From: a virus
Lineage: Duplodnaviria > Caudoviricetes
Length of the DNA stretch: 64,000 nucleotides
Direction: 5' to 3' (one strand)
Virus record (IMG/VR): IMGVR_UViG_3300020577_011395
Location: 65,046-129,045 of that record
Shown: positions 1 through 64,000 of the stretch, one piece after another
Numbering within the stretch: the first letter of the stretch is position 1
Layout of the letters: every line of letters starts with the position of its first letter
Position numbers and translations under genes: made by a program
The notes under the pieces: model-generated
The model's input: only the letters and a program-made list of their open reading frames with translations
Databases searched by the model: none
Told to the model about the DNA's origin: nothing

Positions 1-55
1 TGATAAAGAGATAAAATCTATAGTTGATTTTTATAAAAAAGGATATAAGTGGTAA
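1..55 (+). CDS. 3' end of upstream gene (partial; possibly an NDP-sugar dehydratase/epimerase)
   Basis: Frame from nt 2 reads DKEIKSIVDFYKKGYKW-TAA(53-55), abutting the ATG at 56. The function is a guess from context. Confidence 0.4.
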   Translation, partial: DKEIKSIVDFYKKGYKW

Positions 56-994
56 ATGGAAAAGAAAATATTAATTACTGGTGGCTCTGGTCTTTTAGGA
101 AATTCTTTTAAGAAGTTATTGCCAAATGCTCTGTATCCAACATCTGAAGAGCTTAATTTGCTTGACAATAAATCAGTATATTTCTATATAGAAAATGAAA
201 AACCAGACGTAGTTATACATCTTGCTGGTAAGGTTGGTGGCGTTAAAAACAACACTGAACATATGTATGACTTTTATCATCAAAATTCTACAATAAACAA
301 CAATGTAATAGATGCGTGTGTAAAAAACAAAGTTGAAAAACTTGTTTGCTGTTTATCAACATGTATATACCCAGATGAAAAGTTTATAGATTATCCTCTT
401 ACAGAAGAACAGCTCCATTTAGGCCCACCGCATGATTCAAACTTTGGTTATGCTTACGCAAAACGTATGGTTGATGTGCAACTTAGAGCCGCTAGACAGC
501 AATTTGGACTAAATTATATTTCTGTTGTACCTAACAATATTTATGGAGAGCACGATAACTTTGATTTAGAAAATGGACATGTTATACCAGCTTTGATAAG
601 AAAAGTTTGGGAAGCGCAGTTAATCGGAAAAGACACTTTTACTGTATGGGGTGATGGAGAGATATATAGAGAATTTACTTATGTCGATGATATAAGAGAT
701 ACTATTTTGTTCTGTTTAGAGCATTATAATTCGCCAGAACCAATAAATATTGGCAATCATAATGAATCTTCGCTTAAGAGTGTAATAGAAATAATTTGTG
801 AATTACTTAAGTTTGAAGGTTCAATTATATATGATGTTACTAAACCAAAAGGGCAGAAAAAAAAACCATCTTCAAATGAGAAACTGTTGCAATTAGGGTG
901 GAGAGAAGATCAATATACGAGCTTAGAACTCGGGCTAAAAAAGACTTGTGATTGGTTTATAAAGAGTTATCCAAACATTAGAGGTGTTAAATGA
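56..994 (+). CDS. fcl: GDP-L-fucose synthase (GDP-4-keto-6-deoxymannose epimerase/reductase)
   Basis: ITGGSGLLG Rossmann motif, HLAGKVGG, LSTCIYP, catalytic YAYAK, PNNIYGEHDNF, HVIPALIRK, VWGDG..YREF. Confidence 0.92.
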   Translation: MEKKILITGGSGLLGNSFKKLLPNALYPTSEELNLLDNKSVYFYIENEKPDVVIHLAGKVGGVKNNTEHMYDFYHQNSTINNNVIDACVKNKVEKLVCCLSTCIYPDEKFIDYPLTEEQLHLGPPHDSNFGYAYAKRMVDVQLRAARQQFGLNYISVVPNNIYGEHDNFDLENGHVIPALIRKVWEAQLIGKDTFTVWGDGEIYREFTYVDDIRDTILFCLEHYNSPEPINIGNHNESSLKSVIEIICELLKFEGSIIYDVTKPKGQKKKPSSNEKLLQLGWREDQYTSLELGLKKTCDWFIKSYPNIRGVK

Positions 995-1581
995 TAAAAG
1001 AGATTGTTAAAAGTATAGAAGAGTCTATTGCAGTAAAACAACAAATATTAAAGTCGGAAGAAACTCTTGATTTAATCCGTGCAGCTGCTATAACTATTAC
1101 GCATGCCTTCCAAGACGAAGGAAAGGTTTTGTTCTGTGGCAATGGCGGTTCGGCTGCTGATGCTCAGCACTTATCAGCAGAGCTTTCTGGCAGGTTTAAG
1201 TTTGATAGAGAGCCGCTAGATGCTGAAGCTCTACATGTAAATTCGTCTTATATAACTGCGGTTGCAAATGACTATGGCTATGAACAAATATTTTCAAGGC
1301 TAATAGCGGCCAAGGCAAAAAGAGGAGATGTATTAGTCGGCCTCAGCACATCAGGTGAATCAAAAAACATAATAAAAGCTTTTGAAAAAGCTAGAGAAAT
1401 AAAAAATATTAGCTGTATTTCTTTAACTGGTGCGGGAGAAAGCACTTTGGACAAACTATCTCACATTACAATAAAAGTACCTTCTACTGACACAGCTAGG
1501 ATACAAGAAGCGCATATAATGATTGGCCATATAATTTGTGGTCTTGTGGAACAAAGCATCTATGGCAAAGCTACAATTTAA
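991..1581 (+). CDS. gmhA: D-sedoheptulose-7-phosphate isomerase (SIS domain)
   Basis: CGNGGSAADAQH, ANDYGY, STSGES, TARIQEAH motifs; ATGA overlap with fcl. Confidence 0.93.
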   Translation: MIKEIVKSIEESIAVKQQILKSEETLDLIRAAAITITHAFQDEGKVLFCGNGGSAADAQHLSAELSGRFKFDREPLDAEALHVNSSYITAVANDYGYEQIFSRLIAAKAKRGDVLVGLSTSGESKNIIKAFEKAREIKNISCISLTGAGESTLDKLSHITIKVPSTDTARIQEAHIMIGHIICGLVEQSIYGKATI

Positions 1582-2323
1582 AGATATAATTGATATTCAT
1601 GCTGGAAAAACTGCTTTAGTGGTGGCAAATGGACCTAGCACAAAACCATTATTAAAACATATCGCATCTTGTTCTAAACAAAAAGATAAATATGTTATTT
1701 TTGTTTGTAACGAAATTGATGAAATGTTAGAAAACGTAAATTTAAAAATAGGAGTAGATATAATACCTGATTACTGGGTTATCGCAAGTACTACTCTAAC
1801 GGTTGGTTCTAGATTTAATAACTTTAATAAATTAACTAACGGTGCGCTTTTATTTGCAGATAGTGCGGACATGACGAGAAATCCAGAAGAGTTATTAAAT
1901 ATTGACTTCTTACCATATGACCAAAGACATTTTGATAATAAGCCTTGCCCAATTCCACCAGAATTAGGATGCTGTGAAAAGTGTAAAGACGTAATACCAC
2001 ATAGAATTACTATTCAAGAAGAATTAAAAAACTATTGTGGAGCAAATTCGCATTATGGCACAGCTTCTACTGTTGCTTTACACATGCTTGCATTTTCTAT
2101 TTTAATGGGTTGTAAAAAGTCTTATATTTCTGGAGTGGACTTAGACTATTCGCTTGGCTATTTTGATAGGAAAACCACGAATCCTGATGGCTTTAAGTTA
2201 TGGATCTCAGACATACTTTCTGACTTTAAAACAATTAATGAAAGTGCTAAGCTAAAAGGAGTGGAAGTCATAAATTTAAGCCCATTTTCCCCATTAAAGG
2301 ATATATTTAAAACAAATGTTTAA
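1562..2323 (+). CDS. Maf/DUF115/GT42(CstII)-like glycosyltransferase, putative CMP-nonulosonate transferase
   Basis: ALVVANGPS, VIFVCNE and STVALHMLAFSILMGCKKSYISGVDL match the GNGPS..CN..A.A..LG.K.IYL.G.D pattern of CstII/Maf. Start moved to ATG 1562. Confidence 0.7.
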   Translation: MAKLQFKDIIDIHAGKTALVVANGPSTKPLLKHIASCSKQKDKYVIFVCNEIDEMLENVNLKIGVDIIPDYWVIASTTLTVGSRFNNFNKLTNGALLFADSADMTRNPEELLNIDFLPYDQRHFDNKPCPIPPELGCCEKCKDVIPHRITIQEELKNYCGANSHYGTASTVALHMLAFSILMGCKKSYISGVDLDYSLGYFDRKTTNPDGFKLWISDILSDFKTINESAKLKGVEVINLSPFSPLKDIFKTNV

Positions 2324-2969
2324 TTGGCATAAAACACAAAATGATGAGTATTTAAAACTTTGCTCACTTCGCCTAGGAAGTGGAGAACCGTTGCATTGGG
2401 TAATGCATTTTGTAAATATTATAAATAATTTTTTGTACAATGATAAAAGTATTAGTGGTTTAACGATCAATGATATAGGCTGCAATGTTGGCCATTTTTT
2501 AAGAGGTGTTGATAAAATAAAAGTTAATACTGTTTATAATGGTTATGATATTTCAAGTGTATATTTAGATATAGCAAAACAACATTTCAAAAAAGATTGT
2601 TTTTATTTACTTGATGCTTCTGAAGAAGTACCAAAAGAATGTGATGTAACCGTTATATCCGCTACAATGGAACACGTATTAAATGATAAAACATTTTTGA
2701 AGAATATACTAAATTCTTCAAAAAAGATGGTAATAATACGTACATTTCTAGGGGATTCAATATTAGAAGAAAAATGTTGCAAAGACGGCGCAGAATATCC
2801 TTATGTGATAAAACAATTTACAAAAGAATATATTGAATCATTAATAGACAAAAATATTTGGAAAATTAAATATTTAGAAGATATAGCAACAAATGGACGT
2901 GCTAAGAAAGTATGCGATAAAGAAGATATCATTAGAACTCAAAAAGTTATAATATTGGAAAAAATATGA
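2316..2969 (+). CDS. Class I SAM-dependent methyltransferase
   Basis: INDIGCNVG motif I, GYDIS acidic motif II, ATMEHV. Confidence 0.8.
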   Translation: MFNWHKTQNDEYLKLCSLRLGSGEPLHWVMHFVNIINNFLYNDKSISGLTINDIGCNVGHFLRGVDKIKVNTVYNGYDISSVYLDIAKQHFKKDCFYLLDASEEVPKECDVTVISATMEHVLNDKTFLKNILNSSKKMVIIRTFLGDSILEEKCCKDGAEYPYVIKQFTKEYIESLIDKNIWKIKYLEDIATNGRAKKVCDKEDIIRTQKVIILEKI

Positions 2970-3883
2970 AATTAATTATTTTTATAAATAGCGCTGGCCC
3001 AAATGTTTCTTACGAAAATTTATTTGATACGATTAGTTCAATTTCTTCTAAATGCGGTATAGAAGATTATGGATTTTATTTTGTTGCTGAAAATGAAACA
3101 ATTGCAAATATGATTAATGAAATATTTTTAGTTTGCAATATACAAAATAAATTATTAGAACTAAAAATATCTAATGACTCATGGGCAAAAAACTTTAACT
3201 TATTCTTTAATTTATACAAAGAAAAAACAGAATATATAATTTATTCACATGATGATTTATATATAAAAACTGATAATTTCTTTATAAAAGCATTAAAAGA
3301 AATAGATGGCATAGATGAAGAATTGGGATGGATAACGTTCACAAGCGACGCCTATTACAGAAACTATGGTTTAGGAATAACCAATTCTGTTAGAGAAGGT
3401 TTTAGTCTTGACAGAGGAGGTTATCCTGGTATTTTTGAGTGCCACTCTATGAAAAACGGAGATAATTTAGACGCTCTAGACATGCCGCCATCGACAGTGA
3501 AATGTCATGCACCATTCCCGCATTTTGTTATGATTTCTTCTAAAACTTTAGAAAAAGTTGGTCCTTGCTCTGATTGGTCTAATTACACTCTTTTGATAGA
3601 TGAAGACTGGGGTTTGGAAGCCCTAAAGAAAAATCTGGTTAATATCTGGATCCCGGACATTGTTTATACCCATCCCTTACGCAAGGATAGCAGAAAAGAA
3701 ATGGGAGTACGATATCAGAATGAAGTTCACGCCAAGTTTAAAGAAAAGTGGGGTTGGAACTTTGATATTGGCGGTTATAGTGATTCCTTTGTAGAAGAAA
3801 TCTGTGAAAAATTTAAAGATACTAACATCCCTTTGACCAAAGGCAAGAATTCTTTTGACTGGCAATATCCGAGAAGAAAATAA
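2966..3883 (+). CDS. GT-A (GT2-like) glycosyltransferase
   Basis: YIIYSHDDL DxD-like motif, LEKVG, EDWGL, KFKEKW tail typical of GT2-like proteins. Confidence 0.65.
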   Translation: MKLIIFINSAGPNVSYENLFDTISSISSKCGIEDYGFYFVAENETIANMINEIFLVCNIQNKLLELKISNDSWAKNFNLFFNLYKEKTEYIIYSHDDLYIKTDNFFIKALKEIDGIDEELGWITFTSDAYYRNYGLGITNSVREGFSLDRGGYPGIFECHSMKNGDNLDALDMPPSTVKCHAPFPHFVMISSKTLEKVGPCSDWSNYTLLIDEDWGLEALKKNLVNIWIPDIVYTHPLRKDSRKEMGVRYQNEVHAKFKEKWGWNFDIGGYSDSFVEEICEKFKDTNIPLTKGKNSFDWQYPRRK

Positions 3884-4899
3884 TGAAAAAAGTTATATAT
3901 TTTGCACCAATTTGTGAATGGAACGATTTTGTAACATTTAATATGTATTTATCTAAAATAAGAAAAGACTATGAAATAATAGGAGTTGTAATACCTAGAA
4001 AGGCTATTTTCATAATAACAGAAGCAGATTTCTTTATTACGTTAGAAGATAAATATATGGTAGGTAGCGATTATCCGGAAACCTTAGAAAGAATTGGTGA
4101 TGTTCACGGAAACTTTGTGACCGATATTGGAGTTTTCCCAAAGCACGTAAGGAATACTGGCGTATTGTTTGAAATGGGTTACCAAGCTATAAAAATGAAT
4201 GATGAATGTTTTCCAGATTATGAAATAAAATTTTATGAGGCGGAAACAAATCTCTATAAGAAAAACTCTATAGAGATCTATAAAGAGCTATTTGCTAATT
4301 TAAAAACTTTTTTATCAAGTGGAAAGACAATTAAACCGACTAAAGAAGTTTTTGAAAGTATTGCTAACAAGTATCAAGGTTCCTTCAAAAAAGATATAAA
4401 GAATTATATTCTCTTGACAAGAAACTTCCAGAACAAAGCAGTAGATGAAAATACTATAAATCTCATTCCTAATTTACAACAAATAATAAAGAAAGTAACA
4501 GAGTCTGGCATAAATATAATAAATATAGGCTTTCCAGCACAAAAATATAATATAACCAATAAATTCTACCAAGAACTTAAATTTGAATCACTTACACAAG
4601 AAGAACTAGTTTGTTTAATGTATTTGGCTGATGGTGTGCTATTAAGTGGACGCTCTGGTGGTTTTGCTGCACATGTTATATCAAATGCTGATTTGTTTAT
4701 GCTTTACCCGGAATGGTCTAAAATAAGAGCAGATATAGACATTTCTATTTTTAATGATCGTACAAAACTAGTCGGGTCTACAGACCTGTGTAAGCATGTT
4801 AGCGACAACAATATACAAAAAATTATTTCTATACTTAAAACACACAAAAAAATAGCCATAAATGATTTTGCAGAGCCAAAAGAAATCTTTTATATTTAA
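3883..4899 (+). CDS. Hypothetical protein, possible GT-B (GT9-like) glycosyltransferase
   Basis: C-terminal LMYLADGVLLSGRSGGFAAH resembles the GT-B SG..H motif; lies inside the sugar island. Confidence 0.4.
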   Translation: MKKVIYFAPICEWNDFVTFNMYLSKIRKDYEIIGVVIPRKAIFIITEADFFITLEDKYMVGSDYPETLERIGDVHGNFVTDIGVFPKHVRNTGVLFEMGYQAIKMNDECFPDYEIKFYEAETNLYKKNSIEIYKELFANLKTFLSSGKTIKPTKEVFESIANKYQGSFKKDIKNYILLTRNFQNKAVDENTINLIPNLQQIIKKVTESGINIINIGFPAQKYNITNKFYQELKFESLTQEELVCLMYLADGVLLSGRSGGFAAHVISNADLFMLYPEWSKIRADIDISIFNDRTKLVGSTDLCKHVSDNNIQKIISILKTHKKIAINDFAEPKEIFYI

Positions 4900-4912
4900 C
4901 GAGTTAATAAAA

Positions 4913-5578
4913 ATGAATTGTCTTATTTTAGCCCGTGGTGGAAGTATTGGAGTTCCTAAGAAGAATATCAAGCTATTAAACGGTAAGCCATTAATCGCTT
5001 ATCCAATAGAATCAGCTAAAAAAACTAAATATATATCTAAAGTTTATGTTTCAACAGATTCTGACGAGATTGCAGAAATAGCAAAGAGTTACGGCGCTGA
5101 AATTATAAAACGCCCAAGTGAACTAGCCCAGAGTAATTCTTTAGATGTTGACGCCTTTAAACACGCTGTTAAGTTCTTGGGGGAAGAAGACATTGTTCAG
5201 CTTAGAGCTACAACTCCCATAATAAATCCAATGGTTTTAGATAAAGCTATAGAATATTTTCTAGAAAACCCAGAGGCCACTTCTCTTAGATCTGCACAAG
5301 AATTCTCAGAATCAGTCTATAAATTCTTTAAGAAAGATGGACCATATTGGACCGGTTTCTTTCCTGAACTGCAGGGTGAATACTATAATAGGCCGCGCCA
5401 ATCATTCCCTGCATCTTATTTACCGAATGGTTATATCGATATTGTTAGACCAAAAATTTTCATGTATAAAGATACCTTTCATGGTGATAAAATGCTTTCA
5501 TTCGTAACCGAGCCAGTCATAGAAATCGACACACCAGAAGATTTTGCTAGACTTGAACAAAGGATGAAAAATGTATAA
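4913..5578 (+). CDS. neuA: Acylneuraminate (nonulosonate) cytidylyltransferase
   Basis: ILARGGSIGVPKKNI, GKPLI, VSTDS, RPSELA, QLRATTP, RQ..P..Y.PNG, EIDTPEDF. Start moved to ATG 4913. Confidence 0.9.
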   Translation: MNCLILARGGSIGVPKKNIKLLNGKPLIAYPIESAKKTKYISKVYVSTDSDEIAEIAKSYGAEIIKRPSELAQSNSLDVDAFKHAVKFLGEEDIVQLRATTPIINPMVLDKAIEYFLENPEATSLRSAQEFSESVYKFFKKDGPYWTGFFPELQGEYYNRPRQSFPASYLPNGYIDIVRPKIFMYKDTFHGDKMLSFVTEPVIEIDTPEDFARLEQRMKNV

Positions 5579-6902
5579 ATTTGCAACTACACCACAAAAA
5601 GCCGAAAAAAAGTATACCAAACACGTAACCATACATACTGATATTCCATCTCCAACAACAATAAAGATTTTAGAACAAACTGCTAAAAATGAACCAAGTT
5701 CGATGAACCATCAATTACCAATTGTATGGGATAAAGCAATTGATTATAATGTGTTTGATAATGCTGGCAACAAGTGGATAGATTTCACCTCAACCATATT
5801 TGTTGCTAATGTTGGTCACTCAAATCCAAAAGTGTGCGCAGCTATTAAAAAAATGGTAGATAAGCAACTATTAAATGCTTATTATTACCCAACACAAATA
5901 AAAGCAGATTTTGTTTCAAAACTGCTATCCGTATCTCCATCCAATATTGATAAGGCATTTTTGCTGTCAACCGGATCTGAGGCTGTTGAAGCAGCAGTTA
6001 AAATGGCCATTAAAAACAAAAGTAAGGTTGGGAAGAGAGTCATTGTTTCTTTTGATGGATCATTCCACGGTAAGACTATGGGATCTCAGATGGTCGGAGG
6101 CAAACCACCAGAGAAAGAATGGCTAAGATACCAACATCCAGATATTGTCAATGTTCCATTCCCTTACCCGTGGACTTCTTTTAGTTTCCAAGACACACTC
6201 CAAGACCTAGCTGACCGGGGTATTAGTCTCCGAGATATCGCTGGATTTGTTACTGAGTCTTACCAAGGATGGTGCGCTTGTTTCTTACCAAAACAATACG
6301 TAAAAGATATGAGAGAATGGTGTGATCAAAATAATTCTTTATTGATATTTGATGAAGTTCAATCTGGTTTTGGTAGAACAGGGAAGTTCTTCGCATTTGA
6401 GCACTATGATGTTAAAGCAGATATCATTTGTTGTGGGAAAGGTATTTCTTCAAGCCTACCATTATCCGCTGTCCTATCCAGAGAAGAACTGTTCGAACCA
6501 GAACAAAGTTTTAACAGTACTCATGGAGGCAATCCTGTGGCCTGTGCAGCCTCTCTGGCGTCTTTGGAAGAGATCATTGATAGAAACTTAGTCAAAGAAT
6601 CGGAACGCAAGGGAAAGCTTCTAGAGATGCTTTTAAACGAATGGCAGAAAGAGTCACCAGACACAATTAAAAAAGTATTCTGTACTGGCTTACTCGCAAG
6701 CGTATTTATTGAGCCAACCGTTGGTGACAAAAACGAATTCGTTGATAGGTTAATAGAAGAAGCAATGAGGAGAGGTCTTATTTCTGTTAGGACAGCAAGC
6801 GGAACTTTAAAAATTGGACCTCCACTTACAATACCATATGATGCCTTGATTGAAGGCGTAGAGATTCTTAAAGAGTCTAAAAAGGCTTTAGAAAATGTTT
6901 AG
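5571..6902 (+). CDS. Class III PLP-dependent aminotransferase
   Basis: GNKWIDF, STGSEAVE, SFHGKT, IFDEVQSGFGRTG, GKG (PLP lysine), STHGGNP, IGPPL. Confidence 0.92.
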   Translation: MYKFATTPQKAEKKYTKHVTIHTDIPSPTTIKILEQTAKNEPSSMNHQLPIVWDKAIDYNVFDNAGNKWIDFTSTIFVANVGHSNPKVCAAIKKMVDKQLLNAYYYPTQIKADFVSKLLSVSPSNIDKAFLLSTGSEAVEAAVKMAIKNKSKVGKRVIVSFDGSFHGKTMGSQMVGGKPPEKEWLRYQHPDIVNVPFPYPWTSFSFQDTLQDLADRGISLRDIAGFVTESYQGWCACFLPKQYVKDMREWCDQNNSLLIFDEVQSGFGRTGKFFAFEHYDVKADIICCGKGISSSLPLSAVLSREELFEPEQSFNSTHGGNPVACAASLASLEEIIDRNLVKESERKGKLLEMLLNEWQKESPDTIKKVFCTGLLASVFIEPTVGDKNEFVDRLIEEAMRRGLISVRTASGTLKIGPPLTIPYDALIEGVEILKESKKALENV

Positions 6903-7311
6903 ACATGTTGGTATCGTGGTTGAAGATCTAGAACAACAATTAAGATTTTATACGGGTTTATTGGGTTTAGAAGTATATTATGACAAAGTAGAGCAAGGCC
7001 CTTTTTTAGAAACAATATTGGGAATTTATAACGTTAAGCCTCGAATATATAAACTTGGTAAAAATGGCAAAATTGTGGTAGAACTTTTACATTTTGGTAC
7101 AAATACACTCGTAGGAACACCAAAAAACTTAGTGGAAAGAGGACTAACCCACTTTGCCATAACAGTAAAAAATATAGATGATCTATATGCAAAACTCTTT
7201 AAAGAAGTTCAGTTTGTTAGCGCCCCTGCAATGTCTGATACTGGCAAGCATATAGTGTGTTTTTGTAGAGACTTTGAAGGAAATTACATAGAATTGGTTG
7301 AGGAATTATGA
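6895..7311 (+). CDS. VOC/glyoxalase family protein
   Basis: HVGIVV..L....FY...LGL, VELL, HFAITV, DFEGNYIELVE metal-binding pattern. Confidence 0.88.
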   Translation: MFRHVGIVVEDLEQQLRFYTGLLGLEVYYDKVEQGPFLETILGIYNVKPRIYKLGKNGKIVVELLHFGTNTLVGTPKNLVERGLTHFAITVKNIDDLYAKLFKEVQFVSAPAMSDTGKHIVCFCRDFEGNYIELVEEL

Positions 7312-8081
7312 ATATAGGCATTGTGCAAGGCAGGCTATCCGCTCCAGTAGACGGAAAGATCCAAGAATTTCCAACTAAAACCTGGAAAGAAGAATTTGCT
7401 ATAAAAAAAGAGCTTGGTTTAACCCATATTGAGTGGGTTATTACTAAAGATAGCCTTATCGATAATCCATTATTTACAGAGGATTTATCCAATTATCCGA
7501 TAAGCTCAGTGTGCTGCGACCATATAATAGATGAAAGAATCCACAAGTATTCTTTCTTGGAAGAGAACCTAGAGCCTATCTGTAAAAAGTTAGAAGAGAA
7601 TGAGATAAGTTTCCTCAGTATCCCATTACTAGAGCAAAGCAATATGGATGATGATGCGAAGAGAAAAGCATTTATCAAAAATATAAACAAACTCCACAGG
7701 AAACATAAACATCTCGATTTTATATTCGAAACAGAGCTAAGCGCAGAAAAAACAGCAGAAATTGTTAATTCAAATGAGGCTTTTTTTGTTACTTACGATA
7801 CTGGAAACATTACTTCTTACCTAAAATCACACGATTCTTACATCACTCATTTAAGAGAAAAAATAGTCAACGTGCACATAAAAGATAGGACTTTTGATGG
7901 CAAAACAAAAGAATTTATGACCGGGGACACTGATTTTAAAAAGATCTTTAACCTTTTATCTTTGGTAAAGTATAATGGCTTATATACACTTCAATTGGCC
8001 AGAGGAACTACTGGCGAAGAAAAAGAGTATATTAAGGCTAACTTAGAAAAGGTTAAAAATGCAATCAAACAATCTGTTTAG
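7308..8081 (+). CDS. Sugar-phosphate isomerase/epimerase (xylose-isomerase-like TIM barrel, hexulose-5-P 3-epimerase-like)
   Basis: IGIVQGRLS, HIEW, FETE, YDTGN, VHIKDR, GDTDF. Confidence 0.82.
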   Translation: MNIGIVQGRLSAPVDGKIQEFPTKTWKEEFAIKKELGLTHIEWVITKDSLIDNPLFTEDLSNYPISSVCCDHIIDERIHKYSFLEENLEPICKKLEENEISFLSIPLLEQSNMDDDAKRKAFIKNINKLHRKHKHLDFIFETELSAEKTAEIVNSNEAFFVTYDTGNITSYLKSHDSYITHLREKIVNVHIKDRTFDGKTKEFMTGDTDFKKIFNLLSLVKYNGLYTLQLARGTTGEEKEYIKANLEKVKNAIKQSV

Positions 8082-8883
8082 TTTAGCTGGGAAAACAGCT
8101 TTAATAACTGGTGGAGCGGGGCTTTTAGGCCCAATGCACGCAGAAGCTATTATAGAAGCTGGCGGGCAGGTAATCTTAGCTGATATAGATCTTGAATTAG
8201 CACGAAAAAAAGCAGATGATCTAAATTTAGAGTATAATGATGAAGTTGCCACGGCCTTACACTTGGACGTAACAAAACCTGCATCTGTAAATTTTGCTAT
8301 CGAGTGTTGTAAAAAAATTGATATATTAATAAATAATGCAGCTAAAGACCCTAAAGTTAAAAAAGATGGCGGGCTAAATCTAGAAACAAGATTTGAAAAT
8401 ATGTCATATGAATATTGGCAAGACGGTCTTGATGCAATTATCAATGGAACCTTTCTTTGCACTCAGGCTGTCATAAATAAAATGCTTGCATCCGGCACAA
8501 AAGGCGTAATCCTAAACATAGCGTCAGATCTATCTGTAATAGCGCCAGATCAACGAATTTATAAAAAAGAAGGTCTTTTAAACAGCCAACAACCAGTAAA
8601 ACCAATAACTTATTCAGCTGCTAAATATGCTGTTGTTGGTATGACAAAATATTTGGCAACATATTTTGCTCCAAAAGGTATCAGAGTGAACTGCCTAAGT
8701 CCAACTGGAGTTTACAACGATCATCCAGAAGATTTTGTAGAAAAACTTTCAAATATAATACCGATGGGAAGAATGGCAAAAAAGGATGAATATAAGGGAG
8801 CAGTTGTGTTTATGTGTTCAGACGCTAGCTCCTATATGACTGGTCATAACTTAATAATCGATGGTGGTAAAACACTATGGTAA
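8059..8883 (+). CDS. SDR oxidoreductase (PtmA-like)
   Basis: ITGGAGLLG, LINNAA, YSAAK catalytic motif, IRVNCLSP, IPMGRM, DGG. Confidence 0.9.
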   Translation: MQSNNLFSLAGKTALITGGAGLLGPMHAEAIIEAGGQVILADIDLELARKKADDLNLEYNDEVATALHLDVTKPASVNFAIECCKKIDILINNAAKDPKVKKDGGLNLETRFENMSYEYWQDGLDAIINGTFLCTQAVINKMLASGTKGVILNIASDLSVIAPDQRIYKKEGLLNSQQPVKPITYSAAKYAVVGMTKYLATYFAPKGIRVNCLSPTGVYNDHPEDFVEKLSNIIPMGRMAKKDEYKGAVVFMCSDASSYMTGHNLIIDGGKTLW

Positions 8884-8894
8884 AGGAAAACATA

Positions 8895-9728
8895 ATGCAA
8901 AAAATAACAGTAATAGCTGAAATAGGTATTAATCATAACGGTAGTATGGATTTAGCAAAAGAACTTATACTGAAAGCAAAGGAAGCTGGCTGTCATGCAG
9001 TAAAGTTTCAGAAGCGAGATATTGAAAGCGTTTATACTAAAGAAGAACTAGACGCTCCAAGAGAAAGCCCTTGGGGCAAGACCAACAGACAGCAGAAAGA
9101 AGGTTTAGAATTTTCTGCCGAACAATACAAAGAGCTATATACCTTTACCAAAGAGCAAGGATTGGATTTTGGTGTCTCTTGTTGGGATGTTAAATCTGTT
9201 GATTTGATTGAAAGTGTAGTAAACGTCGATTTTCATAAGGTGGCCTCTGCTTTACTAACAAATAAAGAATTCTTGTTTAGGCTAAATCAAACAGGCAAGC
9301 CAGTTATTTTATCGACTGGTATGTCAGATGACCTACAGGTTGATATGGCCGTCAATTTATTAACTAATTTAAAAGCTGTTTTAGCATGTACAAGTACATA
9401 TCCAACAAAGCCAGAAGAGTTAAATCTTAAATATATCCGCACATTGAAGGCCAAATATCCATTTTTAGAGGTTGGTTTCTCAAATCACTATAATGGACAT
9501 GATGCTTGTGTAATTGCTGTAGCGCTTGGGGCAACATGTGTTGAATTCCATCTTACAAAAGATAGAACAATGTATGGGTCAGACCAGGCTGCTTCAATAG
9601 AAAACGCAAAAGAACTTGTTGATGGTATGCTAGCTGCTCAAAAAATGCTTGGCGATGGCAGAAAAGTAGTATTCAATTCAGAACAGCCAATTGCTAAAAA
9701 ACTAAGAAAGGTCGATACTCTGGTATGA
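8895..9728 (+). CDS. neuB: Nonulosonic acid synthase, short form without the SAF/antifreeze domain
   Basis: IAEIGINHNG, AVKFQKR, KVASA, ILSTGMS, STYP, GFSNH, EFHLT.DR..YGSDQAAS. Ends right after the TIM barrel. AAGGA precedes ATG 8895. Confidence 0.92.
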   Translation: MQKITVIAEIGINHNGSMDLAKELILKAKEAGCHAVKFQKRDIESVYTKEELDAPRESPWGKTNRQQKEGLEFSAEQYKELYTFTKEQGLDFGVSCWDVKSVDLIESVVNVDFHKVASALLTNKEFLFRLNQTGKPVILSTGMSDDLQVDMAVNLLTNLKAVLACTSTYPTKPEELNLKYIRTLKAKYPFLEVGFSNHYNGHDACVIAVALGATCVEFHLTKDRTMYGSDQAASIENAKELVDGMLAAQKMLGDGRKVVFNSEQPIAKKLRKVDTLV

Positions 9729-10021
9729 CTTACTGTTTTGATCTAGACGGTACTCTATGTACAAATACAAATGGTAAATACGAGTTAGCCCAGCCGTTTT
9801 TTGATAGAATAAACGTAGTCAATCGACTATATAACGAAGGGCATAAAATACTTATAGACTCTGCTAGAGGCTCTACAACTGGCTTGGATTGGTTCGATTT
9901 TACAACAAAACAATTACAACTTTGGGGTATTTTGTACCATGCAGTGAGAGTCGGGCTGAAAGCAGAAGCAGATATATTTGTGGACGATAAAGCAATAAAT
10001 CATAACGATTTTTTTAAATAA
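9725..10021 (+). CDS. Minimal HAD-superfamily phosphatase
   Basis: FDLDGTLC motif I, SARG motif II, K..AD.FVDDKA motifs III/IV. Confidence 0.8.
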   Translation: MTYCFDLDGTLCTNTNGKYELAQPFFDRINVVNRLYNEGHKILIDSARGSTTGLDWFDFTTKQLQLWGILYHAVRVGLKAEADIFVDDKAINHNDFFK

Positions 10022-10033
10022 TTGGAGAATATA

Positions 10034-10219
10034 ATGGAAAATAAATTGAAGCTGTCAGACCAAGCGATAGCAGCACTAAATGTACTGTTTTTAAAATGTT
10101 TATTTACGCAACAAGATATTAGAGAGCTGCTGAAATCAGCTGATTTTGCAACTGTTGGGGATCTCATTGTTGTAACAAACCCAGAAGAACAATTAGCCAT
10201 ACCAGAAGAAGGAAACTAA
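10034..10219 (+). CDS. Hypothetical protein
   Basis: GGAG at 10024-10027 before ATG 10034; fills the gap between genes. Confidence 0.6.
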   Translation: MENKLKLSDQAIAALNVLFLKCLFTQQDIRELLKSADFATVGDLIVVTNPEEQLAIPEEGN

Positions 10220-10220
10220 A

Positions 10221-10481
10221 ATGCCAGCCTATGTTTACAAATGCAAAGAATGTCAAGAGACGTATAAAGTTGTTCATAGCATGACAGAATCTCTGCATGA
10301 TTGTGAACACTGCAATGGCGTTAAGACTCTCGAAAGAATCCCTTCTTTATTGACTTCTTATGACAAGCATAAAACTGAAAAGGATTTTGCTGGAGAAAGG
10401 GTAGCAAGGGCAATAGAAGACAACAGAAAGATATTGCTAGACCAGAAAGATGTGTTAAGAAACAAGGATTATAAGCCATGA
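10221..10481 (+). CDS. FmdB-family zinc-ribbon protein
   Basis: MPAYVYKCKEC...CEHC. Confidence 0.8.
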   Translation: MPAYVYKCKECQETYKVVHSMTESLHDCEHCNGVKTLERIPSLLTSYDKHKTEKDFAGERVARAIEDNRKILLDQKDVLRNKDYKP

Positions 10482-10810
10482 GCTTTATAATAACTTTTTT
10501 AATAGGCTCCGCACTGATTGCTTCTGTGGCAATAAATGTTATACTCGTATGGTATGTGAATAAATTAATGAGTCAGGTAAAAGCTGGTTTTGCTGGGGTT
10601 GATCAGTTCCAAGCATTACTAGAAGAATATGCTGGCTCTTTATCACAAATGCTTGAAATGGAACAATATTACGGCGATGATACTATGAAGGATGCTGTAA
10701 GAAATACTAAAATGATGATCGAAGCTAGCAAATTTTATAAAGATGCTATGCTAGAAGATATGGAAGAAACTCCAGAGGAAGATAAAATAGATGATACCAA
10801 CAAAAAGTAA
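10478..10810 (+). CDS. Hypothetical membrane-anchored protein
   Basis: N-terminal hydrophobic helix, acidic tail. Confidence 0.65.
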   Translation: MSFIITFLIGSALIASVAINVILVWYVNKLMSQVKAGFAGVDQFQALLEEYAGSLSQMLEMEQYYGDDTMKDAVRNTKMMIEASKFYKDAMLEDMEETPEEDKIDDTNKK

Positions 10811-11468
10811 TAATCAGTATTTTACAAAATTGCATGAAGACGCAATTCTAGAATACGCTTCTTCCTTGGATTTTAAAAGAAAGAGTTTTTTGTACGAAAC
10901 CTTAATACAACCAGCATTCGAGGAGATGGTAAATAAGATAGTTTTTACATATAAATTTAATACATTACCAAATATCGAAGACTTAAAAGATGAATGTAAA
11001 ACTTGGCTAACAACAATTTTAGATAAATTTGATACCTCAAAGGGTTCAAAAGCTTTCTCGTATTTCAGTGTTATTACAAAAAATTGGTTTATTCATAAGG
11101 TTAAAAAAAATAATAATAAAAAAGAAGTGTATCTAGAAGACATACTTGGAACTCCTGCTGAAGAAGAATTAGTTTATGAATCTTCTTATTTAAGCGATAG
11201 AGAGAAAAAAGAGTTTTTAGAAGAATTAGCTAAAGAAGTTGAGTCTTGGTCTACGAAAAAAATGAAAACTAATGAAGAAAAAGTTTTTAAAGCTGTACAA
11301 ATTTTATTTAAAGATTTAGATAATATAGAGATATTTAATAAAAAAGCTGTCTATTTATATCTAAGGGAGATAACTGGTCTTAATACTAAACAAATTGTTA
11401 ACAATTTAAAAAAGTTTAAAGTAAAATATACAACTTTTAAAAAGGAGTGGGACTCCGGGAATATTTAA
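10791..11468 (+). CDS. Phage sigma factor (T4 gp55-like late sigma)
   Basis: EDLKDEC...LDKFDTSKGSKAFSYFSVITKNWF resembles sigma region 2.2-2.4 (gp55 FD..K...FAYF..I); C-terminal HTH-like LREITGLNTKQI; placed at the head of the virion module. Confidence 0.68.
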   Translation: MIPTKSNNQYFTKLHEDAILEYASSLDFKRKSFLYETLIQPAFEEMVNKIVFTYKFNTLPNIEDLKDECKTWLTTILDKFDTSKGSKAFSYFSVITKNWFIHKVKKNNNKKEVYLEDILGTPAEEELVYESSYLSDREKKEFLEELAKEVESWSTKKMKTNEEKVFKAVQILFKDLDNIEIFNKKAVYLYLREITGLNTKQIVNNLKKFKVKYTTFKKEWDSGNI

Positions 11469-11470
11469 AT

Positions 11471-11770
11471 ATGTCAAAAAGTAGCAAATTAGAAGAGTAT
11501 TTGAAACAAGCAACTGAAAATATAGAAAATGATAGAAGTGCTGCTCATATCCTTTTAATGAAGATTATGACAGAAATTCAGAAACAACCGGACAAACATA
11601 TTCATAGCGAGCTTGGAGAAGTAGCTGCTAAATATCTAGAAACACTACAAAGATCAAATGAACAGCTTGTAAAAATTGCTGCAATCGTTCAAAAGACTGT
11701 AGGAAATACGAATGGTGGTCTTTCGGGCGAGGAAAAGGAAGAAATATTTGATGCTATAAAAGAGGGCTAA
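11471..11770 (+). CDS. Hypothetical helical protein
   Basis: Open frame after the sigma gene; ATG 11471 preferred. Confidence 0.6.
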   Translation: MSKSSKLEEYLKQATENIENDRSAAHILLMKIMTEIQKQPDKHIHSELGEVAAKYLETLQRSNEQLVKIAAIVQKTVGNTNGGLSGEEKEEIFDAIKEG

Positions 11771-11773
11771 CCA

Positions 11774-13003
11774 TTGGCAATCCTAAACAAATTAGGCAGT
11801 GGAAAAGTCCAAATAGCCTCCGAACAACCTGCAAATAAGTTTTCTGTTGACATGGACGTGCTTAGCACAGATCCTCATGTCGTCGCCAGAAAGCTTAATA
11901 TTGCAACTATAAATAAGCTTAATACTGTAGATAGTTATAAAAGCTATGGTGTGGTTAAGCTTGTTGTTGAAACAAAAACACCCCAAACAAACCTGAATAA
12001 GATTCTAGCAGCCAATACGTCAGCTACTGATAATATATTTGTTGAGTATATAGTTCAGCAGCTAGACTCTGCCCACGCTTCAATTCTTAGTGGGTTGAAC
12101 ACAGTAGAAGATATCTTCAAGAGCACGTCACTTTTGAGATGTAGTTCAAAGCTACCAAATAAGATATCTCCTGGTACTATTGTTGAAATTGATTTTTATA
12201 ATAGTGAAAAAGAGGAAGCATGTATTTCTGCCGTTTACGGTGAACTTGCACCTATTGTTCAAGATGACAAACAAAATTCTGCTGTAATGGCCTTTGAGCC
12301 AGATCCTTGTAATGATCAGTTAGTATCGCCATCTAGTGATTTTATAAATGATTCTTCTCTGCTAACTCAAAAGGAAGCACCAACTCCTAAGTTTTTAAAG
12401 CCTGAATGTTTGGTGAAAGAAGAACCAATAAAAAAATATATTCCTGAAGAAAATGGAAAAATATCAAAATATTATACATTAGAAAATTTAACAAAGTCGA
12501 ATACCGCCAAAAGACTTGGAATTCTAAACGATCCCGATGATGTTCAAAAGGAAAGACTAATATATCTTGCTAATATTGTGCTGGATAAAATTGCTGACAT
12601 CTATACAGCCGACTCTGTCTATATAACAAACTGCTTTAGATCTGATCCACTGAATAAAGCTATTAGAGGAGCACAAAATAGCCAGCATAAACTTGGAACC
12701 GCAGCGGACATAAAGATAATGGGGCTTACAGACGAAAATCTATTTGATGCTTTTGAGAATATTTCTAAATCAAATATACAGTTTGATCAATTAATATTTG
12801 AAAGTAACGGTAAATCTAGTTTTTGGTTTCATATTTCAATAGCCCATCCATCAACAGATGGCTTTACAGAGAATCGAGGTCAAGTTATAAGCTTTGGACC
12901 TTGGTCTTCAAAAAATGGCAAAAAAACATATTTAGAATATGATAGAAAAAATATTCAATTGTACCTATCAAATAATGATATATCGTTGACAGAGACAGCA
13001 TAA
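11774..13003 (+). CDS. Baseplate hub-associated protein with C-terminal peptidase M15 domain (gp5 lysozyme analogue)
   Basis: FRS..LN..I.G...SQH..G.AADI, FDQLIFE and WFHIS are M15 zinc-peptidase motifs; N-terminal PGTIVEIDF resembles the gp5 OB fold; TTG start. Confidence 0.75.
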   Translation: MAILNKLGSGKVQIASEQPANKFSVDMDVLSTDPHVVARKLNIATINKLNTVDSYKSYGVVKLVVETKTPQTNLNKILAANTSATDNIFVEYIVQQLDSAHASILSGLNTVEDIFKSTSLLRCSSKLPNKISPGTIVEIDFYNSEKEEACISAVYGELAPIVQDDKQNSAVMAFEPDPCNDQLVSPSSDFINDSSLLTQKEAPTPKFLKPECLVKEEPIKKYIPEENGKISKYYTLENLTKSNTAKRLGILNDPDDVQKERLIYLANIVLDKIADIYTADSVYITNCFRSDPLNKAIRGAQNSQHKLGTAADIKIMGLTDENLFDAFENISKSNIQFDQLIFESNGKSSFWFHISIAHPSTDGFTENRGQVISFGPWSSKNGKKTYLEYDRKNIQLYLSNNDISLTETA

Positions 13004-13932
13004 TGACAGATTATTTAAATAGCCCAAATCTTTCCGAAGATAACAAAAAAGCACTCGAAAACAATTCCGATAGCAATAAGCTACAGCAGTCTGGTATTGG
13101 CGATTCAGTTAAGAGAGAAGCTTACCCTTTAAGATTGAATACAGTGGCTGAAAAGCCATGGGTTGGGTTAAACAACTCTCACATTGTGCTTGGAAAGGAT
13201 AGGAAATCTGAAGCTTGGACAGGGTATGGTGGCAAGGGATACCCTGAGAGCGGTATGATACATCTAGTCGCTGGCCATTTTGGGGCTGGCCTTAAAGACT
13301 ATAAAGAAGACCCAAGAAATCCAGTAAGAGCAAACCCAAACTTTATGTTAGACTCCGCATATGTTTATATTTCACAAACTTCGGATATTGACGATTATTT
13401 AGAATTAAAACCAGGAACTATTGGAAATTCTGTAAAAAAAAGTGCAATTGCCATAAAAGCAGACGATGTTAGGATTATTGGCGAAAGAGGCATAAAGTTA
13501 GTAACAAGGCGCTTTTCGGAAGACTCTAAGAGGAGTAAGATTGCGCAACTCAAAGGCATAGATCTTATTGCTGGCAATGACGATAAAGACCTACAGCCAA
13601 TGCTTAAAGGTAATAACACAATACAAAGCCTAGACGAGATGACAAGCCTTTTGGAACAAACTTTGGAATGTTTAATGGAAATTTTATTTTATCAATCAGC
13701 TGCCAATGCTTCAATTGCAAACCATGAGCATATGACTGCTGTGCCAGGGAAGACAACTTTGCCTATCTCAGCAGAGCTTAAGGTGAATACACTTAAAGCA
13801 AACTACGTATTTGACGAAGTCAGTAATAAAAAATTAGATTCAATTAGAAAAAACCTAACGATCTTCAAACAAAACTACTTAAATAAATCGGGAGAAGATT
13901 ATATAGCTAGCAGATATAATAATACAAACTAA
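13003..13932 (+). CDS. Baseplate spike-like protein
   Basis: Beta-rich SAIAIKADDVRIIG..GIKL, QPMLKG and an HEH (HxH) tip motif; follows the hub gene. Confidence 0.55.
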   Translation: MTDYLNSPNLSEDNKKALENNSDSNKLQQSGIGDSVKREAYPLRLNTVAEKPWVGLNNSHIVLGKDRKSEAWTGYGGKGYPESGMIHLVAGHFGAGLKDYKEDPRNPVRANPNFMLDSAYVYISQTSDIDDYLELKPGTIGNSVKKSAIAIKADDVRIIGERGIKLVTRRFSEDSKRSKIAQLKGIDLIAGNDDKDLQPMLKGNNTIQSLDEMTSLLEQTLECLMEILFYQSAANASIANHEHMTAVPGKTTLPISAELKVNTLKANYVFDEVSNKKLDSIRKNLTIFKQNYLNKSGEDYIASRYNNTN

Positions 13933-13933
13933 A

Positions 13934-16900
13934 ATGGCAAATTTTGACTTTCAACAGATTATAGATAATCTTTCTTATGGACAAGAAGAATTTCCTTCTA
14001 ATCCTGTATTCCAACTTGATGCATCTTCAGACATTCTTTTAAATACTAATGACGAAGACGAAACCAATATTATAAAATATATAAATATTAATGAAGAATT
14101 TAACAAAAATCAATCATTATTTGCTTCTTTTGTTACTTCGTTAAGTATGACTGATAGAGAGTTTTTAGAAGCAGCAGCTGTATTTAGAAATATTTCTAGA
14201 GCGCCATTCAGTTTCTTGTATAATATACTGACAGGCAAGTCTTCTTTCATAAAAGAGGTAAAAGAAGTCCAATTTAATAATTCTTTCTTCAATGTTATAA
14301 GTTTTAATTCTGTTCGCTCAATAAAGGTTTTGGAGCAGGGACTTGGAAAAGGACTTTTATGGAGTAAAGTACAGTTTTTCGTTAACTCGCCAGACGGTCT
14401 TTCTATAAAACTAGAAGGATTTTGTTTAACTAGTAAAATAAAACAAATTACTATTTCAAATAAAAAAAGCATATCTAGCGAATATGGTTTATTAGTTAAA
14501 GTACAAGGTTCTAACCCAAATTTATTTTTAAATAACATAGTTTATAAACCAGTTTACTCACCAGAACTTATAGATAATATTTTATATAATAAAGAAATTT
14601 GTTCATATACCATTTTAACAGAAGTCGAATTAGAAGATTTTAATGGCGTATCAGAACAACAGGTGAAAACGCTCTTTTCTGAGGCTTATTCTAGGGCTAT
14701 TAAAAAGGTCTTAAAGTACACAAATAAAAAAACAGATAAAAACTTTGAAGAAGAATTCTACTGTTTTGGAAAAATACAAAATTATTATATTGGTACAAGA
14801 ATTGGTGAAAAACCAACAATTTTTGTTACTATCCCATGGAGAAATATAGAGGCAGTAGCAGAAGTTGATAATACACTTTTAGAGTCAGCAAGAGTATTTC
14901 TAAGGTCTGGAGAAGTCATAAATAATATTAGAAAATCTATTGAAGAAACCACAATTTTTGATATAAATACAGCTACTCCAAGCATTTTATCAGTACTTCC
15001 ACCATCGGAGAATTCTAATTTAAAATACGATTATGCAAAAATAATATCAGATAAAGTTTCTTCGTCTGGCGCGACAAAAGAATACGTTAGCCCTTCTGAA
15101 ATACAAAATATTCAAGGCAGAATTGTTCTTTTGCCGTTTGATGGGATTGAAGAATTACAAAACTATATTTTAACAGCTTCCGATTATTTGAGAGAATATA
15201 ATGAAAAGCTAGTACAAGAATTAGAGGATAATGAAGACTCAGAGTCTAAGATACGATTAAGTCTTTATTCAGAGTCCTTTGATTTGTTCTCATCGAGATT
15301 AAAACAATTATTAATTGATAACGCTGATGTTCTAAACAACACTAATTCTTTATCTATTCTTAATTTACAATTAATATTTGATGGGCCAAAACTAATAGAT
15401 ATTTATTTGATTGATGACACTAACGATGAACCTTTAAAACTTAATGGCTCTACAGATTTAGCAAGTTCTGAGCCTTGCAACGACCAAACTTTTTGTTTCT
15501 TTTTGACTAATATTAATAGCATTAATTCTATAAATACAGAAGAAAAAACTATTACTGATTTCCTATCAGAATATGTTTATCCGTCTGAGCTTTCTAGAAT
15601 CAGATATTCTCAAAATAGTTTTAATGAATTTAAACAGAAAGAATTGGATTGTTTAAAAGATTATGAAACTGCAGCAAAAGAAAGGCTAAAAGCCAATTCT
15701 AACGAATTTATTAATAATATAATATCAGAAGAGACAATAAAAAACCTTGAGACGAGTTTTAGTAAGAAAGAGTGGGAGAACGTCTTTGAAGAGCTTAAGA
15801 GAATTACTAACGAAAATATTGATGCGGCCATTGATCTTAGAACAATTAATTGGGATTTAATAATAGAAGAGCTGACAAAGTGTATAACAAGCGTTGAATT
15901 ACGTGACATTGTTATAATATTTCTTGATATTATCAAGAAATGGCAAGTCAATAAAATACCATTAGCCTGTCAGCTGCCGCCAGCACCAATACCAAGGTTT
16001 CCAGTTATCAGGTTGCCAAAAGCACCAAATTTACCTTCTATAGTTACAGCTTACTATACAAATTTTGCTGTTACAATAGTAAATTCTCGCAATGATTTAA
16101 TTCAAACTGTTATACGAGGTTTAATTGATTTAGCTAGCCTATGCCGTCTAAATATTGATCCTTCAGAAGTTGGAAAAACTAAGCCAGAAGACCTTTTAAG
16201 AGACTTTTCCGAGTCTAGCCTTGGGTTAGAAAGCCAACAAGAGGCGGATGAAGTTAAGTTAGTTATGGCATCGACAGCAGAAACATTAACAAAAAATGAA
16301 TTTATAACATTACTAGTTGGTACTGCTTCTAAAAATACATTAAAATTAGCAAAAACACAAATAAATAAACTTGAAAGCAACAAAGAAATAGTAGTATTGC
16401 CTTCTAAATTAGGCGATTATTTTGAAATAATAAATGAAACAAAAAAAACTTCTCTATCTGATATAAAAGTAAAAGATTTCTTTATGAAATTTATGCAATT
16501 TATTAAAACCGAAGAAATTAGTAATTTAAATGAACAACAATTAAGCAGTAATATAGAGTTGTTATGTTTAACCGACACTACAATAACAGATAATATCACA
16601 AAAGCTTTAAAAAACAAAGGGTTAAGCGAAGAACAAATTAACAAAGAATTAGAAAAAAGAGAAGAGCAAATAAAAAATATAGTTAACAGCTTTGCTAATT
16701 CACTTTCTGCTTTGGATAAAGGGATCGCTAGCGGCCCAGAGATTGTCTGTAAGGTTTTAGAGGACGGAACTAAAGTTCAGGGTTTAAATGATTCTCTTGG
16801 AGTACCAGATGCGTTTAGCATAAGCAAGAAAAATACACTTAATTCTTTATATAGTGGTTTTGATGATTCTTATAACAGCGACTTTAAGAGTTGGCTTAAC

Positions 16901-18787
16901 AATTTAACTAAAAAAGAAATTAGTACTAGTGGCGATGCTAGACAAAGCCAATCAACCGCTCAAAATATATTTCTTGGAGATTTTAATGTTTCTTGGGCGC
17001 AAAATCACAATTTATCGGATGATTTAAGGTTATTACAATCAATTGTTTGTCCTCCTTTAATATATGGCAGTGATAAATCAGATGATAACTTAGCAAAATA
17101 TTTTACAAAGTCTTCTAGAGCGTCTGTAATTGTTAACAGTTTTTTTAGAAAAAACGGTGACACTATAACTTCTATTGACACAAACACAGACTTCTCTTCT
17201 ATTAAACAAGCGGTTGGAATAGATTTTTCTAGAGATGGGGGAAGAGATCTAACTACTGATGATAAAAAAGTTCTTCAAGACGCAAATTCAATATATACTA
17301 AAAAGCTATCTTTTTCTAAAGAGAATATCAGCTTGCCTCTTACTGGTGATGGATTTGATTTCAATTTATTATTAGAAAGAACTGGTGAGCTAAGCAGATA
17401 TAATGATCTTTTGGTTGAGAAAAATTTATATCTGCGCTATAAAAATAGCAAAATTTTTGAACTTAAAAAAGACGAAAACCAAAAAAATGCTATTTCGGCA
17501 ATATTTTCTACTGATCTAAATCCAATACTTACTAAAAATGATAAGAAGTGTAATAAACTAGATAAAAGGCTAATTAATACTTCAGAAATTATAAATAAAG
17601 TAATCAACACCAATAACAATTGTAGTCAACCGCGTATTTCATTTGATGGTAAAAAGTTAGAAGATACGCCGGTAGATACAAATAATAAAAATGCCACCTT
17701 AGATTTATTCTTAAGATTGTATTCAATAGATTTTAACTTAAAATTATCACCTCTTTATTATTTTGTTCCGCTTGCTATTAATGATACTTTTCTATTTATA
17801 TGTTACGAATTGTTTAAAAAAGATATAACAATGATGTTTGGTAACACCTTTACAGAAAGTATAGTAAAAATGTTACAAGAATCTAATCTGGATAAGAACG
17901 ATTTTGTTGCATTTAAAAATAAATTTGCCTCAGAGCTAAAGAGTGTTAATAAAAAAATGTCTGAAATGTTTAAGGATGCAGGGCTTTCTTCTTCTGAGTC
18001 TGATAAGGTTTATGACAAAAATTTAACATCTTATTTGGATTTCTTGTATGAAACACTAGTGTTAAACAACCAAATTATAGCAAATGATGTTTTTATTAAT
18101 AATAATTTTTGTTTATTAAAAAGAGTCGATGGACAAGAAAAGACTATAGAACTAAGATTTTTTACAAATAATGTATATACTCCTACTGGCATTTCAAATT
18201 CTATTTTAATATATAACGCAAAAATAACCAGTACATATAATTTTAGACAAGACCAGAACTTAAAAAATGCTTTTTATACATTCTTCACTGTTTTTTATAA
18301 TGTTGATGAACTCTTAGCGTCTTTCCTTGGTGTAACTCTTGCTTCTCTGACAAGTATTAATAAAGTTAATAATTCATTTACTTCTTCCAAACAACAGTTA
18401 AAAAACGTTTTTGATATAATAGCAGCTGCATCCGACTATACAAAAACTTTCCAAGATAACGGATTTACTGCTCTTATGTCAAAATTAAAAGTTCTAATCG
18501 ATATACCAGATTTCTTTGTTACTTCATTAGCAGAAACAACTGATCCAAATGTCGCTCTTGCTTCTCCAATTTCTAAAGCGTATGAAATTGGAGCAATATT
18601 TGCTGAATTAGCAGGAGTTAAATTACCTCTTAAGAAATTACCATTAATTCTAACAAGTCCGGCAATTGCTCTATCTGGTATCCCTCCGTTGACACCACAA
18701 GGTTATATCTCTATTGCTTTGTCAGCCAAAGATTTAGCTATAGATACAGGAGAAAGCGTAACAAACGAAGACAAGGAGAAATGTTAA
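13934..18787 (+). CDS. Large (1617 aa) putative baseplate/virion protein
   Basis: Long ORF between the spike and gp25 genes; mostly helical with a Pro-rich hinge; no recognisable domain. Confidence 0.6.
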   Translation: MANFDFQQIIDNLSYGQEEFPSNPVFQLDASSDILLNTNDEDETNIIKYININEEFNKNQSLFASFVTSLSMTDREFLEAAAVFRNISRAPFSFLYNILTGKSSFIKEVKEVQFNNSFFNVISFNSVRSIKVLEQGLGKGLLWSKVQFFVNSPDGLSIKLEGFCLTSKIKQITISNKKSISSEYGLLVKVQGSNPNLFLNNIVYKPVYSPELIDNILYNKEICSYTILTEVELEDFNGVSEQQVKTLFSEAYSRAIKKVLKYTNKKTDKNFEEEFYCFGKIQNYYIGTRIGEKPTIFVTIPWRNIEAVAEVDNTLLESARVFLRSGEVINNIRKSIEETTIFDINTATPSILSVLPPSENSNLKYDYAKIISDKVSSSGATKEYVSPSEIQNIQGRIVLLPFDGIEELQNYILTASDYLREYNEKLVQELEDNEDSESKIRLSLYSESFDLFSSRLKQLLIDNADVLNNTNSLSILNLQLIFDGPKLIDIYLIDDTNDEPLKLNGSTDLASSEPCNDQTFCFFLTNINSINSINTEEKTITDFLSEYVYPSELSRIRYSQNSFNEFKQKELDCLKDYETAAKERLKANSNEFINNIISEETIKNLETSFSKKEWENVFEELKRITNENIDAAIDLRTINWDLIIEELTKCITSVELRDIVIIFLDIIKKWQVNKIPLACQLPPAPIPRFPVIRLPKAPNLPSIVTAYYTNFAVTIVNSRNDLIQTVIRGLIDLASLCRLNIDPSEVGKTKPEDLLRDFSESSLGLESQQEADEVKLVMASTAETLTKNEFITLLVGTASKNTLKLAKTQINKLESNKEIVVLPSKLGDYFEIINETKKTSLSDIKVKDFFMKFMQFIKTEEISNLNEQQLSSNIELLCLTDTTITDNITKALKNKGLSEEQINKELEKREEQIKNIVNSFANSLSALDKGIASGPEIVCKVLEDGTKVQGLNDSLGVPDAFSISKKNTLNSLYSGFDDSYNSDFKSWLNNLTKKEISTSGDARQSQSTAQNIFLGDFNVSWAQNHNLSDDLRLLQSIVCPPLIYGSDKSDDNLAKYFTKSSRASVIVNSFFRKNGDTITSIDTNTDFSSIKQAVGIDFSRDGGRDLTTDDKKVLQDANSIYTKKLSFSKENISLPLTGDGFDFNLLLERTGELSRYNDLLVEKNLYLRYKNSKIFELKKDENQKNAISAIFSTDLNPILTKNDKKCNKLDKRLINTSEIINKVINTNNNCSQPRISFDGKKLEDTPVDTNNKNATLDLFLRLYSIDFNLKLSPLYYFVPLAINDTFLFICYELFKKDITMMFGNTFTESIVKMLQESNLDKNDFVAFKNKFASELKSVNKKMSEMFKDAGLSSSESDKVYDKNLTSYLDFLYETLVLNNQIIANDVFINNNFCLLKRVDGQEKTIELRFFTNNVYTPTGISNSILIYNAKITSTYNFRQDQNLKNAFYTFFTVFYNVDELLASFLGVTLASLTSINKVNNSFTSSKQQLKNVFDIIAAASDYTKTFQDNGFTALMSKLKVLIDIPDFFVTSLAETTDPNVALASPISKAYEIGAIFAELAGVKLPLKKLPLILTSPAIALSGIPPLTPQGYISIALSAKDLAIDTGESVTNEDKEKC

Positions 18788-19168
18788 ATGGCAGGAATAG
18801 CACCAAAATTACCGTTATCAACAAGTAAAACTGATATTGGGTATGACTTAACCAGAAACTTGAAAGAAACCATACAGCAAAATTTTAAAAACCTACTTTT
18901 AACGAGTCCAGGAGAAAAGGTTTTTGATATAAACTTTGGTGTTGGAATAAGAAGATTCCTCTTTGAACAAAGTTCAGAACAGCTTGATGCAGACATAATG
19001 AATAGAATAAGTGAACAAACTGGCCGCTATATGCCTTTTATAAATATTCAAAAAATTAGTATAGATAGGAACTCAGATTATAACAGAGCTGGTATCTCAA
19101 TAGTATATAACGTGCCATCCGTTTCAGTAAGTAATATTTTATCACTTGATATCTCGTCAGCGAACTAA
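18788..19168 (+). CDS. Baseplate wedge subunit, gp25/GPW family
   Basis: IQQNFKNLLLTSPGEK.FD.NFGVGI..FLFE, YMPFINI. Confidence 0.9.
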   Translation: MAGIAPKLPLSTSKTDIGYDLTRNLKETIQQNFKNLLLTSPGEKVFDINFGVGIRRFLFEQSSEQLDADIMNRISEQTGRYMPFINIQKISIDRNSDYNRAGISIVYNVPSVSVSNILSLDISSAN

Positions 19169-19173
19169 TTATA
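19164..19173 (+). promoter_or_regulatory. Putative late promoter ACTAATTATA
   Basis: Motif recurs upstream of virion genes. Confidence 0.55.
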
Positions 19174-19176
19174 ACC

Positions 19177-20979
19177 ATGACAGCAAAAAAAATAATTCCG
19201 ATTAAATATACTTCAAGAGATTTTGCATCTATTAAAGCAGAACTTGTTGAATATGCAAAAAAATATTATCCTGATACTTTCAAAGATTTTAGTGAAGCTG
19301 GTTTTGGCGCTTTAATGCTTGATAGTGTCGCTTATGTTGGAGATATTCTTTCATTCTATACTGACTATAATGCCAATGAAGGGCATATAAAAACATCAAT
19401 AGAGTTTGATAATATTTTAAAACATGGCTATAAGTTAGGGTTTAAATATAGTCCGTTCCCTTCGTCTTCTGGATTTGTTTCTATCTATTGTTTAGTACCA
19501 GCAAATGCCTCTGGATTCGGCCCTAATTTATCTTATGCTCCAATAATTAAAAGAGGAACTACTTTTTCTGCTGGATCTAATTTATTCACTTTAACAAACA
19601 ATGTAAATATGGCTAATACTGATTTTTCTGTCAGAGTCGCAACCACTGACCCAGATACTGGAGTCCCTACTTACTACGCTATTAAAGGTTTTGGTACTGT
19701 CATTTCTGGTATAAACAAGACACAAATAACCACTGTTGGCGACTTCAAGCGTTTTAGAAAAATAGAAATTAATGATATAAATGTAGCGGAGATAGTCTCC
19801 ATAGTAGACGCTGAAGGCAACGAATATTTTGAAGTAGATTATCTTTCACAAAATATAAGTTATAAGGAGATACCGAATACATCATCAGATTTCTCACAAG
19901 TATCTAATATTCTTGTTCCATTCGCAACACCAAGAAGATTTATATTAGAAAGAGAAAAAAATAGAGCTATAGTTGTTTTTGGAGCATCGGATTCTGTAGA
20001 AGTAGAGAATGATCAAATGCTAGAAGATCCGAATAGATTTGTTATGCAAATGCATGGCAAAAGACATATAACAGATATGTCTTTTGATCCAAATAAATTA
20101 ATTAATAGCGATAAATTTGGTATTGGTCCATCAAACACTAGATTAACAATAACTTATAGAGTCAATACCACTGAGAATGTCAACGCTTCTGCATCTTCAA
20201 TTAATAATGTCTCTAAATTAGTAGCAGAATTTCAGAAAGAGTCTACGCTGAATGTTGCGGACGTAGAAGATGTAAAATCTAGCATAATCGTAGAAAATGA
20301 AGATCCAATCAATGGATACGTTAGAACACCAGACGCCGCAGAGTTGAAAATAAGAATTCTAGATAATTTTGCTACTCAAAATAGAGCAGTTACTGAAAAA
20401 GATTATGAAGCGCTGTGTTATTCTATGCCTTCTAAATTTGGTGCCATAAAAAGAATAAAAGCAACAAAAGATCAAGATTCATTTAAGAGAAACTTAAATT
20501 TATACGTTATTTCTGAAGATAAAAACGGATATTTAACAGAAGCAACTATAAGCCTGAAGAACAATTTAAAAACTTGGATTGAAAAAAATAAAGTTGTATC
20601 TGACACAATAGATATACTTGATGCTAAAATAGTAAATCTTTCAATAGATTTCGTTGCAGTCGGCCTTCCTGGAAAATCCAAATATGAAGTTCAAGAAAAT
20701 GCTTTAACCGCTTTACGAGAATATTTTTCTAGAACTCCAAGCATTGGAGAGCCATTTATGATCAACGATGTACTTTCTGTTCTAAAGAGAGTTAGTACCG
20801 TTTTAGATGTTAAAGAAGTAACAGTAAAAACAAAAAGGGGCAGTAATTATGCCAGAACTCCAATAAATATAAACTCTAGCACAAACAACTCAGCATATGA
20901 CAATACTATAAACGTGCCACTAAACGTTATATGGGAAATAAAATATCCTGATGCTGATATCCGTGGAACAATAATCTAA
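19177..20979 (+). CDS. Baseplate wedge subunit, T4 gp6/baseplate J-like
   Basis: YTSRDF..IK..L, DFSEAG.G..MLD..AYVGD.LSFY.D, TQNRAVT..DY. Confidence 0.88.
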   Translation: MTAKKIIPIKYTSRDFASIKAELVEYAKKYYPDTFKDFSEAGFGALMLDSVAYVGDILSFYTDYNANEGHIKTSIEFDNILKHGYKLGFKYSPFPSSSGFVSIYCLVPANASGFGPNLSYAPIIKRGTTFSAGSNLFTLTNNVNMANTDFSVRVATTDPDTGVPTYYAIKGFGTVISGINKTQITTVGDFKRFRKIEINDINVAEIVSIVDAEGNEYFEVDYLSQNISYKEIPNTSSDFSQVSNILVPFATPRRFILEREKNRAIVVFGASDSVEVENDQMLEDPNRFVMQMHGKRHITDMSFDPNKLINSDKFGIGPSNTRLTITYRVNTTENVNASASSINNVSKLVAEFQKESTLNVADVEDVKSSIIVENEDPINGYVRTPDAAELKIRILDNFATQNRAVTEKDYEALCYSMPSKFGAIKRIKATKDQDSFKRNLNLYVISEDKNGYLTEATISLKNNLKTWIEKNKVVSDTIDILDAKIVNLSIDFVAVGLPGKSKYEVQENALTALREYFSRTPSIGEPFMINDVLSVLKRVSTVLDVKEVTVKTKRGSNYARTPININSSTNNSAYDNTINVPLNVIWEIKYPDADIRGTII

Positions 20980-22412
20980 TGCCTATTAAAAAATATGTAG
21001 CAGAAAAAGACACTACTATAGCAAATGCATATAAATATGATTTAAGGACTCGTTCAACAGATGCAAATATGGGCGCCTCCGATTCTTTGGAAGTTTTCTC
21101 TATTTATGGACAAGCATCTTCTGCTTCACTAGAAACTTCTAGAATACTGGTACAATTTCCTATAGATACATTAGTGTCGGATAGAGCCGCATCTAAAATA
21201 CCAGCCTCTGGAAGTGTTAATTTCGTATTACGAATGTACAATGTTGCACATCCATACACAACACCAAAAGACTATAAAGCAATTATAAGTGTTGTTAGCC
21301 AATCCTGGGATGAAGGTTACGGACTGGATATGGAAGGGTATACAGATAAAGGTTGGTCAACTGCTGGTAGTGATGGTGGGTCTGGTTGCACTTGGATTTA
21401 TGCACAAGATGGAGTTTTATGGGCTTCTACTGGATCTGCGTATTTAACTGGCTCTCAAAATGAGTTAACTTATAGTTTTACATCTGGTCTTGAGGATATC
21501 GAGTTAGACATCACTAACATAGTAGAAAGGTGGGCAGCATCTTCTTTAGCCAATAATGGTTTGCTGATAAGACTTTCAAGTAGTTATGAAGATGGGTCAC
21601 AACAAAGAAGTTTCTACACTAAGAAATTTTCTGCAAGAGGTAGTGAATATTTTTTCAAGAGACCAAGTATAGAAGCAAGGTGGGAATCTGTTATAAACGA
21701 TGATAGAATCAATTTCTTTGCATCAAGTAGCGCATTTGAGGCTTCTGATAATATAATGAATTTGTACTTTTATAACAAACCAAAAGGAACGCTAAAAAAT
21801 GTTGTTGGTGGTGTTACACCAGGGATTAAATTTTATTCAAATAGTGCTTTAACCACAGAAATATCTTCTGGTTACGCAGTTGTGACTAATCCAAGTACTG
21901 GTGTCTACAAGGCACAAGTCGCAGTTGATACAACCGCTAGTGTGTTATATGATAAATGGTATAATACTGGTTCAAATGCTGTTTATTTCTCAGGATCTTT
22001 GGATGTTTACCAGCCGACAAATTATGATTTTGACAGAAAACAAGAATATGTTGTAAACATTACTAATCTTAAGGTATCATATGGTAGCAATGAAAATGCT
22101 AGATTTAAAATCTTTGTAAGAGATTATGACTGGAGTCCAACAATCTATACTGTTTCTAATAATATTGTTGAAAATACTACATTAAATAATTTATATTATA
22201 AAATTTTTAGATTTAGTGATAATTATGTAGTAGTAGATTACTCTACGGGTTCTCTAGCATACACCAAAACATCGTATGATTCCAACGGAAACTATTTTGA
22301 TTTTGATATGTCATCGCTACAAAGCGGCTTTACTTATGCCATAAAATTAGCGACCTATCAAAATTCAGAGCTAAAAGAGCTTAAAAATACTTTCAAATTT
22401 AAGGTTGAGTGA
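20979..22412 (+). CDS. Virion protein with a DNRLRE/disaggregatase-like beta-sandwich domain
   Basis: AEKDTTI, SRILVQF, SQSWDEG.G, DITNIV..W, NNGLLIRL pattern. Confidence 0.6.
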   Translation: MPIKKYVAEKDTTIANAYKYDLRTRSTDANMGASDSLEVFSIYGQASSASLETSRILVQFPIDTLVSDRAASKIPASGSVNFVLRMYNVAHPYTTPKDYKAIISVVSQSWDEGYGLDMEGYTDKGWSTAGSDGGSGCTWIYAQDGVLWASTGSAYLTGSQNELTYSFTSGLEDIELDITNIVERWAASSLANNGLLIRLSSSYEDGSQQRSFYTKKFSARGSEYFFKRPSIEARWESVINDDRINFFASSSAFEASDNIMNLYFYNKPKGTLKNVVGGVTPGIKFYSNSALTTEISSGYAVVTNPSTGVYKAQVAVDTTASVLYDKWYNTGSNAVYFSGSLDVYQPTNYDFDRKQEYVVNITNLKVSYGSNENARFKIFVRDYDWSPTIYTVSNNIVENTTLNNLYYKIFRFSDNYVVVDYSTGSLAYTKTSYDSNGNYFDFDMSSLQSGFTYAIKLATYQNSELKELKNTFKFKVE

Positions 22413-25400
22413 AAATGTCAATAAAAAATCTGTTTAACAGTCACGAAAAGTTTGTAAGCGGAAATCCAGAAAAAACTTCAGATGAAGTAGAATCAAAAGA
22501 TTTTATAGTTTCTAAAAATAAGCAAACAAATGAATATCTACCAAACGTAGATCTTTCAGACCCTAAGAATTTTGCTCATTTTGGTCTTGCAGAAGAATAC
22601 TATGATACCGCGTTCTCACATATTGCTAATACATTTCCTTATGACGGGTCAGAAAAAGAAGTTATAAATTGGAATAATAATCTTACCTACTTAGAAAAGT
22701 ATTTATTTAATAACCAATATCCTAAAACAAGCGGTTTTATAACTCTGAACACAGATTCTTATAGTAGTTTTACTACTATTACTGGCTCTGGCTTGAAGAT
22801 TCTTTCAAGTTCTGCTTCTCAATTTGTTAAATCGCTTTCTGGCCCCAATACTTCGTCTTTTAGTTATAAAAATGGCAATATATATGATGTTGCAAAAGAC
22901 AGAATATCAAATTTTGCTGTAACGCCAGTTTCTGGAAACACAGTCGAACTATGGTTTAAATTAAATTCCAATTTATCTGCTTCGGTATTGTCAGGAACCT
23001 TTGCTTTATTCGATCTATGGAATTCTAGTACAGTAACAAGCTCAACAGACTATACAAGATTTTTTATAGATGTAACCCCAACAACAGGAAAATTAGCCGT
23101 TACCTATAAAGTCGGAACAACTGGTGTTCAAAGGGCGGAATTTACATATAGTTCTTCTGAACTAACTACTTGGCATCACTATGCAGTTTCAGTACAAAAT
23201 ACTGGTTCTTCACTAGAAGTCAAGATGTATATTGATGGAGCGCTGTTATCATCAAGCGTGACGGGAACTTCTTGTACGGAAGCGAATAACAGAGGTAGTG
23301 TTGTTAACATTGGTGCTTATCGTTATACACCACAAGAAGGCCAATCTGCTTTTGAAGCAATAAGAAATCTTGGTGCTGTCCCAGGTAGCATCGATGAGTT
23401 TAGATTCTGGAAAAATGTAAAAACACAAAAAGATATTGCTCGTTACAGATTTGATCGTATATACGGCGGCACAAATACTGATGATGCGAATACAGATCTT
23501 GGAGTGTATTACCGCTTCAATGAAGGTATTTTAGATACTTCTTCTGTCGACTTAAAAGATGCAGTTGTTCTGGATAGTGCTGGTAGATCTACAAACGGCG
23601 CTATTATAAACTATGCACTTGGTGTTAGATCAACTGGATCTGCAATCGATCAAACATCTAATTTCGACCATTCCGAGCCAAAAGATCCAATTATTTATGC
23701 TCAGAACCCAAGTGTTCTAGCGAAAATGCTAGAGCTAAGAACAAGTGGATCCGCTTGGGATGAAGAAAATAGTAATTCAATTTACAGATCTTTGCCAGAA
23801 TGGATAACAACTGAAGATACTGAAATAGCAACAGAACAGCTAAAGAAATTAACACAAATAATTGCTAGCTATTTTGATAAACTATATCTACAGATAAAAG
23901 GTCTTCCAAACCTAAAATTTGCTGAGTATATCGAAGGTGATGGTAAGGCTGTGCCTTTTGCTAATTCCATTTTAGATTCTGATGGTATCGGGTCGCCAGA
24001 TATTTTTGTTGATGCTAAAATTTTGGAAGAGCTGAAAGACCGCGATGAAGACAGAAATTATGAAGAGAAACTAGGTAATTTAAAAAACCTTATATACAAA
24101 AATATTTACAACAATTTGTCATATATCTACAAGACAAAAGGCACAGAAAAATCTTTTAGAAACCTAATACGCTCATTTGGTATAGACGAAGAATTAGTAA
24201 AGTTAAATATTTACGCAAATAACACTCAATTTGCTTTAGAAAATAATAAAAAATCTATTACTACTAGAAAGAAAGTAATCAACCTTTCAACACCAGAAAC
24301 GTATTATAGCAATATCTTCAACAGCACAACTTCACCAGATGGTTCCTCATCTTACTCATTGGTTCAAGCAACTATTGGTGCAGCTTTATCACCAGTGCCG
24401 TATTATTTAGTGCCTCATACTTTTGAAACAGAAATTTATTTCCCTAAGAAAGTAGAATTTGGAGATCCTTCGTATTCTGTTCCAGAAGAAACTTCAATTT
24501 CTTTGTTTGGTGCGTATGCTGCCGTAAATCCAAGCGATTTAACAGACTACACCTCAGATATTGCACCTTCAAGTTATAATTTTGAAGCATATTTAGTTAA
24601 AAATCATAAAGACGATAGAGGCGGTTACTTTAAATTTAATTGTATTACTACTGGAGAAGAATTAACTTCTTCATATTACTCAGATATTTATGAGGGAGAA
24701 AAGTGGAACTTCGCAGTTAGACTAAAAAGCCCATATGAAAATTTAGACGGTCTGCTAAACAACGCAACTGTTTTTTCTACAACACCAACAAGCGGCAGCT
24801 TTAATATAGAATTCTATGCCGTAAATACAGTAGAAGGTGTCATAAAAAATGAGCTTATTTTAACAAGTTCTGCTTTGACTATTTCTCAGGTTCAAACAAT
24901 TGCTGGCAATGGTAAGAGATTTTATGTTGGTGCCCGTAGAACAAACTTTACTGGTTCACTTCTAAACAACACAGATATCTTAGTATCAAATGCCAGATTC
25001 TGGCTCGATTATCTAGATAACGATGAAATAAAAGAACACGCAAAAGACTCTACAAATTTTGGCCTTAAGAATCCACTTGCTAAACCATACCAAAATCTTG
25101 GTGATAAGGTAGAAAGAAAAAACCTATTAGTTTTCAATTGGGATTTTGATGAAGTAACTGGCTCTAATTCTTCTGGTTATGTCGATATTAAAGACAACAA
25201 GGGAGCGGTAGAATCTGTAAGCAACAATTTTCAGTACAATATTAATAGATTGTATCCTGCAAGAGTGGGCAATACAACTGCAGATAATAACAATATAGTA
25301 AAAAAACATTATCAATTATCTTCAAGGCAAGTATTACCAGAAAATCTATACTCTTCTGACACGGTTAATATAACTGGTGAAAGTGATTACGCCTTCACAA

Positions 25401-28400
25401 AAGAAAGCAGACCGGTAAGTTTGTTTTGGTCTTTCGAAAAGAGTATGTACCAGACTATTTCAGAAGAAATTTTGAATATGTTTGCTGGTATAATTGACTT
25501 TAATAATACCATTGGTGATCCAGTCAATAGATATCGTGATGAATATAGAGATCTTAACGCACTAAGATCTAAATTCTTTAATAAAGTTCAGAATACACCG
25601 TCGTTAGAACTATATGTTGATTATTACAAATGGATTGACAGTTCACTTGGCACAATGCTTCAGCAACTAGTTCCTGCTGGATCTGCATTTTCAGACGGTT
25701 TAAAGACTATGGTAGAAGACCACGCAGCTTCTAGGTCTAAGTATGCTTGGAATTTGCCAATGGTCAAGAAGCAAGAAATTAAATATGGCCAAATTAAAGG
25801 TATAAAAGAATTAAAATACAATTGGAAGACGGGACATGCGCCAGAAGACTTAACTTCTTTTAATGAAGCATCAAGTTCTTTATGGTTTAAAGAAAGAGCT
25901 GAAAGAGAAGGCTCTGCCGTAATTGTTTCAGCTGGTCCAGCCGCCGATTCCAATAAACAAACCATTTTAAATTCTGCTTTAAACGATACAAATAAGCCAC
26001 GTTATAAATTGTACGACACAAGAACTTCTGCAATTTATGATAGAACCGCCTATTATGATAGAAGGTTAGCAAGAGTCGTTGATATATCATCATCTAAACC
26101 CGTCAATCCATCCGATAACATTGAATTGTATTCTACAAAAAATATTATGAATACAACTTCAAGTGTTACTGAGCTACGTCCATTCTTATCAGGTAGTTCT
26201 GATTCTAGAGAGTCTCTATATACACAACCACAAGCAAATTACTCAAAAGGTTATAATGTGGTTCAAGCGCACGGCAGAGAAACAAACAATAAATACTTTG
26301 TAGAAGTTGAAGGCGTCTTGCCAGTAAGTGCGAGCAGCGCTTTAGTCTCTGGAATGGTCGATTATAGGCTCGCTGATAGGCCAAGAAACGAAACAGTCAT
26401 CGCAAATAGGTTCTCATCGCCAGGTGGTCCAGAATCACTTTCTAGAGGCGCTATGGACAGAGAATCTGAATCTTTCTCTGTATACAATACTGTCAACTAC
26501 AGAAACTTAATAGTTAGAAAATCTCTGAAAACATGGTTAGCTGAATCTTCTTCTAATGAAGCAACATATCCATCTCTTCACAAAGTAAACAAAAATCATT
26601 TAAGATCTGCGTTACGAGATGTTTATGACAATTCATTCGTGTCACATCAAATTCCTAGAAAAGAAACTGGTTATGCTTGGATAGCAAATTCTGTAACAAG
26701 CTCAATAACTGGTAGTGGACCATATTCATCTATGTATCCTAACTTAGATATAGGTGTATTGCCATTTTTAACAAGCTCTATCTCTGACAGCAGGCTTATA
26801 AACTTTAGTAGAATTAACAATTCTACAGTAACTGCAAGTTATGATACTGCTTCTTTGCTAACTTCATTTACAAGTGGCTCTGATTATGATTTGCACACTT
26901 ATCTATTAAACCAAAATGGACCGTTCAGCCACCCATCTTGGAAGCAAACAAGAAATACAGATAATGCTTTAGTGCGTTTGATGAGAAATAACAACAAGTT
27001 TATAACTCAAACAACAAAACTAAATAGAGTTTTCAGAGCAGTCCCAAACAACACACCAAATAAACTTGGTATCGGACAAGGCGTTCGCTTACCATCACAT
27101 ATAGAAGCAGTTACAGTAACAACACCTTACATTGAGCCACCTGTTCAATGGAATGTTCCTATGGTTATTGGTGTTTCTCTTGAATCTTCTTTGGGTGCGA
27201 TCAAAGGAAAAGTATCAACAACAATAAAAACAGATTATTCTAATAATATTGATAATATTGCAAATAACGATTTTAGAAAAGAGATCAACCCTCCAGAAAC
27301 CGATAGAGAAGAATTGGCTTACTCTAAGATGCGTAATCTTATGAATTCTACTATTGATGATCCAGACGAACCAAAATTAGTTAATTTAACTTTTTCACAA
27401 GTTGTGTTTCCAAGAAAAGAGAAACAAGGTCTTGGAATCATTCGTAATAGACCAGATTATGCAGAAGTTGCTGGTACTGGTTCCAATGGATATGACAGAA
27501 ATATAGCAACTATCCGTAGTTTCTGGAAGAGCGATATTAGAAATAGAGTAAGAACTAATTCTGGTGGTAGTGTTACTGGATCGATAAACTCATTAAATAT
27601 GGCATATGTTACAGGGACTACATCTGTGATTTCTTTCTCGGGAACTTTTTTGGATATAACTCAGTATTGGAACCCAACTGGATCGATAGTTTATTCGGCT
27701 TCTATTGCACAGAGTAATCCGACATTGTGGCCATTAGATAGCATACAAGAAAACTATGCATTTTCTGGTTCTTCTACTAGTGCTTCTTTAATTTATTCTA
27801 GCAGCTACTTTGGAGAGCTGGCTCCTTACAAGACTTATGAAAAAGTTTTGTTAAATTTACAACCAAGTGGTCAATATTCATCTCAAACTTTAAAAGATTT
27901 TATTGGGTCAAATACGACTATTTATAAATTTACTTATAATAATAATTCTTTTAGAATTGCACCACGCCCTCAATTTGTATTTTGTGATTCTCCTTACGCA
28001 TCTGGAAGATTTACAGCCACTATCAATCATATTGATGCTCTACCATATAAAACTGACTTATTATCAAATAATAAGCCTTGGTTTAACTCTTATGAAGATT
28101 TTTCTACAGATATTAGGCCAGTCAGCAATGGGTTTACTTTAATTCCAGAATTTAGAATTTCTAATTTTATGGATTATTATATAAAAGAAAATAATGGAGA
28201 TTTCCAAAATCTTACACCAGCACAATATCTTACTTTAGATGGTGGGAGTTTTGATGAAAATTCATTGTTAAATGGTTTTAATTCAACTGATAATTTTAAT
28301 AAATTTATATTTAAAGACTTTTCTACAAATAAAGTTAATAAAGTTAAAGTTAAGGTTAATATAATTAAAAAATTATTACCATATAAAGGATTTTACCCAC

Positions 28401-30655
28401 AAGAAAGAAGTGTGCAAGTTGTTGATTCTTTTAGAAGTTCTTTTTTTGATTTAACACCAGAACAGATACTGACTGGCACTTTTACTACTTCTCCATCAAC
28501 AGTTTCTGGCGCTACGCCGTTAGACCAACAAATAGCAACAATTATACAGCCTTATTTTGCTCCTGGAGTCTTATTTAACAGCTTAAAAGCTGGTTTGGCT
28601 TTGCATTTTCCTATTTTAATCACCGGTAGCTTAACATCTAGCAATAATGAGTACAGTTCTTCTATTAGTGGTGATGTACCATCTTATTTCTTGTGTGCTA
28701 ATAATACTAGAAAATTGTTAGATACAACCATGATTCAACCAAATATAGATATTGGCAGCAGTACAAATTTACCTTTATTTAATTATAATTTTCCATTTGA
28801 ATCTATGTTAAGTATTAATGATTCAATACCCGCTGAATTTAAAAATAGTAATTCTAATAATAAATTATGGCTTACAAATTATAGATATATGGCAGCAGAT
28901 GTTATTTCTGGTTCGCAAAGAGAACAGATAAGATTTCCTAATTTTTCTTTATTAGACAATACTTCTGATATAAACAAAGATTGGACAGAAAAAAATTCAA
29001 TTTATAGATTAAGTATAAATAATTTTATTTCTGAAATACCAGATTTCTTTTTGAGGGGCGGAACTTTAAATAATTTTATTTCTAAACCACAAAAAGATTT
29101 TCAATCTGTTATTAGTGGAACAACATATTATATGGATGTTTTTCTTGACAAAGATAAAGATTATAAAAACTTTTTAATTCTTGACCCAACTAGTAGTAAC
29201 ACAGAAGCATCGAATAATCACACAAACGATTTATTTTTATATTCTCCATTAATGCATTCAATAGGAGAAGGGGTGTCTACCCGCATTAATGCTTCGGCCG
29301 AAGAATCTCTTTTTGCTCCTCCTTATTCTCTTGGAAAAAGCAAAGTAAGACTAAGTTATCAAGCTAGTATAACAGGACTAATTTCTTTGACTGAAATATT
29401 AGATAATATAAGGCAAGATAATATACATCCACTTTATTATTATAATTCAAATTATAATAAATATTATATGCCACTTTCTGCAAGCATTAATTTATTCCAA
29501 AAAACAAATTTAAATAATGTTACTTACAATGAGTTCGGTGCGCCAATAACAGTTAATCAACAATCTGATAGTTCTTTGGACGTATGGTCAATACAAACCA
29601 AATTTGAATCGCCAGTATTAAATTTCAATACAAGTTTAAATCAAGATATTTTGACTTCATCAATGACTGAACTATCTGCGGCTGCTGGATCTTCCGCTAT
29701 TGGCAGATACCAAAATGTTATAGGACTTTGGTCTGGTTATGGATCAATTCCTGCAAAGAATAAAGGAGTTGTTTTTGGAATAGAAGAATCCTTCAATAAG
29801 AGAGGAGCTTTATCTGGAACAGGTTCTTTAATTGAACTATGCGGCTTCGAAGCCGGCGTAAAAGATATAGGTGCTATCGCTTCTACAAAAGAAATTAGTG
29901 AAGCAATTGTAATGATCCCATATGTTGAAAAGGGCTATGAAAACTTGTTAGATAATGATAAAGCCAAAAACATCTTAGGAATTCCAGGAGAAGAAGGCGT
30001 AACACAATCTAATAGAAGGAATGGACCATTCTATTTCAATATTGATAAAAATAGCATAGATAAATTATTAAATTCACAGTTTGATTTTGCATCAGTTGAT
30101 CAAATAAAGAAATTAATAAGAAGACCAAATCTTGATAAAAATAATTCAATAGTAAGATGTATAAAAAGTATGACCGAATACAATATACCACCGCACTTAG
30201 ATTGGGTTACAAATAAAAATATTGATCCTTTCGTTATGTATGTTATCGAGTTCAAGCATGAATTAGATCAACAAGATTTGTCAGATATTTGGCAGGGAGT
30301 AATGCCAAAAATTGCGAGAAACGCTCAGTTGGATTCACAAGAATTTGAACATCCGCTAGCAGAGAATGAATTCTTCCACGGCAAAGAGCTACCAGAAGGG
30401 ATAAGATTTAAGATGTTTAAGGTTAAAAAGAAAGCAAAAATGAGCTATTACGATCTAACTGATGATAGCAGTGATGATACAAGATTTAGATTTGATTTCG
30501 CTAATCAAAAAACAACACCAGATTATTCATACAACTGGCCATATGACTTCTTCTCGCTCGTAGAGATGGTAAAGGTTGAAGTGGCAGCAAAAATCGGTGA
30601 TGATTTTAATGATGTTCCAGCTGGCGATCAAAGTCTAAAATTAACAAAGGGATAA
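22409..30655 (+). CDS. Giant (2748 aa) baseplate/tail protein with a LamG/concanavalin-like domain
   Basis: TVELWFK..WHHYAVS..MYIDG..GSIDEFRFW LamG pattern; IYKTKGTEKS.R.L...FG resembles the gp7/P2-I-like KGT motif; S/T rich. Confidence 0.72.
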   Translation: MKMSIKNLFNSHEKFVSGNPEKTSDEVESKDFIVSKNKQTNEYLPNVDLSDPKNFAHFGLAEEYYDTAFSHIANTFPYDGSEKEVINWNNNLTYLEKYLFNNQYPKTSGFITLNTDSYSSFTTITGSGLKILSSSASQFVKSLSGPNTSSFSYKNGNIYDVAKDRISNFAVTPVSGNTVELWFKLNSNLSASVLSGTFALFDLWNSSTVTSSTDYTRFFIDVTPTTGKLAVTYKVGTTGVQRAEFTYSSSELTTWHHYAVSVQNTGSSLEVKMYIDGALLSSSVTGTSCTEANNRGSVVNIGAYRYTPQEGQSAFEAIRNLGAVPGSIDEFRFWKNVKTQKDIARYRFDRIYGGTNTDDANTDLGVYYRFNEGILDTSSVDLKDAVVLDSAGRSTNGAIINYALGVRSTGSAIDQTSNFDHSEPKDPIIYAQNPSVLAKMLELRTSGSAWDEENSNSIYRSLPEWITTEDTEIATEQLKKLTQIIASYFDKLYLQIKGLPNLKFAEYIEGDGKAVPFANSILDSDGIGSPDIFVDAKILEELKDRDEDRNYEEKLGNLKNLIYKNIYNNLSYIYKTKGTEKSFRNLIRSFGIDEELVKLNIYANNTQFALENNKKSITTRKKVINLSTPETYYSNIFNSTTSPDGSSSYSLVQATIGAALSPVPYYLVPHTFETEIYFPKKVEFGDPSYSVPEETSISLFGAYAAVNPSDLTDYTSDIAPSSYNFEAYLVKNHKDDRGGYFKFNCITTGEELTSSYYSDIYEGEKWNFAVRLKSPYENLDGLLNNATVFSTTPTSGSFNIEFYAVNTVEGVIKNELILTSSALTISQVQTIAGNGKRFYVGARRTNFTGSLLNNTDILVSNARFWLDYLDNDEIKEHAKDSTNFGLKNPLAKPYQNLGDKVERKNLLVFNWDFDEVTGSNSSGYVDIKDNKGAVESVSNNFQYNINRLYPARVGNTTADNNNIVKKHYQLSSRQVLPENLYSSDTVNITGESDYAFTKESRPVSLFWSFEKSMYQTISEEILNMFAGIIDFNNTIGDPVNRYRDEYRDLNALRSKFFNKVQNTPSLELYVDYYKWIDSSLGTMLQQLVPAGSAFSDGLKTMVEDHAASRSKYAWNLPMVKKQEIKYGQIKGIKELKYNWKTGHAPEDLTSFNEASSSLWFKERAEREGSAVIVSAGPAADSNKQTILNSALNDTNKPRYKLYDTRTSAIYDRTAYYDRRLARVVDISSSKPVNPSDNIELYSTKNIMNTTSSVTELRPFLSGSSDSRESLYTQPQANYSKGYNVVQAHGRETNNKYFVEVEGVLPVSASSALVSGMVDYRLADRPRNETVIANRFSSPGGPESLSRGAMDRESESFSVYNTVNYRNLIVRKSLKTWLAESSSNEATYPSLHKVNKNHLRSALRDVYDNSFVSHQIPRKETGYAWIANSVTSSITGSGPYSSMYPNLDIGVLPFLTSSISDSRLINFSRINNSTVTASYDTASLLTSFTSGSDYDLHTYLLNQNGPFSHPSWKQTRNTDNALVRLMRNNNKFITQTTKLNRVFRAVPNNTPNKLGIGQGVRLPSHIEAVTVTTPYIEPPVQWNVPMVIGVSLESSLGAIKGKVSTTIKTDYSNNIDNIANNDFRKEINPPETDREELAYSKMRNLMNSTIDDPDEPKLVNLTFSQVVFPRKEKQGLGIIRNRPDYAEVAGTGSNGYDRNIATIRSFWKSDIRNRVRTNSGGSVTGSINSLNMAYVTGTTSVISFSGTFLDITQYWNPTGSIVYSASIAQSNPTLWPLDSIQENYAFSGSSTSASLIYSSSYFGELAPYKTYEKVLLNLQPSGQYSSQTLKDFIGSNTTIYKFTYNNNSFRIAPRPQFVFCDSPYASGRFTATINHIDALPYKTDLLSNNKPWFNSYEDFSTDIRPVSNGFTLIPEFRISNFMDYYIKENNGDFQNLTPAQYLTLDGGSFDENSLLNGFNSTDNFNKFIFKDFSTNKVNKVKVKVNIIKKLLPYKGFYPQERSVQVVDSFRSSFFDLTPEQILTGTFTTSPSTVSGATPLDQQIATIIQPYFAPGVLFNSLKAGLALHFPILITGSLTSSNNEYSSSISGDVPSYFLCANNTRKLLDTTMIQPNIDIGSSTNLPLFNYNFPFESMLSINDSIPAEFKNSNSNNKLWLTNYRYMAADVISGSQREQIRFPNFSLLDNTSDINKDWTEKNSIYRLSINNFISEIPDFFLRGGTLNNFISKPQKDFQSVISGTTYYMDVFLDKDKDYKNFLILDPTSSNTEASNNHTNDLFLYSPLMHSIGEGVSTRINASAEESLFAPPYSLGKSKVRLSYQASITGLISLTEILDNIRQDNIHPLYYYNSNYNKYYMPLSASINLFQKTNLNNVTYNEFGAPITVNQQSDSSLDVWSIQTKFESPVLNFNTSLNQDILTSSMTELSAAAGSSAIGRYQNVIGLWSGYGSIPAKNKGVVFGIEESFNKRGALSGTGSLIELCGFEAGVKDIGAIASTKEISEAIVMIPYVEKGYENLLDNDKAKNILGIPGEEGVTQSNRRNGPFYFNIDKNSIDKLLNSQFDFASVDQIKKLIRRPNLDKNNSIVRCIKSMTEYNIPPHLDWVTNKNIDPFVMYVIEFKHELDQQDLSDIWQGVMPKIARNAQLDSQEFEHPLAENEFFHGKELPEGIRFKMFKVKKKAKMSYYDLTDDSSDDTRFRFDFANQKTTPDYSYNWPYDFFSLVEMVKVEVAAKIGDDFNDVPAGDQSLKLTKG

Positions 30656-30658
30656 CAA

Positions 30659-31501
30659 ATGTCTTTTTTTGATAGCAAGGAAGAAGTTTTAGAAGTGGAG
30701 TTAACTCCATATGGTAAGCATTTGTTATCTAAAGGCTTATTCAAGCCTTCATTTTATTCTTTTCACGATGATGGAATAATCTATGATGTTGAATATGCAC
30801 AAAGTCCTAGCGAGATACAATTTTCTTCTTCTACAAGAATAATGGAAGAAACGCCGTATTTAAAGACTATAACAAGAAATACATCTGTTGATAAAACTAT
30901 AAAATCTTTAAAGCCGTCAAATTATAAATCAGATGTTTCACCTATGACAAATTTGCTTGGTGACTCATCAATTCTAACTGATTATAAACCAGCCTGGGAT
31001 GTTATAATTCTAAAAGGCGAAGCTGATCGCTATGAACAAACATATACAGGGTCAAATGTTAGAATGGATATTCCACAAATACATGCAAAATCAATAAATT
31101 ATGAAACAAAAGTAAGCAATGATGGTCGTGGCGATATTACTTTTGAAGATGGACGTTCAATAAATATTGAAAATAACTACTTATTGTTAGACATTTCAGA
31201 AATAAATGTTGATCAGGCAGGCGATTTATTTGAAATAGAAGTTTTTGAAGTTAAACAAGACACAGATGGTACACAATTTTTAGAACAGATACCATTTAAA
31301 AAAGAAAAACAATATATTAAAAACAACATTCTACTTGACGAAGAACAAGTAGAAGAAGTGCCACAAAATATGCAAGAAATAACTACTGATACTTACTTTA
31401 ACTTATTGGTTGATGATGAAATTGACCTGCAAGAAACAACAAAGGATCTAACAGTAGCAACTAGAAAGAAAGTTAAGCCACCATTCGGAGAGGTTTGCTA
31501 A
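30659..31501 (+). CDS. Putative virion (baseplate/tail-collar) protein
   Basis: N-terminal LTPYGKHLLSKG..F.DD..Y motif shared with 36523..37458. Confidence 0.55.
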   Translation: MSFFDSKEEVLEVELTPYGKHLLSKGLFKPSFYSFHDDGIIYDVEYAQSPSEIQFSSSTRIMEETPYLKTITRNTSVDKTIKSLKPSNYKSDVSPMTNLLGDSSILTDYKPAWDVIILKGEADRYEQTYTGSNVRMDIPQIHAKSINYETKVSNDGRGDITFEDGRSINIENNYLLLDISEINVDQAGDLFEIEVFEVKQDTDGTQFLEQIPFKKEKQYIKNNILLDEEQVEEVPQNMQEITTDTYFNLLVDDEIDLQETTKDLTVATRKKVKPPFGEVC

Positions 31502-31504
31502 AAA

Positions 31505-34288
31505 ATGAGCTTTCAATCATTATTAAAAGATCTTACAACTGCAGACCTTCCTAAACTTAATTTTACTGGGGCTGTTATAACCAAGAAGAATAGCGAACAA
31601 TTAAAAATTGATATTTCTTTAGGGCTTTTAGAAAATATTGATACGCTCCAGAATACTGGGTTACTAAGCGGCGATGAGATTGTAAACAAGTACTTAAAGT
31701 TTAAGGTATTTTTTATAAAGTCAGAAGTTCAAGGCACAGAAATAGCTGATAAGCTGGAAAAATACGTGTTTTTAGATAGTATCAATGACACAACAATTAC
31801 ATTTGAGAACTTTAAAAATACTGGCATCATTAGAGATGGAAAAAATCTTTTCAATACTAGGCTAGAAAAGACAATAAGCGGTAAACAAATAACAGATGTG
31901 CCATATTTTAGCATCTTATTAGTTCCATTTTATGACAAATCTTCTATTTCGAGAGACTTCAGCATAGATCTCACAAATGCAGATGGCATAGAAAAATACT
32001 TTATCGGTGAACCACAACTTTTCTCAATTATAAACAACGGACAATTAAGTAAAAATGTTCTTGAACTCAGTGTTCTTGAGTCTGTAAAAGAACTGCTGTT
32101 CTCAGACTTAAAACCTATTGCGGCTAAAGCAGATTATTTTTCAGATATCTTTGCGACATATGATAACAACCTTTATCATAACGTTAAATTAGAAAACAAA
32201 CAATATGTTGGTGGCAGTAATATAGTAAGATTCGGCTTTTTCTTTGATTTAGCAAGATATATGAGAGAAAATGCCGTCTTTGGAACTCTAATAACCTCTC
32301 TTGATGAAAAGGTTAAGACTGATTTTCTAACTAATTCTAAAATTATAAATGCAACTTTGTTTAGAAAGAACCATAAAAAAGATGTTTATGGGGATGAAGA
32401 CTATAAAGTAGTACTAAACAATATATCTCAAACCCCTGGCGATTCCTTATTAGCCGAACAGCGCATAGAAGATTTACCAAACTTGCTATTTTTCACAGGA
32501 ATTGACACTGATATTAATAACTACACAAATGGTCAGTTCAAATATGGGATAGAACTAGAAATTTCAGACCCGTCTATTGATATCTTAGAAACAATAAAAA
32601 GAAAACTATCAAAGGCAACACATCTTCTTAATTCTTATCTAGTGTTGATAAATAAGCCAAGTATTTCTACAATTAATGAATTTGATACTAACCAGCATAT
32701 AGATACTTCTAGAGAAAATATAATAGGAAAAGTTTCCAAAGGTTTTTATGATAGTTCAATAGATAAGGTGTCTATTGCGGCCTACGAAAAGATACGCGAA
32801 GCTGGGTTAGAAGAGATTTCAGATTATTTTGTTAAAATATATTCGTTATTCTTGGAAGGCCAGCCGCCAATTGTTCCTCTAGAATCGTTGAAGAGTCTTA
32901 TAGAATTGTCATTAAAACCACCTACTGCTAGTAAGGATAGTATAAAAGTAGTAATTGGTCTTATCGACCAGTTGTATGCAAGGGTTTCTTTTATCCTAGA
33001 CTCTGTTTCCACAGACGAAACAAAAAGACAGCTTACAAGCGGACAAGTATCTAGTACGGATCAACTTAGCAGAACTCCAAATTTTAAAAAGCTATTAAAA
33101 ATAACAAATACTTTTAATAATTTTATTGCGGATGCATCTGTTTCAGATGGATTTGGATTAAACTGCTTTGATAGGGGTCAAGAAACAACTTATACGCTTG
33201 AAAGCTTTACACTATCAGACGAAGACTTTAAGAATCCAAATAAGAATTTAAAAAATATTACATACCGTGGTAAAAATAGAGAACCACTTACGATAGATAT
33301 ACAAGGATTAGAGATTAAAGAAAACCCAACAGTAGAGTATTCAGCGTTTTCATCTATAGATTTTCTATTAAATCTATATGGCAAACCACAGTTTGAAACA
33401 GTTTTAAGCAATTTCTTTAAAGAAAATATTATTAGTCAACAATATCAGACTTATTTTAGATTAGGATCCGTTGGAAGTGTTTTAGAAAACGTAAACGTTA
33501 CTGCTTTCACATCTATTGGCAAGTTTTTTGAAAAGGGGTTAAACACTACTGGCCAATCAAGCAACCTTGATACGGCCGCTAGAGAAAGATTGAACACTGC
33601 TGTTTCTATGGTCGATTCTCTCTTGCTTGAGAAATTAGCCGTTGGCATCATAAACAATGGTAGAATAACAAATAACAAAACAATCTTCCAAAATAAAATG
33701 GATTTTTATAAGACCGATGCAGAAAGCCCAGTTTCAAAAACTGTAGGTATAGAAGAGTTTTATGATGCTAAATTAGCAAAAATGTCAAAGTTTAAGTTAA
33801 AACATGAAACTATTTTTGGTATATTTAAGATAGATTTTTCTAAAGACGATAATGGGCATTATCTTTTAAAGCAGCCTATCTATACAAAGATAAATGAAAG
33901 CGATAAATCAAAACATTTGTGTACTTTAATACCATATACTTCACCAAAGGCGCTCCTATCAAAGCCAAATTATGACAATATACCTGTTCATAACAAGGTA
34001 TTTTTGCTTGAATATTCAGCAACACCAGCAACAACTCAACAAGCTAATGTTCTACAAGGAAGTATTGACTTAACTGCGGCTGACGATCTTTTATTATTAA
34101 AGCCGAATAATACACTAGCAGGTAATATTGATACAGCTGCTGCAGATGAACTACTTGTCCTAAAGCCAGATGTGATGGTAATGAATTCTGAAAGGGCTAT
34201 GCTAAAAGACGAAAACGTTGGCCAAAAGATTAATTTACGCTCTAATAAAGCCGTTATTATAACAAAAAAGATTTCTAAAAAAGCTTAA
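31505..34288 (+). CDS. Hypothetical virion protein (927 aa)
   Basis: Long ORF within the tail module. Confidence 0.6.
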   Translation: MSFQSLLKDLTTADLPKLNFTGAVITKKNSEQLKIDISLGLLENIDTLQNTGLLSGDEIVNKYLKFKVFFIKSEVQGTEIADKLEKYVFLDSINDTTITFENFKNTGIIRDGKNLFNTRLEKTISGKQITDVPYFSILLVPFYDKSSISRDFSIDLTNADGIEKYFIGEPQLFSIINNGQLSKNVLELSVLESVKELLFSDLKPIAAKADYFSDIFATYDNNLYHNVKLENKQYVGGSNIVRFGFFFDLARYMRENAVFGTLITSLDEKVKTDFLTNSKIINATLFRKNHKKDVYGDEDYKVVLNNISQTPGDSLLAEQRIEDLPNLLFFTGIDTDINNYTNGQFKYGIELEISDPSIDILETIKRKLSKATHLLNSYLVLINKPSISTINEFDTNQHIDTSRENIIGKVSKGFYDSSIDKVSIAAYEKIREAGLEEISDYFVKIYSLFLEGQPPIVPLESLKSLIELSLKPPTASKDSIKVVIGLIDQLYARVSFILDSVSTDETKRQLTSGQVSSTDQLSRTPNFKKLLKITNTFNNFIADASVSDGFGLNCFDRGQETTYTLESFTLSDEDFKNPNKNLKNITYRGKNREPLTIDIQGLEIKENPTVEYSAFSSIDFLLNLYGKPQFETVLSNFFKENIISQQYQTYFRLGSVGSVLENVNVTAFTSIGKFFEKGLNTTGQSSNLDTAARERLNTAVSMVDSLLLEKLAVGIINNGRITNNKTIFQNKMDFYKTDAESPVSKTVGIEEFYDAKLAKMSKFKLKHETIFGIFKIDFSKDDNGHYLLKQPIYTKINESDKSKHLCTLIPYTSPKALLSKPNYDNIPVHNKVFLLEYSATPATTQQANVLQGSIDLTAADDLLLLKPNNTLAGNIDTAAADELLVLKPDVMVMNSERAMLKDENVGQKINLRSNKAVIITKKISKKA
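34058..34171 (+). repeat. Degenerate 63-nt (21-aa) tandem duplication near the C-terminus
   Basis: GSIDLTAADDLLLLKPN versus GNIDTAAADELLVLKPD, units starting at 34058 and 34121. Confidence 0.8.
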
Positions 34289-34308
34289 ACCAAATAGGAT
34301 ACTAGAAT

Positions 34309-36486
34309 ATGAAAAAAGCTGGAAATTCCAAATTATTTTTTACTAGAACAGAAGATGAATATCGTATTTCTAAAGATAATTTTTGGAAGTCAACAGCAGA
34401 TTCTGTAAAAATAAACACAGAAAAAATAAAAAACAATATTGTTTTCAATGAAGAAGACAAACACTATTATATAATTTTAGACAGCCAAGCAGAAGCAGAT
34501 AGCCTGACCAAAAATCAAGAAAAGAAATATGTAGATTTTTCATTTATGGTATATCCTCCGTATAAAGTTAATCAGAATAACGTTGAATTTTTAAATAATT
34601 TATCATTAGCATCTAAATTAGAAGGTAATAACAAAATAAATTTCTTTAATAAAGACTATAATGAATTTTCAAAGAAAGAAAATATCAAAGAAGAAAATTT
34701 GCTAAACTATTATATTGCAGCTAGTAAAGACGTAAAAAATAATGAAGACATAGAAAAATTAACAACAAATGGTTATAGAATAGATGACTTTCTATTCCAT
34801 AATTTTGGAATAGAAAAATACTTTAAAGATTATTCATCTACATATGAATTATGGAAGAGTGAATACGAAAAATATTATAGTAATAAATTAAAGAAATTGG
34901 TCTTCAATCCAGATAAGCTTCCTTCTAATAATGAATCATCATTATTCCCTAACACATTTACACTGTTGTTCAACAAAGAGACCACTGGCCAGGTATTAGA
35001 TGCTGTTAACGAAACTAAAATGGATAGAAATCTTTTATTTGTATTATCAAAACAACTTCAAAAACAACTAAATCTAAGAACTTTTAGTACAAACTTTATA
35101 AATTCGTCTCTTGATAAGAACAGCGTCAAAAAAATTAATTCTCAAGAGGATTTAAAATACTTTGATTTTTCAGAGTGGGTAAAGTCTAACACAGTTGACA
35201 GCCAAGAAAAAGCTCTAAATTATTTTGATTTTTCTAATAACGAAGCTCTTTTAATTGGTTCAAATGAGCAGGTTGGAGAGAGCAAACAACAAACACAATT
35301 TCTATCAAGTCTGCTTTCTAGAGTATTAGCGGCGAAGGCTCAGACTATTATCAATAATAATCTTAGAAACTACAAAGAAGTTACAGAAGCCAAGTCCTGC
35401 TATTCAGAAGTTCTTGGTATCAAGATAGAAAAGTTTAAAGAAAATAGCGGATTGATACAAACTTATATTATACAAAACACAAAAGAAGATATACTGTCTT
35501 TTGTAGACTCACAAATTATAGAAAATAAAGTATATACATACAAAGTATCTTACCTGACTTTAGTTGTTGGCAATGAGTATTCATACGAACCAGTAGAGGT
35601 AGTAAGACTTGGCAGAAATTTTGATTCAAATACTAAGCAATTAACTGCGTCTAATTTCTCTAAACTAAAAGTTATAAATACTCCAAAAGTATTGGTATTC
35701 GACATACCACTAACTTCGGAAGTGTTTAGCAACACAGTTACGCTTACAACTAAGGTTGTAACACCTCCTGTTGCACCAATAATTACTCCAATACCATTTA
35801 AAGACTCAAAGAGCAAAATAAAGTTTAATTTTCAGCGAGCAGTAGACAAATATAGTGATACGTTCTATATCTTAGAAAGTGAAGACGAACAGATTTATAA
35901 AAATCTATTAATTCTGCAAGATAAAACGGATGGGCAAGAAATTGTTTTTGGTGAATCCTTCCCTGGACAAGAGCTTCTAGAGGAAAAATATGAAATCTTT
36001 AAAATTGATAAGCTTCCAAAAAGCATTTTAGATTTTAAAGATAATAAACTGATAACAATAAATTCTACTTCTTTTCTAGATACTTTGGAATTTAATAAAA
36101 AAACATATTATCTATTCCGAAGTGTTGGTCCAACTGGTCTAAAAAGCAATGTAACCTCTATATATGAAATAGAAATAATTTTTAATAGTGGAATTGTTTA
36201 TCCAGTTATAAAGACGCTAGTAATCGAAGAAAAAACTGGCCTGATAAAGGAAAAAGTCTTAAAAAAGTACCTTTATTTAAGCCCTGCTTATCAACAAACT
36301 CTTTTAGATCAATCAGAACAACAAACTGCAGAAAATCCAAAGTTTGGAGTTGGTCCAAAAGTATGGGATAAAGCGTTTAAGATTCGCGTTACTTCTAAAA
36401 AAACTGGAAGAAAAATAGATGTTAATTTTACAATGAAAATAGGTTCTAAAGAAACACTAAATAGTCTAAGTGGAAAAGAAAAGTAA
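34309..36486 (+). CDS. Hypothetical virion protein with FN3-like segments
   Basis: FVDSQIIENKVYTYKV and FLDTLEFNKKTYYLFRSV resemble FN3 D....G..Y.Y.V strands. Confidence 0.55.
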   Translation: MKKAGNSKLFFTRTEDEYRISKDNFWKSTADSVKINTEKIKNNIVFNEEDKHYYIILDSQAEADSLTKNQEKKYVDFSFMVYPPYKVNQNNVEFLNNLSLASKLEGNNKINFFNKDYNEFSKKENIKEENLLNYYIAASKDVKNNEDIEKLTTNGYRIDDFLFHNFGIEKYFKDYSSTYELWKSEYEKYYSNKLKKLVFNPDKLPSNNESSLFPNTFTLLFNKETTGQVLDAVNETKMDRNLLFVLSKQLQKQLNLRTFSTNFINSSLDKNSVKKINSQEDLKYFDFSEWVKSNTVDSQEKALNYFDFSNNEALLIGSNEQVGESKQQTQFLSSLLSRVLAAKAQTIINNNLRNYKEVTEAKSCYSEVLGIKIEKFKENSGLIQTYIIQNTKEDILSFVDSQIIENKVYTYKVSYLTLVVGNEYSYEPVEVVRLGRNFDSNTKQLTASNFSKLKVINTPKVLVFDIPLTSEVFSNTVTLTTKVVTPPVAPIITPIPFKDSKSKIKFNFQRAVDKYSDTFYILESEDEQIYKNLLILQDKTDGQEIVFGESFPGQELLEEKYEIFKIDKLPKSILDFKDNKLITINSTSFLDTLEFNKKTYYLFRSVGPTGLKSNVTSIYEIEIIFNSGIVYPVIKTLVIEEKTGLIKEKVLKKYLYLSPAYQQTLLDQSEQQTAENPKFGVGPKVWDKAFKIRVTSKKTGRKIDVNFTMKIGSKETLNSLSGKEK

Positions 36487-36488
36487 AT

Positions 36489-36498
36489 ACTAGTTATA
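36489..36498 (+). promoter_or_regulatory. Putative late promoter ACTAGTTATA
   Basis: Intergenic, 24 nt before ATG 36523. Confidence 0.55.
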
Positions 36499-36522
36499 TT
36501 ATGAAAAAAGAGGATAACAAAA

Positions 36523-37458
36523 ATGGCATTTTTAGATAACAGCGGTGACATCGTACTAGATGCGGTTCTAACCGACGCAGGAAGACAAAGATTAGCAAGA
36601 GGAGATGGCAGCTTTAAAGTTGTTCAATTCGCCCTTGGTGATGATGAAATAAATTATGGACTATATAGTGGCAGCCATCCAAGCGGCAGTGCATATTATG
36701 ATTTAAATATTCTGCAAACACCAGTTTTGGAAGCATTTACTAACAATATTGCCTCCTTGAACAGCAAACTTCTTACTATACCAAGAAATAATCTATTATT
36801 TTTGCCTGTTGTTAAGCTTAAATCCCCAACTTTTAACTCTGCTACAGCTACCACATTAGCAAATTCTTTTGCAATATTGGTAGACAAAGAAACAGAGACT
36901 GCTTTTAGTGACGCTGGCATCGTTAACTCCACAGATGGGTTAATTTATGGTTATAGCATAAATGATTCTGATGAAATTGAGCTGCATCAAGGTCTTGACA
37001 CAACAGCAATAAATCGCTCATTTGATATAGATCAAGACTTGAAAGAAACACAATATGTAGTTGAGTTAGATAATAGACTTGGCACGATAATTGCGCGTGG
37101 CAGCACAAGCGACTCAGTTAAAGAAGCATCTAAATCATTTGTTGATGATGACAATATTGCTCAATACTATTTCTCACTAGCAACCGATCCAGAGTTTGTT
37201 AAAGATTCTTCACAAATTAAGAACTTAAACAGTGATGGCGAAAGAGACACAATTGCTGGTCCAAAAGGAACTGGTCTTGTATTTTCACTTAGATCATCAT
37301 TAGAAACACAATCAAGCTCTTATTTGTTTACTACTTTTGGGCAACTAGTAACAATTGCTTCTGTACAATATAGAGTTATTAAAAGCTCTTTAACAATAAC
37401 TGGTGCAACTACAGGATATTCAGTCACAGTTCCGCTCACTTTCGTTAAGAAAGTTTAA
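36523..37458 (+). CDS. Putative virion protein (tail-collar-like N-terminus)
   Basis: DAVLTDAGRQRLARG..FKVVQFALGDDEINY; preceded by the promoter motif and GAGGA. Confidence 0.65.
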   Translation: MAFLDNSGDIVLDAVLTDAGRQRLARGDGSFKVVQFALGDDEINYGLYSGSHPSGSAYYDLNILQTPVLEAFTNNIASLNSKLLTIPRNNLLFLPVVKLKSPTFNSATATTLANSFAILVDKETETAFSDAGIVNSTDGLIYGYSINDSDEIELHQGLDTTAINRSFDIDQDLKETQYVVELDNRLGTIIARGSTSDSVKEASKSFVDDDNIAQYYFSLATDPEFVKDSSQIKNLNSDGERDTIAGPKGTGLVFSLRSSLETQSSSYLFTTFGQLVTIASVQYRVIKSSLTITGATTGYSVTVPLTFVKKV

Positions 37459-37480
37459 CAATTAAATAGGGATATAAAAC

Positions 37481-38614
37481 ATGGCTTCAATTTTTAAAAG
37501 ACTTAATTCAGAAGATGTTGCGGTTACTAGAACTCCTTTATACGAAGCAATACCAATAACTGGTACGCTTGTTAGCAGCTCTGTTTATGGGTCTAATAAC
37601 ATCAAATCATACTCACATGGTATGTTTCAAACCGTTTATGACTACCCATATCTAAGCTCGTCAGCAAACTCATTGTTTGATATAACAATTGGACGTTCTA
37701 CTGCCACAGAAACGACTTTTCCTTCTGTAATACAGGCAGCAAAAAAGAAAAATATATATAATCAGATGGCTCAAGTTCTATACGGCTATGATGTTACTTC
37801 TTCTATTAAGAAATTTGATGACAAAACTCAGAGTTTAGTCTCTGGAAGTGGTATTGAGAACGCATTTTTCTTAAGCTTTTCTAGACTTCTAGTCAAAGAT
37901 GAGATCAAAAAAGGTACCTTCCAGATGCAATTGGGTGTTTCAACTGGTTCTACAGACCCATTTCAGACAATTTTAACAATTTCAGATGTGTCTTCCTCAA
38001 CAAATTATTACGTAGATTCGCCAACTGGTGAATATGGCGTGTTAGCAGTAACAGCAGGTGGTGCAAATATTAACTCAAACGATGGAGTTTCATATGATAA
38101 AGCTGGCTTAATCTTCTATCAGGCTGGCGTAGTAGTATTATTATCATCAGTATTTGCTAGAACTGGATCTTTGAACACGCTAGAGAGTAACAGTATCTGG
38201 CAAAATGAAAAAGGTTATGTTGTTCATACGCCTCAGATGTCTGGAACAAACGGTACAAACATGGTTTCTGGTACTGTTCAAGACATATTTGTTAGTGCTT
38301 CAATAGATGGTGCTAGCAATGCTCTAAGAAACCGTGTTAAAAACATAAGTTTCAATAATACAACTGAATTAAACTCTACTATTTATTTTTGCAGAGCTAA
38401 TCACAATGAATTTAACTATTCATCAAATCCAACATATCTGTCGTCTTCACAAATAGTGGTTAAGAACTCATCAGTAGATGCGCCAGTTTCTTATATAACT
38501 ACTGTTGGTTTATACTCTGTTGACAATGAACTTTTAGCTGTTGCCAAAGTCTCAGAACCGCTTAAAAAAACACCAGATGATTCTATGATTTTAAGAGTTA
38601 GATTGGACGTATAA
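37481..38614 (+). CDS. Putative virion protein (tail-collar-like C-terminus)
   Basis: C-terminal YITTVGLY...NELLAVAK.SEP.KK....RVRLD. Confidence 0.65.
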   Translation: MASIFKRLNSEDVAVTRTPLYEAIPITGTLVSSSVYGSNNIKSYSHGMFQTVYDYPYLSSSANSLFDITIGRSTATETTFPSVIQAAKKKNIYNQMAQVLYGYDVTSSIKKFDDKTQSLVSGSGIENAFFLSFSRLLVKDEIKKGTFQMQLGVSTGSTDPFQTILTISDVSSSTNYYVDSPTGEYGVLAVTAGGANINSNDGVSYDKAGLIFYQAGVVVLLSSVFARTGSLNTLESNSIWQNEKGYVVHTPQMSGTNGTNMVSGTVQDIFVSASIDGASNALRNRVKNISFNNTTELNSTIYFCRANHNEFNYSSNPTYLSSSQIVVKNSSVDAPVSYITTVGLYSVDNELLAVAKVSEPLKKTPDDSMILRVRLDV

Positions 38615-38615
38615 A

Positions 38616-38855
38616 ATGGCTATTAAAGAATTTGAAGAGAATGATATATTTTTTAATATTATGAAAACAAAGCCACATAATAAATTTTCCATTTTTAATG
38701 GCAGCATTTATTATAAAGCAGAATTTTCTAATGAAGTTGAAGCTGGTTTTACAGCCTTAAATGATTTAAATCTAGGAATAACAGTTAGTTCCGGCTGTAC
38801 CAATACAATGAACTTTAGCGAAGAGTGCGCTACACAATATATACCACTAGTATAA
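38616..38855 (+). CDS. Hypothetical protein
   Basis: Short ORF tightly packed in the operon. Confidence 0.6.
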   Translation: MAIKEFEENDIFFNIMKTKPHNKFSIFNGSIYYKAEFSNEVEAGFTALNDLNLGITVSSGCTNTMNFSEECATQYIPLV

Positions 38856-38865
38856 TGTATACAAT

Positions 38866-39867
38866 ATGTCAAACTATTATAGATATATCGTTAAAGGGGC
38901 TGAAAGAGAAAGCTTCAGTACAGTAAACGTATCACAGTCTAGTGTCGATGCTTATGGAACAGTTTATACAAAAAATTATCCACTAACATCTTCAATTTCT
39001 GTTCTTTTTTTCCCAGATCAAAGTAATATAGTCTCCAATCAGTATGGCAACCCATCTAGATTAAGATTAAAAACTTTTAAATCGCTTTTAACTAAGTATC
39101 GAAAATATAGTGAGTATTTTCAATACTCTTCTAGTGCAGTTGATTATGATACAAGTGACATTTGTTTAATAAATATACCTTCAATATTTTATGGAAGTTC
39201 TATAGATAAGGGAAGTGTTGAACTTTCAATTTATGCAAATGGAATTCTGCTAGCTAAAGCACAAGATATTTCAAAAAACGGTGAATTAATACAAACAACC
39301 GGCTCCGCTTCTATACAAAATGATAGAAGTGTTGTCGGTACTGTTTTATATGATGAAGGCTTAATAGCACTTTTTGATAGAACACCATTAGCTGGGTATC
39401 AAGAAGATTTTTATGCTTACTCTACTCCGTCAGCTGTGAATGATTATCCAAGATGGTCTAATTATGGACTTTCTGCCAATATTTTAACAGGGTCTGTTCT
39501 AACAACTAGCTGTGATTTGCAATTTGATGGTATAAATAAAATACCACAGTTAACACTTTTAGCACACGCTAATAAAACAGAGCTAAATAATAGTACTAAC
39601 TATACCTATACATCGATTTTAGGCTCATCTTCGCTAACATATAATAGTTCTAGTTATAGATATATTGAAAATCCATCTGTAGAAATAAAAAATGTAGTAA
39701 AAAGTAGATATTTAACCCCTACTGCAAGTTTTGCTAAAGAAACTTATATAACTAAAATACTATTATACGATGAAAACAAAAATATTATTGGAATTGCAAA
39801 AATTGCTAAACCAATAAGAAAGACAGAAGATAGAGACTTTACTTTTAAACTTAAGATTGATTTATAA
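38866..39867 (+). CDS. Putative virion protein, paralog of 37481..38614
   Basis: Shared IDKGS/IKKGT, G.V.YDEG/G.IFYQAG, N.STN.TY/NYSSNPTY and YIT..LYDE...IG.AK..KP..K....K.K.D motifs. Confidence 0.65.
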   Translation: MSNYYRYIVKGAERESFSTVNVSQSSVDAYGTVYTKNYPLTSSISVLFFPDQSNIVSNQYGNPSRLRLKTFKSLLTKYRKYSEYFQYSSSAVDYDTSDICLINIPSIFYGSSIDKGSVELSIYANGILLAKAQDISKNGELIQTTGSASIQNDRSVVGTVLYDEGLIALFDRTPLAGYQEDFYAYSTPSAVNDYPRWSNYGLSANILTGSVLTTSCDLQFDGINKIPQLTLLAHANKTELNNSTNYTYTSILGSSSLTYNSSSYRYIENPSVEIKNVVKSRYLTPTASFAKETYITKILLYDENKNIIGIAKIAKPIRKTEDRDFTFKLKIDL

Positions 39868-39877
39868 ACTAATTATA
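39868..39877 (+). promoter_or_regulatory. Putative late promoter ACTAATTATA
   Basis: Intergenic, 20 nt before ATG 39898. Confidence 0.55.
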
Positions 39878-39897
39878 GAAACATAAGAGGTAATAAT

Positions 39898-40431
39898 ATG
39901 GGAACAAATACATTAATAATTAAAGATGGTAATTCTGTTGCATCTGCGCTATCTATGATTAGTTCAAGCACTGGGCTAATACCTGAGCATTCCATAACTG
40001 GAACAGTTAATACTGTAGTCAGTGGCACTACAAGCGTTTCGCTTGTACCAATTGCAAGTTACACAAATAAAAGAGTAGCATTTCCTAATAATGCAGATCT
40101 AGCTGTTACGTCTGGCTGGATTTATAGCAACAATTCTGGTAGTTTTCTTGCTTGTACTTCTAGTCTGGCTAGAAAGAGCTTAATTATATTTAACAAATCT
40201 TATGATCTTCCTGCTTATATATTGGTTGGTGCGTCTAATACTTCTGGTAGTACCCAATATGGATTTACTATATTGTCAACAGGTTCTTCCCCAGAAACTT
40301 ACAGCTTTATTTTAGAAGCAAGTGGCACATATTTCGGAGATAGTTCCGTAAGCTCTTTAGCACATGCAGTATTTATTCCTTCTGCTTCTTCAGCCATTAA
40401 TTCACAAATAGCAGTAACAGAGGTAATATAA
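39898..40431 (+). CDS. S/T-rich beta-sandwich virion protein
   Basis: RKSLIIFN..YILVG..YSFIL..G.Y pattern; own promoter motif and GAGGT RBS. Confidence 0.6.
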   Translation: MGTNTLIIKDGNSVASALSMISSSTGLIPEHSITGTVNTVVSGTTSVSLVPIASYTNKRVAFPNNADLAVTSGWIYSNNSGSFLACTSSLARKSLIIFNKSYDLPAYILVGASNTSGSTQYGFTILSTGSSPETYSFILEASGTYFGDSSVSSLAHAVFIPSASSAINSQIAVTEVI

Positions 40432-40959
40432 ATGCCTAATATAGTATATCCAAATAGAACTGCACAAGGCTCAATTTATAATAAGGCCCACAATATTTAT
40501 CTTTCTGGTGTTAACGGTGCATCCGAATTTACAATAATTACTGGTTCTTCTACGCCCTATGTTATTAGTTACAACGCAGAAAATCTTTATAAAAATTATT
40601 CTTCACTTATTTGTTTTGTAACCTCTGGGTCAAACAGCCTTCAGAGAACCGCATCTTTAACACTGCCAACGGCTTCTTCTTATATATCAGTTGGAGAACG
40701 ACATTTTCCTGGAACTACTGTTATTAGAAACGATCTTGATTCAACCACACAACTAAAGTTGTCTTCTAGTACTGGCCAGTATTGGTTTGTAACTGGAGGC
40801 ATGCCAAACGATCAAATTCTTGACCCAACCAATAAATCTCAATTCTTTATCATGCCATCTTCTTCTATCGCTGAAATGATTTATTTTGATTTTTTTGATA
40901 CTAGCGGTGGTACAAATTATTGGCTAGTTTTAAGTGTTAATAAAATTGGATCTTTATAA
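40432..40959 (+). CDS. S/T-rich putative tail-associated protein
   Basis: LTLPTAS...W-terminal beta pattern; tightly coupled to the upstream gene. Confidence 0.55.
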   Translation: MPNIVYPNRTAQGSIYNKAHNIYLSGVNGASEFTIITGSSTPYVISYNAENLYKNYSSLICFVTSGSNSLQRTASLTLPTASSYISVGERHFPGTTVIRNDLDSTTQLKLSSSTGQYWFVTGGMPNDQILDPTNKSQFFIMPSSSIAEMIYFDFFDTSGGTNYWLVLSVNKIGSL

Positions 40960-40962
40960 AAT

Positions 40963-42021
40963 ATGAATAGTACAAAAAATATATCTCCAAGCACGATAGA
41001 GACAATTGATTCTGCATTTTTAGAATATGTAGAAAATATGAATGTTTTTTGTACTACTATAAATGGGTGGGAAAAAATACCCGTGATATGGGCCTCAGCA
41101 GAGCGTTCGTACCAGATAAAAAACAATAAAGAAATTAGAGATTCGAACGGCTCTTTAATAGCGCCAATAATATCAATAGAAAGAACTTCAACGTCTAAAG
41201 ACGTAAATAAAAAAGGAGGGTTTTACTCTAACGTTTCTCCCAAAAACGATAGATACGTGTTGTCACAAGAATTAAATCAAGACAAAACATCTAATTTTGC
41301 GAATGCAGACTCTTTAAAAAAAGTAAAACAAGTCAACTTTATAACATCTAAATCTAATAAAAAACAAGTTTACAAATATATCTCAATACCAATCCCAATA
41401 TATGTTACTGTTGAATACAAAATACACATATTTACAAACTATCAAAGCCAAATAAATGAAGCGGTACAGCCATTTATGGCTAGAACTGCTCAAAATTATT
41501 TTGTTATCTCAAAAGATGGGCACAGATATGAATGTTTTATGGATCAACAATTCCAACAAGATAGTATTTCAAATCTTGGTTTAGAAGAAAGAAAATATAA
41601 AACAGTTATTACAGTCAAAGTTCTTGGATATCTAATAGGTGAAGGCAATAACCAAGAAAAACCACAAACAATTGAACAAGAAAACGCGGTAGAGATTAAA
41701 CTACCCAGAGAAAATGTTTCTCTTATACAAGAAGAACCACAAAAACAAAGAGAAGCCCCATCATTAATAAGAAATGGTGGCATACAAACTGCAGTAACGA
41801 TACCTGTTAAAAAAGTGTTTACTGTTGGCAATGGAACAGACTCTACTTATATAATAACACACAACTTAAATTCTAGAGATCTATTTATAAGCGTTAGAGA
41901 AACACTTTCACCGTATTCTTCAATTATAACTTCTATAGTGCTTGATGACTTGAATACAGTTACGTTAGACTTTGGAACGGTTATAGCAACAAATGCTTAT
42001 ACTGTAGTGATATTAGGTTAA
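40963..42021 (+). CDS. Tail terminator/sheath stabiliser (T4 gp15-like) with an appended THNL domain
   Basis: IPVIWASAER, PIISIERT, P.YVTVEY.I.I.T.Y..Q.N, VKVLGYL; extra C-terminal GNG....IITHNLN domain. Confidence 0.62.
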   Translation: MNSTKNISPSTIETIDSAFLEYVENMNVFCTTINGWEKIPVIWASAERSYQIKNNKEIRDSNGSLIAPIISIERTSTSKDVNKKGGFYSNVSPKNDRYVLSQELNQDKTSNFANADSLKKVKQVNFITSKSNKKQVYKYISIPIPIYVTVEYKIHIFTNYQSQINEAVQPFMARTAQNYFVISKDGHRYECFMDQQFQQDSISNLGLEERKYKTVITVKVLGYLIGEGNNQEKPQTIEQENAVEIKLPRENVSLIQEEPQKQREAPSLIRNGGIQTAVTIPVKKVFTVGNGTDSTYIITHNLNSRDLFISVRETLSPYSSIITSIVLDDLNTVTLDFGTVIATNAYTVVILG

Positions 42022-42022
42022 T

Positions 42023-44464
42023 ATGCAAAGTAAAATAATAGCAGATTTAGTAGTCACTGGCTCTATTAATAGCACTGATTTTATTAGTGGTGCGCTTTTT
42101 TATGGGGATGGGTCTGGGCTTTATAACCTCAATGTTAGTGGAAGCGGTGTAACTTCTAACGAGGTTACCGGAGCTATATCGGGGGCATTATTATCTTACG
42201 TTACAACAGCAGAAGTATCAAGCAGCTTCGTCACACCAGGGCAAGTAACTTCTTCTTATCCTACTAGAACAGAAGTAAGTGGTACGTTACTAGGGTATTC
42301 AGCTCTTTCGGAGCTAAGTCGTTCTTTCGTTGACAATACAGAATTAACTGCTTCTATCGCAAATATTCCGGTTAGATTAGAGGTTTCGGGAGCTGTTACA
42401 GGCGCTTTATTGCCTTATGCCACACTAACTGGAATATCAGGCACTTTTGCAGCTAGAACAGAAGTAAGCGGTGTATTACTTTCATACGCAATTATTTCAG
42501 AGTTAAGTAGATCATTTATTGATAATAATGAGTTAACTTCATCTATTTCTGGATTTCCAACTAGATTAGAAGTGTCTGGAGCATTAACTGGTGCTATATC
42601 CGCGTATGCAACGCTGACTGGCGTTTCTGGCACATTTGCTACATTGGCGACTTTGACAAGTTCATACACAACTTTGTCAGAACTAAGTAGGTCATTTGTT
42701 GACAACACAGAACTAACTTCTGCCATAACTAATTTTCCAGTTCGTTTAGAGGTTTCTGGAGCTGTCACTGGAGCTTTAACTCCTTTTGCTACATTAACTG
42801 GTGTGTCTGGAACATTTGCTACGACAGCAACTTTAACTAGTTCTTACCCGACAAGACAAGAAGTTACTGCAGCATTAACGCCATACGCTACCCTAACAGG
42901 AGTTTCGGGAACTTTTGCTACACTAGCAACACTAACATCATCTTATGCTAGATTAAGTGAAGTAAGCCGCTCTTTTGTTGATAATGCTGAATTAACTTCT
43001 GCTATATCTAATTTTCCTGTCAGATTAGAAGTATCTGGTGCAATAAGTAATTCTTTATTGTCTTATGCGACTTTAAGTGGAATTTCCGCAAGCTTTGTAA
43101 CACCTTCACAAATAACATCTTCTTATCCAACAAGAACAGAGACATCTGGAGCTATTAGTTCTTCGTTAACAGCTTCAAATATTACAAATTTTACTTCTGA
43201 CGTTCGTAGACAGATTAGTGGTGTTGGTAGTATTAGCTACAATCCAAGTACAGGTATAATTTCTAGTAGTGCAACAGGTGGTGGGATTTCAGGTGCAGAA
43301 GTATCAGCATCATTTCCAACTAGAACTGAAGTAACTGGTGTTCTTCTACAATATGTTTCAATTTCAGAAGTTAGTAGGTCTTTTGTAGATAATGCAGAAT
43401 TAACTTCTTCAATTTCTAGTTTTCCAGCTAGATTGGAAGTTAGTGGAGCTATCACTAGTTCACTTCTAAATTACGCTACATTAACTGGCGTTTCCGGGAC
43501 GTTTGCTACATTAGCGACACTAACAAGTTCGTACGCTGTGCTAAGTGAGCTTAGTAGATCATTCATTGATAATATAGAACTTACTTCCGCCATATCCAAC
43601 TATCCTGTCAGATTAGAGGTTTCAGGAGCTATTACTGGCGCACTACTACCATATGCTACTTTAACAGGAGTATCTGGCACATTTGCTACTCTAGCAACGT
43701 TAACATCATCATATACTACTTTATCAGAATTAAGTAGGTCATTTGTTGACAACACAGAACTAACTTCTGCTATATCTAATTTTCCTGTTCGTTTAGAAAT
43801 ATCAGGCGCTTTAACACAATACGCAACTTTAAGTGGTGTTTCCGGGACATTTGCTACAATGGCAACTTTGACCGGTTCTTATCCAACAAGACAAGAAGTC
43901 ACAGGGGGCGTTAATCAAGTTTTACAATTTTATCCAACATTAGTACAAGTTTCAGCAAGTTTTATACCATGGGTTGCTCCTTCTACCAGTGGTAATGTTT
44001 TAACTAGCAATGGAATAAATTGGATTTCTGCTCCAAGCACTTCTGGTTCTGGAGGATCTGGAGATATAACAGCTGTTATAGCTGGCAATAATTTAATTGG
44101 CGGCTCAACTTCTGGTGATGCAACACTAGCTTTAACTTCTTCAATAACGGGCGGTTTAACAAATATAAGCGGGCTAACAACATTAACGTCTGTTTCTGGG
44201 TCTTTTATAGCATTAACTGGTTCTAATATAAGTGCTTCTATAGGTATAACCGGTTCTTTTAGCGGCAGTGGACTATTTATAAATGCGTTAACGGCTTCGA
44301 ATATAAATAACTTTACTTCCGATGTTCGCAAACAAATTAGTGGTATTGGAGCTATTAGTTACGATGCAAATACTGGTATAATTTCAGCTAGCGCTGGTTC
44401 GACTAGCGGTTCAAATGGCTTATCAGAGATTGAAGTAATGGCAAGAATAGTTTGGAGATTTTAA
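42023..44464 (+). CDS. Repeat-rich tail fibre-like protein
   Basis: Modular 10-17 aa repeats (ATLTGVSGTF, ATLATLTSSY, LSELSRSF, VDNxELTS, PxRLEVSGA); C-terminal GDITAV.AG..L.GG.TSGD motif. Confidence 0.72.
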   Translation: MQSKIIADLVVTGSINSTDFISGALFYGDGSGLYNLNVSGSGVTSNEVTGAISGALLSYVTTAEVSSSFVTPGQVTSSYPTRTEVSGTLLGYSALSELSRSFVDNTELTASIANIPVRLEVSGAVTGALLPYATLTGISGTFAARTEVSGVLLSYAIISELSRSFIDNNELTSSISGFPTRLEVSGALTGAISAYATLTGVSGTFATLATLTSSYTTLSELSRSFVDNTELTSAITNFPVRLEVSGAVTGALTPFATLTGVSGTFATTATLTSSYPTRQEVTAALTPYATLTGVSGTFATLATLTSSYARLSEVSRSFVDNAELTSAISNFPVRLEVSGAISNSLLSYATLSGISASFVTPSQITSSYPTRTETSGAISSSLTASNITNFTSDVRRQISGVGSISYNPSTGIISSSATGGGISGAEVSASFPTRTEVTGVLLQYVSISEVSRSFVDNAELTSSISSFPARLEVSGAITSSLLNYATLTGVSGTFATLATLTSSYAVLSELSRSFIDNIELTSAISNYPVRLEVSGAITGALLPYATLTGVSGTFATLATLTSSYTTLSELSRSFVDNTELTSAISNFPVRLEISGALTQYATLSGVSGTFATMATLTGSYPTRQEVTGGVNQVLQFYPTLVQVSASFIPWVAPSTSGNVLTSNGINWISAPSTSGSGGSGDITAVIAGNNLIGGSTSGDATLALTSSITGGLTNISGLTTLTSVSGSFIALTGSNISASIGITGSFSGSGLFINALTASNINNFTSDVRKQISGIGAISYDANTGIISASAGSTSGSNGLSEIEVMARIVWRF
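42260..43910 (+). repeat. Intragenic modular repeat array
   Basis: About seven copies of SRSF(V/I)DNxELT; 40-bp exact match between 42684-42723 and 43731-43770. Confidence 0.9.
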
Positions 44465-44468
44465 ACAA

Positions 44469-45659
44469 ATGATAATTTCTGGTTCTGCACAAGTAGTTAA
44501 ACTTACTACAACTAGTGCTGCTGTTGTGGATTATAATATAGAGTATGTTGATTATACTCCTAACAGCACATTTTTTCCAAATACGGAATTTGGTAGAATA
44601 ACGAGCGCAGCAACCACACTGATTTTAACTGGGTCAACTGGTTTAAGGAAAGTTAGATCTGTTTCTGTTGTAAACACTAGTACAACTGCTAGCCAAACCG
44701 TAACATTTTTAAGAGAAAACGCTGGATCTCAATATAATTTGTTATCTCCAGTGGTTTTAAGGCCATTAGAAAGTCTTGTAATAGACCAAAACGATACATT
44801 ATCTATTTTAGATTCATCAGGTAGAACAAAAACTAAAAAAGAATTTGATATGGCTATTAGTGGTACAACTTATAATTTTAGAAAACAAGGATCTGGTGCT
44901 GAAATTGTTGGTTCTGGATCTACATATTTTGCATCTGCTGGATATCCTGGCGCATGGTTTCCAGGAACACCTGGATTAGCGGGTAGAGCTTGTTCAGGTT
45001 CAAGTCCATTAGATTCTGGTAGTATCCAAATACCTAATTATGCTGGACAATACTTACAAAGTTTTACAGCTGCATCAACAGTTTTAAACCCATTTGAGGT
45101 TATTGATGTACTATGGACAAATTCTGGTATTGTTCATACTACAACAACTTTACAAACAATTTCTTCAAGTACCTTTCCTGCAAGAGATTTATATGGTTCT
45201 AATAGTGGCTATGGATTGCAAGTAGGTCTTTTAATTACTACTGCTACAACAAATGCTACTGCTAATACGACAGCAGTTTTACAATATACAAATCAAGATG
45301 GTGTACCGAATAGATGGGCTTCTGTTTCTTCATCAAACTCACTTTCATTTATACCTGCAACAGCCGTAGCGGGGTTCATGGTTCCTTTTAATTTACAAAC
45401 TGGGGACGAAGGCATCAGATCAATACAGGGGATTACACTTGGAACGTCTTTAGTCGCGGGTACTTCTTCTTTGGTTGTATATAAACCATTACTTAGTGTT
45501 GGATGCTCAGTTATTAATACGGCGTTTACAACAAAAGTTGAACCTCCGGGAATAAAACTCTGGGGCAATGAAGTGTTGTTGATCTGGAGTCCAGTAGTAA
45601 CTGTAACTAACGCAACAACTGTTTATGGAAATTTAATTATAAATACATATTCTTCTTAA
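44469..45659 (+). CDS. Tail fibre-associated protein, paralog A (396 aa)
   Basis: Colinear with the downstream gene (YFA..GYPG.W.PGTPG, NRWASVSSSNSLSFIPAT, TTKVEPPGIKLWG). Confidence 0.65.
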   Translation: MIISGSAQVVKLTTTSAAVVDYNIEYVDYTPNSTFFPNTEFGRITSAATTLILTGSTGLRKVRSVSVVNTSTTASQTVTFLRENAGSQYNLLSPVVLRPLESLVIDQNDTLSILDSSGRTKTKKEFDMAISGTTYNFRKQGSGAEIVGSGSTYFASAGYPGAWFPGTPGLAGRACSGSSPLDSGSIQIPNYAGQYLQSFTAASTVLNPFEVIDVLWTNSGIVHTTTTLQTISSSTFPARDLYGSNSGYGLQVGLLITTATTNATANTTAVLQYTNQDGVPNRWASVSSSNSLSFIPATAVAGFMVPFNLQTGDEGIRSIQGITLGTSLVAGTSSLVVYKPLLSVGCSVINTAFTTKVEPPGIKLWGNEVLLIWSPVVTVTNATTVYGNLIINTYSS

Positions 45660-45673
45660 AGCAGAGGCCATCA

Positions 45674-46864
45674 GTGATATTATCAGGTGCTTGTTCATTA
45701 CAATTAACAACTACAAAAACTTCTATTATTGATTATAATGTGGAATACGTAGACTATTCTCCAGGTTCTTCTTTCACGCCAAATTGTACATTTGGCCAGC
45801 TTAATACTGCTGGTACAACAACAATTTTATCTTCTTCTAATGCTAATTTTTTAAGAAAAATTAAAGGGTTCTCGATAATCAATTCAGACCTCTCTGCAAG
45901 CCAAAATATAACACTTACAAAACAAGTAGGCGGAACAGAATACAAAATATTAAATTCTGTTTCTTTAAAATCATTAGAATCCATATATTGTGACCAAAAC
46001 GATAATATAACAATTTTAGATAAGTCTGGTCTATCTAAAATTAATAAAGAACTAAATTGTTCAGTTAGCTCATCAAATTATCAAATTAGAAAGGTTTTTC
46101 CAATCCAAGACTTTGCGAATTCAGGATCTGCTTATTTTGCTGCGTCTGGTTATCCTGGGCCATGGCTACCAGGCACACCTGGAATTAGCGGAAGAAACTG
46201 TTACGGCTCTAGTGTTTACGACACGGGAAGCATCAGAATACCTACAAATGGTAGCCAGTATATTAGTGCTTTTAGTGCCGTTTCAGCTGTTGCCAACTAC
46301 TATGAAATTATAGATGCTATATGGGTTAATACTGGTATTAGCGTTACAACTACAACATTACAAACAATTTCTTCAAGTCAGTTTCCACCAAGAGACCTAA
46401 ACGGAAGTTCTAATGGGAATGGTTATAAAATTGGTCTTTATGTCACAACTGCTACAACAAATGCGAATGGTATAACGAATACTGTTGTACAATATACAAA
46501 TGAACTAGGCACACCAAACAGATGGGCTTCTGTCTCTTCATCAAACTCACTTAGTTTTATCCCTGCAACTTCTCTTGCTGGCACTTTTATACCTTTTAAA
46601 CTTCAACAAGACGATTCAGGTGTACGCTCTATTGAAGGAATTTATCTTAATACTTCACTTGGAGGCGGCGCGGTATCATTAATGGTTTACAAGCCATTAA
46701 TTTCTGCTCAGTGTTCGTTAGCTTCTACTCTTTCTACAACAAAAGTTGAGCCACCAGGAATAAAACTTTGGGGTGATGAAGCATTGCTGATTTGGAGCCC
46801 AATAGTTACAGCCACTGCTATATCTACTGTATATGCAAATTTAATTGTGAATACTTATGTTTAA
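45674..46864 (+). CDS. Tail fibre-associated protein, paralog B (396 aa)
   Basis: Tandem paralog of 44469..45659; GTG start after GAGG. Confidence 0.65.
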   Translation: MILSGACSLQLTTTKTSIIDYNVEYVDYSPGSSFTPNCTFGQLNTAGTTTILSSSNANFLRKIKGFSIINSDLSASQNITLTKQVGGTEYKILNSVSLKSLESIYCDQNDNITILDKSGLSKINKELNCSVSSSNYQIRKVFPIQDFANSGSAYFAASGYPGPWLPGTPGISGRNCYGSSVYDTGSIRIPTNGSQYISAFSAVSAVANYYEIIDAIWVNTGISVTTTTLQTISSSQFPPRDLNGSSNGNGYKIGLYVTTATTNANGITNTVVQYTNELGTPNRWASVSSSNSLSFIPATSLAGTFIPFKLQQDDSGVRSIEGIYLNTSLGGGAVSLMVYKPLISAQCSLASTLSTTKVEPPGIKLWGDEALLIWSPIVTATAISTVYANLIVNTYV

Positions 46865-46879
46865 CATTTATTTAAAAAA

Positions 46880-46888
46880 TGTTACTAT
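46880..46888 (+). promoter_or_regulatory. Extended -10 sigma70-type promoter (TGnTACTAT), probably giving a leaderless ruvC mRNA
   Basis: TG at 46880-81, TACTAT at 46883-88, ATG at 46895, no SD; TTAACA at 46861-66. Confidence 0.45.
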
Positions 46889-46894
46889 CTTTAC

Positions 46895-47425
46895 ATGATA
46901 CTTGGACTCGATATAAGCACTAGTATAACAGGGTTTACTGTTCTAGACGAACGCGGAACAATACTTATTAATGAAGCTATAGACCTGCGTTCAAAAAAAA
47001 TTAAAACCTTCTTAGAAAAAGCTAAAATAGTTAAAAAAAAGCTAGAAGAAATAAAACATCTGTATAATATTACAGATGTTTTTATTGAACAATCCTTAAA
47101 TGCATTTAGACCGGGCTTATCAAGCGCTAATGTAATATTGACGCTTGGAAAATTCAATGGTATAGTTAGTTGGATTTGTTTTGAGACGTTCGGCAAAGAA
47201 CCAGAGTATATTGGCTCTGTAACAGCTAGAAAATCTGTAGGAATAACAGTTCCTAGAGGAGAAAATGCTAAAGAAATTGTTTTAAAACACGTCCTTGACA
47301 CGGAGCCTAGCTTTGTAGTACAGTATACGCCGAAAAACAATCCGGTTGCCGGGGTTTACGATCGTGCAGATTCCTTGGTAATTGCTAAATCGGGGTATCT
47401 AATATGTCAGAAACGAAAAAAATAG
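46895..47425 (+). CDS. ruvC: RuvC-like Holliday junction resolvase
   Basis: ILGLDIST..TG, FIEQ and DRADS acidic catalytic residues. Confidence 0.8.
   Translation: MILGLDISTSITGFTVLDERGTILINEAIDLRSKKIKTFLEKAKIVKKKLEEIKHLYNITDVFIEQSLNAFRPGLSSANVILTLGKFNGIVSWICFETFGKEPEYIGSVTARKSVGITVPRGENAKEIVLKHVLDTEPSFVVQYTPKNNPVAGVYDRADSLVIAKSGYLICQKRKK
47295..47324 (+). promoter_or_regulatory. Possible internal sigma70 promoter for primase
   Basis: TTGACA (47295-300), 18-bp spacer, TACAGT (47319-24), about 80 nt before the primase ATG. Confidence 0.3.
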
Positions 47426-48351
47426 AGATAATAAAAGAAATTCTTGGTTCTTCTTATAAAAGTGGTCATGAAGAAATATTTAAGTGCCCATTTTGTGACC
47501 ATCATAAGAAAAAATTTAGTGTAAATTTTGAAAAAAACGCTGCTAAGTGTTGGGTTTGCGGCTGGTCTACTCCAAATTTAACAAGAATTGTTAAAAGGCT
47601 TGGTAATTTTGAACAAATTAAGGTTTGGAATACACTAAATGGCGTTATTGAAATAACAGAATATGAAAAAATATTCGATTTTACTGAAAATTCGCAGTTC
47701 TTAAGTACAGAAGTACCACTACCAGAAGAATTTCAGAGCTTATGTAATAAAAACGACTCACTAGTTTGTATTAAACCTCTAAATTATCTGATCAGAGATA
47801 GAGGCCTATCAAAACAAGACATTTTGCATTGGAAAATTGGTTACGCTGCTTCTGGAGACTATGAAAACAGAATTATTGTACCTTCTTTTAACGAATCTGG
47901 TAAGGTAAACTATTTTGTTGCTAGAAGATATGATGGGAAGACCTTTTTAAAGTATAAAAATCCTAATATAAGTAAAGATTTAGTCTTCAATGAGCTATCA
48001 CTAGATTGGGATAGTGATGTTAACATTGTAGAGGGTATTTTTGATGCGATAAAAGCAAAAAATGCTATTCCAATCCTTGGTTCTACAATAAAAGAAGATT
48101 CTTTACTGTTTAAAAAGATTATAGAGAAGGATTCCGCCGTTTATATTGGTTTAGACCCAGATGCAGAAAAAAAAGCTAAGAAACTAATATTAGACTTACT
48201 AAAATATGATGCAGAAGTTTATAAAATACCTATAACTGGTAAAATTGATATTGGTGATATGACTCATGAAGAGTTTTTAGAACATAAAAAGTATGCGAAA
48301 CTAATTAAAGGACAAGATTATTTCTTAATGGATGAGTTACAGAGGATATAA
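47404..48351 (+). CDS. DNA primase (DnaG/T4 gp61-like)
   Basis: CPFC..CWVC zinc ribbon, NRIIVP, KYKNP, TOPRIM VEGIFDA, LDPDA, DIGDM. Confidence 0.88.
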   Translation: MSETKKIEIIKEILGSSYKSGHEEIFKCPFCDHHKKKFSVNFEKNAAKCWVCGWSTPNLTRIVKRLGNFEQIKVWNTLNGVIEITEYEKIFDFTENSQFLSTEVPLPEEFQSLCNKNDSLVCIKPLNYLIRDRGLSKQDILHWKIGYAASGDYENRIIVPSFNESGKVNYFVARRYDGKTFLKYKNPNISKDLVFNELSLDWDSDVNIVEGIFDAIKAKNAIPILGSTIKEDSLLFKKIIEKDSAVYIGLDPDAEKKAKKLILDLLKYDAEVYKIPITGKIDIGDMTHEEFLEHKKYAKLIKGQDYFLMDELQRI

Positions 48352-48352
48352 A

Positions 48353-48688
48353 ATGAAAGTTTTAAAAAAAGACTTAAAAAAGTTAATAGAACAAGAAATT
48401 AACAAACAACTAGATGTAGAAGAACAAAAAAGAAAAGTTATCAATGCATTTGTTCATTTTATAGAGTCAAAAGACTCGCATTCGTTCCAGCAAGAGTTGT
48501 CAACAGCAGGTATTGACTCTACTAGCGCAATAAATTTCTTAAATCCAGAAGAAGTTGATAAAGATTTTTTTCTAAACGCGGTAGAAGCACACAATTTAGC
48601 AGTTAGAGAATTAGGCAGTGGTGAAGAGAGACCAGTTGAAGCATTTACAGACTTCCCTGAATTTACGGACAAGTCAGACCTTAGGTAA
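48353..48688 (+). CDS. Hypothetical (possibly head-internal) protein with an MKxxKxxLxxLIxxE N-terminus
   Basis: GAGGAT RBS, ATG 48353; late-promoter-like motif at 48300. Confidence 0.6.
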   Translation: MKVLKKDLKKLIEQEINKQLDVEEQKRKVINAFVHFIESKDSHSFQQELSTAGIDSTSAINFLNPEEVDKDFFLNAVEAHNLAVRELGSGEERPVEAFTDFPEFTDKSDLR

Positions 48689-48709
48689 AATTAAAAAAAT
48701 TATACTTTC

Positions 48710-48738
48710 TAGACATTTTATTTATGTTAGTCTATACT
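48710..48738 (+). promoter_or_regulatory. Sigma70-type promoter for the sbcDC fusion
   Basis: TAGACA (48710-15), 17-bp spacer, TATACT (48733-38). Confidence 0.6.
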
Positions 48739-48767
48739 AGACCTGTCAAATTCTTGACAGGTCTTTT
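48739..48767 (+). terminator. Perfect 11-bp inverted repeat followed by Ts (intrinsic terminator or operator)
   Basis: AGACCTGTCAA-ATTC-TTGACAGGTCT then TTT. Confidence 0.6.
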
Positions 48768-48780
48768 CATTGGAGAAATA

Positions 48781-51700
48781 ATGAAACTTTTACATCTAGC
48801 AGATACGCACTTATTGAATCTTAAGAGACATGATGAGTTTAAGGCTGTTTTTAACGAAATTTACAGAATTGCCAAGGAAGAAAAAGTAGATGTCATCGTT
48901 CATTGCGGTGATATTGCTCATACTAAAACACAAATAAGCCCAGAATTTGTTGAAATGGCAGGAGATTTCTTTAAAAATCTACAAGATATAGCACCAACTT
49001 ATATTATTTTAGGTAATCATGACACAAATCTTAAAAATGATTCTAGACAGGATGCTATAACACCAATTATTAAAGCATTGAACTTAAAAAATCTTCATCT
49101 TTTAAAATATTCTGGTGAGGTTTATGTAAATGAGCTAATAAACTTTAATGTTTTGAGTAGAATTGATGAGACTAAATGGAAAAAGCCTACAAATAAAGAT
49201 AAAATAAATATAGCTCTTTATCACGGTGCCATTTCTGGAGCTAAAACAGATACTGGGTACATTTTAGAGAACGGCGAGCATAATATTGATGCCCTAGAAG
49301 GACACGATTTCGCATTTCTTGGAGATATACACCAATCAAATCAAATACTTGATGCAGACGGCAGAGTAAGATACCCAGGTTCAACTGTACAAGGTAACTT
49401 TGGTGAATTCGATGATAAAGGATTTTTAATTTGGGATATCAAATCTAAAGATATTTTTGACTGTAAACATCATATTATTCCAAATCCAAAGCCATATGTT
49501 TCTATAGAACTAAACGAAGACGGTAACCTGCCAGATTTTAATATTAAAAAAGGTTCTAGAGTAAGATTACTCGGTGATAAAACTGTTCCTCTTGAAAAAA
49601 GTAAGAAAGCAATAGACATTATAAAAACATTTGAGCCTGAAAGTGTCACATATGTAAATAAATCTAAAGCTAAAGATATTAAAAATCCCATAACTGGTGG
49701 TGTTAACAACGAGAACTTAAGAGATCTTGCTGTTCAAGAACGCTTGATCAAAGATTATCTAAAAGACTATAAACCAAAAGAAGAAACTATTACAAAAGTT
49801 CTTGAACTAAACAAGAAGTATTCTTCAGTTATCGAAGAAACAGATGAAATTTACAGAAATATCAAGTGGAAGCTAAAATCTCTTGAATGGGATAATCTTT
49901 TTAACTATGCTGATGGCAATAAGATTAACTTTGAAAAACTAAATGGTATTGTTGGTATATTTGGAAAAAACTATAGTGGTAAATCATCTATAGTTGATTC
50001 TATTCTATATACTACATTCAATACAACCTCTAAAAACAATAGAAAAAATTTAAATGTCATAAATCAAAATAAAGAAAAAGGCTTCGGACGTATGGAAGTT
50101 GATATTAACGGCGAAACATACTCAATTGAAAGAGAATCTACAAAATATACTAAGAAAACTAAAGGTGTTGAAATAACAGAAGCAAAAACAGAAGTAGAAT
50201 TTACTAGTGATGCAGGCTCTCTAAACGGTCTTGCTAGAACAGACACAGACAAAACAATAAGAAAGTATTTTGGTAATGTTGACGACTTCTTCTTGACTTC
50301 GATGTCATCTCAGTTTGGTTATTTATCATTTATCAGCGAAGGTTCTACAAAAAGAAAAGAAATCCTTGCTAAATTTTTAGATCTCGAAACATTTGAAAAG
50401 AAATTCAAATTAGCAAAAGAAGAAAGTGCTGAGATTAAGGCGCTTTTAAAAAAATTAGAAAGTAATGAAACTATCGCAGAAGATATAAAAAATGCAAAAA
50501 TTGAAGTTACTGATGTTGAAGCGTTAATCAATAAGAACAATAAAGAGCTTATCGATTTAAAGAATACTTTAAGCGAAAAACTTAAAGAGCTAGATGAGAT
50601 TACAGAAGTTTTGAAAAGGACACCAACAAAAATTTTAGATATTAAAAAATTAAAAGAATCATATAATAAATTTGTAGAGTTAGAATCTTCACTTAAACAA
50701 CAAAACTCTAATATAATAGAAGAAAATAAAAAAATGGTTACACTTATCAAAAAATGTGATGAATTTTTAAATTTATTAGATGAAAAAGAGATAAGAGATC
50801 TTGGTATAGAAAGTAATACCCTAGAATCATTAATAAAAAAACTAGAATTAGAAGTTTTTAATATTGAAAATAACTATAAGACTTCTTCTCATAAAATGAA
50901 GTTACTAGACGAAGTGCCGTGCGGTAATGAATACCCAACATGTAAATTTATCAAAGACGCCTTCTCAGCAAAAAAAGGTAATGCTGTATTAAAAAATAAT
51001 TTAGAAAAGAATAAAGATTTATTAGAACAACACAATAAAAGATTTGAAATAGTGCATGAATCCTTTACAGATAAAATTGCAAAGAAAAATCAAATTACAA
51101 AAAAGAAAGCCGATTCGGAGCAGACGTTAAAACTTAATGAATTAATATTAGAAAAGAATTTATTGAATTTAGAAAAAGTCAGTTTGCAAATACAAGAGTT
51201 CTTAGCATCTCTAGAAGAACAAGAAAAAAATACAACTGCAATAAATCAGTTTCATGAAAATGAGAATAAACAACAAAATATTCTTGTAGAAGCAAATATT
51301 ATTAAAAATAATATAAAGCAAATTGAAGATTCAAGTATCGTGTTATACAAGCGTCATGGTTCTGCAACAGAAAAAATTCTTTTATTAGAAAAACAAAAAG
51401 AAGAAACAGAAAAACTTAGAACTGAATTTACTGCATATGACCTTTATTTAAAGTGTATGCATCCAAATGGCATTTCTTATGAAATTATAAAAAAGAAATT
51501 ACCTGAAATAAACAGCGAAATAACAAAAATATTAAATAATATTGTAAACTTTAATGTATCTCTAGAAAACGACGAAGATAAGCTAGACATTATGATAAAG
51601 CACCCTAATTTCGAGGCTAGGCCTTTAGAAATGGGTTCTGGTGCAGAAAAGACACTTGCGTCTACAGCTATAAGGTTGGCTCTGATTAGTGTAACATCAC

Positions 51701-51906
51701 TACCAGTTTCTGACATTTTCATCCTAGACGAACCAGGCACAGCGTTAGACCAAGAAAATCTAGATGGCTTTGTAAGGATTCTAGAACTAATTAAGACATA
51801 CTTCAAGACTGTGATATTAATTTCGCATCTTGATTATTTGAAAGACTGTGTCGATACACAAATAACTATCGAGAAAAGAGATGGCTATGCCTACGTAAAC
51901 CAATAG
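48781..51906 (+). CDS. Fused Mre11(SbcD)-Rad50(SbcC) nuclease/ATPase (T4 gp47+gp46 analogue)
   Basis: DTH, CGDI.H, GNHD and LGDIH phosphoesterase motifs; Walker A GKNYSGKSS, Q-loop, coiled coil, signature GSGAEK, Walker B ILDEP, ISH. GGAG RBS before ATG 48781. Confidence 0.93.
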   Translation: MKLLHLADTHLLNLKRHDEFKAVFNEIYRIAKEEKVDVIVHCGDIAHTKTQISPEFVEMAGDFFKNLQDIAPTYIILGNHDTNLKNDSRQDAITPIIKALNLKNLHLLKYSGEVYVNELINFNVLSRIDETKWKKPTNKDKINIALYHGAISGAKTDTGYILENGEHNIDALEGHDFAFLGDIHQSNQILDADGRVRYPGSTVQGNFGEFDDKGFLIWDIKSKDIFDCKHHIIPNPKPYVSIELNEDGNLPDFNIKKGSRVRLLGDKTVPLEKSKKAIDIIKTFEPESVTYVNKSKAKDIKNPITGGVNNENLRDLAVQERLIKDYLKDYKPKEETITKVLELNKKYSSVIEETDEIYRNIKWKLKSLEWDNLFNYADGNKINFEKLNGIVGIFGKNYSGKSSIVDSILYTTFNTTSKNNRKNLNVINQNKEKGFGRMEVDINGETYSIERESTKYTKKTKGVEITEAKTEVEFTSDAGSLNGLARTDTDKTIRKYFGNVDDFFLTSMSSQFGYLSFISEGSTKRKEILAKFLDLETFEKKFKLAKEESAEIKALLKKLESNETIAEDIKNAKIEVTDVEALINKNNKELIDLKNTLSEKLKELDEITEVLKRTPTKILDIKKLKESYNKFVELESSLKQQNSNIIEENKKMVTLIKKCDEFLNLLDEKEIRDLGIESNTLESLIKKLELEVFNIENNYKTSSHKMKLLDEVPCGNEYPTCKFIKDAFSAKKGNAVLKNNLEKNKDLLEQHNKRFEIVHESFTDKIAKKNQITKKKADSEQTLKLNELILEKNLLNLEKVSLQIQEFLASLEEQEKNTTAINQFHENENKQQNILVEANIIKNNIKQIEDSSIVLYKRHGSATEKILLLEKQKEETEKLRTEFTAYDLYLKCMHPNGISYEIIKKKLPEINSEITKILNNIVNFNVSLENDEDKLDIMIKHPNFEARPLEMGSGAEKTLASTAIRLALISVTSLPVSDIFILDEPGTALDQENLDGFVRILELIKTYFKTVILISHLDYLKDCVDTQITIEKRDGYAYVNQ

Positions 51907-51916
51907 GAGAATTACA

Positions 51917-52165
51917 ATGGATGTTTTAGAAGAACTAAAAAAAGAAGTGGAGGAAGAAATGAAAGAGAAAGAAAATGATCGTGGCGTTCTTGATATCTTG
52001 TTACAAAAGACAATATCAAGAAAATTAATAGTATGGATAGCAGCAACTGTGTTCCTTGCAAAAGGAACAATTAGTGCAGACGAATGGTCTGCAATATCAA
52101 TGGGTTATATTGGAATAGAAGGTTTTGTTGACCTAGCAACTAGGTGGAAAGCGGCCAGTAAATAA
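51917..52165 (+). CDS. Small membrane protein, holin-like
   Basis: SRKLIVW followed by two hydrophobic helices. Confidence 0.45.
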   Translation: MDVLEELKKEVEEEMKEKENDRGVLDILLQKTISRKLIVWIAATVFLAKGTISADEWSAISMGYIGIEGFVDLATRWKAASK

Positions 52166-52527
52166 TGTTACAAAAGATAAAAGATTTTTTTAATAATTCT
52201 AAAAAATGGATTGTTCTTGCAATAATTGGTATTCTAGGTCTAATTGGCTTATGGGTACAGAAAGTTCGTGAACAAAGTGTTCCAGAAGAAAAACGCTTGA
52301 AGGATTTAAAAGAGAAAGAAGAGCTTTTAGAGCAGACAAGGAAAGCTCGCGAAGATGCTATATTAGCTGAAAAACGAGCATCAGATGCAAAGGCTCACGC
52401 AGAGGCTTTGAAAGAAAAAATTCATCTTGCAAAATTGGCCAGAGAGAATGAACCAGCTTTCAAAAAAGAACTCGAAACTCAGCTTGGTCTAAAAGAAAAG
52501 AAAAAGAAGGGAAGGCCAAAGAAATAA
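52165..52527 (+). CDS. Membrane-anchored coiled-coil protein (i-spanin-like)
   Basis: N-terminal TM, long charged coiled coil, basic tail. Confidence 0.45.
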   Translation: MLQKIKDFFNNSKKWIVLAIIGILGLIGLWVQKVREQSVPEEKRLKDLKEKEELLEQTRKAREDAILAEKRASDAKAHAEALKEKIHLAKLARENEPAFKKELETQLGLKEKKKKGRPKK

Positions 52528-52940
52528 TGATTATTAAAAAAACCATTGCTCTGATAATACTGCTAATAACTTTAGCGGTGCGGCCTTCTATTGCTCAAGA
52601 ATCTGAGGAAGAAGGAGATTACACTGTTCTTATAAAGGGTGAAGTTGCCCCACATGATGGTTACTTACTAACTAAAGACGCTCTAATAGATCTTACTATA
52701 AGAACAAGTACTAAGATAGAACTACTAAAGAACGAAAAAGATACAGAAAAGAACATAATAAAGAACAACTTAGAGACAGAACTAAAAAAGAAAGATCTTA
52801 AAGTAGAGAGTTTAGAGATAAGAAATAAAGAACTAGAAAAGAAAGTATTTCTCTCAGAAATCTCAGTTCCAGTTACTGCCATAATAACAACAGCAATAAT
52901 GTTAGGTTTATTTTATGCATCTGTTCAAATAGCGAGATAA
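52527..52940 (+). CDS. Signal peptide + coiled coil + C-terminal TM protein (spanin-like)
   Basis: Signal peptide ending SIA, G..AP.DG.LL motif, coiled coil, C-terminal hydrophobic helix; no lipobox Cys. Confidence 0.45.
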   Translation: MIIKKTIALIILLITLAVRPSIAQESEEEGDYTVLIKGEVAPHDGYLLTKDALIDLTIRTSTKIELLKNEKDTEKNIIKNNLETELKKKDLKVESLEIRNKELEKKVFLSEISVPVTAIITTAIMLGLFYASVQIAR

Positions 52941-52941
52941 A

Positions 52942-53292
52942 ATGAAAAAAGACATGAACTATATTCAGGCTCTTGAAAAAGCCGTTAAAGAGAAATTTGG
53001 TGAAGAAACAACTCTAAACCCAAAGCAACTATGGAACGAAGAAAAAGAAAAAGAGTTTGTAGCCCAACAGAAAGAGTTCCTTAAAAAAACCTCGAACAGT
53101 GATAAAACAAGAGAAAAAGTAGAGGTAGATGGAGTTTTATTGCCTAAGAAACTACTTAATAAAAGTGTTAATAGGGTTTGTTCTAGTTGTAACAAATATT
53201 CTTTTAATAAAAAAGATGATATTTACATGATAAAATATAATGCTTGCTACAGATGTTTTATGTGCAAGCCAGAGGATAAAATAGATGGCTAG
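52942..53292 (+). CDS. Hypothetical zinc-binding protein
   Basis: CSSC...CYRC. Confidence 0.65.
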   Translation: MKKDMNYIQALEKAVKEKFGEETTLNPKQLWNEEKEKEFVAQQKEFLKKTSNSDKTREKVEVDGVLLPKKLLNKSVNRVCSSCNKYSFNKKDDIYMIKYNACYRCFMCKPEDKIDG

Positions 53293-53800
53293 CGTTTTGG
53301 AAGTAATCACAGGAATTTCACAGGCAATATCTAGTAAACATGAAGGTGGTGTTGCCTTCGGTCTCAAAAGAGAAACTGAGCAGCTATTACAAGGTGTTTC
53401 TATCTATGATCCAAGAGTCATGGACGGCTTTGGAGTTCAGTATCAAGGTGATAGATTGATACTGAAATATCACAGTGAAATGCCGCTTGTAAAAGTACAC
53501 GACAAGAACTTTGAAACTGATATTAGACAAACAATGAAAGATATCACTAGACACATAAAAGAAGAATATCGTAGGTGTACAAGAAAAGCCTTGAATCTTA
53601 TTGAGCAAGGTGATGTACAAATCATGGTACAAACTGCTAATAGAAGAACTTGTTACGTTAATGCGGTGCAAGTATTTAAAATAAGTGATCTTTCTATAGA
53701 GTCTGGTGAAAACGCTACTGAGAAAAAAGTCTTTGACAGCCAACAAGATCTTCTCTCAGACATCTCTAAAAGATGGCTTATGAATGTAAAAAGTAAATAA
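53285..53800 (+). CDS. Hypothetical protein upstream of terminase
   Basis: Coupled ORF with GAGGAT RBS. Confidence 0.65.
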   Translation: MASVLEVITGISQAISSKHEGGVAFGLKRETEQLLQGVSIYDPRVMDGFGVQYQGDRLILKYHSEMPLVKVHDKNFETDIRQTMKDITRHIKEEYRRCTRKALNLIEQGDVQIMVQTANRRTCYVNAVQVFKISDLSIESGENATEKKVFDSQQDLLSDISKRWLMNVKSK

Positions 53801-53811
53801 AGGGTTGTTCT

Positions 53812-55395
53812 ATGGCTTATAAGTTAAGTAAAGAAGAGATGAAGAATGAGATCTTACGTTGTGGTAAGGATCCTTCGTATTTTCTTGATAATTATGCGAA
53901 AATAACTCATCAAGAGAGAGGTATTATTCCGTTTAGAACTTATAACTTCCAGAAGCAACTATTAAAAGATTTTCATGATAATCGTTTTAACATCATCCTA
54001 AAAGCTCGTCAGCTTGGTATTTCAACTATTGTTGCTGGTTATGTTGCTTGGATGATGCTTTTTTATAAAGAAAAAAACGTACTAGTAATGGCCACCAAGC
54101 AGAATACTGCTATTGAAATAGTTGATAAGGTAAGAGATATAGTTGATTCTGTTCCAGAATTTCTAAAGATTGCCAAAGTAACTACAAATAACAGAACAAA
54201 ATTTGAACTAAGCAACGGTTCAAAGATTCAAGGAACTCCAACTTCAAAAGATGCTGGCCGTGGTCAAGCTCTTTCACTATTGATTATAGACGAAGCTGCG
54301 TTCGTTGAGGACATGGATGACCTTTGGACTGGCTTGATCCCTACTATTTCAACTGGAGGTCGCTGTATCGCTTTAAGCACACCTTTTGGTGTTGGTAACT
54401 GGTTCCACAAAACTTATATAGATGCAGAGGTTGGTGCCAATAACTTTAAGCCGACTAGACTTCCTTGGTCAGTCCATCCAGAATATACTAAGCAATGGTT
54501 TGACAATATTACTAAAAATATGTCTAAGCGTGAAGTTGCACAAGAATTTCAGTGCAACTTTAATGCTTCTGGTGATACTGTAATAAATTCAGAAGACTCT
54601 GATTACTATAAAAAAATGGTTTCTGAGCCAAAATACAGAACATATCTAGATAGAAACCTGCACATATGGAAACCTTTTGAAAATGGTGGTTCATATTTGA
54701 TTTCAGCAGACGTTGCAAGAGGCGACGGTAAGGACTTTTCTGTTTTTCACGTTCTAAACGTTAAAGACATGGAACAAGTTGCTGAGTATCAAGGAAAATT
54801 AGACCCAGACAACTTTGCTAAGCTACTTTATGATACTGGTATGGAGTACGGCGGTTGTCTTATGGCAGTAGAAAACAACAATATTGGATTTTCTGTTATT
54901 TCTAAATTAGTTGACGCCAGATACCCAAATATTTATTACAGTTCTAAATCAATAAGCGAATTTATGAATGATAATGCTGACTCTATAGCTCAATATGCTA
55001 ATGGAGTACCAGGATTTACAACAACTATGAAAACAAGACCACTCGTAGTTGCAAAATTAGATGAATTTATGAGAAATAAAGTAGTTAAAATAAATTCCCT
55101 AAGAACAATGAATGAAATTGATACTTTTATTTGGAATAATGGCCGTCCAGAGGCACAAAGAGGCTATAATGACGATCTTATAATGTCTCTTGCTATTGGA
55201 TGTTGGGTTAGAGACACGGCAGTGATTAACAACCAGAGAAATTTAGAGTATTCTAAGGCATTCTTAGGTGCAATCTCAACAAATAGAAGCACCATAAATA
55301 CCAGCATAAACGGTATGATTGGTTATGAATATAAACAAAAAGTTCATAAAGAGCAAGAGTTGGCCAAACAATTTGGCTGGCTTATGAAGGGTTAA
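53812..55395 (+). CDS. terL: Terminase large subunit (T4 gp17-like)
   Basis: Q motif YNFQ, Walker A KARQLGIST, Walker B LLIIDEAAF, STP.G, nuclease ADVARGDGKDFS and NDDLIM. Confidence 0.95.
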   Translation: MAYKLSKEEMKNEILRCGKDPSYFLDNYAKITHQERGIIPFRTYNFQKQLLKDFHDNRFNIILKARQLGISTIVAGYVAWMMLFYKEKNVLVMATKQNTAIEIVDKVRDIVDSVPEFLKIAKVTTNNRTKFELSNGSKIQGTPTSKDAGRGQALSLLIIDEAAFVEDMDDLWTGLIPTISTGGRCIALSTPFGVGNWFHKTYIDAEVGANNFKPTRLPWSVHPEYTKQWFDNITKNMSKREVAQEFQCNFNASGDTVINSEDSDYYKKMVSEPKYRTYLDRNLHIWKPFENGGSYLISADVARGDGKDFSVFHVLNVKDMEQVAEYQGKLDPDNFAKLLYDTGMEYGGCLMAVENNNIGFSVISKLVDARYPNIYYSSKSISEFMNDNADSIAQYANGVPGFTTTMKTRPLVVAKLDEFMRNKVVKINSLRTMNEIDTFIWNNGRPEAQRGYNDDLIMSLAIGCWVRDTAVINNQRNLEYSKAFLGAISTNRSTINTSINGMIGYEYKQKVHKEQELAKQFGWLMKG

Positions 55396-55398
55396 AAA

Positions 55399-57375
55399 AT
55401 GGCGCAAGGAAGAAATAGCAATAGAAATTATACTGGTAGAAGTGTTTTAGCTAGAGATAATCCAAAGAATAACGATTCGCCTTTGTATTTGGCACTTACT
55501 CGTCTTTTCTCTGGACCTTTAGCAAATTATCGTCAACAAGCGCAGCTTAGATTTAAGAGAAGAGATTTAGATCGCTTTAAATTTACTTCAGCTTCAGGTA
55601 AAAGCTTCCAAAAGAAAAGCTATAATCCGTTTGAAGCCATCCAAAGTAATATGATGGCGAATCAAAGTCGTGCAGAACGCTATAGTGACTTTGATCAGAT
55701 GGAATTTACTGGCGAAATTGCTTCCGCTCTTGATATCTATTCAGATGAGATAACAACAAGTAATTTATATCGTCCTCTATTAACAATTGATTGTAGAAAT
55801 GAAGAAATTAAATCAGTTCTTGAAGCTTTATTCTATAAAACTTTGAATATTGAACAAAATCTCTATGGCTGGGCTAGAACTATGGTCAAGTTTGGAGATT
55901 TTTTCTTGTATTTAGACATAGATGAGAAGTTAGGAATCAAGAAAACTCTTGGTTTGCCAACGCCGGAGGTTGAAAGGCTTGAAGGGGAGGATGATTCTAA
56001 TCCAAACTATGTACAATTTCAATGGAATACAGCTGGATTAACCTTTGAAAACTGGCAAATAGCACATTTTAGAATTTTAGGACAAGATAAGTATAGTCCA
56101 TACGGAACTTCTATATTAGAACCAGCTAGAAGAATCTGGCGTCAATTAAATTTGTTAGAAGACGCGATGATGGCATATCGTATAGTGCGTGCGCCAGATA
56201 GAAGAGTGTTTTATATTGATGTTGGTAACGTTCCGCCCAACGATGTAGAACAATTTATGAATAAAATCATCACACAGATGAAAAGAAACCAAATAGTTGA
56301 TCCAAACACTGGCCGAGTAGACTTAAGGTATAATCCAATGTCTATTGACGAAGACTATTTCATTCCAACAAGAGGCCCACAGACAGGAACAAAGATTGAT
56401 ACACTTGCTGGCGGTAGTTTCGTTGGAGATATTGATGACGTTAAATATCTAAGAGATAAACTAGTCTCTGCGCTTAAAATTCCACAGGCTTATTTAGCTA
56501 GAGGCGAGGGTGCTGCAGAAGATAAGACAATGCTAGCCCAAAAAGATATTAGATTTGCTAGAACAATTCAAAGATTACAGAGAATTATGGTCAGTGAATT
56601 AGAAAAAATTGGCACAATTCATCTTTATACGCTAGGATTTAGAAATGAAGACTTACTAAAGTTTAAATTAAGACTTCATAATCCTTCTAAGCTTGCCGAA
56701 CTACAAGAGTTAGAGCATTTAGATAAACAATTATCTGTTGCTGGAGCTGCTAGAGAAAACGGTTATAGTAAGCATTGGATCTTTGAGAATATATTGAAAC
56801 ACTCAGATCAAGAATTCCAGAGAATTCAACGCGAGTTAACTTACGATGCAACATTTAATCGTTCTATAGAGTCTATTGCAACCCCTCCAGAACAAGGTGG
56901 AACGAGTGGCGGTCTTGGCGATATGGGAGATACTCCAAATATACCAGCATTTGGAGCAGAAATACCTAAAACTGGCGAAGAAGCACCTCCAGAAGCATCT
57001 GGAGAAACTGGAAAGGGGACACCTCTACTTTCAGCACCAGCAAAAAGAGATGATAATGGCTATAGCGCAAGGCATGATCATGCATACCAGCCAGTTGCTT
57101 CTTCTCAAAACTCATCTGGTGCTAGAAAACGTCAACTATCATCAAGAAGCGGACACCATATTGCTTCTGGAAGTGGAACGAGCTTCTTACCTGGTTCCAA
57201 ACAGCTGAGAAGCATTGGTAGAGGGTTAACAGAATCTCAAGAAGCTCAAGAAGAACAAATATATGATAAAGATGAAGCACTATTGTTAGAAGTTGAAGAA
57301 AAATTAAAAAATTTAGATAATTTCTTTTCTAAAAAGAAGACATTAATCGGAGAATCAAAAGATGAAACACAATAA
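55399..57375 (+). CDS. Portal protein (T4 gp20-like)
   Basis: LEDAMMAYRIVRAPDRRVFYIDVGN.PP, EDYFIP.R, IDTL.GG, IDDVKY...KL..AL.IP, DIRFAR.I.RLQ. Confidence 0.94.
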   Translation: MAQGRNSNRNYTGRSVLARDNPKNNDSPLYLALTRLFSGPLANYRQQAQLRFKRRDLDRFKFTSASGKSFQKKSYNPFEAIQSNMMANQSRAERYSDFDQMEFTGEIASALDIYSDEITTSNLYRPLLTIDCRNEEIKSVLEALFYKTLNIEQNLYGWARTMVKFGDFFLYLDIDEKLGIKKTLGLPTPEVERLEGEDDSNPNYVQFQWNTAGLTFENWQIAHFRILGQDKYSPYGTSILEPARRIWRQLNLLEDAMMAYRIVRAPDRRVFYIDVGNVPPNDVEQFMNKIITQMKRNQIVDPNTGRVDLRYNPMSIDEDYFIPTRGPQTGTKIDTLAGGSFVGDIDDVKYLRDKLVSALKIPQAYLARGEGAAEDKTMLAQKDIRFARTIQRLQRIMVSELEKIGTIHLYTLGFRNEDLLKFKLRLHNPSKLAELQELEHLDKQLSVAGAARENGYSKHWIFENILKHSDQEFQRIQRELTYDATFNRSIESIATPPEQGGTSGGLGDMGDTPNIPAFGAEIPKTGEEAPPEASGETGKGTPLLSAPAKRDDNGYSARHDHAYQPVASSQNSSGARKRQLSSRSGHHIASGSGTSFLPGSKQLRSIGRGLTESQEAQEEQIYDKDEALLLEVEEKLKNLDNFFSKKKTLIGESKDETQ

Positions 57376-58177
57376 AAAGCGCAATACCGCATTTCTTTAT
57401 GAAGTTCTCCTGAGAGAAGGCACAAAAGCAGCCATTTCTAAAGATTTTGAAAGAGTTAAAAAGGTTAAAACTATTATTCTTGAAAACTTTAACCCATCTT
57501 CTTGGCTACGTAACGAGCTTTCTCTATACCAGTCATTGGAAACTAGTAGTGTTGAGCCTAATCTTGCAGAAAAGTTTGTTAAAGAAGTAGAATCTAGATA
57601 TGAAAAGCTAGATAAAAAGAAAATCTTTGATGAGCAAACTAAACTTATAAATCAAATCAATAAGCAATTAGGCGTTCAGATCTACGATTCTTTTATACCT
57701 AATTATAAAGACATTGCATCAGTATCGCAGATCTTTAATCCTGCTACTCCTATTAAAGAAAAGCTACTTCTAGAGCAGACAATTGTTGAAAAAATAAAAA
57801 TTCAAGAAGATAAACCGGCTAAAACATCTTTAGTACCGATGGATAATTTGATTTATAAGACATTTAGCAATAAATTTAATGAAAAATATAGTTCTCTTCT
57901 AAAGGAACAAAAAGATCTATTGACAAAATATGTAAGTTCATTTTCAAACGATGGTTATGAACTTAAGATTTTTTTAAATGAAGAATTAGAAAGACTCAAG
58001 AAAGAAGTTGAAGTTGCGCTTACTAAAGAAGAAATTAAAAGTGACCCAAGAATGGTCGAAAAGACACAAAAAACTGTTGATTTCTTGAAGAGTTTTAGAG
58101 AAGCAAGAGAAATATCTCACGAAATGTTACAGAAAGTACTAAAAGTACAGCAGTTTGTTCATGAGGTCAATATTTAA
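57362..58177 (+). CDS. Hypothetical head-module protein
   Basis: MKHNKKRNT..LYE.L N-terminus; directly follows the portal gene. Confidence 0.7.
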   Translation: MKHNKKRNTAFLYEVLLREGTKAAISKDFERVKKVKTIILENFNPSSWLRNELSLYQSLETSSVEPNLAEKFVKEVESRYEKLDKKKIFDEQTKLINQINKQLGVQIYDSFIPNYKDIASVSQIFNPATPIKEKLLLEQTIVEKIKIQEDKPAKTSLVPMDNLIYKTFSNKFNEKYSSLLKEQKDLLTKYVSSFSNDGYELKIFLNEELERLKKEVEVALTKEEIKSDPRMVEKTQKTVDFLKSFREAREISHEMLQKVLKVQQFVHEVNI

Positions 58178-58701
58178 TGTTAAAAATTTTTGTAAATGAT
58201 AAAAAAACAAAAATCCGCAAAGAGGTTCAACTAGTAAAGACTCTTAACGGCGATTATGTTTTAAAAGAACATCCAGATATAGATATTATTGTGATGCCTG
58301 CAAAAAACAAAATTCTTGCTCTTCCAAAAGAAGAGTATAGTGATAAAGTTTATAGCATCCAAGATCAATTATTCTCTTTTCTTTCTAAAAAAGGCGTAAT
58401 CCTACCAGAGAGTATAAGTGGTGGTAATATTTATGGTTCTCTTCAAGCTTTGTATCCACAAGACCCGCCAGGTGGTGAGAATCCTTTAGAGGTTGTGGTG
58501 TTCACTGCTGCTTCTTTTATTGAACAACAAAGACCGATCTTTAAATTTGAAAAAGAGTTTGAAGATAAAATGGAAAATTCTCTTTTGCTTCCAGATGTTG
58601 AAGCTTCTACTGAGCTTGGTGAAGTGCCACAAGAACAAATTAAAGGTTCAATTCCTAAACAGGGGTTCCCAACTCGTGGGATTTATAGATACAATTATTA
58701 A
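58177..58701 (+). CDS. Hypothetical protein
   Basis: TAATG-coupled ORF. Confidence 0.7.
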   Translation: MLKIFVNDKKTKIRKEVQLVKTLNGDYVLKEHPDIDIIVMPAKNKILALPKEEYSDKVYSIQDQLFSFLSKKGVILPESISGGNIYGSLQALYPQDPPGGENPLEVVVFTAASFIEQQRPIFKFEKEFEDKMENSLLLPDVEASTELGEVPQEQIKGSIPKQGFPTRGIYRYNY

Positions 58702-58712
58702 AGGAGTATAGT

Positions 58713-59162
58713 ATGAAAATAAAAAAATCACAACTAGAAACACTTATCAAAGAAGAGTTAAATAGTTTAGATGAAGTTAGTTTATCGCAATTAAAAGCTG
58801 GTGCTTCTGCTGGTTTGAAAGGTCTTGGTAGTTCTATAAAAAATGCTGTTGGTGCTCAAGTTAATAAAGCTTCTACTGCTTTTACAAATGCTGGTGCAGC
58901 TGAACAAAAACAGCAAGCTAAAAAGAATCTAACAGTTGGGCTTGAGAAAGTAAAAACCAAAACAAAAGAATTGTTAGATGTTGCTTTATCTGTTGATTCT
59001 ATTTCTAAAAATCTGTCAGATAAATTTCAAGATGGTACAACAAGACCATTTGATATTTCTTCACTATTAGATTCCATCTACAGAGTAAATTCTGTAGTAG
59101 AACAAATTAAAAAAGATCTAGAAGTTGGTCATCTTGCAGAAAAGAAAGGTTCAGACTCTTGA
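58713..59162 (+). CDS. Hypothetical (possibly head-internal) protein, MKIKKSQLETLIKEEL N-terminus
   Basis: AAGGAG RBS; shared N-terminal motif. Confidence 0.7.
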   Translation: MKIKKSQLETLIKEELNSLDEVSLSQLKAGASAGLKGLGSSIKNAVGAQVNKASTAFTNAGAAEQKQQAKKNLTVGLEKVKTKTKELLDVALSVDSISKNLSDKFQDGTTRPFDISSLLDSIYRVNSVVEQIKKDLEVGHLAEKKGSDS

Positions 59163-59425
59163 ATTTAATAATATTTATACTTGCTTGTTATGGTATGACC
59201 ATGATAGCTGTATATGGAAAAATATTTGACCCTATCAGACCAAACCATTCTTTTTTTAAATGCCCATTATGTGTTGGATTTTGGATTGGGATAATAAATG
59301 CTTTTATTCTGGATAGTAGCTTCAATTGGTTTACTGCTGGCTGCATTTCTGCTGGAACTTCTTATATGTTAGCCATGTTGATAAACGATGATGGGCTTAA
59401 AATAAACAAAGCCACATTTAAATGA
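59159..59425 (+). CDS. Small membrane protein with CxxC (DUF1360-like)
   Basis: Three hydrophobic segments and FKCPLCVGFW; TTG start overlapping the upstream TGA. Confidence 0.6.
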   Translation: MNLIIFILACYGMTMIAVYGKIFDPIRPNHSFFKCPLCVGFWIGIINAFILDSSFNWFTAGCISAGTSYMLAMLINDDGLKINKATFK

Positions 59426-59477
59426 TAGTATAGTCTATGGTGAATCAACAAAAAAATGAACAAATCTATTTCTTTTC

Positions 59478-59487
59478 ACTATTTATA
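59478..59487 (+). promoter_or_regulatory. Putative late promoter ACTATTTATA
   Basis: Intergenic, 20 nt before ATG 59508. Confidence 0.55.
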
Positions 59488-59507
59488 TCGAATGGAGGTG
59501 ATTAATT

Positions 59508-59588
59508 ATGAGATTACAAAAAGATATTGTTTATGTTCGTCGCTACCGTTTGCAAGGCGTTAGACGCTGCTGCAATGGAAGCATATGA
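59508..59588 (+). CDS. Small 26-aa Arg-rich Cys-Cys peptide MRLQKDIVYVRRYRLQGVRRCCNGSI (absent from the ORF track)
   Basis: GGAGGTGA SD at 59494-59501, promoter motif ACTATTTATA at 59478-87, hairpin directly after the stop. Confidence 0.7.
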   Translation: MRLQKDIVYVRRYRLQGVRRCCNGSI

Positions 59589-59590
59589 TG

Positions 59591-59630
59591 GCCCATTAGG
59601 CGTAAAGTTTGCCTAATGGGCTGTTTATTT
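59591..59630 (+). terminator. 11-bp stem hairpin with T-rich tail
   Basis: GCCCATTAGGC-GTAAAGTTT-GCCTAATGGGC followed by TGTTTATTT. Confidence 0.65.
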
Positions 59631-59654
59631 ATAAAAATATATAAGGAAGATATT

Positions 59655-60158
59655 ATGAAAATAACTAAAAAATATATTACCAATCTTGTCAAAGAAGCGC
59701 TAGAAACGGAACCAATGCTTAACGACAAAGATGAAGCTTCATTTTGGAAATCACAAATTGACTCTGTACTTACTTTTTTTAAAAGAGCAAATGATTTGGA
59801 ACAAGCTTTAGAGATGCATAAACAACATCTTTTAAAAAGTGGCGTCGGCCAATATACAGCAGAAGATATAATTAATAGACTTCAGAATGACAAAAGAGAT
59901 GAATTAAATAATGTTATTAGCCAAGTTTCTGAAGAAGTTGAAGGAGCAGACCAGTTTCAGCGAGATATGGAAACTGGTGCAGGCGAAGAACAAGAAGATA
60001 CAATCCGTTTAGAAACATTAAAAAATAATTTGATTGATGAATTACAAAATGTTATTCAAAATTTATCGCAAGTAAAGACTGTAGAAGAATTATCTAGTAC
60101 AGTCATAAATATACAAAATATATTGAATGTTCATGATCCGATGAGAGATAAACAATAA
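59655..60158 (+). CDS. Hypothetical acidic (possibly head-internal) protein, MKITKKYITNLVKEAL N-terminus
   Basis: AAGGAAG RBS before ATG 59655. Confidence 0.68.
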   Translation: MKITKKYITNLVKEALETEPMLNDKDEASFWKSQIDSVLTFFKRANDLEQALEMHKQHLLKSGVGQYTAEDIINRLQNDKRDELNNVISQVSEEVEGADQFQRDMETGAGEEQEDTIRLETLKNNLIDELQNVIQNLSQVKTVEELSSTVINIQNILNVHDPMRDKQ

Positions 60159-60159
60159 A

Positions 60160-60807
60160 ATGAGTAATGTAGGAATTTATAAAATTATAAATATTTTAAA
60201 TAATAAAATTTATATTGGTAGTTCCACTCAAATTAATAAAAGGTGGAAAAAGCATAAGCAGTGTCTCCGACGTAATAAACACCACAGTAACCATTTACAA
60301 AATGCTTGGAACTTGTATGGTGAGGAGAGTTTTAAAATTGAACTATTAGAACAAGTCGAGCCGTCTAAAGAAAAACTCTTAGAAAGAGAAGATTATTGGA
60401 TAAGTTTCTTTAATTCGGCAAATTCTGATTTTGGTTATAATGTTCGAATTAAAGCAGGAAGTTGTTTGGGTACGAAAAGATCAGAAGAAACTAGAAAAAA
60501 AATGTCTGAGATTGCTAAAAAGAGGGTTATAAGCGAAGAAACAAAGCAGAAAATTGCAAAAAGTATGATTGGTGATAAAAATCATTTTTTTGGCAAGCAC
60601 CATACGGAAGCCTCAAAACATAAATGTGGTGCGAGGGGAGAAAATCACGGCAGGTCTACATTAACTTTAGAAAGTGTGATAGAGATAAGAAGATTAGCTG
60701 TTTTAGGAAAATATAAGTTTATAGAGTTAGCCAAGATGTTCAATGTTCATAACTCACAAATTACTAGAATTGTTAAAAACCAAATTTGGAGAGAGTCTAA
60801 TGTCTAA
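60160..60807 (+). mobile_element. Free-standing GIY-YIG homing endonuclease with NUMOD3-type repeats
   Basis: GIYKI.N..N.KIYIGS, R...H, LQNAWN.YG, REDYWI, GYN; SEETRKKMS, SEETKQKIA, NHFFGKHHT; C-terminal HTH. Confidence 0.92.
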
Positions 60808-61402
60808 ACAGTTGTTAAGAGAGTTTTACTCTCTTTGTGAAGGTTCGGTTTGCGAAGATCTGTTAACCGAACAAGAAAAATTAGAAATAAAGAGTGGCTC
60901 ATGTTACCTCACAGGAATCATGCAAAAAGCCGATCAAAAGAATGGAAATGGCCGTGTCTATCGTAGAGAAACATTAGAAAGAGAATTAAATAATTACTTA
61001 AAAATAGTGGAAGATCGTCGCGCTCTAGGAGAATTAGACCATCCAGATGATTCAGTTGTAAATCTCAAGAATGCCTCTCACATGGTTGTCAAAATGTGGT
61101 GGGACGGCGACAATGTAATGGGTAAAGTTAAAGTTCTTGAAACACCGTCTGGTAATATTCTTAAAAGTTTAGTTAAAAGTGGTGTAAAATTAGGAATTAG
61201 TTCTAGAGGTCTTGGATCTACTAAAAAGGATGGAGATAAAATAATAGTTGAAGATGATTTTCAATTAATTTGTTTTGACTTCGTACAAGAACCAAGTACT
61301 CCAGGAGCTTTTATGATGAATGAAGGCAAAACTAGAAATATGAATGAAATCTTTAGTAAATCTGATCGTTTAAACAGAATTTTAAATTCAATTATAGGAT
61401 AA
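60800..61402 (+). CDS. Prohead core protease (T4 gp21-like, peptidase S77)
   Basis: NGNGRVY, ALGELDHP, SH, GISSRGLGS, FDFV.EPS..GA; GGAGAG RBS before ATG 60800. Confidence 0.94.
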   Translation: MSKQLLREFYSLCEGSVCEDLLTEQEKLEIKSGSCYLTGIMQKADQKNGNGRVYRRETLERELNNYLKIVEDRRALGELDHPDDSVVNLKNASHMVVKMWWDGDNVMGKVKVLETPSGNILKSLVKSGVKLGISSRGLGSTKKDGDKIIVEDDFQLICFDFVQEPSTPGAFMMNEGKTRNMNEIFSKSDRLNRILNSIIG

Positions 61403-61408
61403 AAAAAT

Positions 61409-61804
61409 ATGGGATTCGAGCACGCAAGACCCGGACTTGGAAATGTTGGTAGTTATCAAGTTAGTGGCGTACCTTGGGTAAGCAGTTCATTAATAATACC
61501 AGCTGTTAATAGCAGTTCACTTCAAATATCATTTCAATCAGTAACAAGTTATATTGTTGTTAGAAATGATGATTCTGGCAGCGCAATAAGAGTAGGTTTT
61601 AGTGCAGCTGGAGTTTCAGGCAGCAATAAAAATAACTTTGTTTTAGCACCAAATGAATCATTTGCGGCAAATTTTAGAGTTTCAAATATGTACCTGATTA
61701 GTAATACAACCGCTTCTTCGGTAGCAACAGTAATCGCTGGTTTGACAGGTATAGAAGCTAGTGCTCTTTCTACAAATTGGTCTGGATCGGCTGGGATTGG
61801 ATAA
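61409..61804 (+). CDS. S/T-rich small beta-sandwich protein, putative head decoration protein
   Basis: PGLGNVGSYQVSG.PW, IRVGFS..G, AGLTGI; lies in the head module. Confidence 0.55.
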   Translation: MGFEHARPGLGNVGSYQVSGVPWVSSSLIIPAVNSSSLQISFQSVTSYIVVRNDDSGSAIRVGFSAAGVSGSNKNNFVLAPNESFAANFRVSNMYLISNTTASSVATVIAGLTGIEASALSTNWSGSAGIG

Positions 61805-62586
61805 TGTTTCGAACTGGCTTAAATAACGGTTTCTCTTATAAGATCGATAATAATAGTGGACCATTCAAAAATACTTGGACGCCATTAAACTTTGGCACCT
61901 CACTATTAGCATGGTGGGATCCCTCATCTGGGGTTGTAAAAGACCCGGCTACAAATAGAATATCTTCATGGATTGATCGAAAAGAGAATATTATTTTAAG
62001 CCAAGCAGCTGGTGGAGCACAACCTCTTTGGACCGCAACTGGTATTAATTCTCGCCCAGCTATATATTTTGATGGTGTGCGCTCACTTGAAAAAACATAT
62101 GTAGCAAATAACGCAGAAATGCTTCAGTTATCACAAGCATCTTCAGCGGGTTGGTTTGGCGTTATAAAGCCGGATATATCTGGTAGTAGCGATACTCTTT
62201 TAGCAGTACCACCCGGTATAGTAACAACACTGTGGCTAAAACTTCACGATACAACCAATAATTATATCGGTATAAATCGTACAACAAATACTGGTCATTT
62301 TTTTTCATGTCCTAGCTCTACTTCGGCTAAACTATTGGGAGCCACAATTACTGGCAGTACAGTATACGGGCACTTTAATACAACCATAAGTGCTGGTGCG
62401 GTTATAGATACGGCAGTTTCTGGAAATGTTGGTCTGAGTTTTATGGTTGGGCAACGTCGAGTTGGAATTGTTGATGCCGATAATCTCAATGGTCATGTGG
62501 GCGATATTTTTATATTTCGTACTGCACTAACCAATATCCAAAAAAGCTTATTGGCTGAATGGTCACGTAAAAAATGGGGTTATTAA
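61804..62586 (+). CDS. LamG/concanavalin-like virion protein
   Basis: LLAWWD, ISSW.DR, QP......INSRPAI.FDG, G.VGDIFIF..AL, KWG; TAATG start at 61804. Confidence 0.72.
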   Translation: MFRTGLNNGFSYKIDNNSGPFKNTWTPLNFGTSLLAWWDPSSGVVKDPATNRISSWIDRKENIILSQAAGGAQPLWTATGINSRPAIYFDGVRSLEKTYVANNAEMLQLSQASSAGWFGVIKPDISGSSDTLLAVPPGIVTTLWLKLHDTTNNYIGINRTTNTGHFFSCPSSTSAKLLGATITGSTVYGHFNTTISAGAVIDTAVSGNVGLSFMVGQRRVGIVDADNLNGHVGDIFIFRTALTNIQKSLLAEWSRKKWGY

Positions 62587-62807
62587 TGATCCGTATTTTA
62601 AATAACATGCAAGATGCATTAAGTTGTATTAGACAACAAGAAATTTTAGAAAATATTCCGAGAGCAGGAACGGATATCTGGATGCAACAGCCAATTATCC
62701 ATCCGGGTGGGCAGCAATGGGCAGTTGTACTTTCAGATCGTGCTCCTACGATGTCGGGGGATATTGTGCGATTACCAGTGGATTGGTTCCCATTGAGTGA
62801 GTTGTAA
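62586..62807 (+). CDS. Small hypothetical partner of the LamG protein
   Basis: TAATG-coupled; W....HP..QWAV..L...WF. Confidence 0.55.
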   Translation: MIRILNNMQDALSCIRQQEILENIPRAGTDIWMQQPIIHPGGQQWAVVLSDRAPTMSGDIVRLPVDWFPLSEL

Positions 62808-62847
62808 TAAACAACTTTAAAATGTATCAAACTAGATAGGATAATAA

Positions 62848-63276
62848 ATGACGAAACAAGAACAATTAAAAAATATAATTAAACCTTTAATCAAGGAATG
62901 CTTAAATGAGATTCTTGTTGAACAAGGTTTAAAAAAAGTTATTGAAGAGGCCGTTCGTGTGCAACCTCAAGAAACTCAACAAAATTCTTATGTTGAAAAA
63001 GAAAGAAAATTTATTAGTAAAACAGTAACCAAACAGCCAAATAAGATTGAAGAAGGTAAAAAGGTCTTGTTAGAAAAAATTGGTATGGGTGGATTTGACC
63101 CGTTCAAAGGTACTATGCCAATTGATTCTGGAGATAATTCCCAAGGATTTGAAGATTCAATACCAGAAGTACAAACCATGCCAGGAATTTCTGGTAGGGG
63201 CGTAGATATATCAGGTTTACTAGGTAATAGTAAAGCAATACTAGCCGCTGCTTTAGGCAGCAAAAAGAAAGAATAA
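62848..63276 (+). CDS. Hypothetical head-module protein
   Basis: LKNIIKPLIKECLNEILVE N-terminus, FDPF.GT.P, GVDIS.L. Confidence 0.7.
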   Translation: MTKQEQLKNIIKPLIKECLNEILVEQGLKKVIEEAVRVQPQETQQNSYVEKERKFISKTVTKQPNKIEEGKKVLLEKIGMGGFDPFKGTMPIDSGDNSQGFEDSIPEVQTMPGISGRGVDISGLLGNSKAILAAALGSKKKE

Positions 63277-63284
63277 GGTGTTAT

Positions 63285-63596
63285 ATGTCAAGATCAGTAA
63301 ATTTAGAAGTTAAGCTGCCACACTACACAAAACCAACAGATGAAACAAACGATCAGCTGATAAAGAAGTTTTTAAGAGAATGTAGTAAAGAATCTCTAGT
63401 ACAATATTTATCAGAAAAAAGTTCTTATAGCCGTCGTTATGTTAAACGCTCTGTTGTAAAACGTCAAAAGAGGCTTAAAGCCAAGAGAAATGCAGTTAAA
63501 TATAATAAAGAGTTTAACGGTAATTCAATAGATGACGATAAAAAACAAAAAAAACCAAAAAAGTTTGTTTCTAGAGAGCATGAAAAAAGACAATAA
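63285..63596 (+). CDS. rpsU: Divergent ribosomal protein bS21 homolog
   Basis: V.V....E..DQLIKKF.R.C.K...V......RRYVKRSVVKRQKR..A.R aligns with the bS21 ALRRFKR..K...YEKPS..RKRK pattern; lies in the head module. Confidence 0.62.
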   Translation: MSRSVNLEVKLPHYTKPTDETNDQLIKKFLRECSKESLVQYLSEKSSYSRRYVKRSVVKRQKRLKAKRNAVKYNKEFNGNSIDDDKKQKKPKKFVSREHEKRQ

Positions 63597-63619
63597 ATAG
63601 TCGGTTAGAAACACTATAA

Positions 63620-63629
63620 ACTATTTATT
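63620..63629 (+). promoter_or_regulatory. Putative late promoter ACTATTTATT
   Basis: Intergenic, upstream of the scaffold gene. Confidence 0.55.
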
Positions 63630-63665
63630 TAAAATAATGTTTCCTGAAAGCAGGAGTAAATATAA

Positions 63666-64000
63666 ATGTCAAATTTGTTAGAACAAGCAATCATAGATGC
63701 AAACGCTCTTAAAGAAGCTGCTATAAAAAATGCAGAGTCTTTTCTTTTAGAGAAGCATTCAAAAGAATTCAAAGAAACTATTCAAAAGCTTCTAGAATTC
63801 GAAGCGCCAACTGGCTTAGGTACAGAAGACCCTCTCGCAGCAGATCCATTAGCGGCATCGGGTCAAGAAAATCCAGGAATGCCACCAGAACCAACTCCAC
63901 AAGCAGAGCCAATGACACTTGATGGCGGTGTAGAGAAAAGAGAAAATGATACAGCTTTTGAACAAGCTAAACCAGCACATATGGCTTCAGAAAATGAAGA
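63666..64000 (+). CDS. Prohead core/scaffold protein (partial, 5' end)
   Basis: MSNLLEQAIIDANALKEAAIKNAE followed by an acidic Pro-rich linker; AGGAG RBS; open to the window end; downstream of the protease gene. Confidence 0.7.
   Translation, partial: MSNLLEQAIIDANALKEAAIKNAESFLLEKHSKEFKETIQKLLEFEAPTGLGTEDPLAADPLAASGQENPGMPPEPTPQAEPMTLDGGVEKRENDTAFEQAKPAHMASENE

Follow-up and report, generated by a model that had tools for sequence, protein, structure and literature searches.

A glycan-building island with an accessory nonulosonate module and a lineage-conserved Ser/Thr motif in presumed tail/baseplate proteins of an uncultured large marine phage

Introduction

For sugar gene clusters of cyanophages and jumbo phages, the default reading in the literature is remodelling of the host surface (PMC7824862). 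Glycosylation of the virion by phage-encoded enzymes has a precedent in mycobacteriophages (Freeman et al. 2023, described in PMC12619734). The window analyzed here, i.e., the whole stretch of 64,000 nt, belongs to an uncultured large marine phage and holds the 3' half of a glycan-building island. P22's GtrABC module has annotated flippase, bactoprenol-transferase, and translocase functions; in contrast, no integral membrane protein is predicted in this island. A preliminary description of this DNA had proposed that the phage decorates its own virion with nonulosonate (NulO) at Ser/Thr-rich motifs. The genes for NulO synthesis, activation, and transfer, the glycosyltransferases (GTs), and the non-random motif on which it was built all stand, but the tie between motif and NulO does not.

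Results

The island is about 21 kb long and comprises about 26 genes, including at least eight GTs. It begins 10.8 kb upstream of the window (G000:C1:54199), where further genes encode three GT4-type enzymes, a GT2, Gmd, DegT, an RmlD-like reductase, and split TPP enzymes; the Gmd-like gene ends at window positions 52-55, preceding the Fcl-like gene (Table 1). The locus is fixed in the immuto-like marine T4-type lineage, with a PD-(D/E)XK nuclease on one side and Zn-ribbon/late-sigma genes on the other. In this phage, its variable part includes GDP-6-deoxyhexose, amino-sugar, and heptose genes, GTs, and the NulO module, which is made up of a short NeuB, a HAD-like protein, tailoring enzymes, and a CMP-synthetase and is accompanied by a small sialyltransferase-fold enzyme (1562-2323) and a methyltransferase whose gene overlaps it by 8 nt. 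Directly 3' of the island come the gp55-like sigma gene, an M15 endolysin, and gp25, in line with the earlier description of the island as immediately preceding the late sigma and tail module. The sigma factor is 51-64% identical to those beside the cassette in loci L020-L030 and 58% identical to that of relative G006.

Table 1. Features of the window, in order of position, with the evidence for each.
Position	Strand	Feature	Evidence
56..994	+	Fcl-like NAD-dependent epimerase/reductase, GDP-6-deoxyhexose branch	PF01370 1.1e-48; NF047922 GDP-L-fucose synthase 9e-74, below cut-off
991..1581	+	GmhA-type sedoheptulose-7-P isomerase, heptose branch	SIS_2 3e-24; TIGR00441 gmhA 5.5e-55, below cut-off
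1538..2323	+	Small GT42/Maf-core-like transferase	PF01973 (MptE-like) 39.5 bits vs cut-off 34.6
2316..2969	+	Class I methyltransferase	Weak Methyltransf_12/23/11 matches, only Methyltransf_11 above cut-off
2966..3883	+	GT2-like GT-A glycosyltransferase (lead)	Atlas features 0.98; structure TM ~0.7 to PF00535 clusters
3883..4899	+	GT9-like (heptosyltransferase-type) GT-B glycosyltransferase (lead)	Atlas features 0.96; structure TM 0.63 to PF01075-bearing clusters
4862..5578	+	CMP-sugar synthetase, NeuA/PseF/KdsB type	PF02348 1.9e-26, 93.7 bits
5571..8883	+	Four overlapping genes: class III aminotransferase, VOC/glyoxalase, xylose-isomerase-like TIM barrel, SDR (PRK09186 type)	Pfam, NCBIfam
8877..9728	+	Short NeuB-family synthase, 283 aa	PF03102 5.2e-61, 206.6 bits
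9725..10021	+	98-aa protein, last island gene	phrog_1238 1.2e-21 (named "phosphoheptose isomerase"); phrog_415 polynucleotide kinase
10791..11468	+	gp55-like late sigma factor, opens first conserved gene block past island	phrog_234 6.3e-5
22409..30655	+	2748-aa presumed baseplate/tail protein, largest motif excess	57 vs 21 expected (z 8.1)
37481..38614	+	377-aa presumed virion protein, non-repetitive, motif-rich, lineage-conserved	14 vs 5.1 expected (z 4.3)
38866..39867	+	333-aa neighbour of 37481	Window z 2.6
39898..40959	+	Pair of small proteins rich in S/T (177 and 175 aa)	Motif density 5.6 and 4.6 per 100 aa (z 2.0 and 3.5)
42023..44464	+	813-aa fibre-like protein, about nine ~60-aa super-repeats	Autocorrelation peak at lag 60
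44469..46864	+	Two S/T-rich proteins of 396 aa each, with weak or absent excess relative to composition	z 2.3 and 0.8

Pfam and NCBIfam profiles, together with AF2 models and Foldseek, bear out the earlier claim that the island encodes NeuB, CMP activation, and a sialyltransferase-fold transferase. The best NCBIfam match of the CMP-sugar synthetase is TIGR03584 PseF (4.8e-34, below cut-off), and the NeuB-family synthase scores 219 bits against TIGR03569, below the cut-off of 399.65, over model positions 2-278 of 329. The four genes at 5571..8883, which accompany NeuB and the transferase in most of 29 viral loci, would, judging from their sequences, form the sugar-tailoring part of the NulO module. 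The 98-aa protein, which has no Pfam match and copies of which (40-68% identical) occur in most cassette loci, can be read as HAD-type phosphatase-like. The two further GTs put forward in the preliminary description are GT2-like and GT9-like by Atlas features and structure and are leads only: neither product matched Pfam, nor did the GT2-like one match NCBIfam or PHROG.

The true start of the small transferase is likely the ATG at 1562 (253 aa), as in the database copy P0001; depending on the start chosen (1562 or 1538), the protein is 253-261 aa long. The best Foldseek matches of its AF2 model (pLDDT 92) are CstII/Cst-I, the Pasteurella (Pm) sialyltransferase, Maf 5mu5, and MjHPPK. By profile it is nearer to GT42 enzymes than to Maf, matching CstII with an E-value of 0.007 and with the GNGPS and D-x-Y...Y motifs in common. 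In each of 29 viral loci, the gene lies next to NeuB and/or a cytidylyltransferase gene, and its family (230-300 aa) includes fusions to a cytidylyltransferase (P0079), to methyltransferase domains (P0100 and P0108), and to DUF268 (P0132). Given this fold, the CstII motifs, the neighborhood, and the fusions to cytidylyltransferase and methyltransferase-type domains, the enzyme is predicted to be CMP-nonulosonate-dependent. A Maf chain has 632-666 aa, whereas the phage enzyme is the bare catalytic core without the Maf flanking parts. No acceptor-binding domain occurs among the fusion partners of the family, and a search for longer relatives found none, which is weak evidence. To our knowledge, no consensus sequon is known for Maf.

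Ten presumed virion proteins, so labelled from gene position only and named here by start position, had been flagged as rich in [S/T]-[G/A/S]-[S/T] triplets. Pfam gave no match for ten of the motif-rich or virion-labelled proteins, and those compared with PHROGs received no named function. The described divide is real, with 2.1-5.6 triplets per 100 aa in each flagged protein versus at most 0.7 in primase, SbcCD, terminase, 13934, 31505, and 34309. Against composition shuffles, the pooled count is 176 versus 87.8 expected (2-fold, z 10.2), so composition is insufficient to explain it. The hydrophobic-flanked version, phi-[ST][GAS][ST]-phi, is seen 59 times versus 9.8 expected (6-fold, z 16.6; z 9.5 without the repeat protein 42023). 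Since [ST][ST] pairs occur about as often as expected and [ST]-polar-[ST] is under-represented, the excess is not plain S/T clustering. Taken singly, 22409, 37481, and 40432 have a strong triplet excess; in 20979, 38866, 39898, 42023, and 44469 it is nominal (p 0.016-0.04), and in 45674 and 61409 it does not reach significance.

For the hydrophobic-flanked motif, 22409 has 35 copies versus 6.9 expected (z 11.5) and 42023 has 37 versus 9.6 (z 9.8). The latter stem from its super-repeat; no tandem repeat is present at the DNA level, and no homologue of 42023 was found in the relatives' loci or in GenBank phages. The 37481 family, with homologues on 159 viral contigs, has conserved motif columns at residues 27, 32, 59, and 321, and orthologues of 38866 are motif-rich in all relatives (triplet z 2.2-6.9, hydrophobic version 3.0-9.8). 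The motif is a real, specific, lineage-conserved feature of presumed tail/baseplate proteins.

The chances are about even that this feature is purely structural, i.e., a phi-[S/T]-G-[S/T]-phi signature of strand-turn-strand elements or subunit interfaces in a fibre and baseplate architecture specific to the lineage, with no GT involved, which would be compatible with either a phage-protein or a host-envelope acceptor. Several sites in 37481 keep a nearly invariant context among orthologues of about 50% identity (fully invariant at T27-G28 and S59-S61), its most conserved motif-bearing segments have low pLDDT in the monomer model in spite of this conservation, as interface segments often do, and the motifs of 42023 belong to a regular repeat. 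The Ser/Thr residues of the 37481 family are no more conserved within motifs than elsewhere (0.58 vs 0.53, p 0.24), which also speaks against the motif as a glycosylation site. Nevertheless, T4 gp34-37 (long tail fibres) and P22 gp9 (beta-helix tailspike), similar in S+T content, show no excess, the low-confidence model of 37481 spreads its motifs over coil, strand, and helix alike, and no known fold was matched to 37481 that would account for them.

An adjacent GT4 pair heads the locus throughout the lineage, and the genes after it differ from phage to phage. The pair was found in 10/10 relatives. The cassette-free relatives G009 and G006 keep the order PhoH, PD-(D/E)XK, GT4a (51-57% identity), GT4b (40-47%), and this order recurs in the cultured Flavobacterium phage immuto (31-32% identity). 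Every relative examined has at least one GT4 gene; the marine relatives and immuto carry two side by side. In contrast, NeuB is above cut-off in 6/19 long relatives and the GT42-like gene is present in 1/19; the NulO module is thus accessory and confined to a minority of the lineage.

The expected co-occurrence of motif enrichment with NeuB/GT42-like genes did not hold. In seven genomes at least 90% complete and without either gene, orthologues of 37481 and 38866 are enriched to an equal or greater degree (z 3.2-6.9 for the triplet, 3.1-9.8 for the hydrophobic version), and about half of the motif instances lie in shared alignment columns occupied in 7/7 of these genomes. Immuto likewise has neither NeuB nor the GT42-like gene, yet a motif excess is present. 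Because enrichment is kept in relatives without sialic-acid-like genes, the proposed link between NulO and motif fails. The GT4-bearing RM378 shows no motif excess in the proteins tested; GT4 pair and motif co-occur in one lineage only, and thus constitute a single phylogenetic observation.

Discussion

The proposal that a Maf-like enzyme, in the way Maf modifies flagellin, O-links nonulosonate straight to Ser/Thr of these triplets on exposed virion proteins is largely refuted by this comparison of sequences, and we consider it very unlikely. It had in its favor the PF01973 domain, the structural similarity to Maf 5mu5, a complete CMP-NulO supply encoded beside the transferase, a strongly non-random motif, and the presumed presence of enzyme, CMP-sugar, and virion proteins together in the cytoplasm. 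These points are outweighed by the same enrichment, in the same columns, in relatives lacking the genes, by the GT42-like profile of an enzyme with neither the remaining Maf parts nor an acceptor-binding fusion partner, and by the scarcity of the module.

DNA as the acceptor, modified against restriction, is more improbable still. T4-type phages do glucosylate hmC DNA, and multi-GT DNA glycan systems have been reported (Pyle et al. 2024, cited in PMC12619734). However, no ThyA (thymidylate-synthase)/dCMP-hydroxymethylase homologue was found in 11 records, among them this contig and nine complete relatives, and LC-MS of immuto DNA showed canonical dA, dC, and dT with fdPreQ1 replacing dG, with no glyco-nucleoside reported (bioRxiv 10.1101/2023.04.13.536721).

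A tentative but serious alternative is that the island's sugars and cytoplasmic-face GTs rebuild a lipid-linked glycan of the host, or add a cap to it (LPS/O-antigen, capsule, or host protein O-glycan), which the host's own initiating transferase, flippase, and ligase would export, with the virion motif being unrelated and structural. The effect would be to block superinfection or to keep progeny from sticking to infected cells and debris. The island's content (GDP-sugar, heptose, NulO, and GT2/GT4/GT9-like genes) is typical of surface-polysaccharide loci, it differs between close relatives as O-antigen and capsule loci do, and the motif is independent of the NulO module. The nearest solved relatives of the small transferase are lipo-oligosaccharide (LOS) sialyltransferases of equal size (CstII, Cst-I, and the Pm enzyme), which, like enzymes of the type of the GT9-type lead, act on LOS and not on protein. 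GTs working on lipid-linked glycans at the cytoplasmic face also look soluble by sequence. This is, moreover, the standard interpretation cited above. Against it, the roughly 26 island proteins have at most one predicted membrane segment each, which leaves the island without a Wzx, Wzy, WaaL, or initiating transferase, even though assembling a new glycan with at least eight GTs would normally call for a flippase/polymerase or ABC exporter to match. The literature searched held no experimental demonstration for a lytic marine phage. Furthermore, among phages that probably infect different hosts, the GT4 pair shows the conservation of a core phage gene, which suggests a conserved, possibly phage-encoded, acceptor.

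Since every relative examined keeps a GT4, a broader version of the original idea could still hold, in which the GT4 pair glycosylates the motif proteins and NulO is optional. We favor, at a probability of roughly 0.4, a glycan on phage proteins that the conserved GT4 pair would begin and to which the small enzyme may transfer CMP-activated nonulosonate as an optional outer cap. For the NulO module, a role in supplying this accessory cap fits best, and the cap would then probably be methylated. The motif would either mark the sites of the GT4 pair or be purely structural; it is not a NulO sequon. The acceptor, not DNA, would be a phage-made protein glycosylated in the cytoplasm, for which, with lower confidence, the tail/baseplate proteins seem the most plausible candidates.

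A sugar island at a fixed locus

The 129-kb IMG/VR viral contig that supplies the window (its bases 65046-129045) is ~40% complete as estimated by CheckV, and the genes of the window all lie on the + strand at a GC content of ~33%. Judged by terminase, Microcystis phage Mel-JY01 and the Flavobacterium "immuto" phages come closest among cultured phages (~43% identity), and the window follows the immuto gene order, i.e., gp25 and baseplate wedge, then giant proteins and fibre-like proteins, then primase. The preliminary description placed an island with genes for NeuB, a CMP-sugar synthetase and a transferase upstream of the late sigma and tail module, and both the domain matches and the gene order bear this out. 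Most island genes in the window overlap end to end. On the 3' side, a 199-nt gap is followed by genes for a Zn-ribbon protein, a gp55-like sigma factor, an M15 endolysin and baseplate proteins. On the other side, the island reaches 10.8 kb further upstream of the window, where it is preceded by genes for PIN-PhoH, a metallopeptidase-like protein and a PD-(D/E)XK nuclease. The whole island spans ~21 kb and ~26 genes, with at least eight glycosyltransferases (GTs).

Genes of the sugar island, in the window and upstream of it
Feature	Position in window	Strand	Remark
Gmd, unknown protein, GT4a, GT4b, unknown protein, Glyco_trans_1_2 protein, GT2			upstream of the window, first part
Split TPP E1/transketolase-like pair, RmlD-like reductase, DegT, second Gmd-like gene			upstream of the window, remainder
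Fcl-like reductase	56-994	+	
GmhA	991-1581	+	
PF01973 MptE-like protein (small transferase)	1538/1562-2323	+	
Methyltransferase	2316-2969	+	gene overlaps that of the small transferase
Protein without Pfam match	2966-3883	+	GT2-like by Atlas features and predicted structure (a lead)
Protein without Pfam match	3883-4899	+	GT9-like by Atlas features and predicted structure (a lead)
CTP_transf_3 cytidylyltransferase	4862-5578	+	PF02348
Class III aminotransferase, VOC, xylose-isomerase-like TIM barrel, PRK09186-type SDR	5571-8883	+	
Short NeuB, 283 aa	8877-9728	+	PF03102
98-aa HAD-like protein	9725-10021	+	our own reading

Transmembrane prediction on all island proteins gave at most one hydrophobic 19-residue segment each, which indicates that the island encodes neither a flippase nor a polymerase, ligase or polyprenyl-phosphate transferase. 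Machinery for a lipid carrier, whether an initiating transferase, flippase, polymerase/ligase or Gtr-type protein, is thus absent from it, and the host could supply such machinery. A near-identity DNA search with the island matched no GenBank phage. The T4-type late promoter TATAAATA has 23 matches against 12 expected, and since nearly all are intragenic and without pattern relative to the island, they give no information on its timing. The split TPP pair upstream of the window (206 + 176 aa; L031:15770-16920, equal to G000:C1:60816-61966 of the parent record) stands beside the RmlD-like and DegT genes, which suggests a two-carbon branched or extended sugar.

The same locus was found in relatives. 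An adjacent pair of ~420-aa GT4 genes was present in all ten relatives examined, none of which was without a GT4 gene, and a GT2 gene in most. In the relatives G009 and G006 the order is PhoH, peptidase-like protein, PD-(D/E)XK nuclease, GT4a (51-57% identity), GT4b (40-47%) and a few variable genes, with the Zn-ribbon and sigma genes coming after these in G006. Immuto has the same order, with a GT4 pair 31-32% identical to that of the window phage, and next to the pair come GTs, aminotransferases, a methyltransferase and an epimerase particular to immuto. The shared order and differing contents mark the locus as a variable sugar island headed by a core GT4 pair. Both GT4 proteins retain the EGFG...E motif, and the third-best PDB match of GT4a is the chlorovirus GT B736L (3oy2, E 2.5e-5). 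The pair was also considered as an analogue of GtfA/GtfB (serine-rich-repeat glycosylation), and this was rejected, as the PDB matches are to generic GT4 enzymes and show no specific similarity.

NeuB and CMP-sugar synthetase

The NeuB domain is matched over its full length (PF03102, 206.6 bits). The protein falls below the equivalog cut-offs (TIGR03569, 219 vs 399.65 bits; TIGR03586, 155.6 vs 340.25 bits), and it covers positions 2-278 of the 329 in TIGR03569, so that the C-terminal part of the model is missing. With no match at the equivalog level to NeuB or PseI, the product sugar cannot be named. The cytidylyltransferase matches PF02348 with 93.7 bits, and its best NCBIfam model is PseF (117.9 bits, under the cut-off of 205.7). 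Two relatives carry a second NeuB-domain gene within a 505-511-aa open frame (G004:C1:12855-13514 and G017:C1:126757-127413), a length from which we take NeuB to be fused to another domain there; two NeuB-domain matches each occur in G007, G014 and G017.

An apparently phage-borne family of small sialyltransferase-like proteins

The island transferase had been described as Maf/CstII-like. The predicted fold is of the sialyltransferase type and a PF01973 domain is present, and the multi-domain architecture of Maf is absent, the protein being only 261 aa long (253 from ATG 1562). PF01973 is matched at residues 7-99 with 39.5 bits against a cut-off of 34.6 (40.2 bits in the genome scan). Pfam gives this family only, at E up to 0.01, and thus no GT42 membership by sequence; NCBIfam, PHROGs and a single-sequence PDB search all gave no match. 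The AF2 model is confident (pLDDT 92, pTM 0.91), and its top ten Foldseek matches are exclusively CstII, Cst-I and the Pm sialyltransferase (E 1.6e-5 to 8e-5, probability 1.0, TM on query 0.40-0.46). Maf (5mu5) and the archaeal MptE HPPK also rank high, the overall TM range being 0.40-0.50 on query.

With the family profile, CstII and Cst-I come up at E ~0.007 through two motifs. The first is the N-terminal ANGPSLK, aligned to GNGPSLK of CstII; the second is G-V-D-L-x-Y...G-Y, aligned to G-I-D-F-Y...S-Y in the shared SG-x-D-x-Y...Y segment, whose two tyrosines contact the CMP phosphate in CstII. G32, S34, D201, Y204 and Y208 vary little or not at all in the phage family. The region of His188, the catalytic histidine of CstII, is an insertion in the HMMER alignment with no histidine aligned to it, and the nearly invariant H131 and H182 lie elsewhere.

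The GT42 enzymes CstII/Cst-I and the Pasteurella LOS sialyltransferases (1ro7, 2p2v and 9c08) thus share with the phage enzyme a core of ~250-290 aa, the fold (Foldseek probability 1.0, TM 0.44-0.46), the (A/G)NGPSLK and LG-x-K-x-IY-x-SG-x-D-x-Y...Y segments, and a position beside NeuB and CMP-sugar synthetase genes, whereas identity is only 14-19% and no GT42/CST-I Pfam model is matched. With Maf the phage enzyme has the PF01973 domain in common (TM 0.50 on query to the central domain of 5mu5). In contrast to the Maf chain of 632-666 aa, with parts flanking the catalytic core, most members of the phage family have 230-300 aa (homologues of the window protein, 203-294 aa) and there is no flagellin context. 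No longer Maf-like relative was found among proteins of 458-2000 aa, which is weak evidence. Maf enzymes use CMP-Pse/Leg-type donors in the cytoplasm, and we know of no established Maf sequon of the [S/T]-[G/A/S]-[S/T] form. We conclude that the small transferase is a predicted CMP-nonulosonate transferase with a sialyltransferase fold and a GT42-like mode of work; it is neither a protein of Maf architecture nor a demonstrable member of the GT42 family.

The family comprises 174 clusters at E <= 1e-30. A search with its profile found a NeuB and/or cytidylyltransferase homologue within a few kb in 29/29 viral loci, usually with SDR, TIM-barrel, HAD-like and Fcl-like genes as well, and in several of these loci the cassette again lies directly upstream of the late sigma gene. 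Among metagenomic members, P0079 is a natural fusion with a CTP_transf_3 cytidylyltransferase, and the fusion partners are class I methyltransferase domains in P0100 and P0108 (~1050 aa) and DUF268 in P0132. The three methyltransferase-type fusions mirror the overlapping methyltransferase gene of the window. Large parts of the two 1050-aa forms have no Pfam match.

Among ~185,000 species genomes, the sole "bacterial" match was L116 (NZMJ01000023.1, "MAG: Maricaulis sp. isolate IN14 8585"), a record of 12,710 bp and 34.6% GC in which the island recurs with the gene order of the window phage: GT, GT2, RmlD-like, DegT (68% identity), Gmd, GT42-like, NeuB, CMP-synthetase, aminotransferase, VOC, TIM and SDR. 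Maricaulis genomes are far more GC-rich, and from its composition and gene content this record is almost certainly phage DNA that was wrongly binned with a bacterial MAG. The scans run yielded no confirmed bacterial member, and the family appears, from these genome records, to be phage-borne. Every NCBI-sourced homologue is labelled "hypothetical protein".

A serine/threonine motif in tail proteins

Ten proteins, named here by the window start of their ORF and taken as virion proteins from gene position (20979, 22409, 37481, 38866, 39898, 40432, 42023, 44469, 45674 and 61409), had been flagged as rich in [ST][GAS][ST] triplets that are scarce elsewhere. Densities and shuffles agree with that observation: the flagged proteins contain 2.1-5.6 triplets per 100 residues, and the enzymes and proteins 13934, 31505 and 34309 at most 0.7. 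Against within-protein shuffles, as the preliminary description had proposed, the pooled count is 176 vs 87.8 expected (z 10.2), so that high S/T/G content explains about half of the density; the excess in 45674 and 61409 is individually not significant. [ST]G[ST] is 3.3-fold above expectation, and the triplet flanked by hydrophobic residues 6-fold (59 vs 9.8). The 37 hydrophobic motifs of protein 42023 trace back to a ~60-aa super-repeat present about nine times, and so they do not count as independent; without this protein the excess is still 4.3-fold (z 9.5). [ST][ST] is about as frequent as expected and [ST]-polar-[ST] less frequent. Eight large window proteins that were not flagged match the expectation (23 vs 24.0), and T4 gp34-37 and the P22 tailspike, with comparable S+T content, show no excess. 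The pattern is therefore real and specific, and not a generic fibre or beta-helix signature. T4 gp32 (L113) gave a triplet z of 5.1 from six motifs, the other T4 replication proteins tested showing no excess; gp32 presumably has a short Ser-rich tract near its C-terminus, and a single such tract may suffice to trigger the statistic.

Ten motif-rich proteins have no Pfam match, and their PHROGs matches are weak and to families without a known function. For 37481, the AF2 model reached a pLDDT of 61, and a wide VIA search (best Z 3.3) assigned no fold. Residues 1-65 and 296-328 of 37481 are the most conserved segments of its family, with many invariant residues, yet have pLDDT <50 in the AF2 monomer, which suggests that they may be ordered only once the baseplate or tail is assembled. 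The 251-nt "gap" between 37481 and 38866 (38615-38865) has an ATG directly after the stop codon and may hold a small ORF of <80 aa, below the 80-aa limit of the ORF listing. Besides its super-repeats, 42023 (42023-44464) contains a ~30-residue module (N-I-T/N-N-F-T-S-D-V-R-R/K-Q-I-S-G ... T-G-I-I-S) twice, at residues 386-416 and 759-789, so that both halves of the protein close with a copy, an arrangement reminiscent of a fibre in which a shaft-plus-end unit has been duplicated in tandem. A tblastn search with 42023 against GenBank phages gave no match, possibly because of low-complexity masking. Mel-JY01 (L032) encodes a 508-aa "structural protein" (z 5.2 for the triplet, 7.4 for the hydrophobic version) adjoining a 1226-aa "FkbM methyltransferase" with a GT4 domain (3065-4591 and 4750-8430).

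The motif is independent of the nonulosonate module

The preliminary description had linked the two observations mechanistically, with the triplets as sequons for a nonulosonate, and the link would entail that motif enrichment accompanies the transferase. Homologues of 37481 occur on 159 viral contigs (~50% identity), and comparison was made on 19 long records with such homologues, nine of them at least 90% complete. NeuB exceeded the cut-off in 6/19 records (2/9 complete ones) and the GT42-like gene was found in 1/19 (0/9). In seven complete or near-complete genomes without NeuB or the GT42-like gene, the 37481 orthologues have z 3.2-5.6 for the triplet and 3.1-9.8 for its hydrophobic version, and the 38866 orthologues 2.2-6.9 and 3.4-9.8, which equal or exceed the window values. 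About half of the motif instances of the 37481 family fall in columns common to at least 60% of sequences; at residues 27, 32 and 59 the motif is present in all seven cassette-free genomes, and T27, G28 and S59-S61 are invariant across 33 sequences. Motif Ser/Thr are no more conserved in this family than other Ser/Thr. The cultured immuto also has no NeuB, and the excess in its annotated tail spikes is still stronger (gp101, 28 hydrophobic-flanked motifs vs 2.7 expected, z 15). Since enrichment is the same without NeuB and the GT42-like gene, the motif is independent of the nonulosonate module, and the reading of the triplets as nonulosonate sequons fails. A wider version, in which the GT4 pair would glycosylate the motif-bearing proteins, is neither favoured nor disfavoured by this comparison, as every relative carries a GT4 gene. 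The observations of the preliminary description are thus confirmed, and the mechanistic link between them is not.

Candidate acceptors

DNA is a very unlikely acceptor. Neither this contig nor nine complete relatives contain a homologue of ThyA or dCMP-hydroxymethylase, and published LC-MS data on immuto DNA show dA, dC and dT in canonical form and formyl-preQ1 in place of dG (10.1101/2023.04.13.536721); these two results rule against DNA as the glycan target.

Of two remaining candidates, phage proteins are narrowly the likelier acceptor, with a probability of roughly 0.4. A phage-encoded, cytoplasmic acceptor is favoured because the island has at least eight GTs and no predicted membrane component, because the GT4 pair is retained in the manner of a core phage gene, because a lineage-specific motif is present, and because mycobacteriophages and giant viruses offer precedents. 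The co-occurrence of GT4 pair and motif counts as a single phylogenetic observation, coming from one lineage; RM378, with one GT4, has no motif excess in the proteins tested. That the island instead remodels the host envelope, acting on host lipid-linked glycans, is in our view only slightly less probable and a serious rival: the island resembles O-antigen and capsule loci in content and differs from strain to strain, the small transferase has its nearest likeness in LOS sialyltransferases, with which the GT9-type lead agrees, and this is the default reading in the literature (PMC7824862).

Comparison with known systems

Mycobacteriophages are the established example of tailed phages that glycosylate their own virion proteins, and they do so with soluble phage-encoded GTs, a likeness to the present island (Freeman et al. 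2023, Cell Host Microbe, via PMC12619734). By the account in PMC12619734, the glycans there sit at the C-termini of capsid and tail-tube subunits, unlike the internal motif, a candidate site at most, of the present lineage; a nonulosonate, a large sugar-nucleotide island or an internal motif do not figure in that account. Clusters resembling LPS or capsule loci in cyanophages and jumbo phages (Iyer et al. 2021, PMC7824862) likewise combine sugar-nucleotide enzymes with several GT families and vary between relatives; host surface polysaccharide remodelling was proposed for them, not shown, and sialic or nonulosonic acids go unmentioned. Unlike those clusters, the present island occupies a fixed locus, has a GT4 pair conserved across the lineage, and includes a nonulosonate module to which a family of small transferases is dedicated. 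O-antigen conversion by P22 GtrABC is also phage-encoded and modifies a glycan, but the P22 record lists a flippase-like GtrA, a bactoprenol glucosyltransferase GtrB and a translocase GtrC, whereas no island protein has more than one predicted transmembrane segment. Multi-gene machinery of chloroviruses and mimivirus builds glycans on virion proteins; these giant viruses have eukaryotic hosts, and the similarity to the island is of the generic GT4 kind, an analogy only.

Our literature search found no paper tying nonulosonate genes to phage virions or describing this system, and a marine phage proteomics paper does not report phage glycosylation. Large aquatic phages commonly carry sugar-gene clusters, whose targets have seldom been tested; to our knowledge, phage virion glycosylation has been shown in mycobacteriophages only. 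Host-surface remodelling, the usual reading of phage sugar clusters, is an assumption.

Phage sugar islands and phage virion glycosylation were each already known. What is new is, first, the architecture, in which a variable island without any predicted integral membrane protein stands at a fixed locus and is headed by a conserved GT4 pair; second, a mini-sialyltransferase family that serves the nonulosonate module and that neighbourhood and fusion tie to CMP-sugar synthesis and methylation; and third, a Ser/Thr motif of tail proteins that is statistically robust, conserved in the lineage and not seen in classical fibres or spikes. The "sialic-acid sequon" link, attractive as it is, was shown not to hold.

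A fuller scheme, which we consider unlikely as a whole, is that the immuto-like marine phages of T4 type add glycans to the tail, baseplate and spike proteins they make, the GT4 pair starting the glycan and the variable island diversifying it per strain. The soluble GT4 pair would start O-glycans in the cytoplasm on Ser/Thr of phi-[S/T]-G-[S/T]-phi (phi, hydrophobic residue) in these proteins, and the hypervariable island downstream would give each strain a different outer glycan, which in the window phage might include a methylated nonulosonate added by the phage-specific mini-sialyltransferase. As both locus and motif are also present in a cultured phage-host pair (immuto on Flavobacterium strain LMO8), the question of a glycan coat on marine phages is testable. 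If the scheme were true, these phages would bear a variable virion glycocalyx, comparable to the O-antigen diversity of bacteria.

Follow-up and report, generated by a model that had tools for sequence, protein, structure and literature searches.

Gene content of the locus

The window analyzed here is a 64,000-nucleotide stretch that makes up half of a 129-kb contig from a large uncultured phage; the contig is approximately 40 per cent complete. Seven genes at positions 4913–10021, all on the plus strand, overlap or abut end to end, with junction overlaps of 8, 8, 4, 23, 7, and 4 nt, in that order. This run, which had been described in an earlier note on the same DNA, was confirmed by the open reading frame (ORF) layout and by the domain matches of the genes. 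The boundaries of the operon had been drawn too narrowly: within the window, the co-directional overlapping run starts at approximately position 56, and it extends approximately 11 kb upstream of the window. The earlier note also overlooked a GmhA homolog, a Maf-like gene, a methyltransferase gene, and two glycosyltransferase-like genes upstream in the same operon, and did not recognize the tailoring genes as interchangeable modules. Many independent contigs carry the same gene run, so chance does not account for it. The gene set is shared by many phages and also occurs in some bacteria; our literature search found no published description of it. Counts given below refer to 91 related phage loci and 80 bacterial loci, which are kin of one another, so that the counts overstate independence.

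The genes at positions 56–4899, ahead of the NeuA homolog, also lie on the plus strand. The first (56–994; PF01370, 166 bits) encodes an Fcl-like extended SDR (NDP-sugar epimerase/reductase) that scores 248.6 bits against the GDP-L-fucose synthase model (cut-off 500) and has relatives in 44 of the 91 phage loci; it may be the partner of an upstream Gmd in a GDP-sugar branch rather than belong to the ulosonate branch. It is followed by a GmhA-like sedoheptulose-7-phosphate isomerase (SIS; 991–1581), which reaches 185.7 bits against the gmhA model TIGR00441, below its cut-off of 209.45. The N-terminal part of the next protein (1538–2323) matches the MptE/DUF115 family PF01973 at 39.5 bits (cut-off 34.6), and on this sole basis the protein is a weak candidate for a Maf-like CMP-ulosonate transferase. 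No solved structure matches it in sequence; its gene is present in 22 phage loci, 21 of which also have NeuA, and in 0 of the 80 bacterial loci. A class I SAM methyltransferase (2316–2969) has weak Pfam matches, of which Methyltransf_11 alone exceeds its cut-off (23.2 versus 21.2 bits), with Methyltransf_12 and Methyltransf_23 below theirs; methyltransferases recur within the cassette in sister contigs.

Two further proteins are leads from the ESM Atlas. A 305-aa protein (2966–3883) with no match in Pfam, NCBIfam, or PHROG resembles GT2 clusters (feature score 0.98, structure TM ~0.7), and a 338-aa protein (3883–4899) with no Pfam match resembles GT9, the heptosyltransferase family (feature score 0.96; structure TM 0.63 to a cluster with PF01075 in 65 per cent of its members).

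Predicted synthase, phosphatase, and CMP-sugar synthetase

The NeuA-like CMP-ulosonate synthetase (4913–5578, plus strand; PF02348, 93.7 bits) could also start at position 4862, but the in-frame ATG at 4913, 13 nt past the previous stop codon, is the likelier start. It scores 117.9 bits against the PseF model, below the cut-off of 205.7, and the solved proteins nearest to it are CMP-sialic acid synthetases (6IFD, 2.3e-28), with KdsB at only 5e-8. No other nucleotidyltransferase was found on the contig.

The condensing enzyme (8877–9728, plus strand; 283 aa; PF03102, 206.6 bits) is a NeuB-family aldose(-phosphate):PEP synthase with no SAF domain, and its nearest solved structure, 6NCS, has 290 aa. 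The EIGINHNG segment, H204, and H225 are invariant in the family. In a phylogeny whose references were context-defined PseI, LegI, and NeuB/NeuC sequences, the SAF-less NeuBs all fall into a single clade (SH-aLRT support of 100) apart from the reference groups. The phage clade is sister (support of 98) to sequences from bacterial loci that share the SIS/TIM/SDR/NeuA/AT3/VOC context. The window's NeuB also falls below the cut-offs of both equivalog models (NeuB_NnaB, 219 versus 399.65 bits; PseI, 155.6 versus 340.25 bits). Both the tree and these scores agree with the proposal of the earlier note that the pathway is non-canonical.

The last of the seven genes (9725–10021, plus strand) encodes a predicted minimal HAD sugar-phosphate phosphatase of 98 aa (phrog_1238, 1.2e-21). 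D6, D8, A47-R48-G49, K79, and D88 are invariant and T46 nearly so; all four HAD motifs are present, and the model folds as a capless HAD core (pLDDT 88), with 1XPJ, 9IQW (the D-arabinose 1,5-diphosphate phosphatase AfhF of phage HY126), and BT0820 as the best fold matches. We rejected the possibility that the ORF is a truncated gene, given these motifs, the HAD fold, and a length conserved at approximately 97–105 aa in 55 of the 91 phage loci. In bacteria, its place is taken by a KdsC/BT1713-like HAD (HAD164), which is found in 43 of the 80 loci, directly downstream of the synthase in 30 of them, and which matches the BT1713 Kdn-9-P phosphatase (1.9e-20) better than KdsC (~1e-17). Because the two accompanying phosphatase families are unrelated at the profile level, the phosphatase step itself appears to be conserved. 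The association of a phosphatase with the NeuB clade in phages and bacteria fits the 9-phosphate (Kdn-type) route with a HAD phosphatase that had been suggested for this locus. The most reduced phage loci have NeuA, NeuB, and the mini-HAD alone, and the predicted activities of these proteins are the three of the published Kdn route (PMC6200933). By comparative genomics, a Kdn-type core of condensation, dephosphorylation, and CMP activation is well supported.

Proposed tailoring genes

Between NeuA and NeuB lie two gene pairs, all on the plus strand. The class III (omega-type) aminotransferase (5571–6902; PF00202, 274 bits) is nearest to acetylornithine, GABA, putrescine, and ornithine aminotransferases, with all scores below the equivalog cut-offs. 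In the gene orders inspected, it adjoins NeuA or comes shortly after it. Its partner is a VOC (glyoxalase-fold) protein (6895–7311; PF00903/PF13669) with only weak matches in the PDB. VOC genes occur in 29 phage loci, among them all 24 that carry the class III aminotransferase, and NeuA is likewise present in 24 of these 24. Class III and class IV aminotransferases occur together in 0 of the 42 phage loci that carry either.

The second pair consists of a xylose-isomerase-like TIM barrel (7308–8081; PF01261) and a PtmA-like short-chain dehydrogenase (8059–8883; PF13561/PF00106), which are found together in 28 of 29 phage loci. The AlphaFold model of the TIM barrel (pLDDT 97.5) is closest to the UlaE L-xylulose-5-P 3-epimerase (TM 0.82), ketose 3-epimerases, and YcjR; the closest fold is thus a sugar-phosphate 3-epimerase, in line with the earlier assignment of the protein as a sugar-phosphate epimerase. 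E141, D164, and H190 are invariant in the family, but the candidate fourth metal-ligand or catalytic position is Gln (in 89 per cent of members) rather than Glu, which makes two-base 3-epimerase chemistry doubtful. The best NCBIfam match of the SDR is PRK09186 (167 bits, cut-off 255), and the protein shares 36 per cent identity (2.5e-46) with an oxidoreductase, taken as PtmA, from an annotated Leg cluster. SDR-family matches occur in 55 phage loci, in 38 of which identity is at least 45 per cent. Tailoring is best read as modular, with a TIM–SDR module and, as mutually exclusive options, the class III aminotransferase with VOC or an aminotransferase of class IV.

Proposed pathway and alternatives

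The most likely product of the operon is a CMP-activated, modified sugar that resembles sialic acid, is made by a phosphorylated (Kdn-type) route, and probably bears an amine. The SAF-less NeuB would join PEP to mannose-6-phosphate or to a modified aldose phosphate related to it, the mini-HAD would remove the terminal phosphate, and the NeuA homolog would form the CMP-sugar. As tailoring, before or after condensation, the SDR may oxidize a hydroxyl group whose neighboring center the UlaE-like TIM barrel may rearrange, as an oxidizing and epimerizing pair like YcjS/YcjR; the resulting carbonyl could then be converted to an amine by the class III aminotransferase with VOC, or in sister phages by the class IV aminotransferase, and the methyltransferase may add a methyl group. 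The product of the aminotransferase could be a side-chain substituent rather than a backbone amine. The Maf-like and glycosyltransferase-like proteins would place the sugar into a glycan, either on the virion or on the surface of the infected cell. The best explanation of the operon, and a reasonably probable one, is synthesis of a Kdn-type 3-deoxy-2-ulosonic acid through phosphorylated intermediates, with tailoring and CMP activation.

An unlikely alternative is a C10 product, in which GmhA would convert sedoheptulose-7-phosphate to D-glycero-D-manno-heptose-7-phosphate, and NeuB would condense the latter with PEP to a 3-deoxy-dec-2-ulosonic acid 10-phosphate that is dephosphorylated, tailored, and CMP-activated. 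The GmhA homolog looks authentic: it aligns over nearly its full length with the solved B. pseudomallei GmhA (E = 5.5e-51) and keeps the GGSxxDxxH..E..R, STSGxSxN, and QExH....H segments. In the contig, which has no heptose kinase (GHMP, PfkB) or NDP-transferase, NeuB is the sole visible consumer of heptose-7-phosphate. In sister phages GmhA usually adjoins NeuB directly, and it accompanies the short NeuB in 19 of the 80 bacterial loci; however, only 13 of the 91 phage loci have it, and in the window it lies beside the Fcl-like and Maf-like genes instead. A preprint (10.64898/2026.04.20.719630) describes CMP-activated C10 ulosonic acids from Magnetospirillum to which no genes are assigned, but these are diacetamido sugars and not Kdn-like. 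Moreover, the GT9-like ORF occurs in four related loci, all four with GmhA, which suggests an ordinary role for GmhA in heptosylation using the host's HldE/GmhB, and the contig is incomplete.

It is quite unlikely that the route is an ordinary Leg/Pse-type one, with a LegI/PseI-like NeuB, a 2,4-diamino-2,4,6-trideoxyhexose that comes from the host or from genes in the unsequenced 60 per cent of the phage, and the other genes decorating N-acyl groups. PtmA-like SDRs are typical of Leg clusters, the contig is incomplete, and precursor genes could lie elsewhere in the phage genome or be supplied by the host. An Azospirillum plasmid has a short NeuB+HAD pair beside a canonical LegB/LegC/NeuC/LegF/PtmA cluster with a LegH-like gene, and some members of the short NeuB clade may therefore serve Leg-type routes. 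Against this reading stand the position of the phage NeuB outside the LegI, PseI, and NeuB groups and the conserved phosphatase, which has no role in Leg/Pse routes. NeuC, PseG, PseB, and NeuD/LegH-type genes are absent from the 129-kb contig, and NeuC, LegH, PtmE, PseG, and PseH from all 91 phage loci (NeuC is present in 2 of the 80 bacterial loci), which bears out the earlier description of the pathway as non-canonical. The upstream search that the earlier note had proposed for neuC or legC/pseC revealed no NeuC. A 4,6-dehydratase-like gene and a DegT gene do lie just upstream, but the latter, at a distance of 0.9 kb from the window, exceeds the cut-off of the RfbH/DdhC equivalog model (459 versus 423 bits) and was rejected as PseC/LegC, and the dehydratase scores as the dTDP-glucose type (311.6 bits, versus 115.6 for LegB and 23.7 for PseB).

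Quite improbable, too, is that NeuB, the phosphatase, and NeuA make plain CMP-Kdn while the SDR, TIM barrel, aminotransferase, and VOC contribute to a different sugar within the same glycan, such as one from the upstream dideoxyhexose/deoxyhexose branches. The minimal phage loci agree with such a division, as do the other sugar pathways of the upstream island (Gmd, RfbH, a split TPP E1, and a 4,6-dehydratase). However, in the gene orders inspected, the class III or IV aminotransferase is next to or near NeuA, with TIM–SDR between the aminotransferase and NeuB, and this layout is also found in bacterial loci of unrelated phyla. Additionally, to our knowledge, NDP-4-keto sugars are aminated by DegT-family enzymes and not by class III or IV aminotransferases.

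Finally, it is highly improbable that the CMP-activated acid modifies DNA or small molecules instead of protein, lipid, or polysaccharide: AfhF, a phage-encoded sugar-bisphosphate phosphatase and close solved relative of the mini-HAD, belongs to what we take to be a phage sugar pathway not directed at glycans, but the operon and its upstream extension carry GT2, GT4, GT9-like, and Maf-like genes, GT10, GT11, and GT25 genes occur in sister contigs, and nothing here resembles a DNA-modifying transferase.

Comparison with known systems

With the Leg (LegB/C/H/G/I/F with PtmA) and Pse (PseB/C/H/G/I/F) pathways and their Maf transferases, the phage operon shares a NeuB-family synthase, a NeuA-family CMP-transferase, a PtmA-like SDR, and a DUF115/Maf-like candidate transferase. 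It differs in having a NeuB from another clade and a phosphatase, whereas a LegB/PseB-type 4,6-dehydratase, LegC/PseC, an N-acetyltransferase, and a NeuC/PseG hydrolase are missing from the contig and from the 91 phage loci. Like YcjR, which is paired with the YcjS dehydrogenase, the phage TIM barrel nearly always has a dehydrogenase partner; the Gln at its candidate fourth position sets it apart from UlaE and YcjR.

The three-step logic of the operon is that of the CMP-Kdn system of Bacteroides thetaiotaomicron and Prymnesium parvum (BT1714 synthase, BT1713 phosphatase, and CMP-Kdn synthetase), in which a synthase of the NeuB family uses a sugar phosphate and PEP, followed by a HAD phosphatase dedicated to the route and then by a CMP-transferase. 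Among bacteria, relatives of the phage NeuB have a HAD closer to BT1713 than to KdsC, whereas the capless phage phosphatase is unrelated. Because the phage cassette adds the SDR, the UlaE-like TIM barrel, the class III aminotransferase, VOC, the methyltransferase, GmhA, and the Maf-like gene, its product is probably not plain Kdn.

The closest precedent known to us for pairing a dehydrogenase with an aminotransferase that does not act on NDP-sugars is Kdo8N of Shewanella, where the KdnB oxidase and the KdnA aminotransferase act on Kdo before CMP activation. KdnB is an iron alcohol dehydrogenase and KdnA an aminotransferase of another type, unlike the phage SDR and class III or IV aminotransferases, and the eight-carbon backbone is made by KdsA rather than NeuB. 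The likeness lies in a 3-deoxy-ulosonic acid of a phosphorylated route that is oxidized and then transaminated to an amino-ulosonic acid.

Gene cassette and genomic setting

The cassette is a run of overlapping genes on the + strand that encodes a NeuA-like CMP-transferase (4862/4913–5578, with the ATG at 4913 the likelier start), a class III aminotransferase (AT3; 5571–6902), a VOC protein (6895–7311), a xylose-isomerase-like TIM barrel protein (TIM; 7308–8081), an SDR (8059–8883; top NCBIfam model PRK09186, 167 bits, below the 255-bit cut-off), a NeuB of 283 amino acids without a SAF domain (8877–9728), and a 98-amino-acid ORF, here called mini-HAD (9725–10021). The earlier note had described these genes as an overlapping series at 4913–10021; the series is indeed unbroken on the + strand, but its start has to be moved, since the co-directional genes open upstream of 4913, at about position 56. 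Also in this series, on the same strand, are an Fcl-like SDR (56–994), a GmhA-like isomerase (991–1581), an MptE/DUF115 (Maf-like) protein (1538–2323), and a methyltransferase (2316–2969). The Maf-like protein matches PF01973 weakly (39.5 bits versus 34.6), over residues 7–99 only, and has no PDB sequence match. Two further upstream ORFs of the operon have no Pfam match; the ESM Atlas puts them near GT2 and GT9, assignments that serve as leads only. A promoter and terminator scan gave signals at the level of shuffled sequence and sets no operon limits.

The island extends about 11 kb further upstream of the window, where it encodes Gmd, several GT4/GT2 glycosyltransferases, split TPP-dependent E1 alpha/beta-like subunits, an RmlD-like reductase, a DegT-family protein, and a dTDP-glucose-4,6-dehydratase-like SDR. 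Downstream of the cassette lie virion genes, among them those for an M15 peptidase (11774) and a gp25 baseplate protein (18788), as well as very large structural ORFs. The G+C content is about 33%. The window covers bases 65046–129045 of an IMG/VR virus contig of 129 kb; because CheckV estimates this contig to be 40% complete, the source is probably a jumbo phage. Elsewhere on the contig, a 235-amino-acid ORF (genome positions 52695–53402; 5695–6402 of L002, a stretch of the same contig that includes the region upstream of the window) has a Pfam match to the anthrax lethal factor N/C-terminal domain family at 24.1 bits (cut-off 27.4) and one to an M90 metallopeptidase, both weak and below threshold. 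Most probably this ORF is no more than a small phage protein of zinc-metallopeptidase type.

Absence of canonical Leg, Pse, and Neu genes

The DegT-family gene located 0.9 kb before the window passes the RfbH/DdhC equivalog model (459 bits versus a cut-off of 423) and fails those of PseC (163 versus 423.5 bits) and LegC (145 versus 420 bits), and the upstream LegB score is 115.6 bits against a cut-off of 475. Across the whole contig we found no NeuC/LegG or PseG hydrolase (PF02350 and TIGR03590 profiles), no NeuD/LegH-type acetyltransferase, and no PseB (top score 24 bits). The proposal that canonical Leg and Pse genes are missing holds for the region directly upstream as well.

We compared the neighborhoods of 80 bacterial and 91 phage loci by all-against-all clustering and directed BLAST. 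Homologs of NeuC/LegG, LegH, PtmE, PseG, and PseH occur in 0 of the 91 phage loci (flanks of up to 10 kb; plasmid-borne Pse clusters and one Leg cluster known from its annotation supplied the query proteins). NeuC is present in 2 of the 80 bacterial loci, and the 'LegB' and 'LegC' matches among the loci are generic (about 26% identity). We dropped an equation of the GmhA-like isomerase (SIS) and SDR with PtmF and PtmA, because PtmF is an oxidoreductase of 326 amino acids (PMC4481668) and the Leg cluster has a Gfo/Idh/MocA oxidoreductase beside its PtmA-like SDR.

The upstream DegT gene adjoins the TPP subunits and a reductase, which is the composition of a branched dideoxyhexose route; the module, with its TPP E1 subunits, RmlD-like protein, RfbH/DdhC equivalog, and 4,6-dehydratase-like SDR, spans L002:13816–18100 (genome 60816–65100, to window position 55). 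Bacterial short NeuBs co-occur with a TPP enzyme in 22 of the 80 loci, and also with RfbH-like DegT proteins and an NDP-transferase, so that a branched dideoxyhexose module is repeatedly associated with the short-NeuB clade, both in bacteria and here. On an Azospirillum thermophilum plasmid (L104; NZ_CP029359), a short NeuB, a 361-amino-acid HAD protein, an O-methyltransferase, and a PhyH dioxygenase are found together. This group is oriented divergently to the adjoining full LegB/LegC/NeuC/acetyltransferase/PtmE/LegF/PtmA cluster, and three SDRs and a TIM barrel lie farther along; the locus may combine two ulosonate routes.

A distinct clade of SAF-less NeuB proteins

NeuB matches PF03102 at 206.6 bits (cut-off 22.1) over model positions 1–241. 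It has the catalytic motif EIGxNHxG and the two metal-binding histidines: residues E15, N19, H20, H204, E223, and H225, which we take to map to the metal ligands of the Neisseria meningitidis enzyme, are invariant among 30 family members. In sialic-acid-type synthases, a C-terminal SAF (antifreeze-like) domain closes the substrate pocket. The phage protein stops at residue 283 and has no SAF match; it has thousands of close relatives of 273–294 amino acids, and lengths across the whole SAF-less clade are 275–300 amino acids. It scores below the equivalog cut-offs of both TIGR03569 (NeuB/LegI; 219 versus 399.65 bits) and TIGR03586 (PseI; 155.6 versus 340.25 bits), and its closest solved relative is 6NCS, a structural-genomics entry of 290 amino acids.

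In a maximum-likelihood tree of 108 sequences, every SAF-less protein falls in one clade (SH-aLRT 100; stem length 1.05), apart from two PseI references encoded beside pseG/pseH, a NeuB adjoining NeuC, a NeuB in LegI context (within LegB-LegC-NeuC-...-LegF-PtmA), and one other annotated NeuB. These references were set by annotation and gene context rather than by assay, and the set omits BT1714, the Kdn-9-P synthase of Bacteroides thetaiotaomicron, and other characterized Kdn-9-P synthases. Phage NeuBs form a single clade (SH-aLRT 100), whose sister group (98) comprises bacterial loci with SIS, TIM, SDR, and NeuA, and in some cases AT3 and VOC. With canonical genes absent from the contig and NeuB placed in a separate SAF-less clade, outside the context-defined PseI, LegI, and NeuB/NeuC references, the suggestion of the earlier note that the pathway is non-canonical is well supported.

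An Escherichia coli 'NeuB family' gene tried as a candidate reference sits on a very divergent long branch and is not K1 NeuB. In the chromosome of E. coli strain KE47 (L103; NZ_CP141089, at about 2.97 Mb), a gene for a highly divergent protein annotated as 'N-acetylneuraminate synthase family protein' adjoins an inositol-monophosphatase-family gene, in a region matched by 51 E. coli genomes (11 at full length); this is another synthase and phosphatase pair, outside the K1 neu cluster.

Distribution of the cassette

An alignment-based scan of IMG/VR yielded at least 570 contigs with a NeuB relative; the 80 that we kept are 46–70% identical to the query and all SAF-less (80/80). The cassette occurs in at least about 90 retrieved phage contigs and in several bacterial phyla, and a deposited record that contains the core of the cassette, MH319754, is assigned to Kyanoviridae. 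Bacterial loci came from a species-genome scan with the family alignment; a single-sequence scan matched nothing. The first 12 kb had no megablast match among 50,697 phage records, tblastn with NeuB matched only two uncultured phage records and one Moritella contig, and the cassette was found in none of the cultured phages of the INPHARED set. In the literature on NeuB in phages and on the nonulosonic acid and Kdn pathways, we found no description of the cassette; the cyanophage KdsA/KdsB of PMC12801897 is a different system.

The single-cell assembly of Prochlorococcus sp. AG-355-I04 (L057) holds the sole 'bacterial' locus with a phage-type mini-HAD (57% identical), which adjoins a short NeuB and has NeuA and SIS close by. 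The locus may be DNA of a phage infecting the cell or an island of the host genome, and it gives a clue to which hosts these phages infect.

Interchangeable tailoring modules

The genes between NeuA and NeuB come in sets. TIM is accompanied by SDR in 28 of 29 phage loci, and VOC and NeuA are both present in all 24 phage loci that bear AT3. AT3 stands next to, or shortly after, NeuA in the gene orders inspected; a class IV aminotransferase (AT4; Pfam identity taken from bacterial loci) has the same post-NeuA place in 18 other phage loci, and the two aminotransferases are found together in 0 of the 42 phage loci having either. This pattern of co-occurrence shows that the modules are interchangeable blocks. 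NeuA, AT3, VOC, TIM, SDR, and NeuB also occur together in metagenome-assembled genomes of a spirochaete and a Mariprofundaceae bacterium, with a partial set in one Leptospirales and one Saccharibacteria genome. A 117-amino-acid cupin, lacking from the window, lies in or beside the cassette in 35/91 phage and 0/80 bacterial loci (for example, L010:10868–11221, in another phage locus), and might act as an isomerase or epimerase on keto-sugars.

PDB sequence searches gave no useful match for TIM and weak matches for VOC. The TIM model (pLDDT 97.5) is closest to the L-xylulose-5-phosphate 3-epimerase UlaE (TM 0.82), to ketose 3-epimerases, and to the 3-keto-glucoside 4-epimerase YcjR. TIM shares this fold with ketose and ketose-phosphate 3-epimerases (UlaE, DPEase) but does not match their Glu-Asp-His-Glu metal site: E141, D164, and H190 are invariant, whereas the candidate fourth-ligand position, chosen by alignment rather than by superposition, is Gln in 89% of the sequences. 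In UlaE/DPEase-type 3-epimerases, two Glu of the metal site act as bases; because the candidate position is mostly Gln, the chemistry of TIM may differ from two-base 3-epimerization.

AT3 groups with acetylornithine, GABA, putrescine, and ornithine aminotransferases, enzymes whose substrates are terminal aldehydes and amines. Formation of Kdo8N is a precedent for oxidation followed by transamination. Together, the subgroup and this analogy suggest that a hydroxyl would be oxidized and then transaminated.

The phosphatase and a probable phosphorylated intermediate

The most common bacterial neighbor of short NeuB is a 164-amino-acid HAD protein (43/80 loci, immediately downstream in 30), which matches the B. 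thetaiotaomicron Kdn-9-P phosphatase BT1713 (1.9e-20) better than it matches KdsC (about 1e-17). It occurs in 1 of the 91 phage loci, against 55 for mini-HAD. We rejected the idea that mini-HAD is a truncated KdsC, since the profiles of mini-HAD and of the 164-amino-acid HAD are unrelated (hhalign probability 2.5%): the phage phosphatase is not of the KdsC/BT1713 (HAD-IIIA, tetrameric C0) type that the bacterial relatives carry. The motifs DxDGT, [ST]ARG, K79, and DD are conserved across 39 mini-HAD sequences, with DxD, ARG, K, and D invariant. Its model is a capless HAD core (pLDDT 88), and the nearest solved folds are 1XPJ, 9IQW (the D-arabinose 1,5-diphosphate phosphatase AfhF of phage HY126), and BT0820 (2OBB). 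PHROGs names the family (phrog_1238) 'phosphoheptose isomerase', which looks wrong because mini-HAD shows the motifs and fold of a HAD phosphatase.

That two unrelated phosphatases hold the same position beside the synthase argues for selection on the phosphatase step itself, in other words for a phosphorylated ulosonate as the predicted product of the NeuB clade. NeuB, mini-HAD, and NeuA share one overlapping operon, and the minimal phage loci consist of exactly these three genes. NeuA resembles CMP-sialic acid synthetases far more closely than it does KdsB. The Kdn route proceeds from Man-6-P and PEP through Kdn-9-P and Kdn to CMP-Kdn (PMC6200933). Most likely, the cassette combines a Kdn-type phosphorylated core with modular oxidation/epimerization and amination, and its predicted product is a CMP-activated amino-ulosonic acid of which we found no earlier description. 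NeuB would catalyze the condensation, the phosphatase would act next, and NeuA would activate the product with CMP; SDR and TIM would contribute oxidation and epimerization, and a class III or class IV aminotransferase the amination.

Alternatively, the substrate of NeuB could be heptose-7-phosphate and the product a C10 sugar, a reading that we consider unlikely. The GmhA homolog looks authentic by sequence: its equivalog score is below the cut-off (185.7 versus 209.45 bits), but it matches the solved GmhA 2XBL with an E-value of 5.5e-51 and conserved active-site segments. In most sister phages having GmhA the gene is immediately beside NeuB, the contig encodes neither heptose kinases nor an NDP-transferase, and CMP-activated C10 ulosonic acids, with genes not assigned, are described in a 2026 preprint (10.64898/2026.04.20.719630). 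Against this, only 13 of the 91 phage loci contain GmhA, and the gene is not a direct neighbor of NeuB in the window. Moreover, the 338-amino-acid ORF of the operon (3883–4899) resembles GT9 in its Atlas features and structure, and all four related loci bearing it also carry GmhA, which hints that it is a phage heptosyltransferase; GmhA may therefore supply heptosylation via host enzymes. The fuller version, in which GmhA, NeuB, and mini-HAD would act in turn to make a ten-carbon, amino-substituted, methylated ulosonic acid for Maf-like transfer to virion proteins, is improbable too, and if anything slightly more so. If this fuller version were true, many aquatic phages would encode a sugar class without described biosynthetic genes.

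Comparison with known routes

Sialic-acid-like sugars shape recognition among cells, phages, and grazers. To our knowledge, known bacterial routes to Neu5Ac, Leg, and Pse all begin from NDP-hexosamines. The cassette points to a second, widespread route to amino-ulosonic acids, in which, as in the Kdn route, a sugar phosphate would be the starting point and aminotransferases of omega type or class IV would supply the nitrogen. Should phages place such a sugar on their virions or on the cells they infect, this would matter for their host range, for how they exclude other phages, and for how grazers are avoided in aquatic systems. The cassette would also be a source of new enzymes for unusual CMP-sugars. 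As in the Kdn-9-phosphate route, a synthase, a dedicated phosphatase, and a CMP-transferase are encoded together here; unlike the BT1713 type, the phage phosphatase belongs to a separate family of 98-amino-acid HAD proteins.
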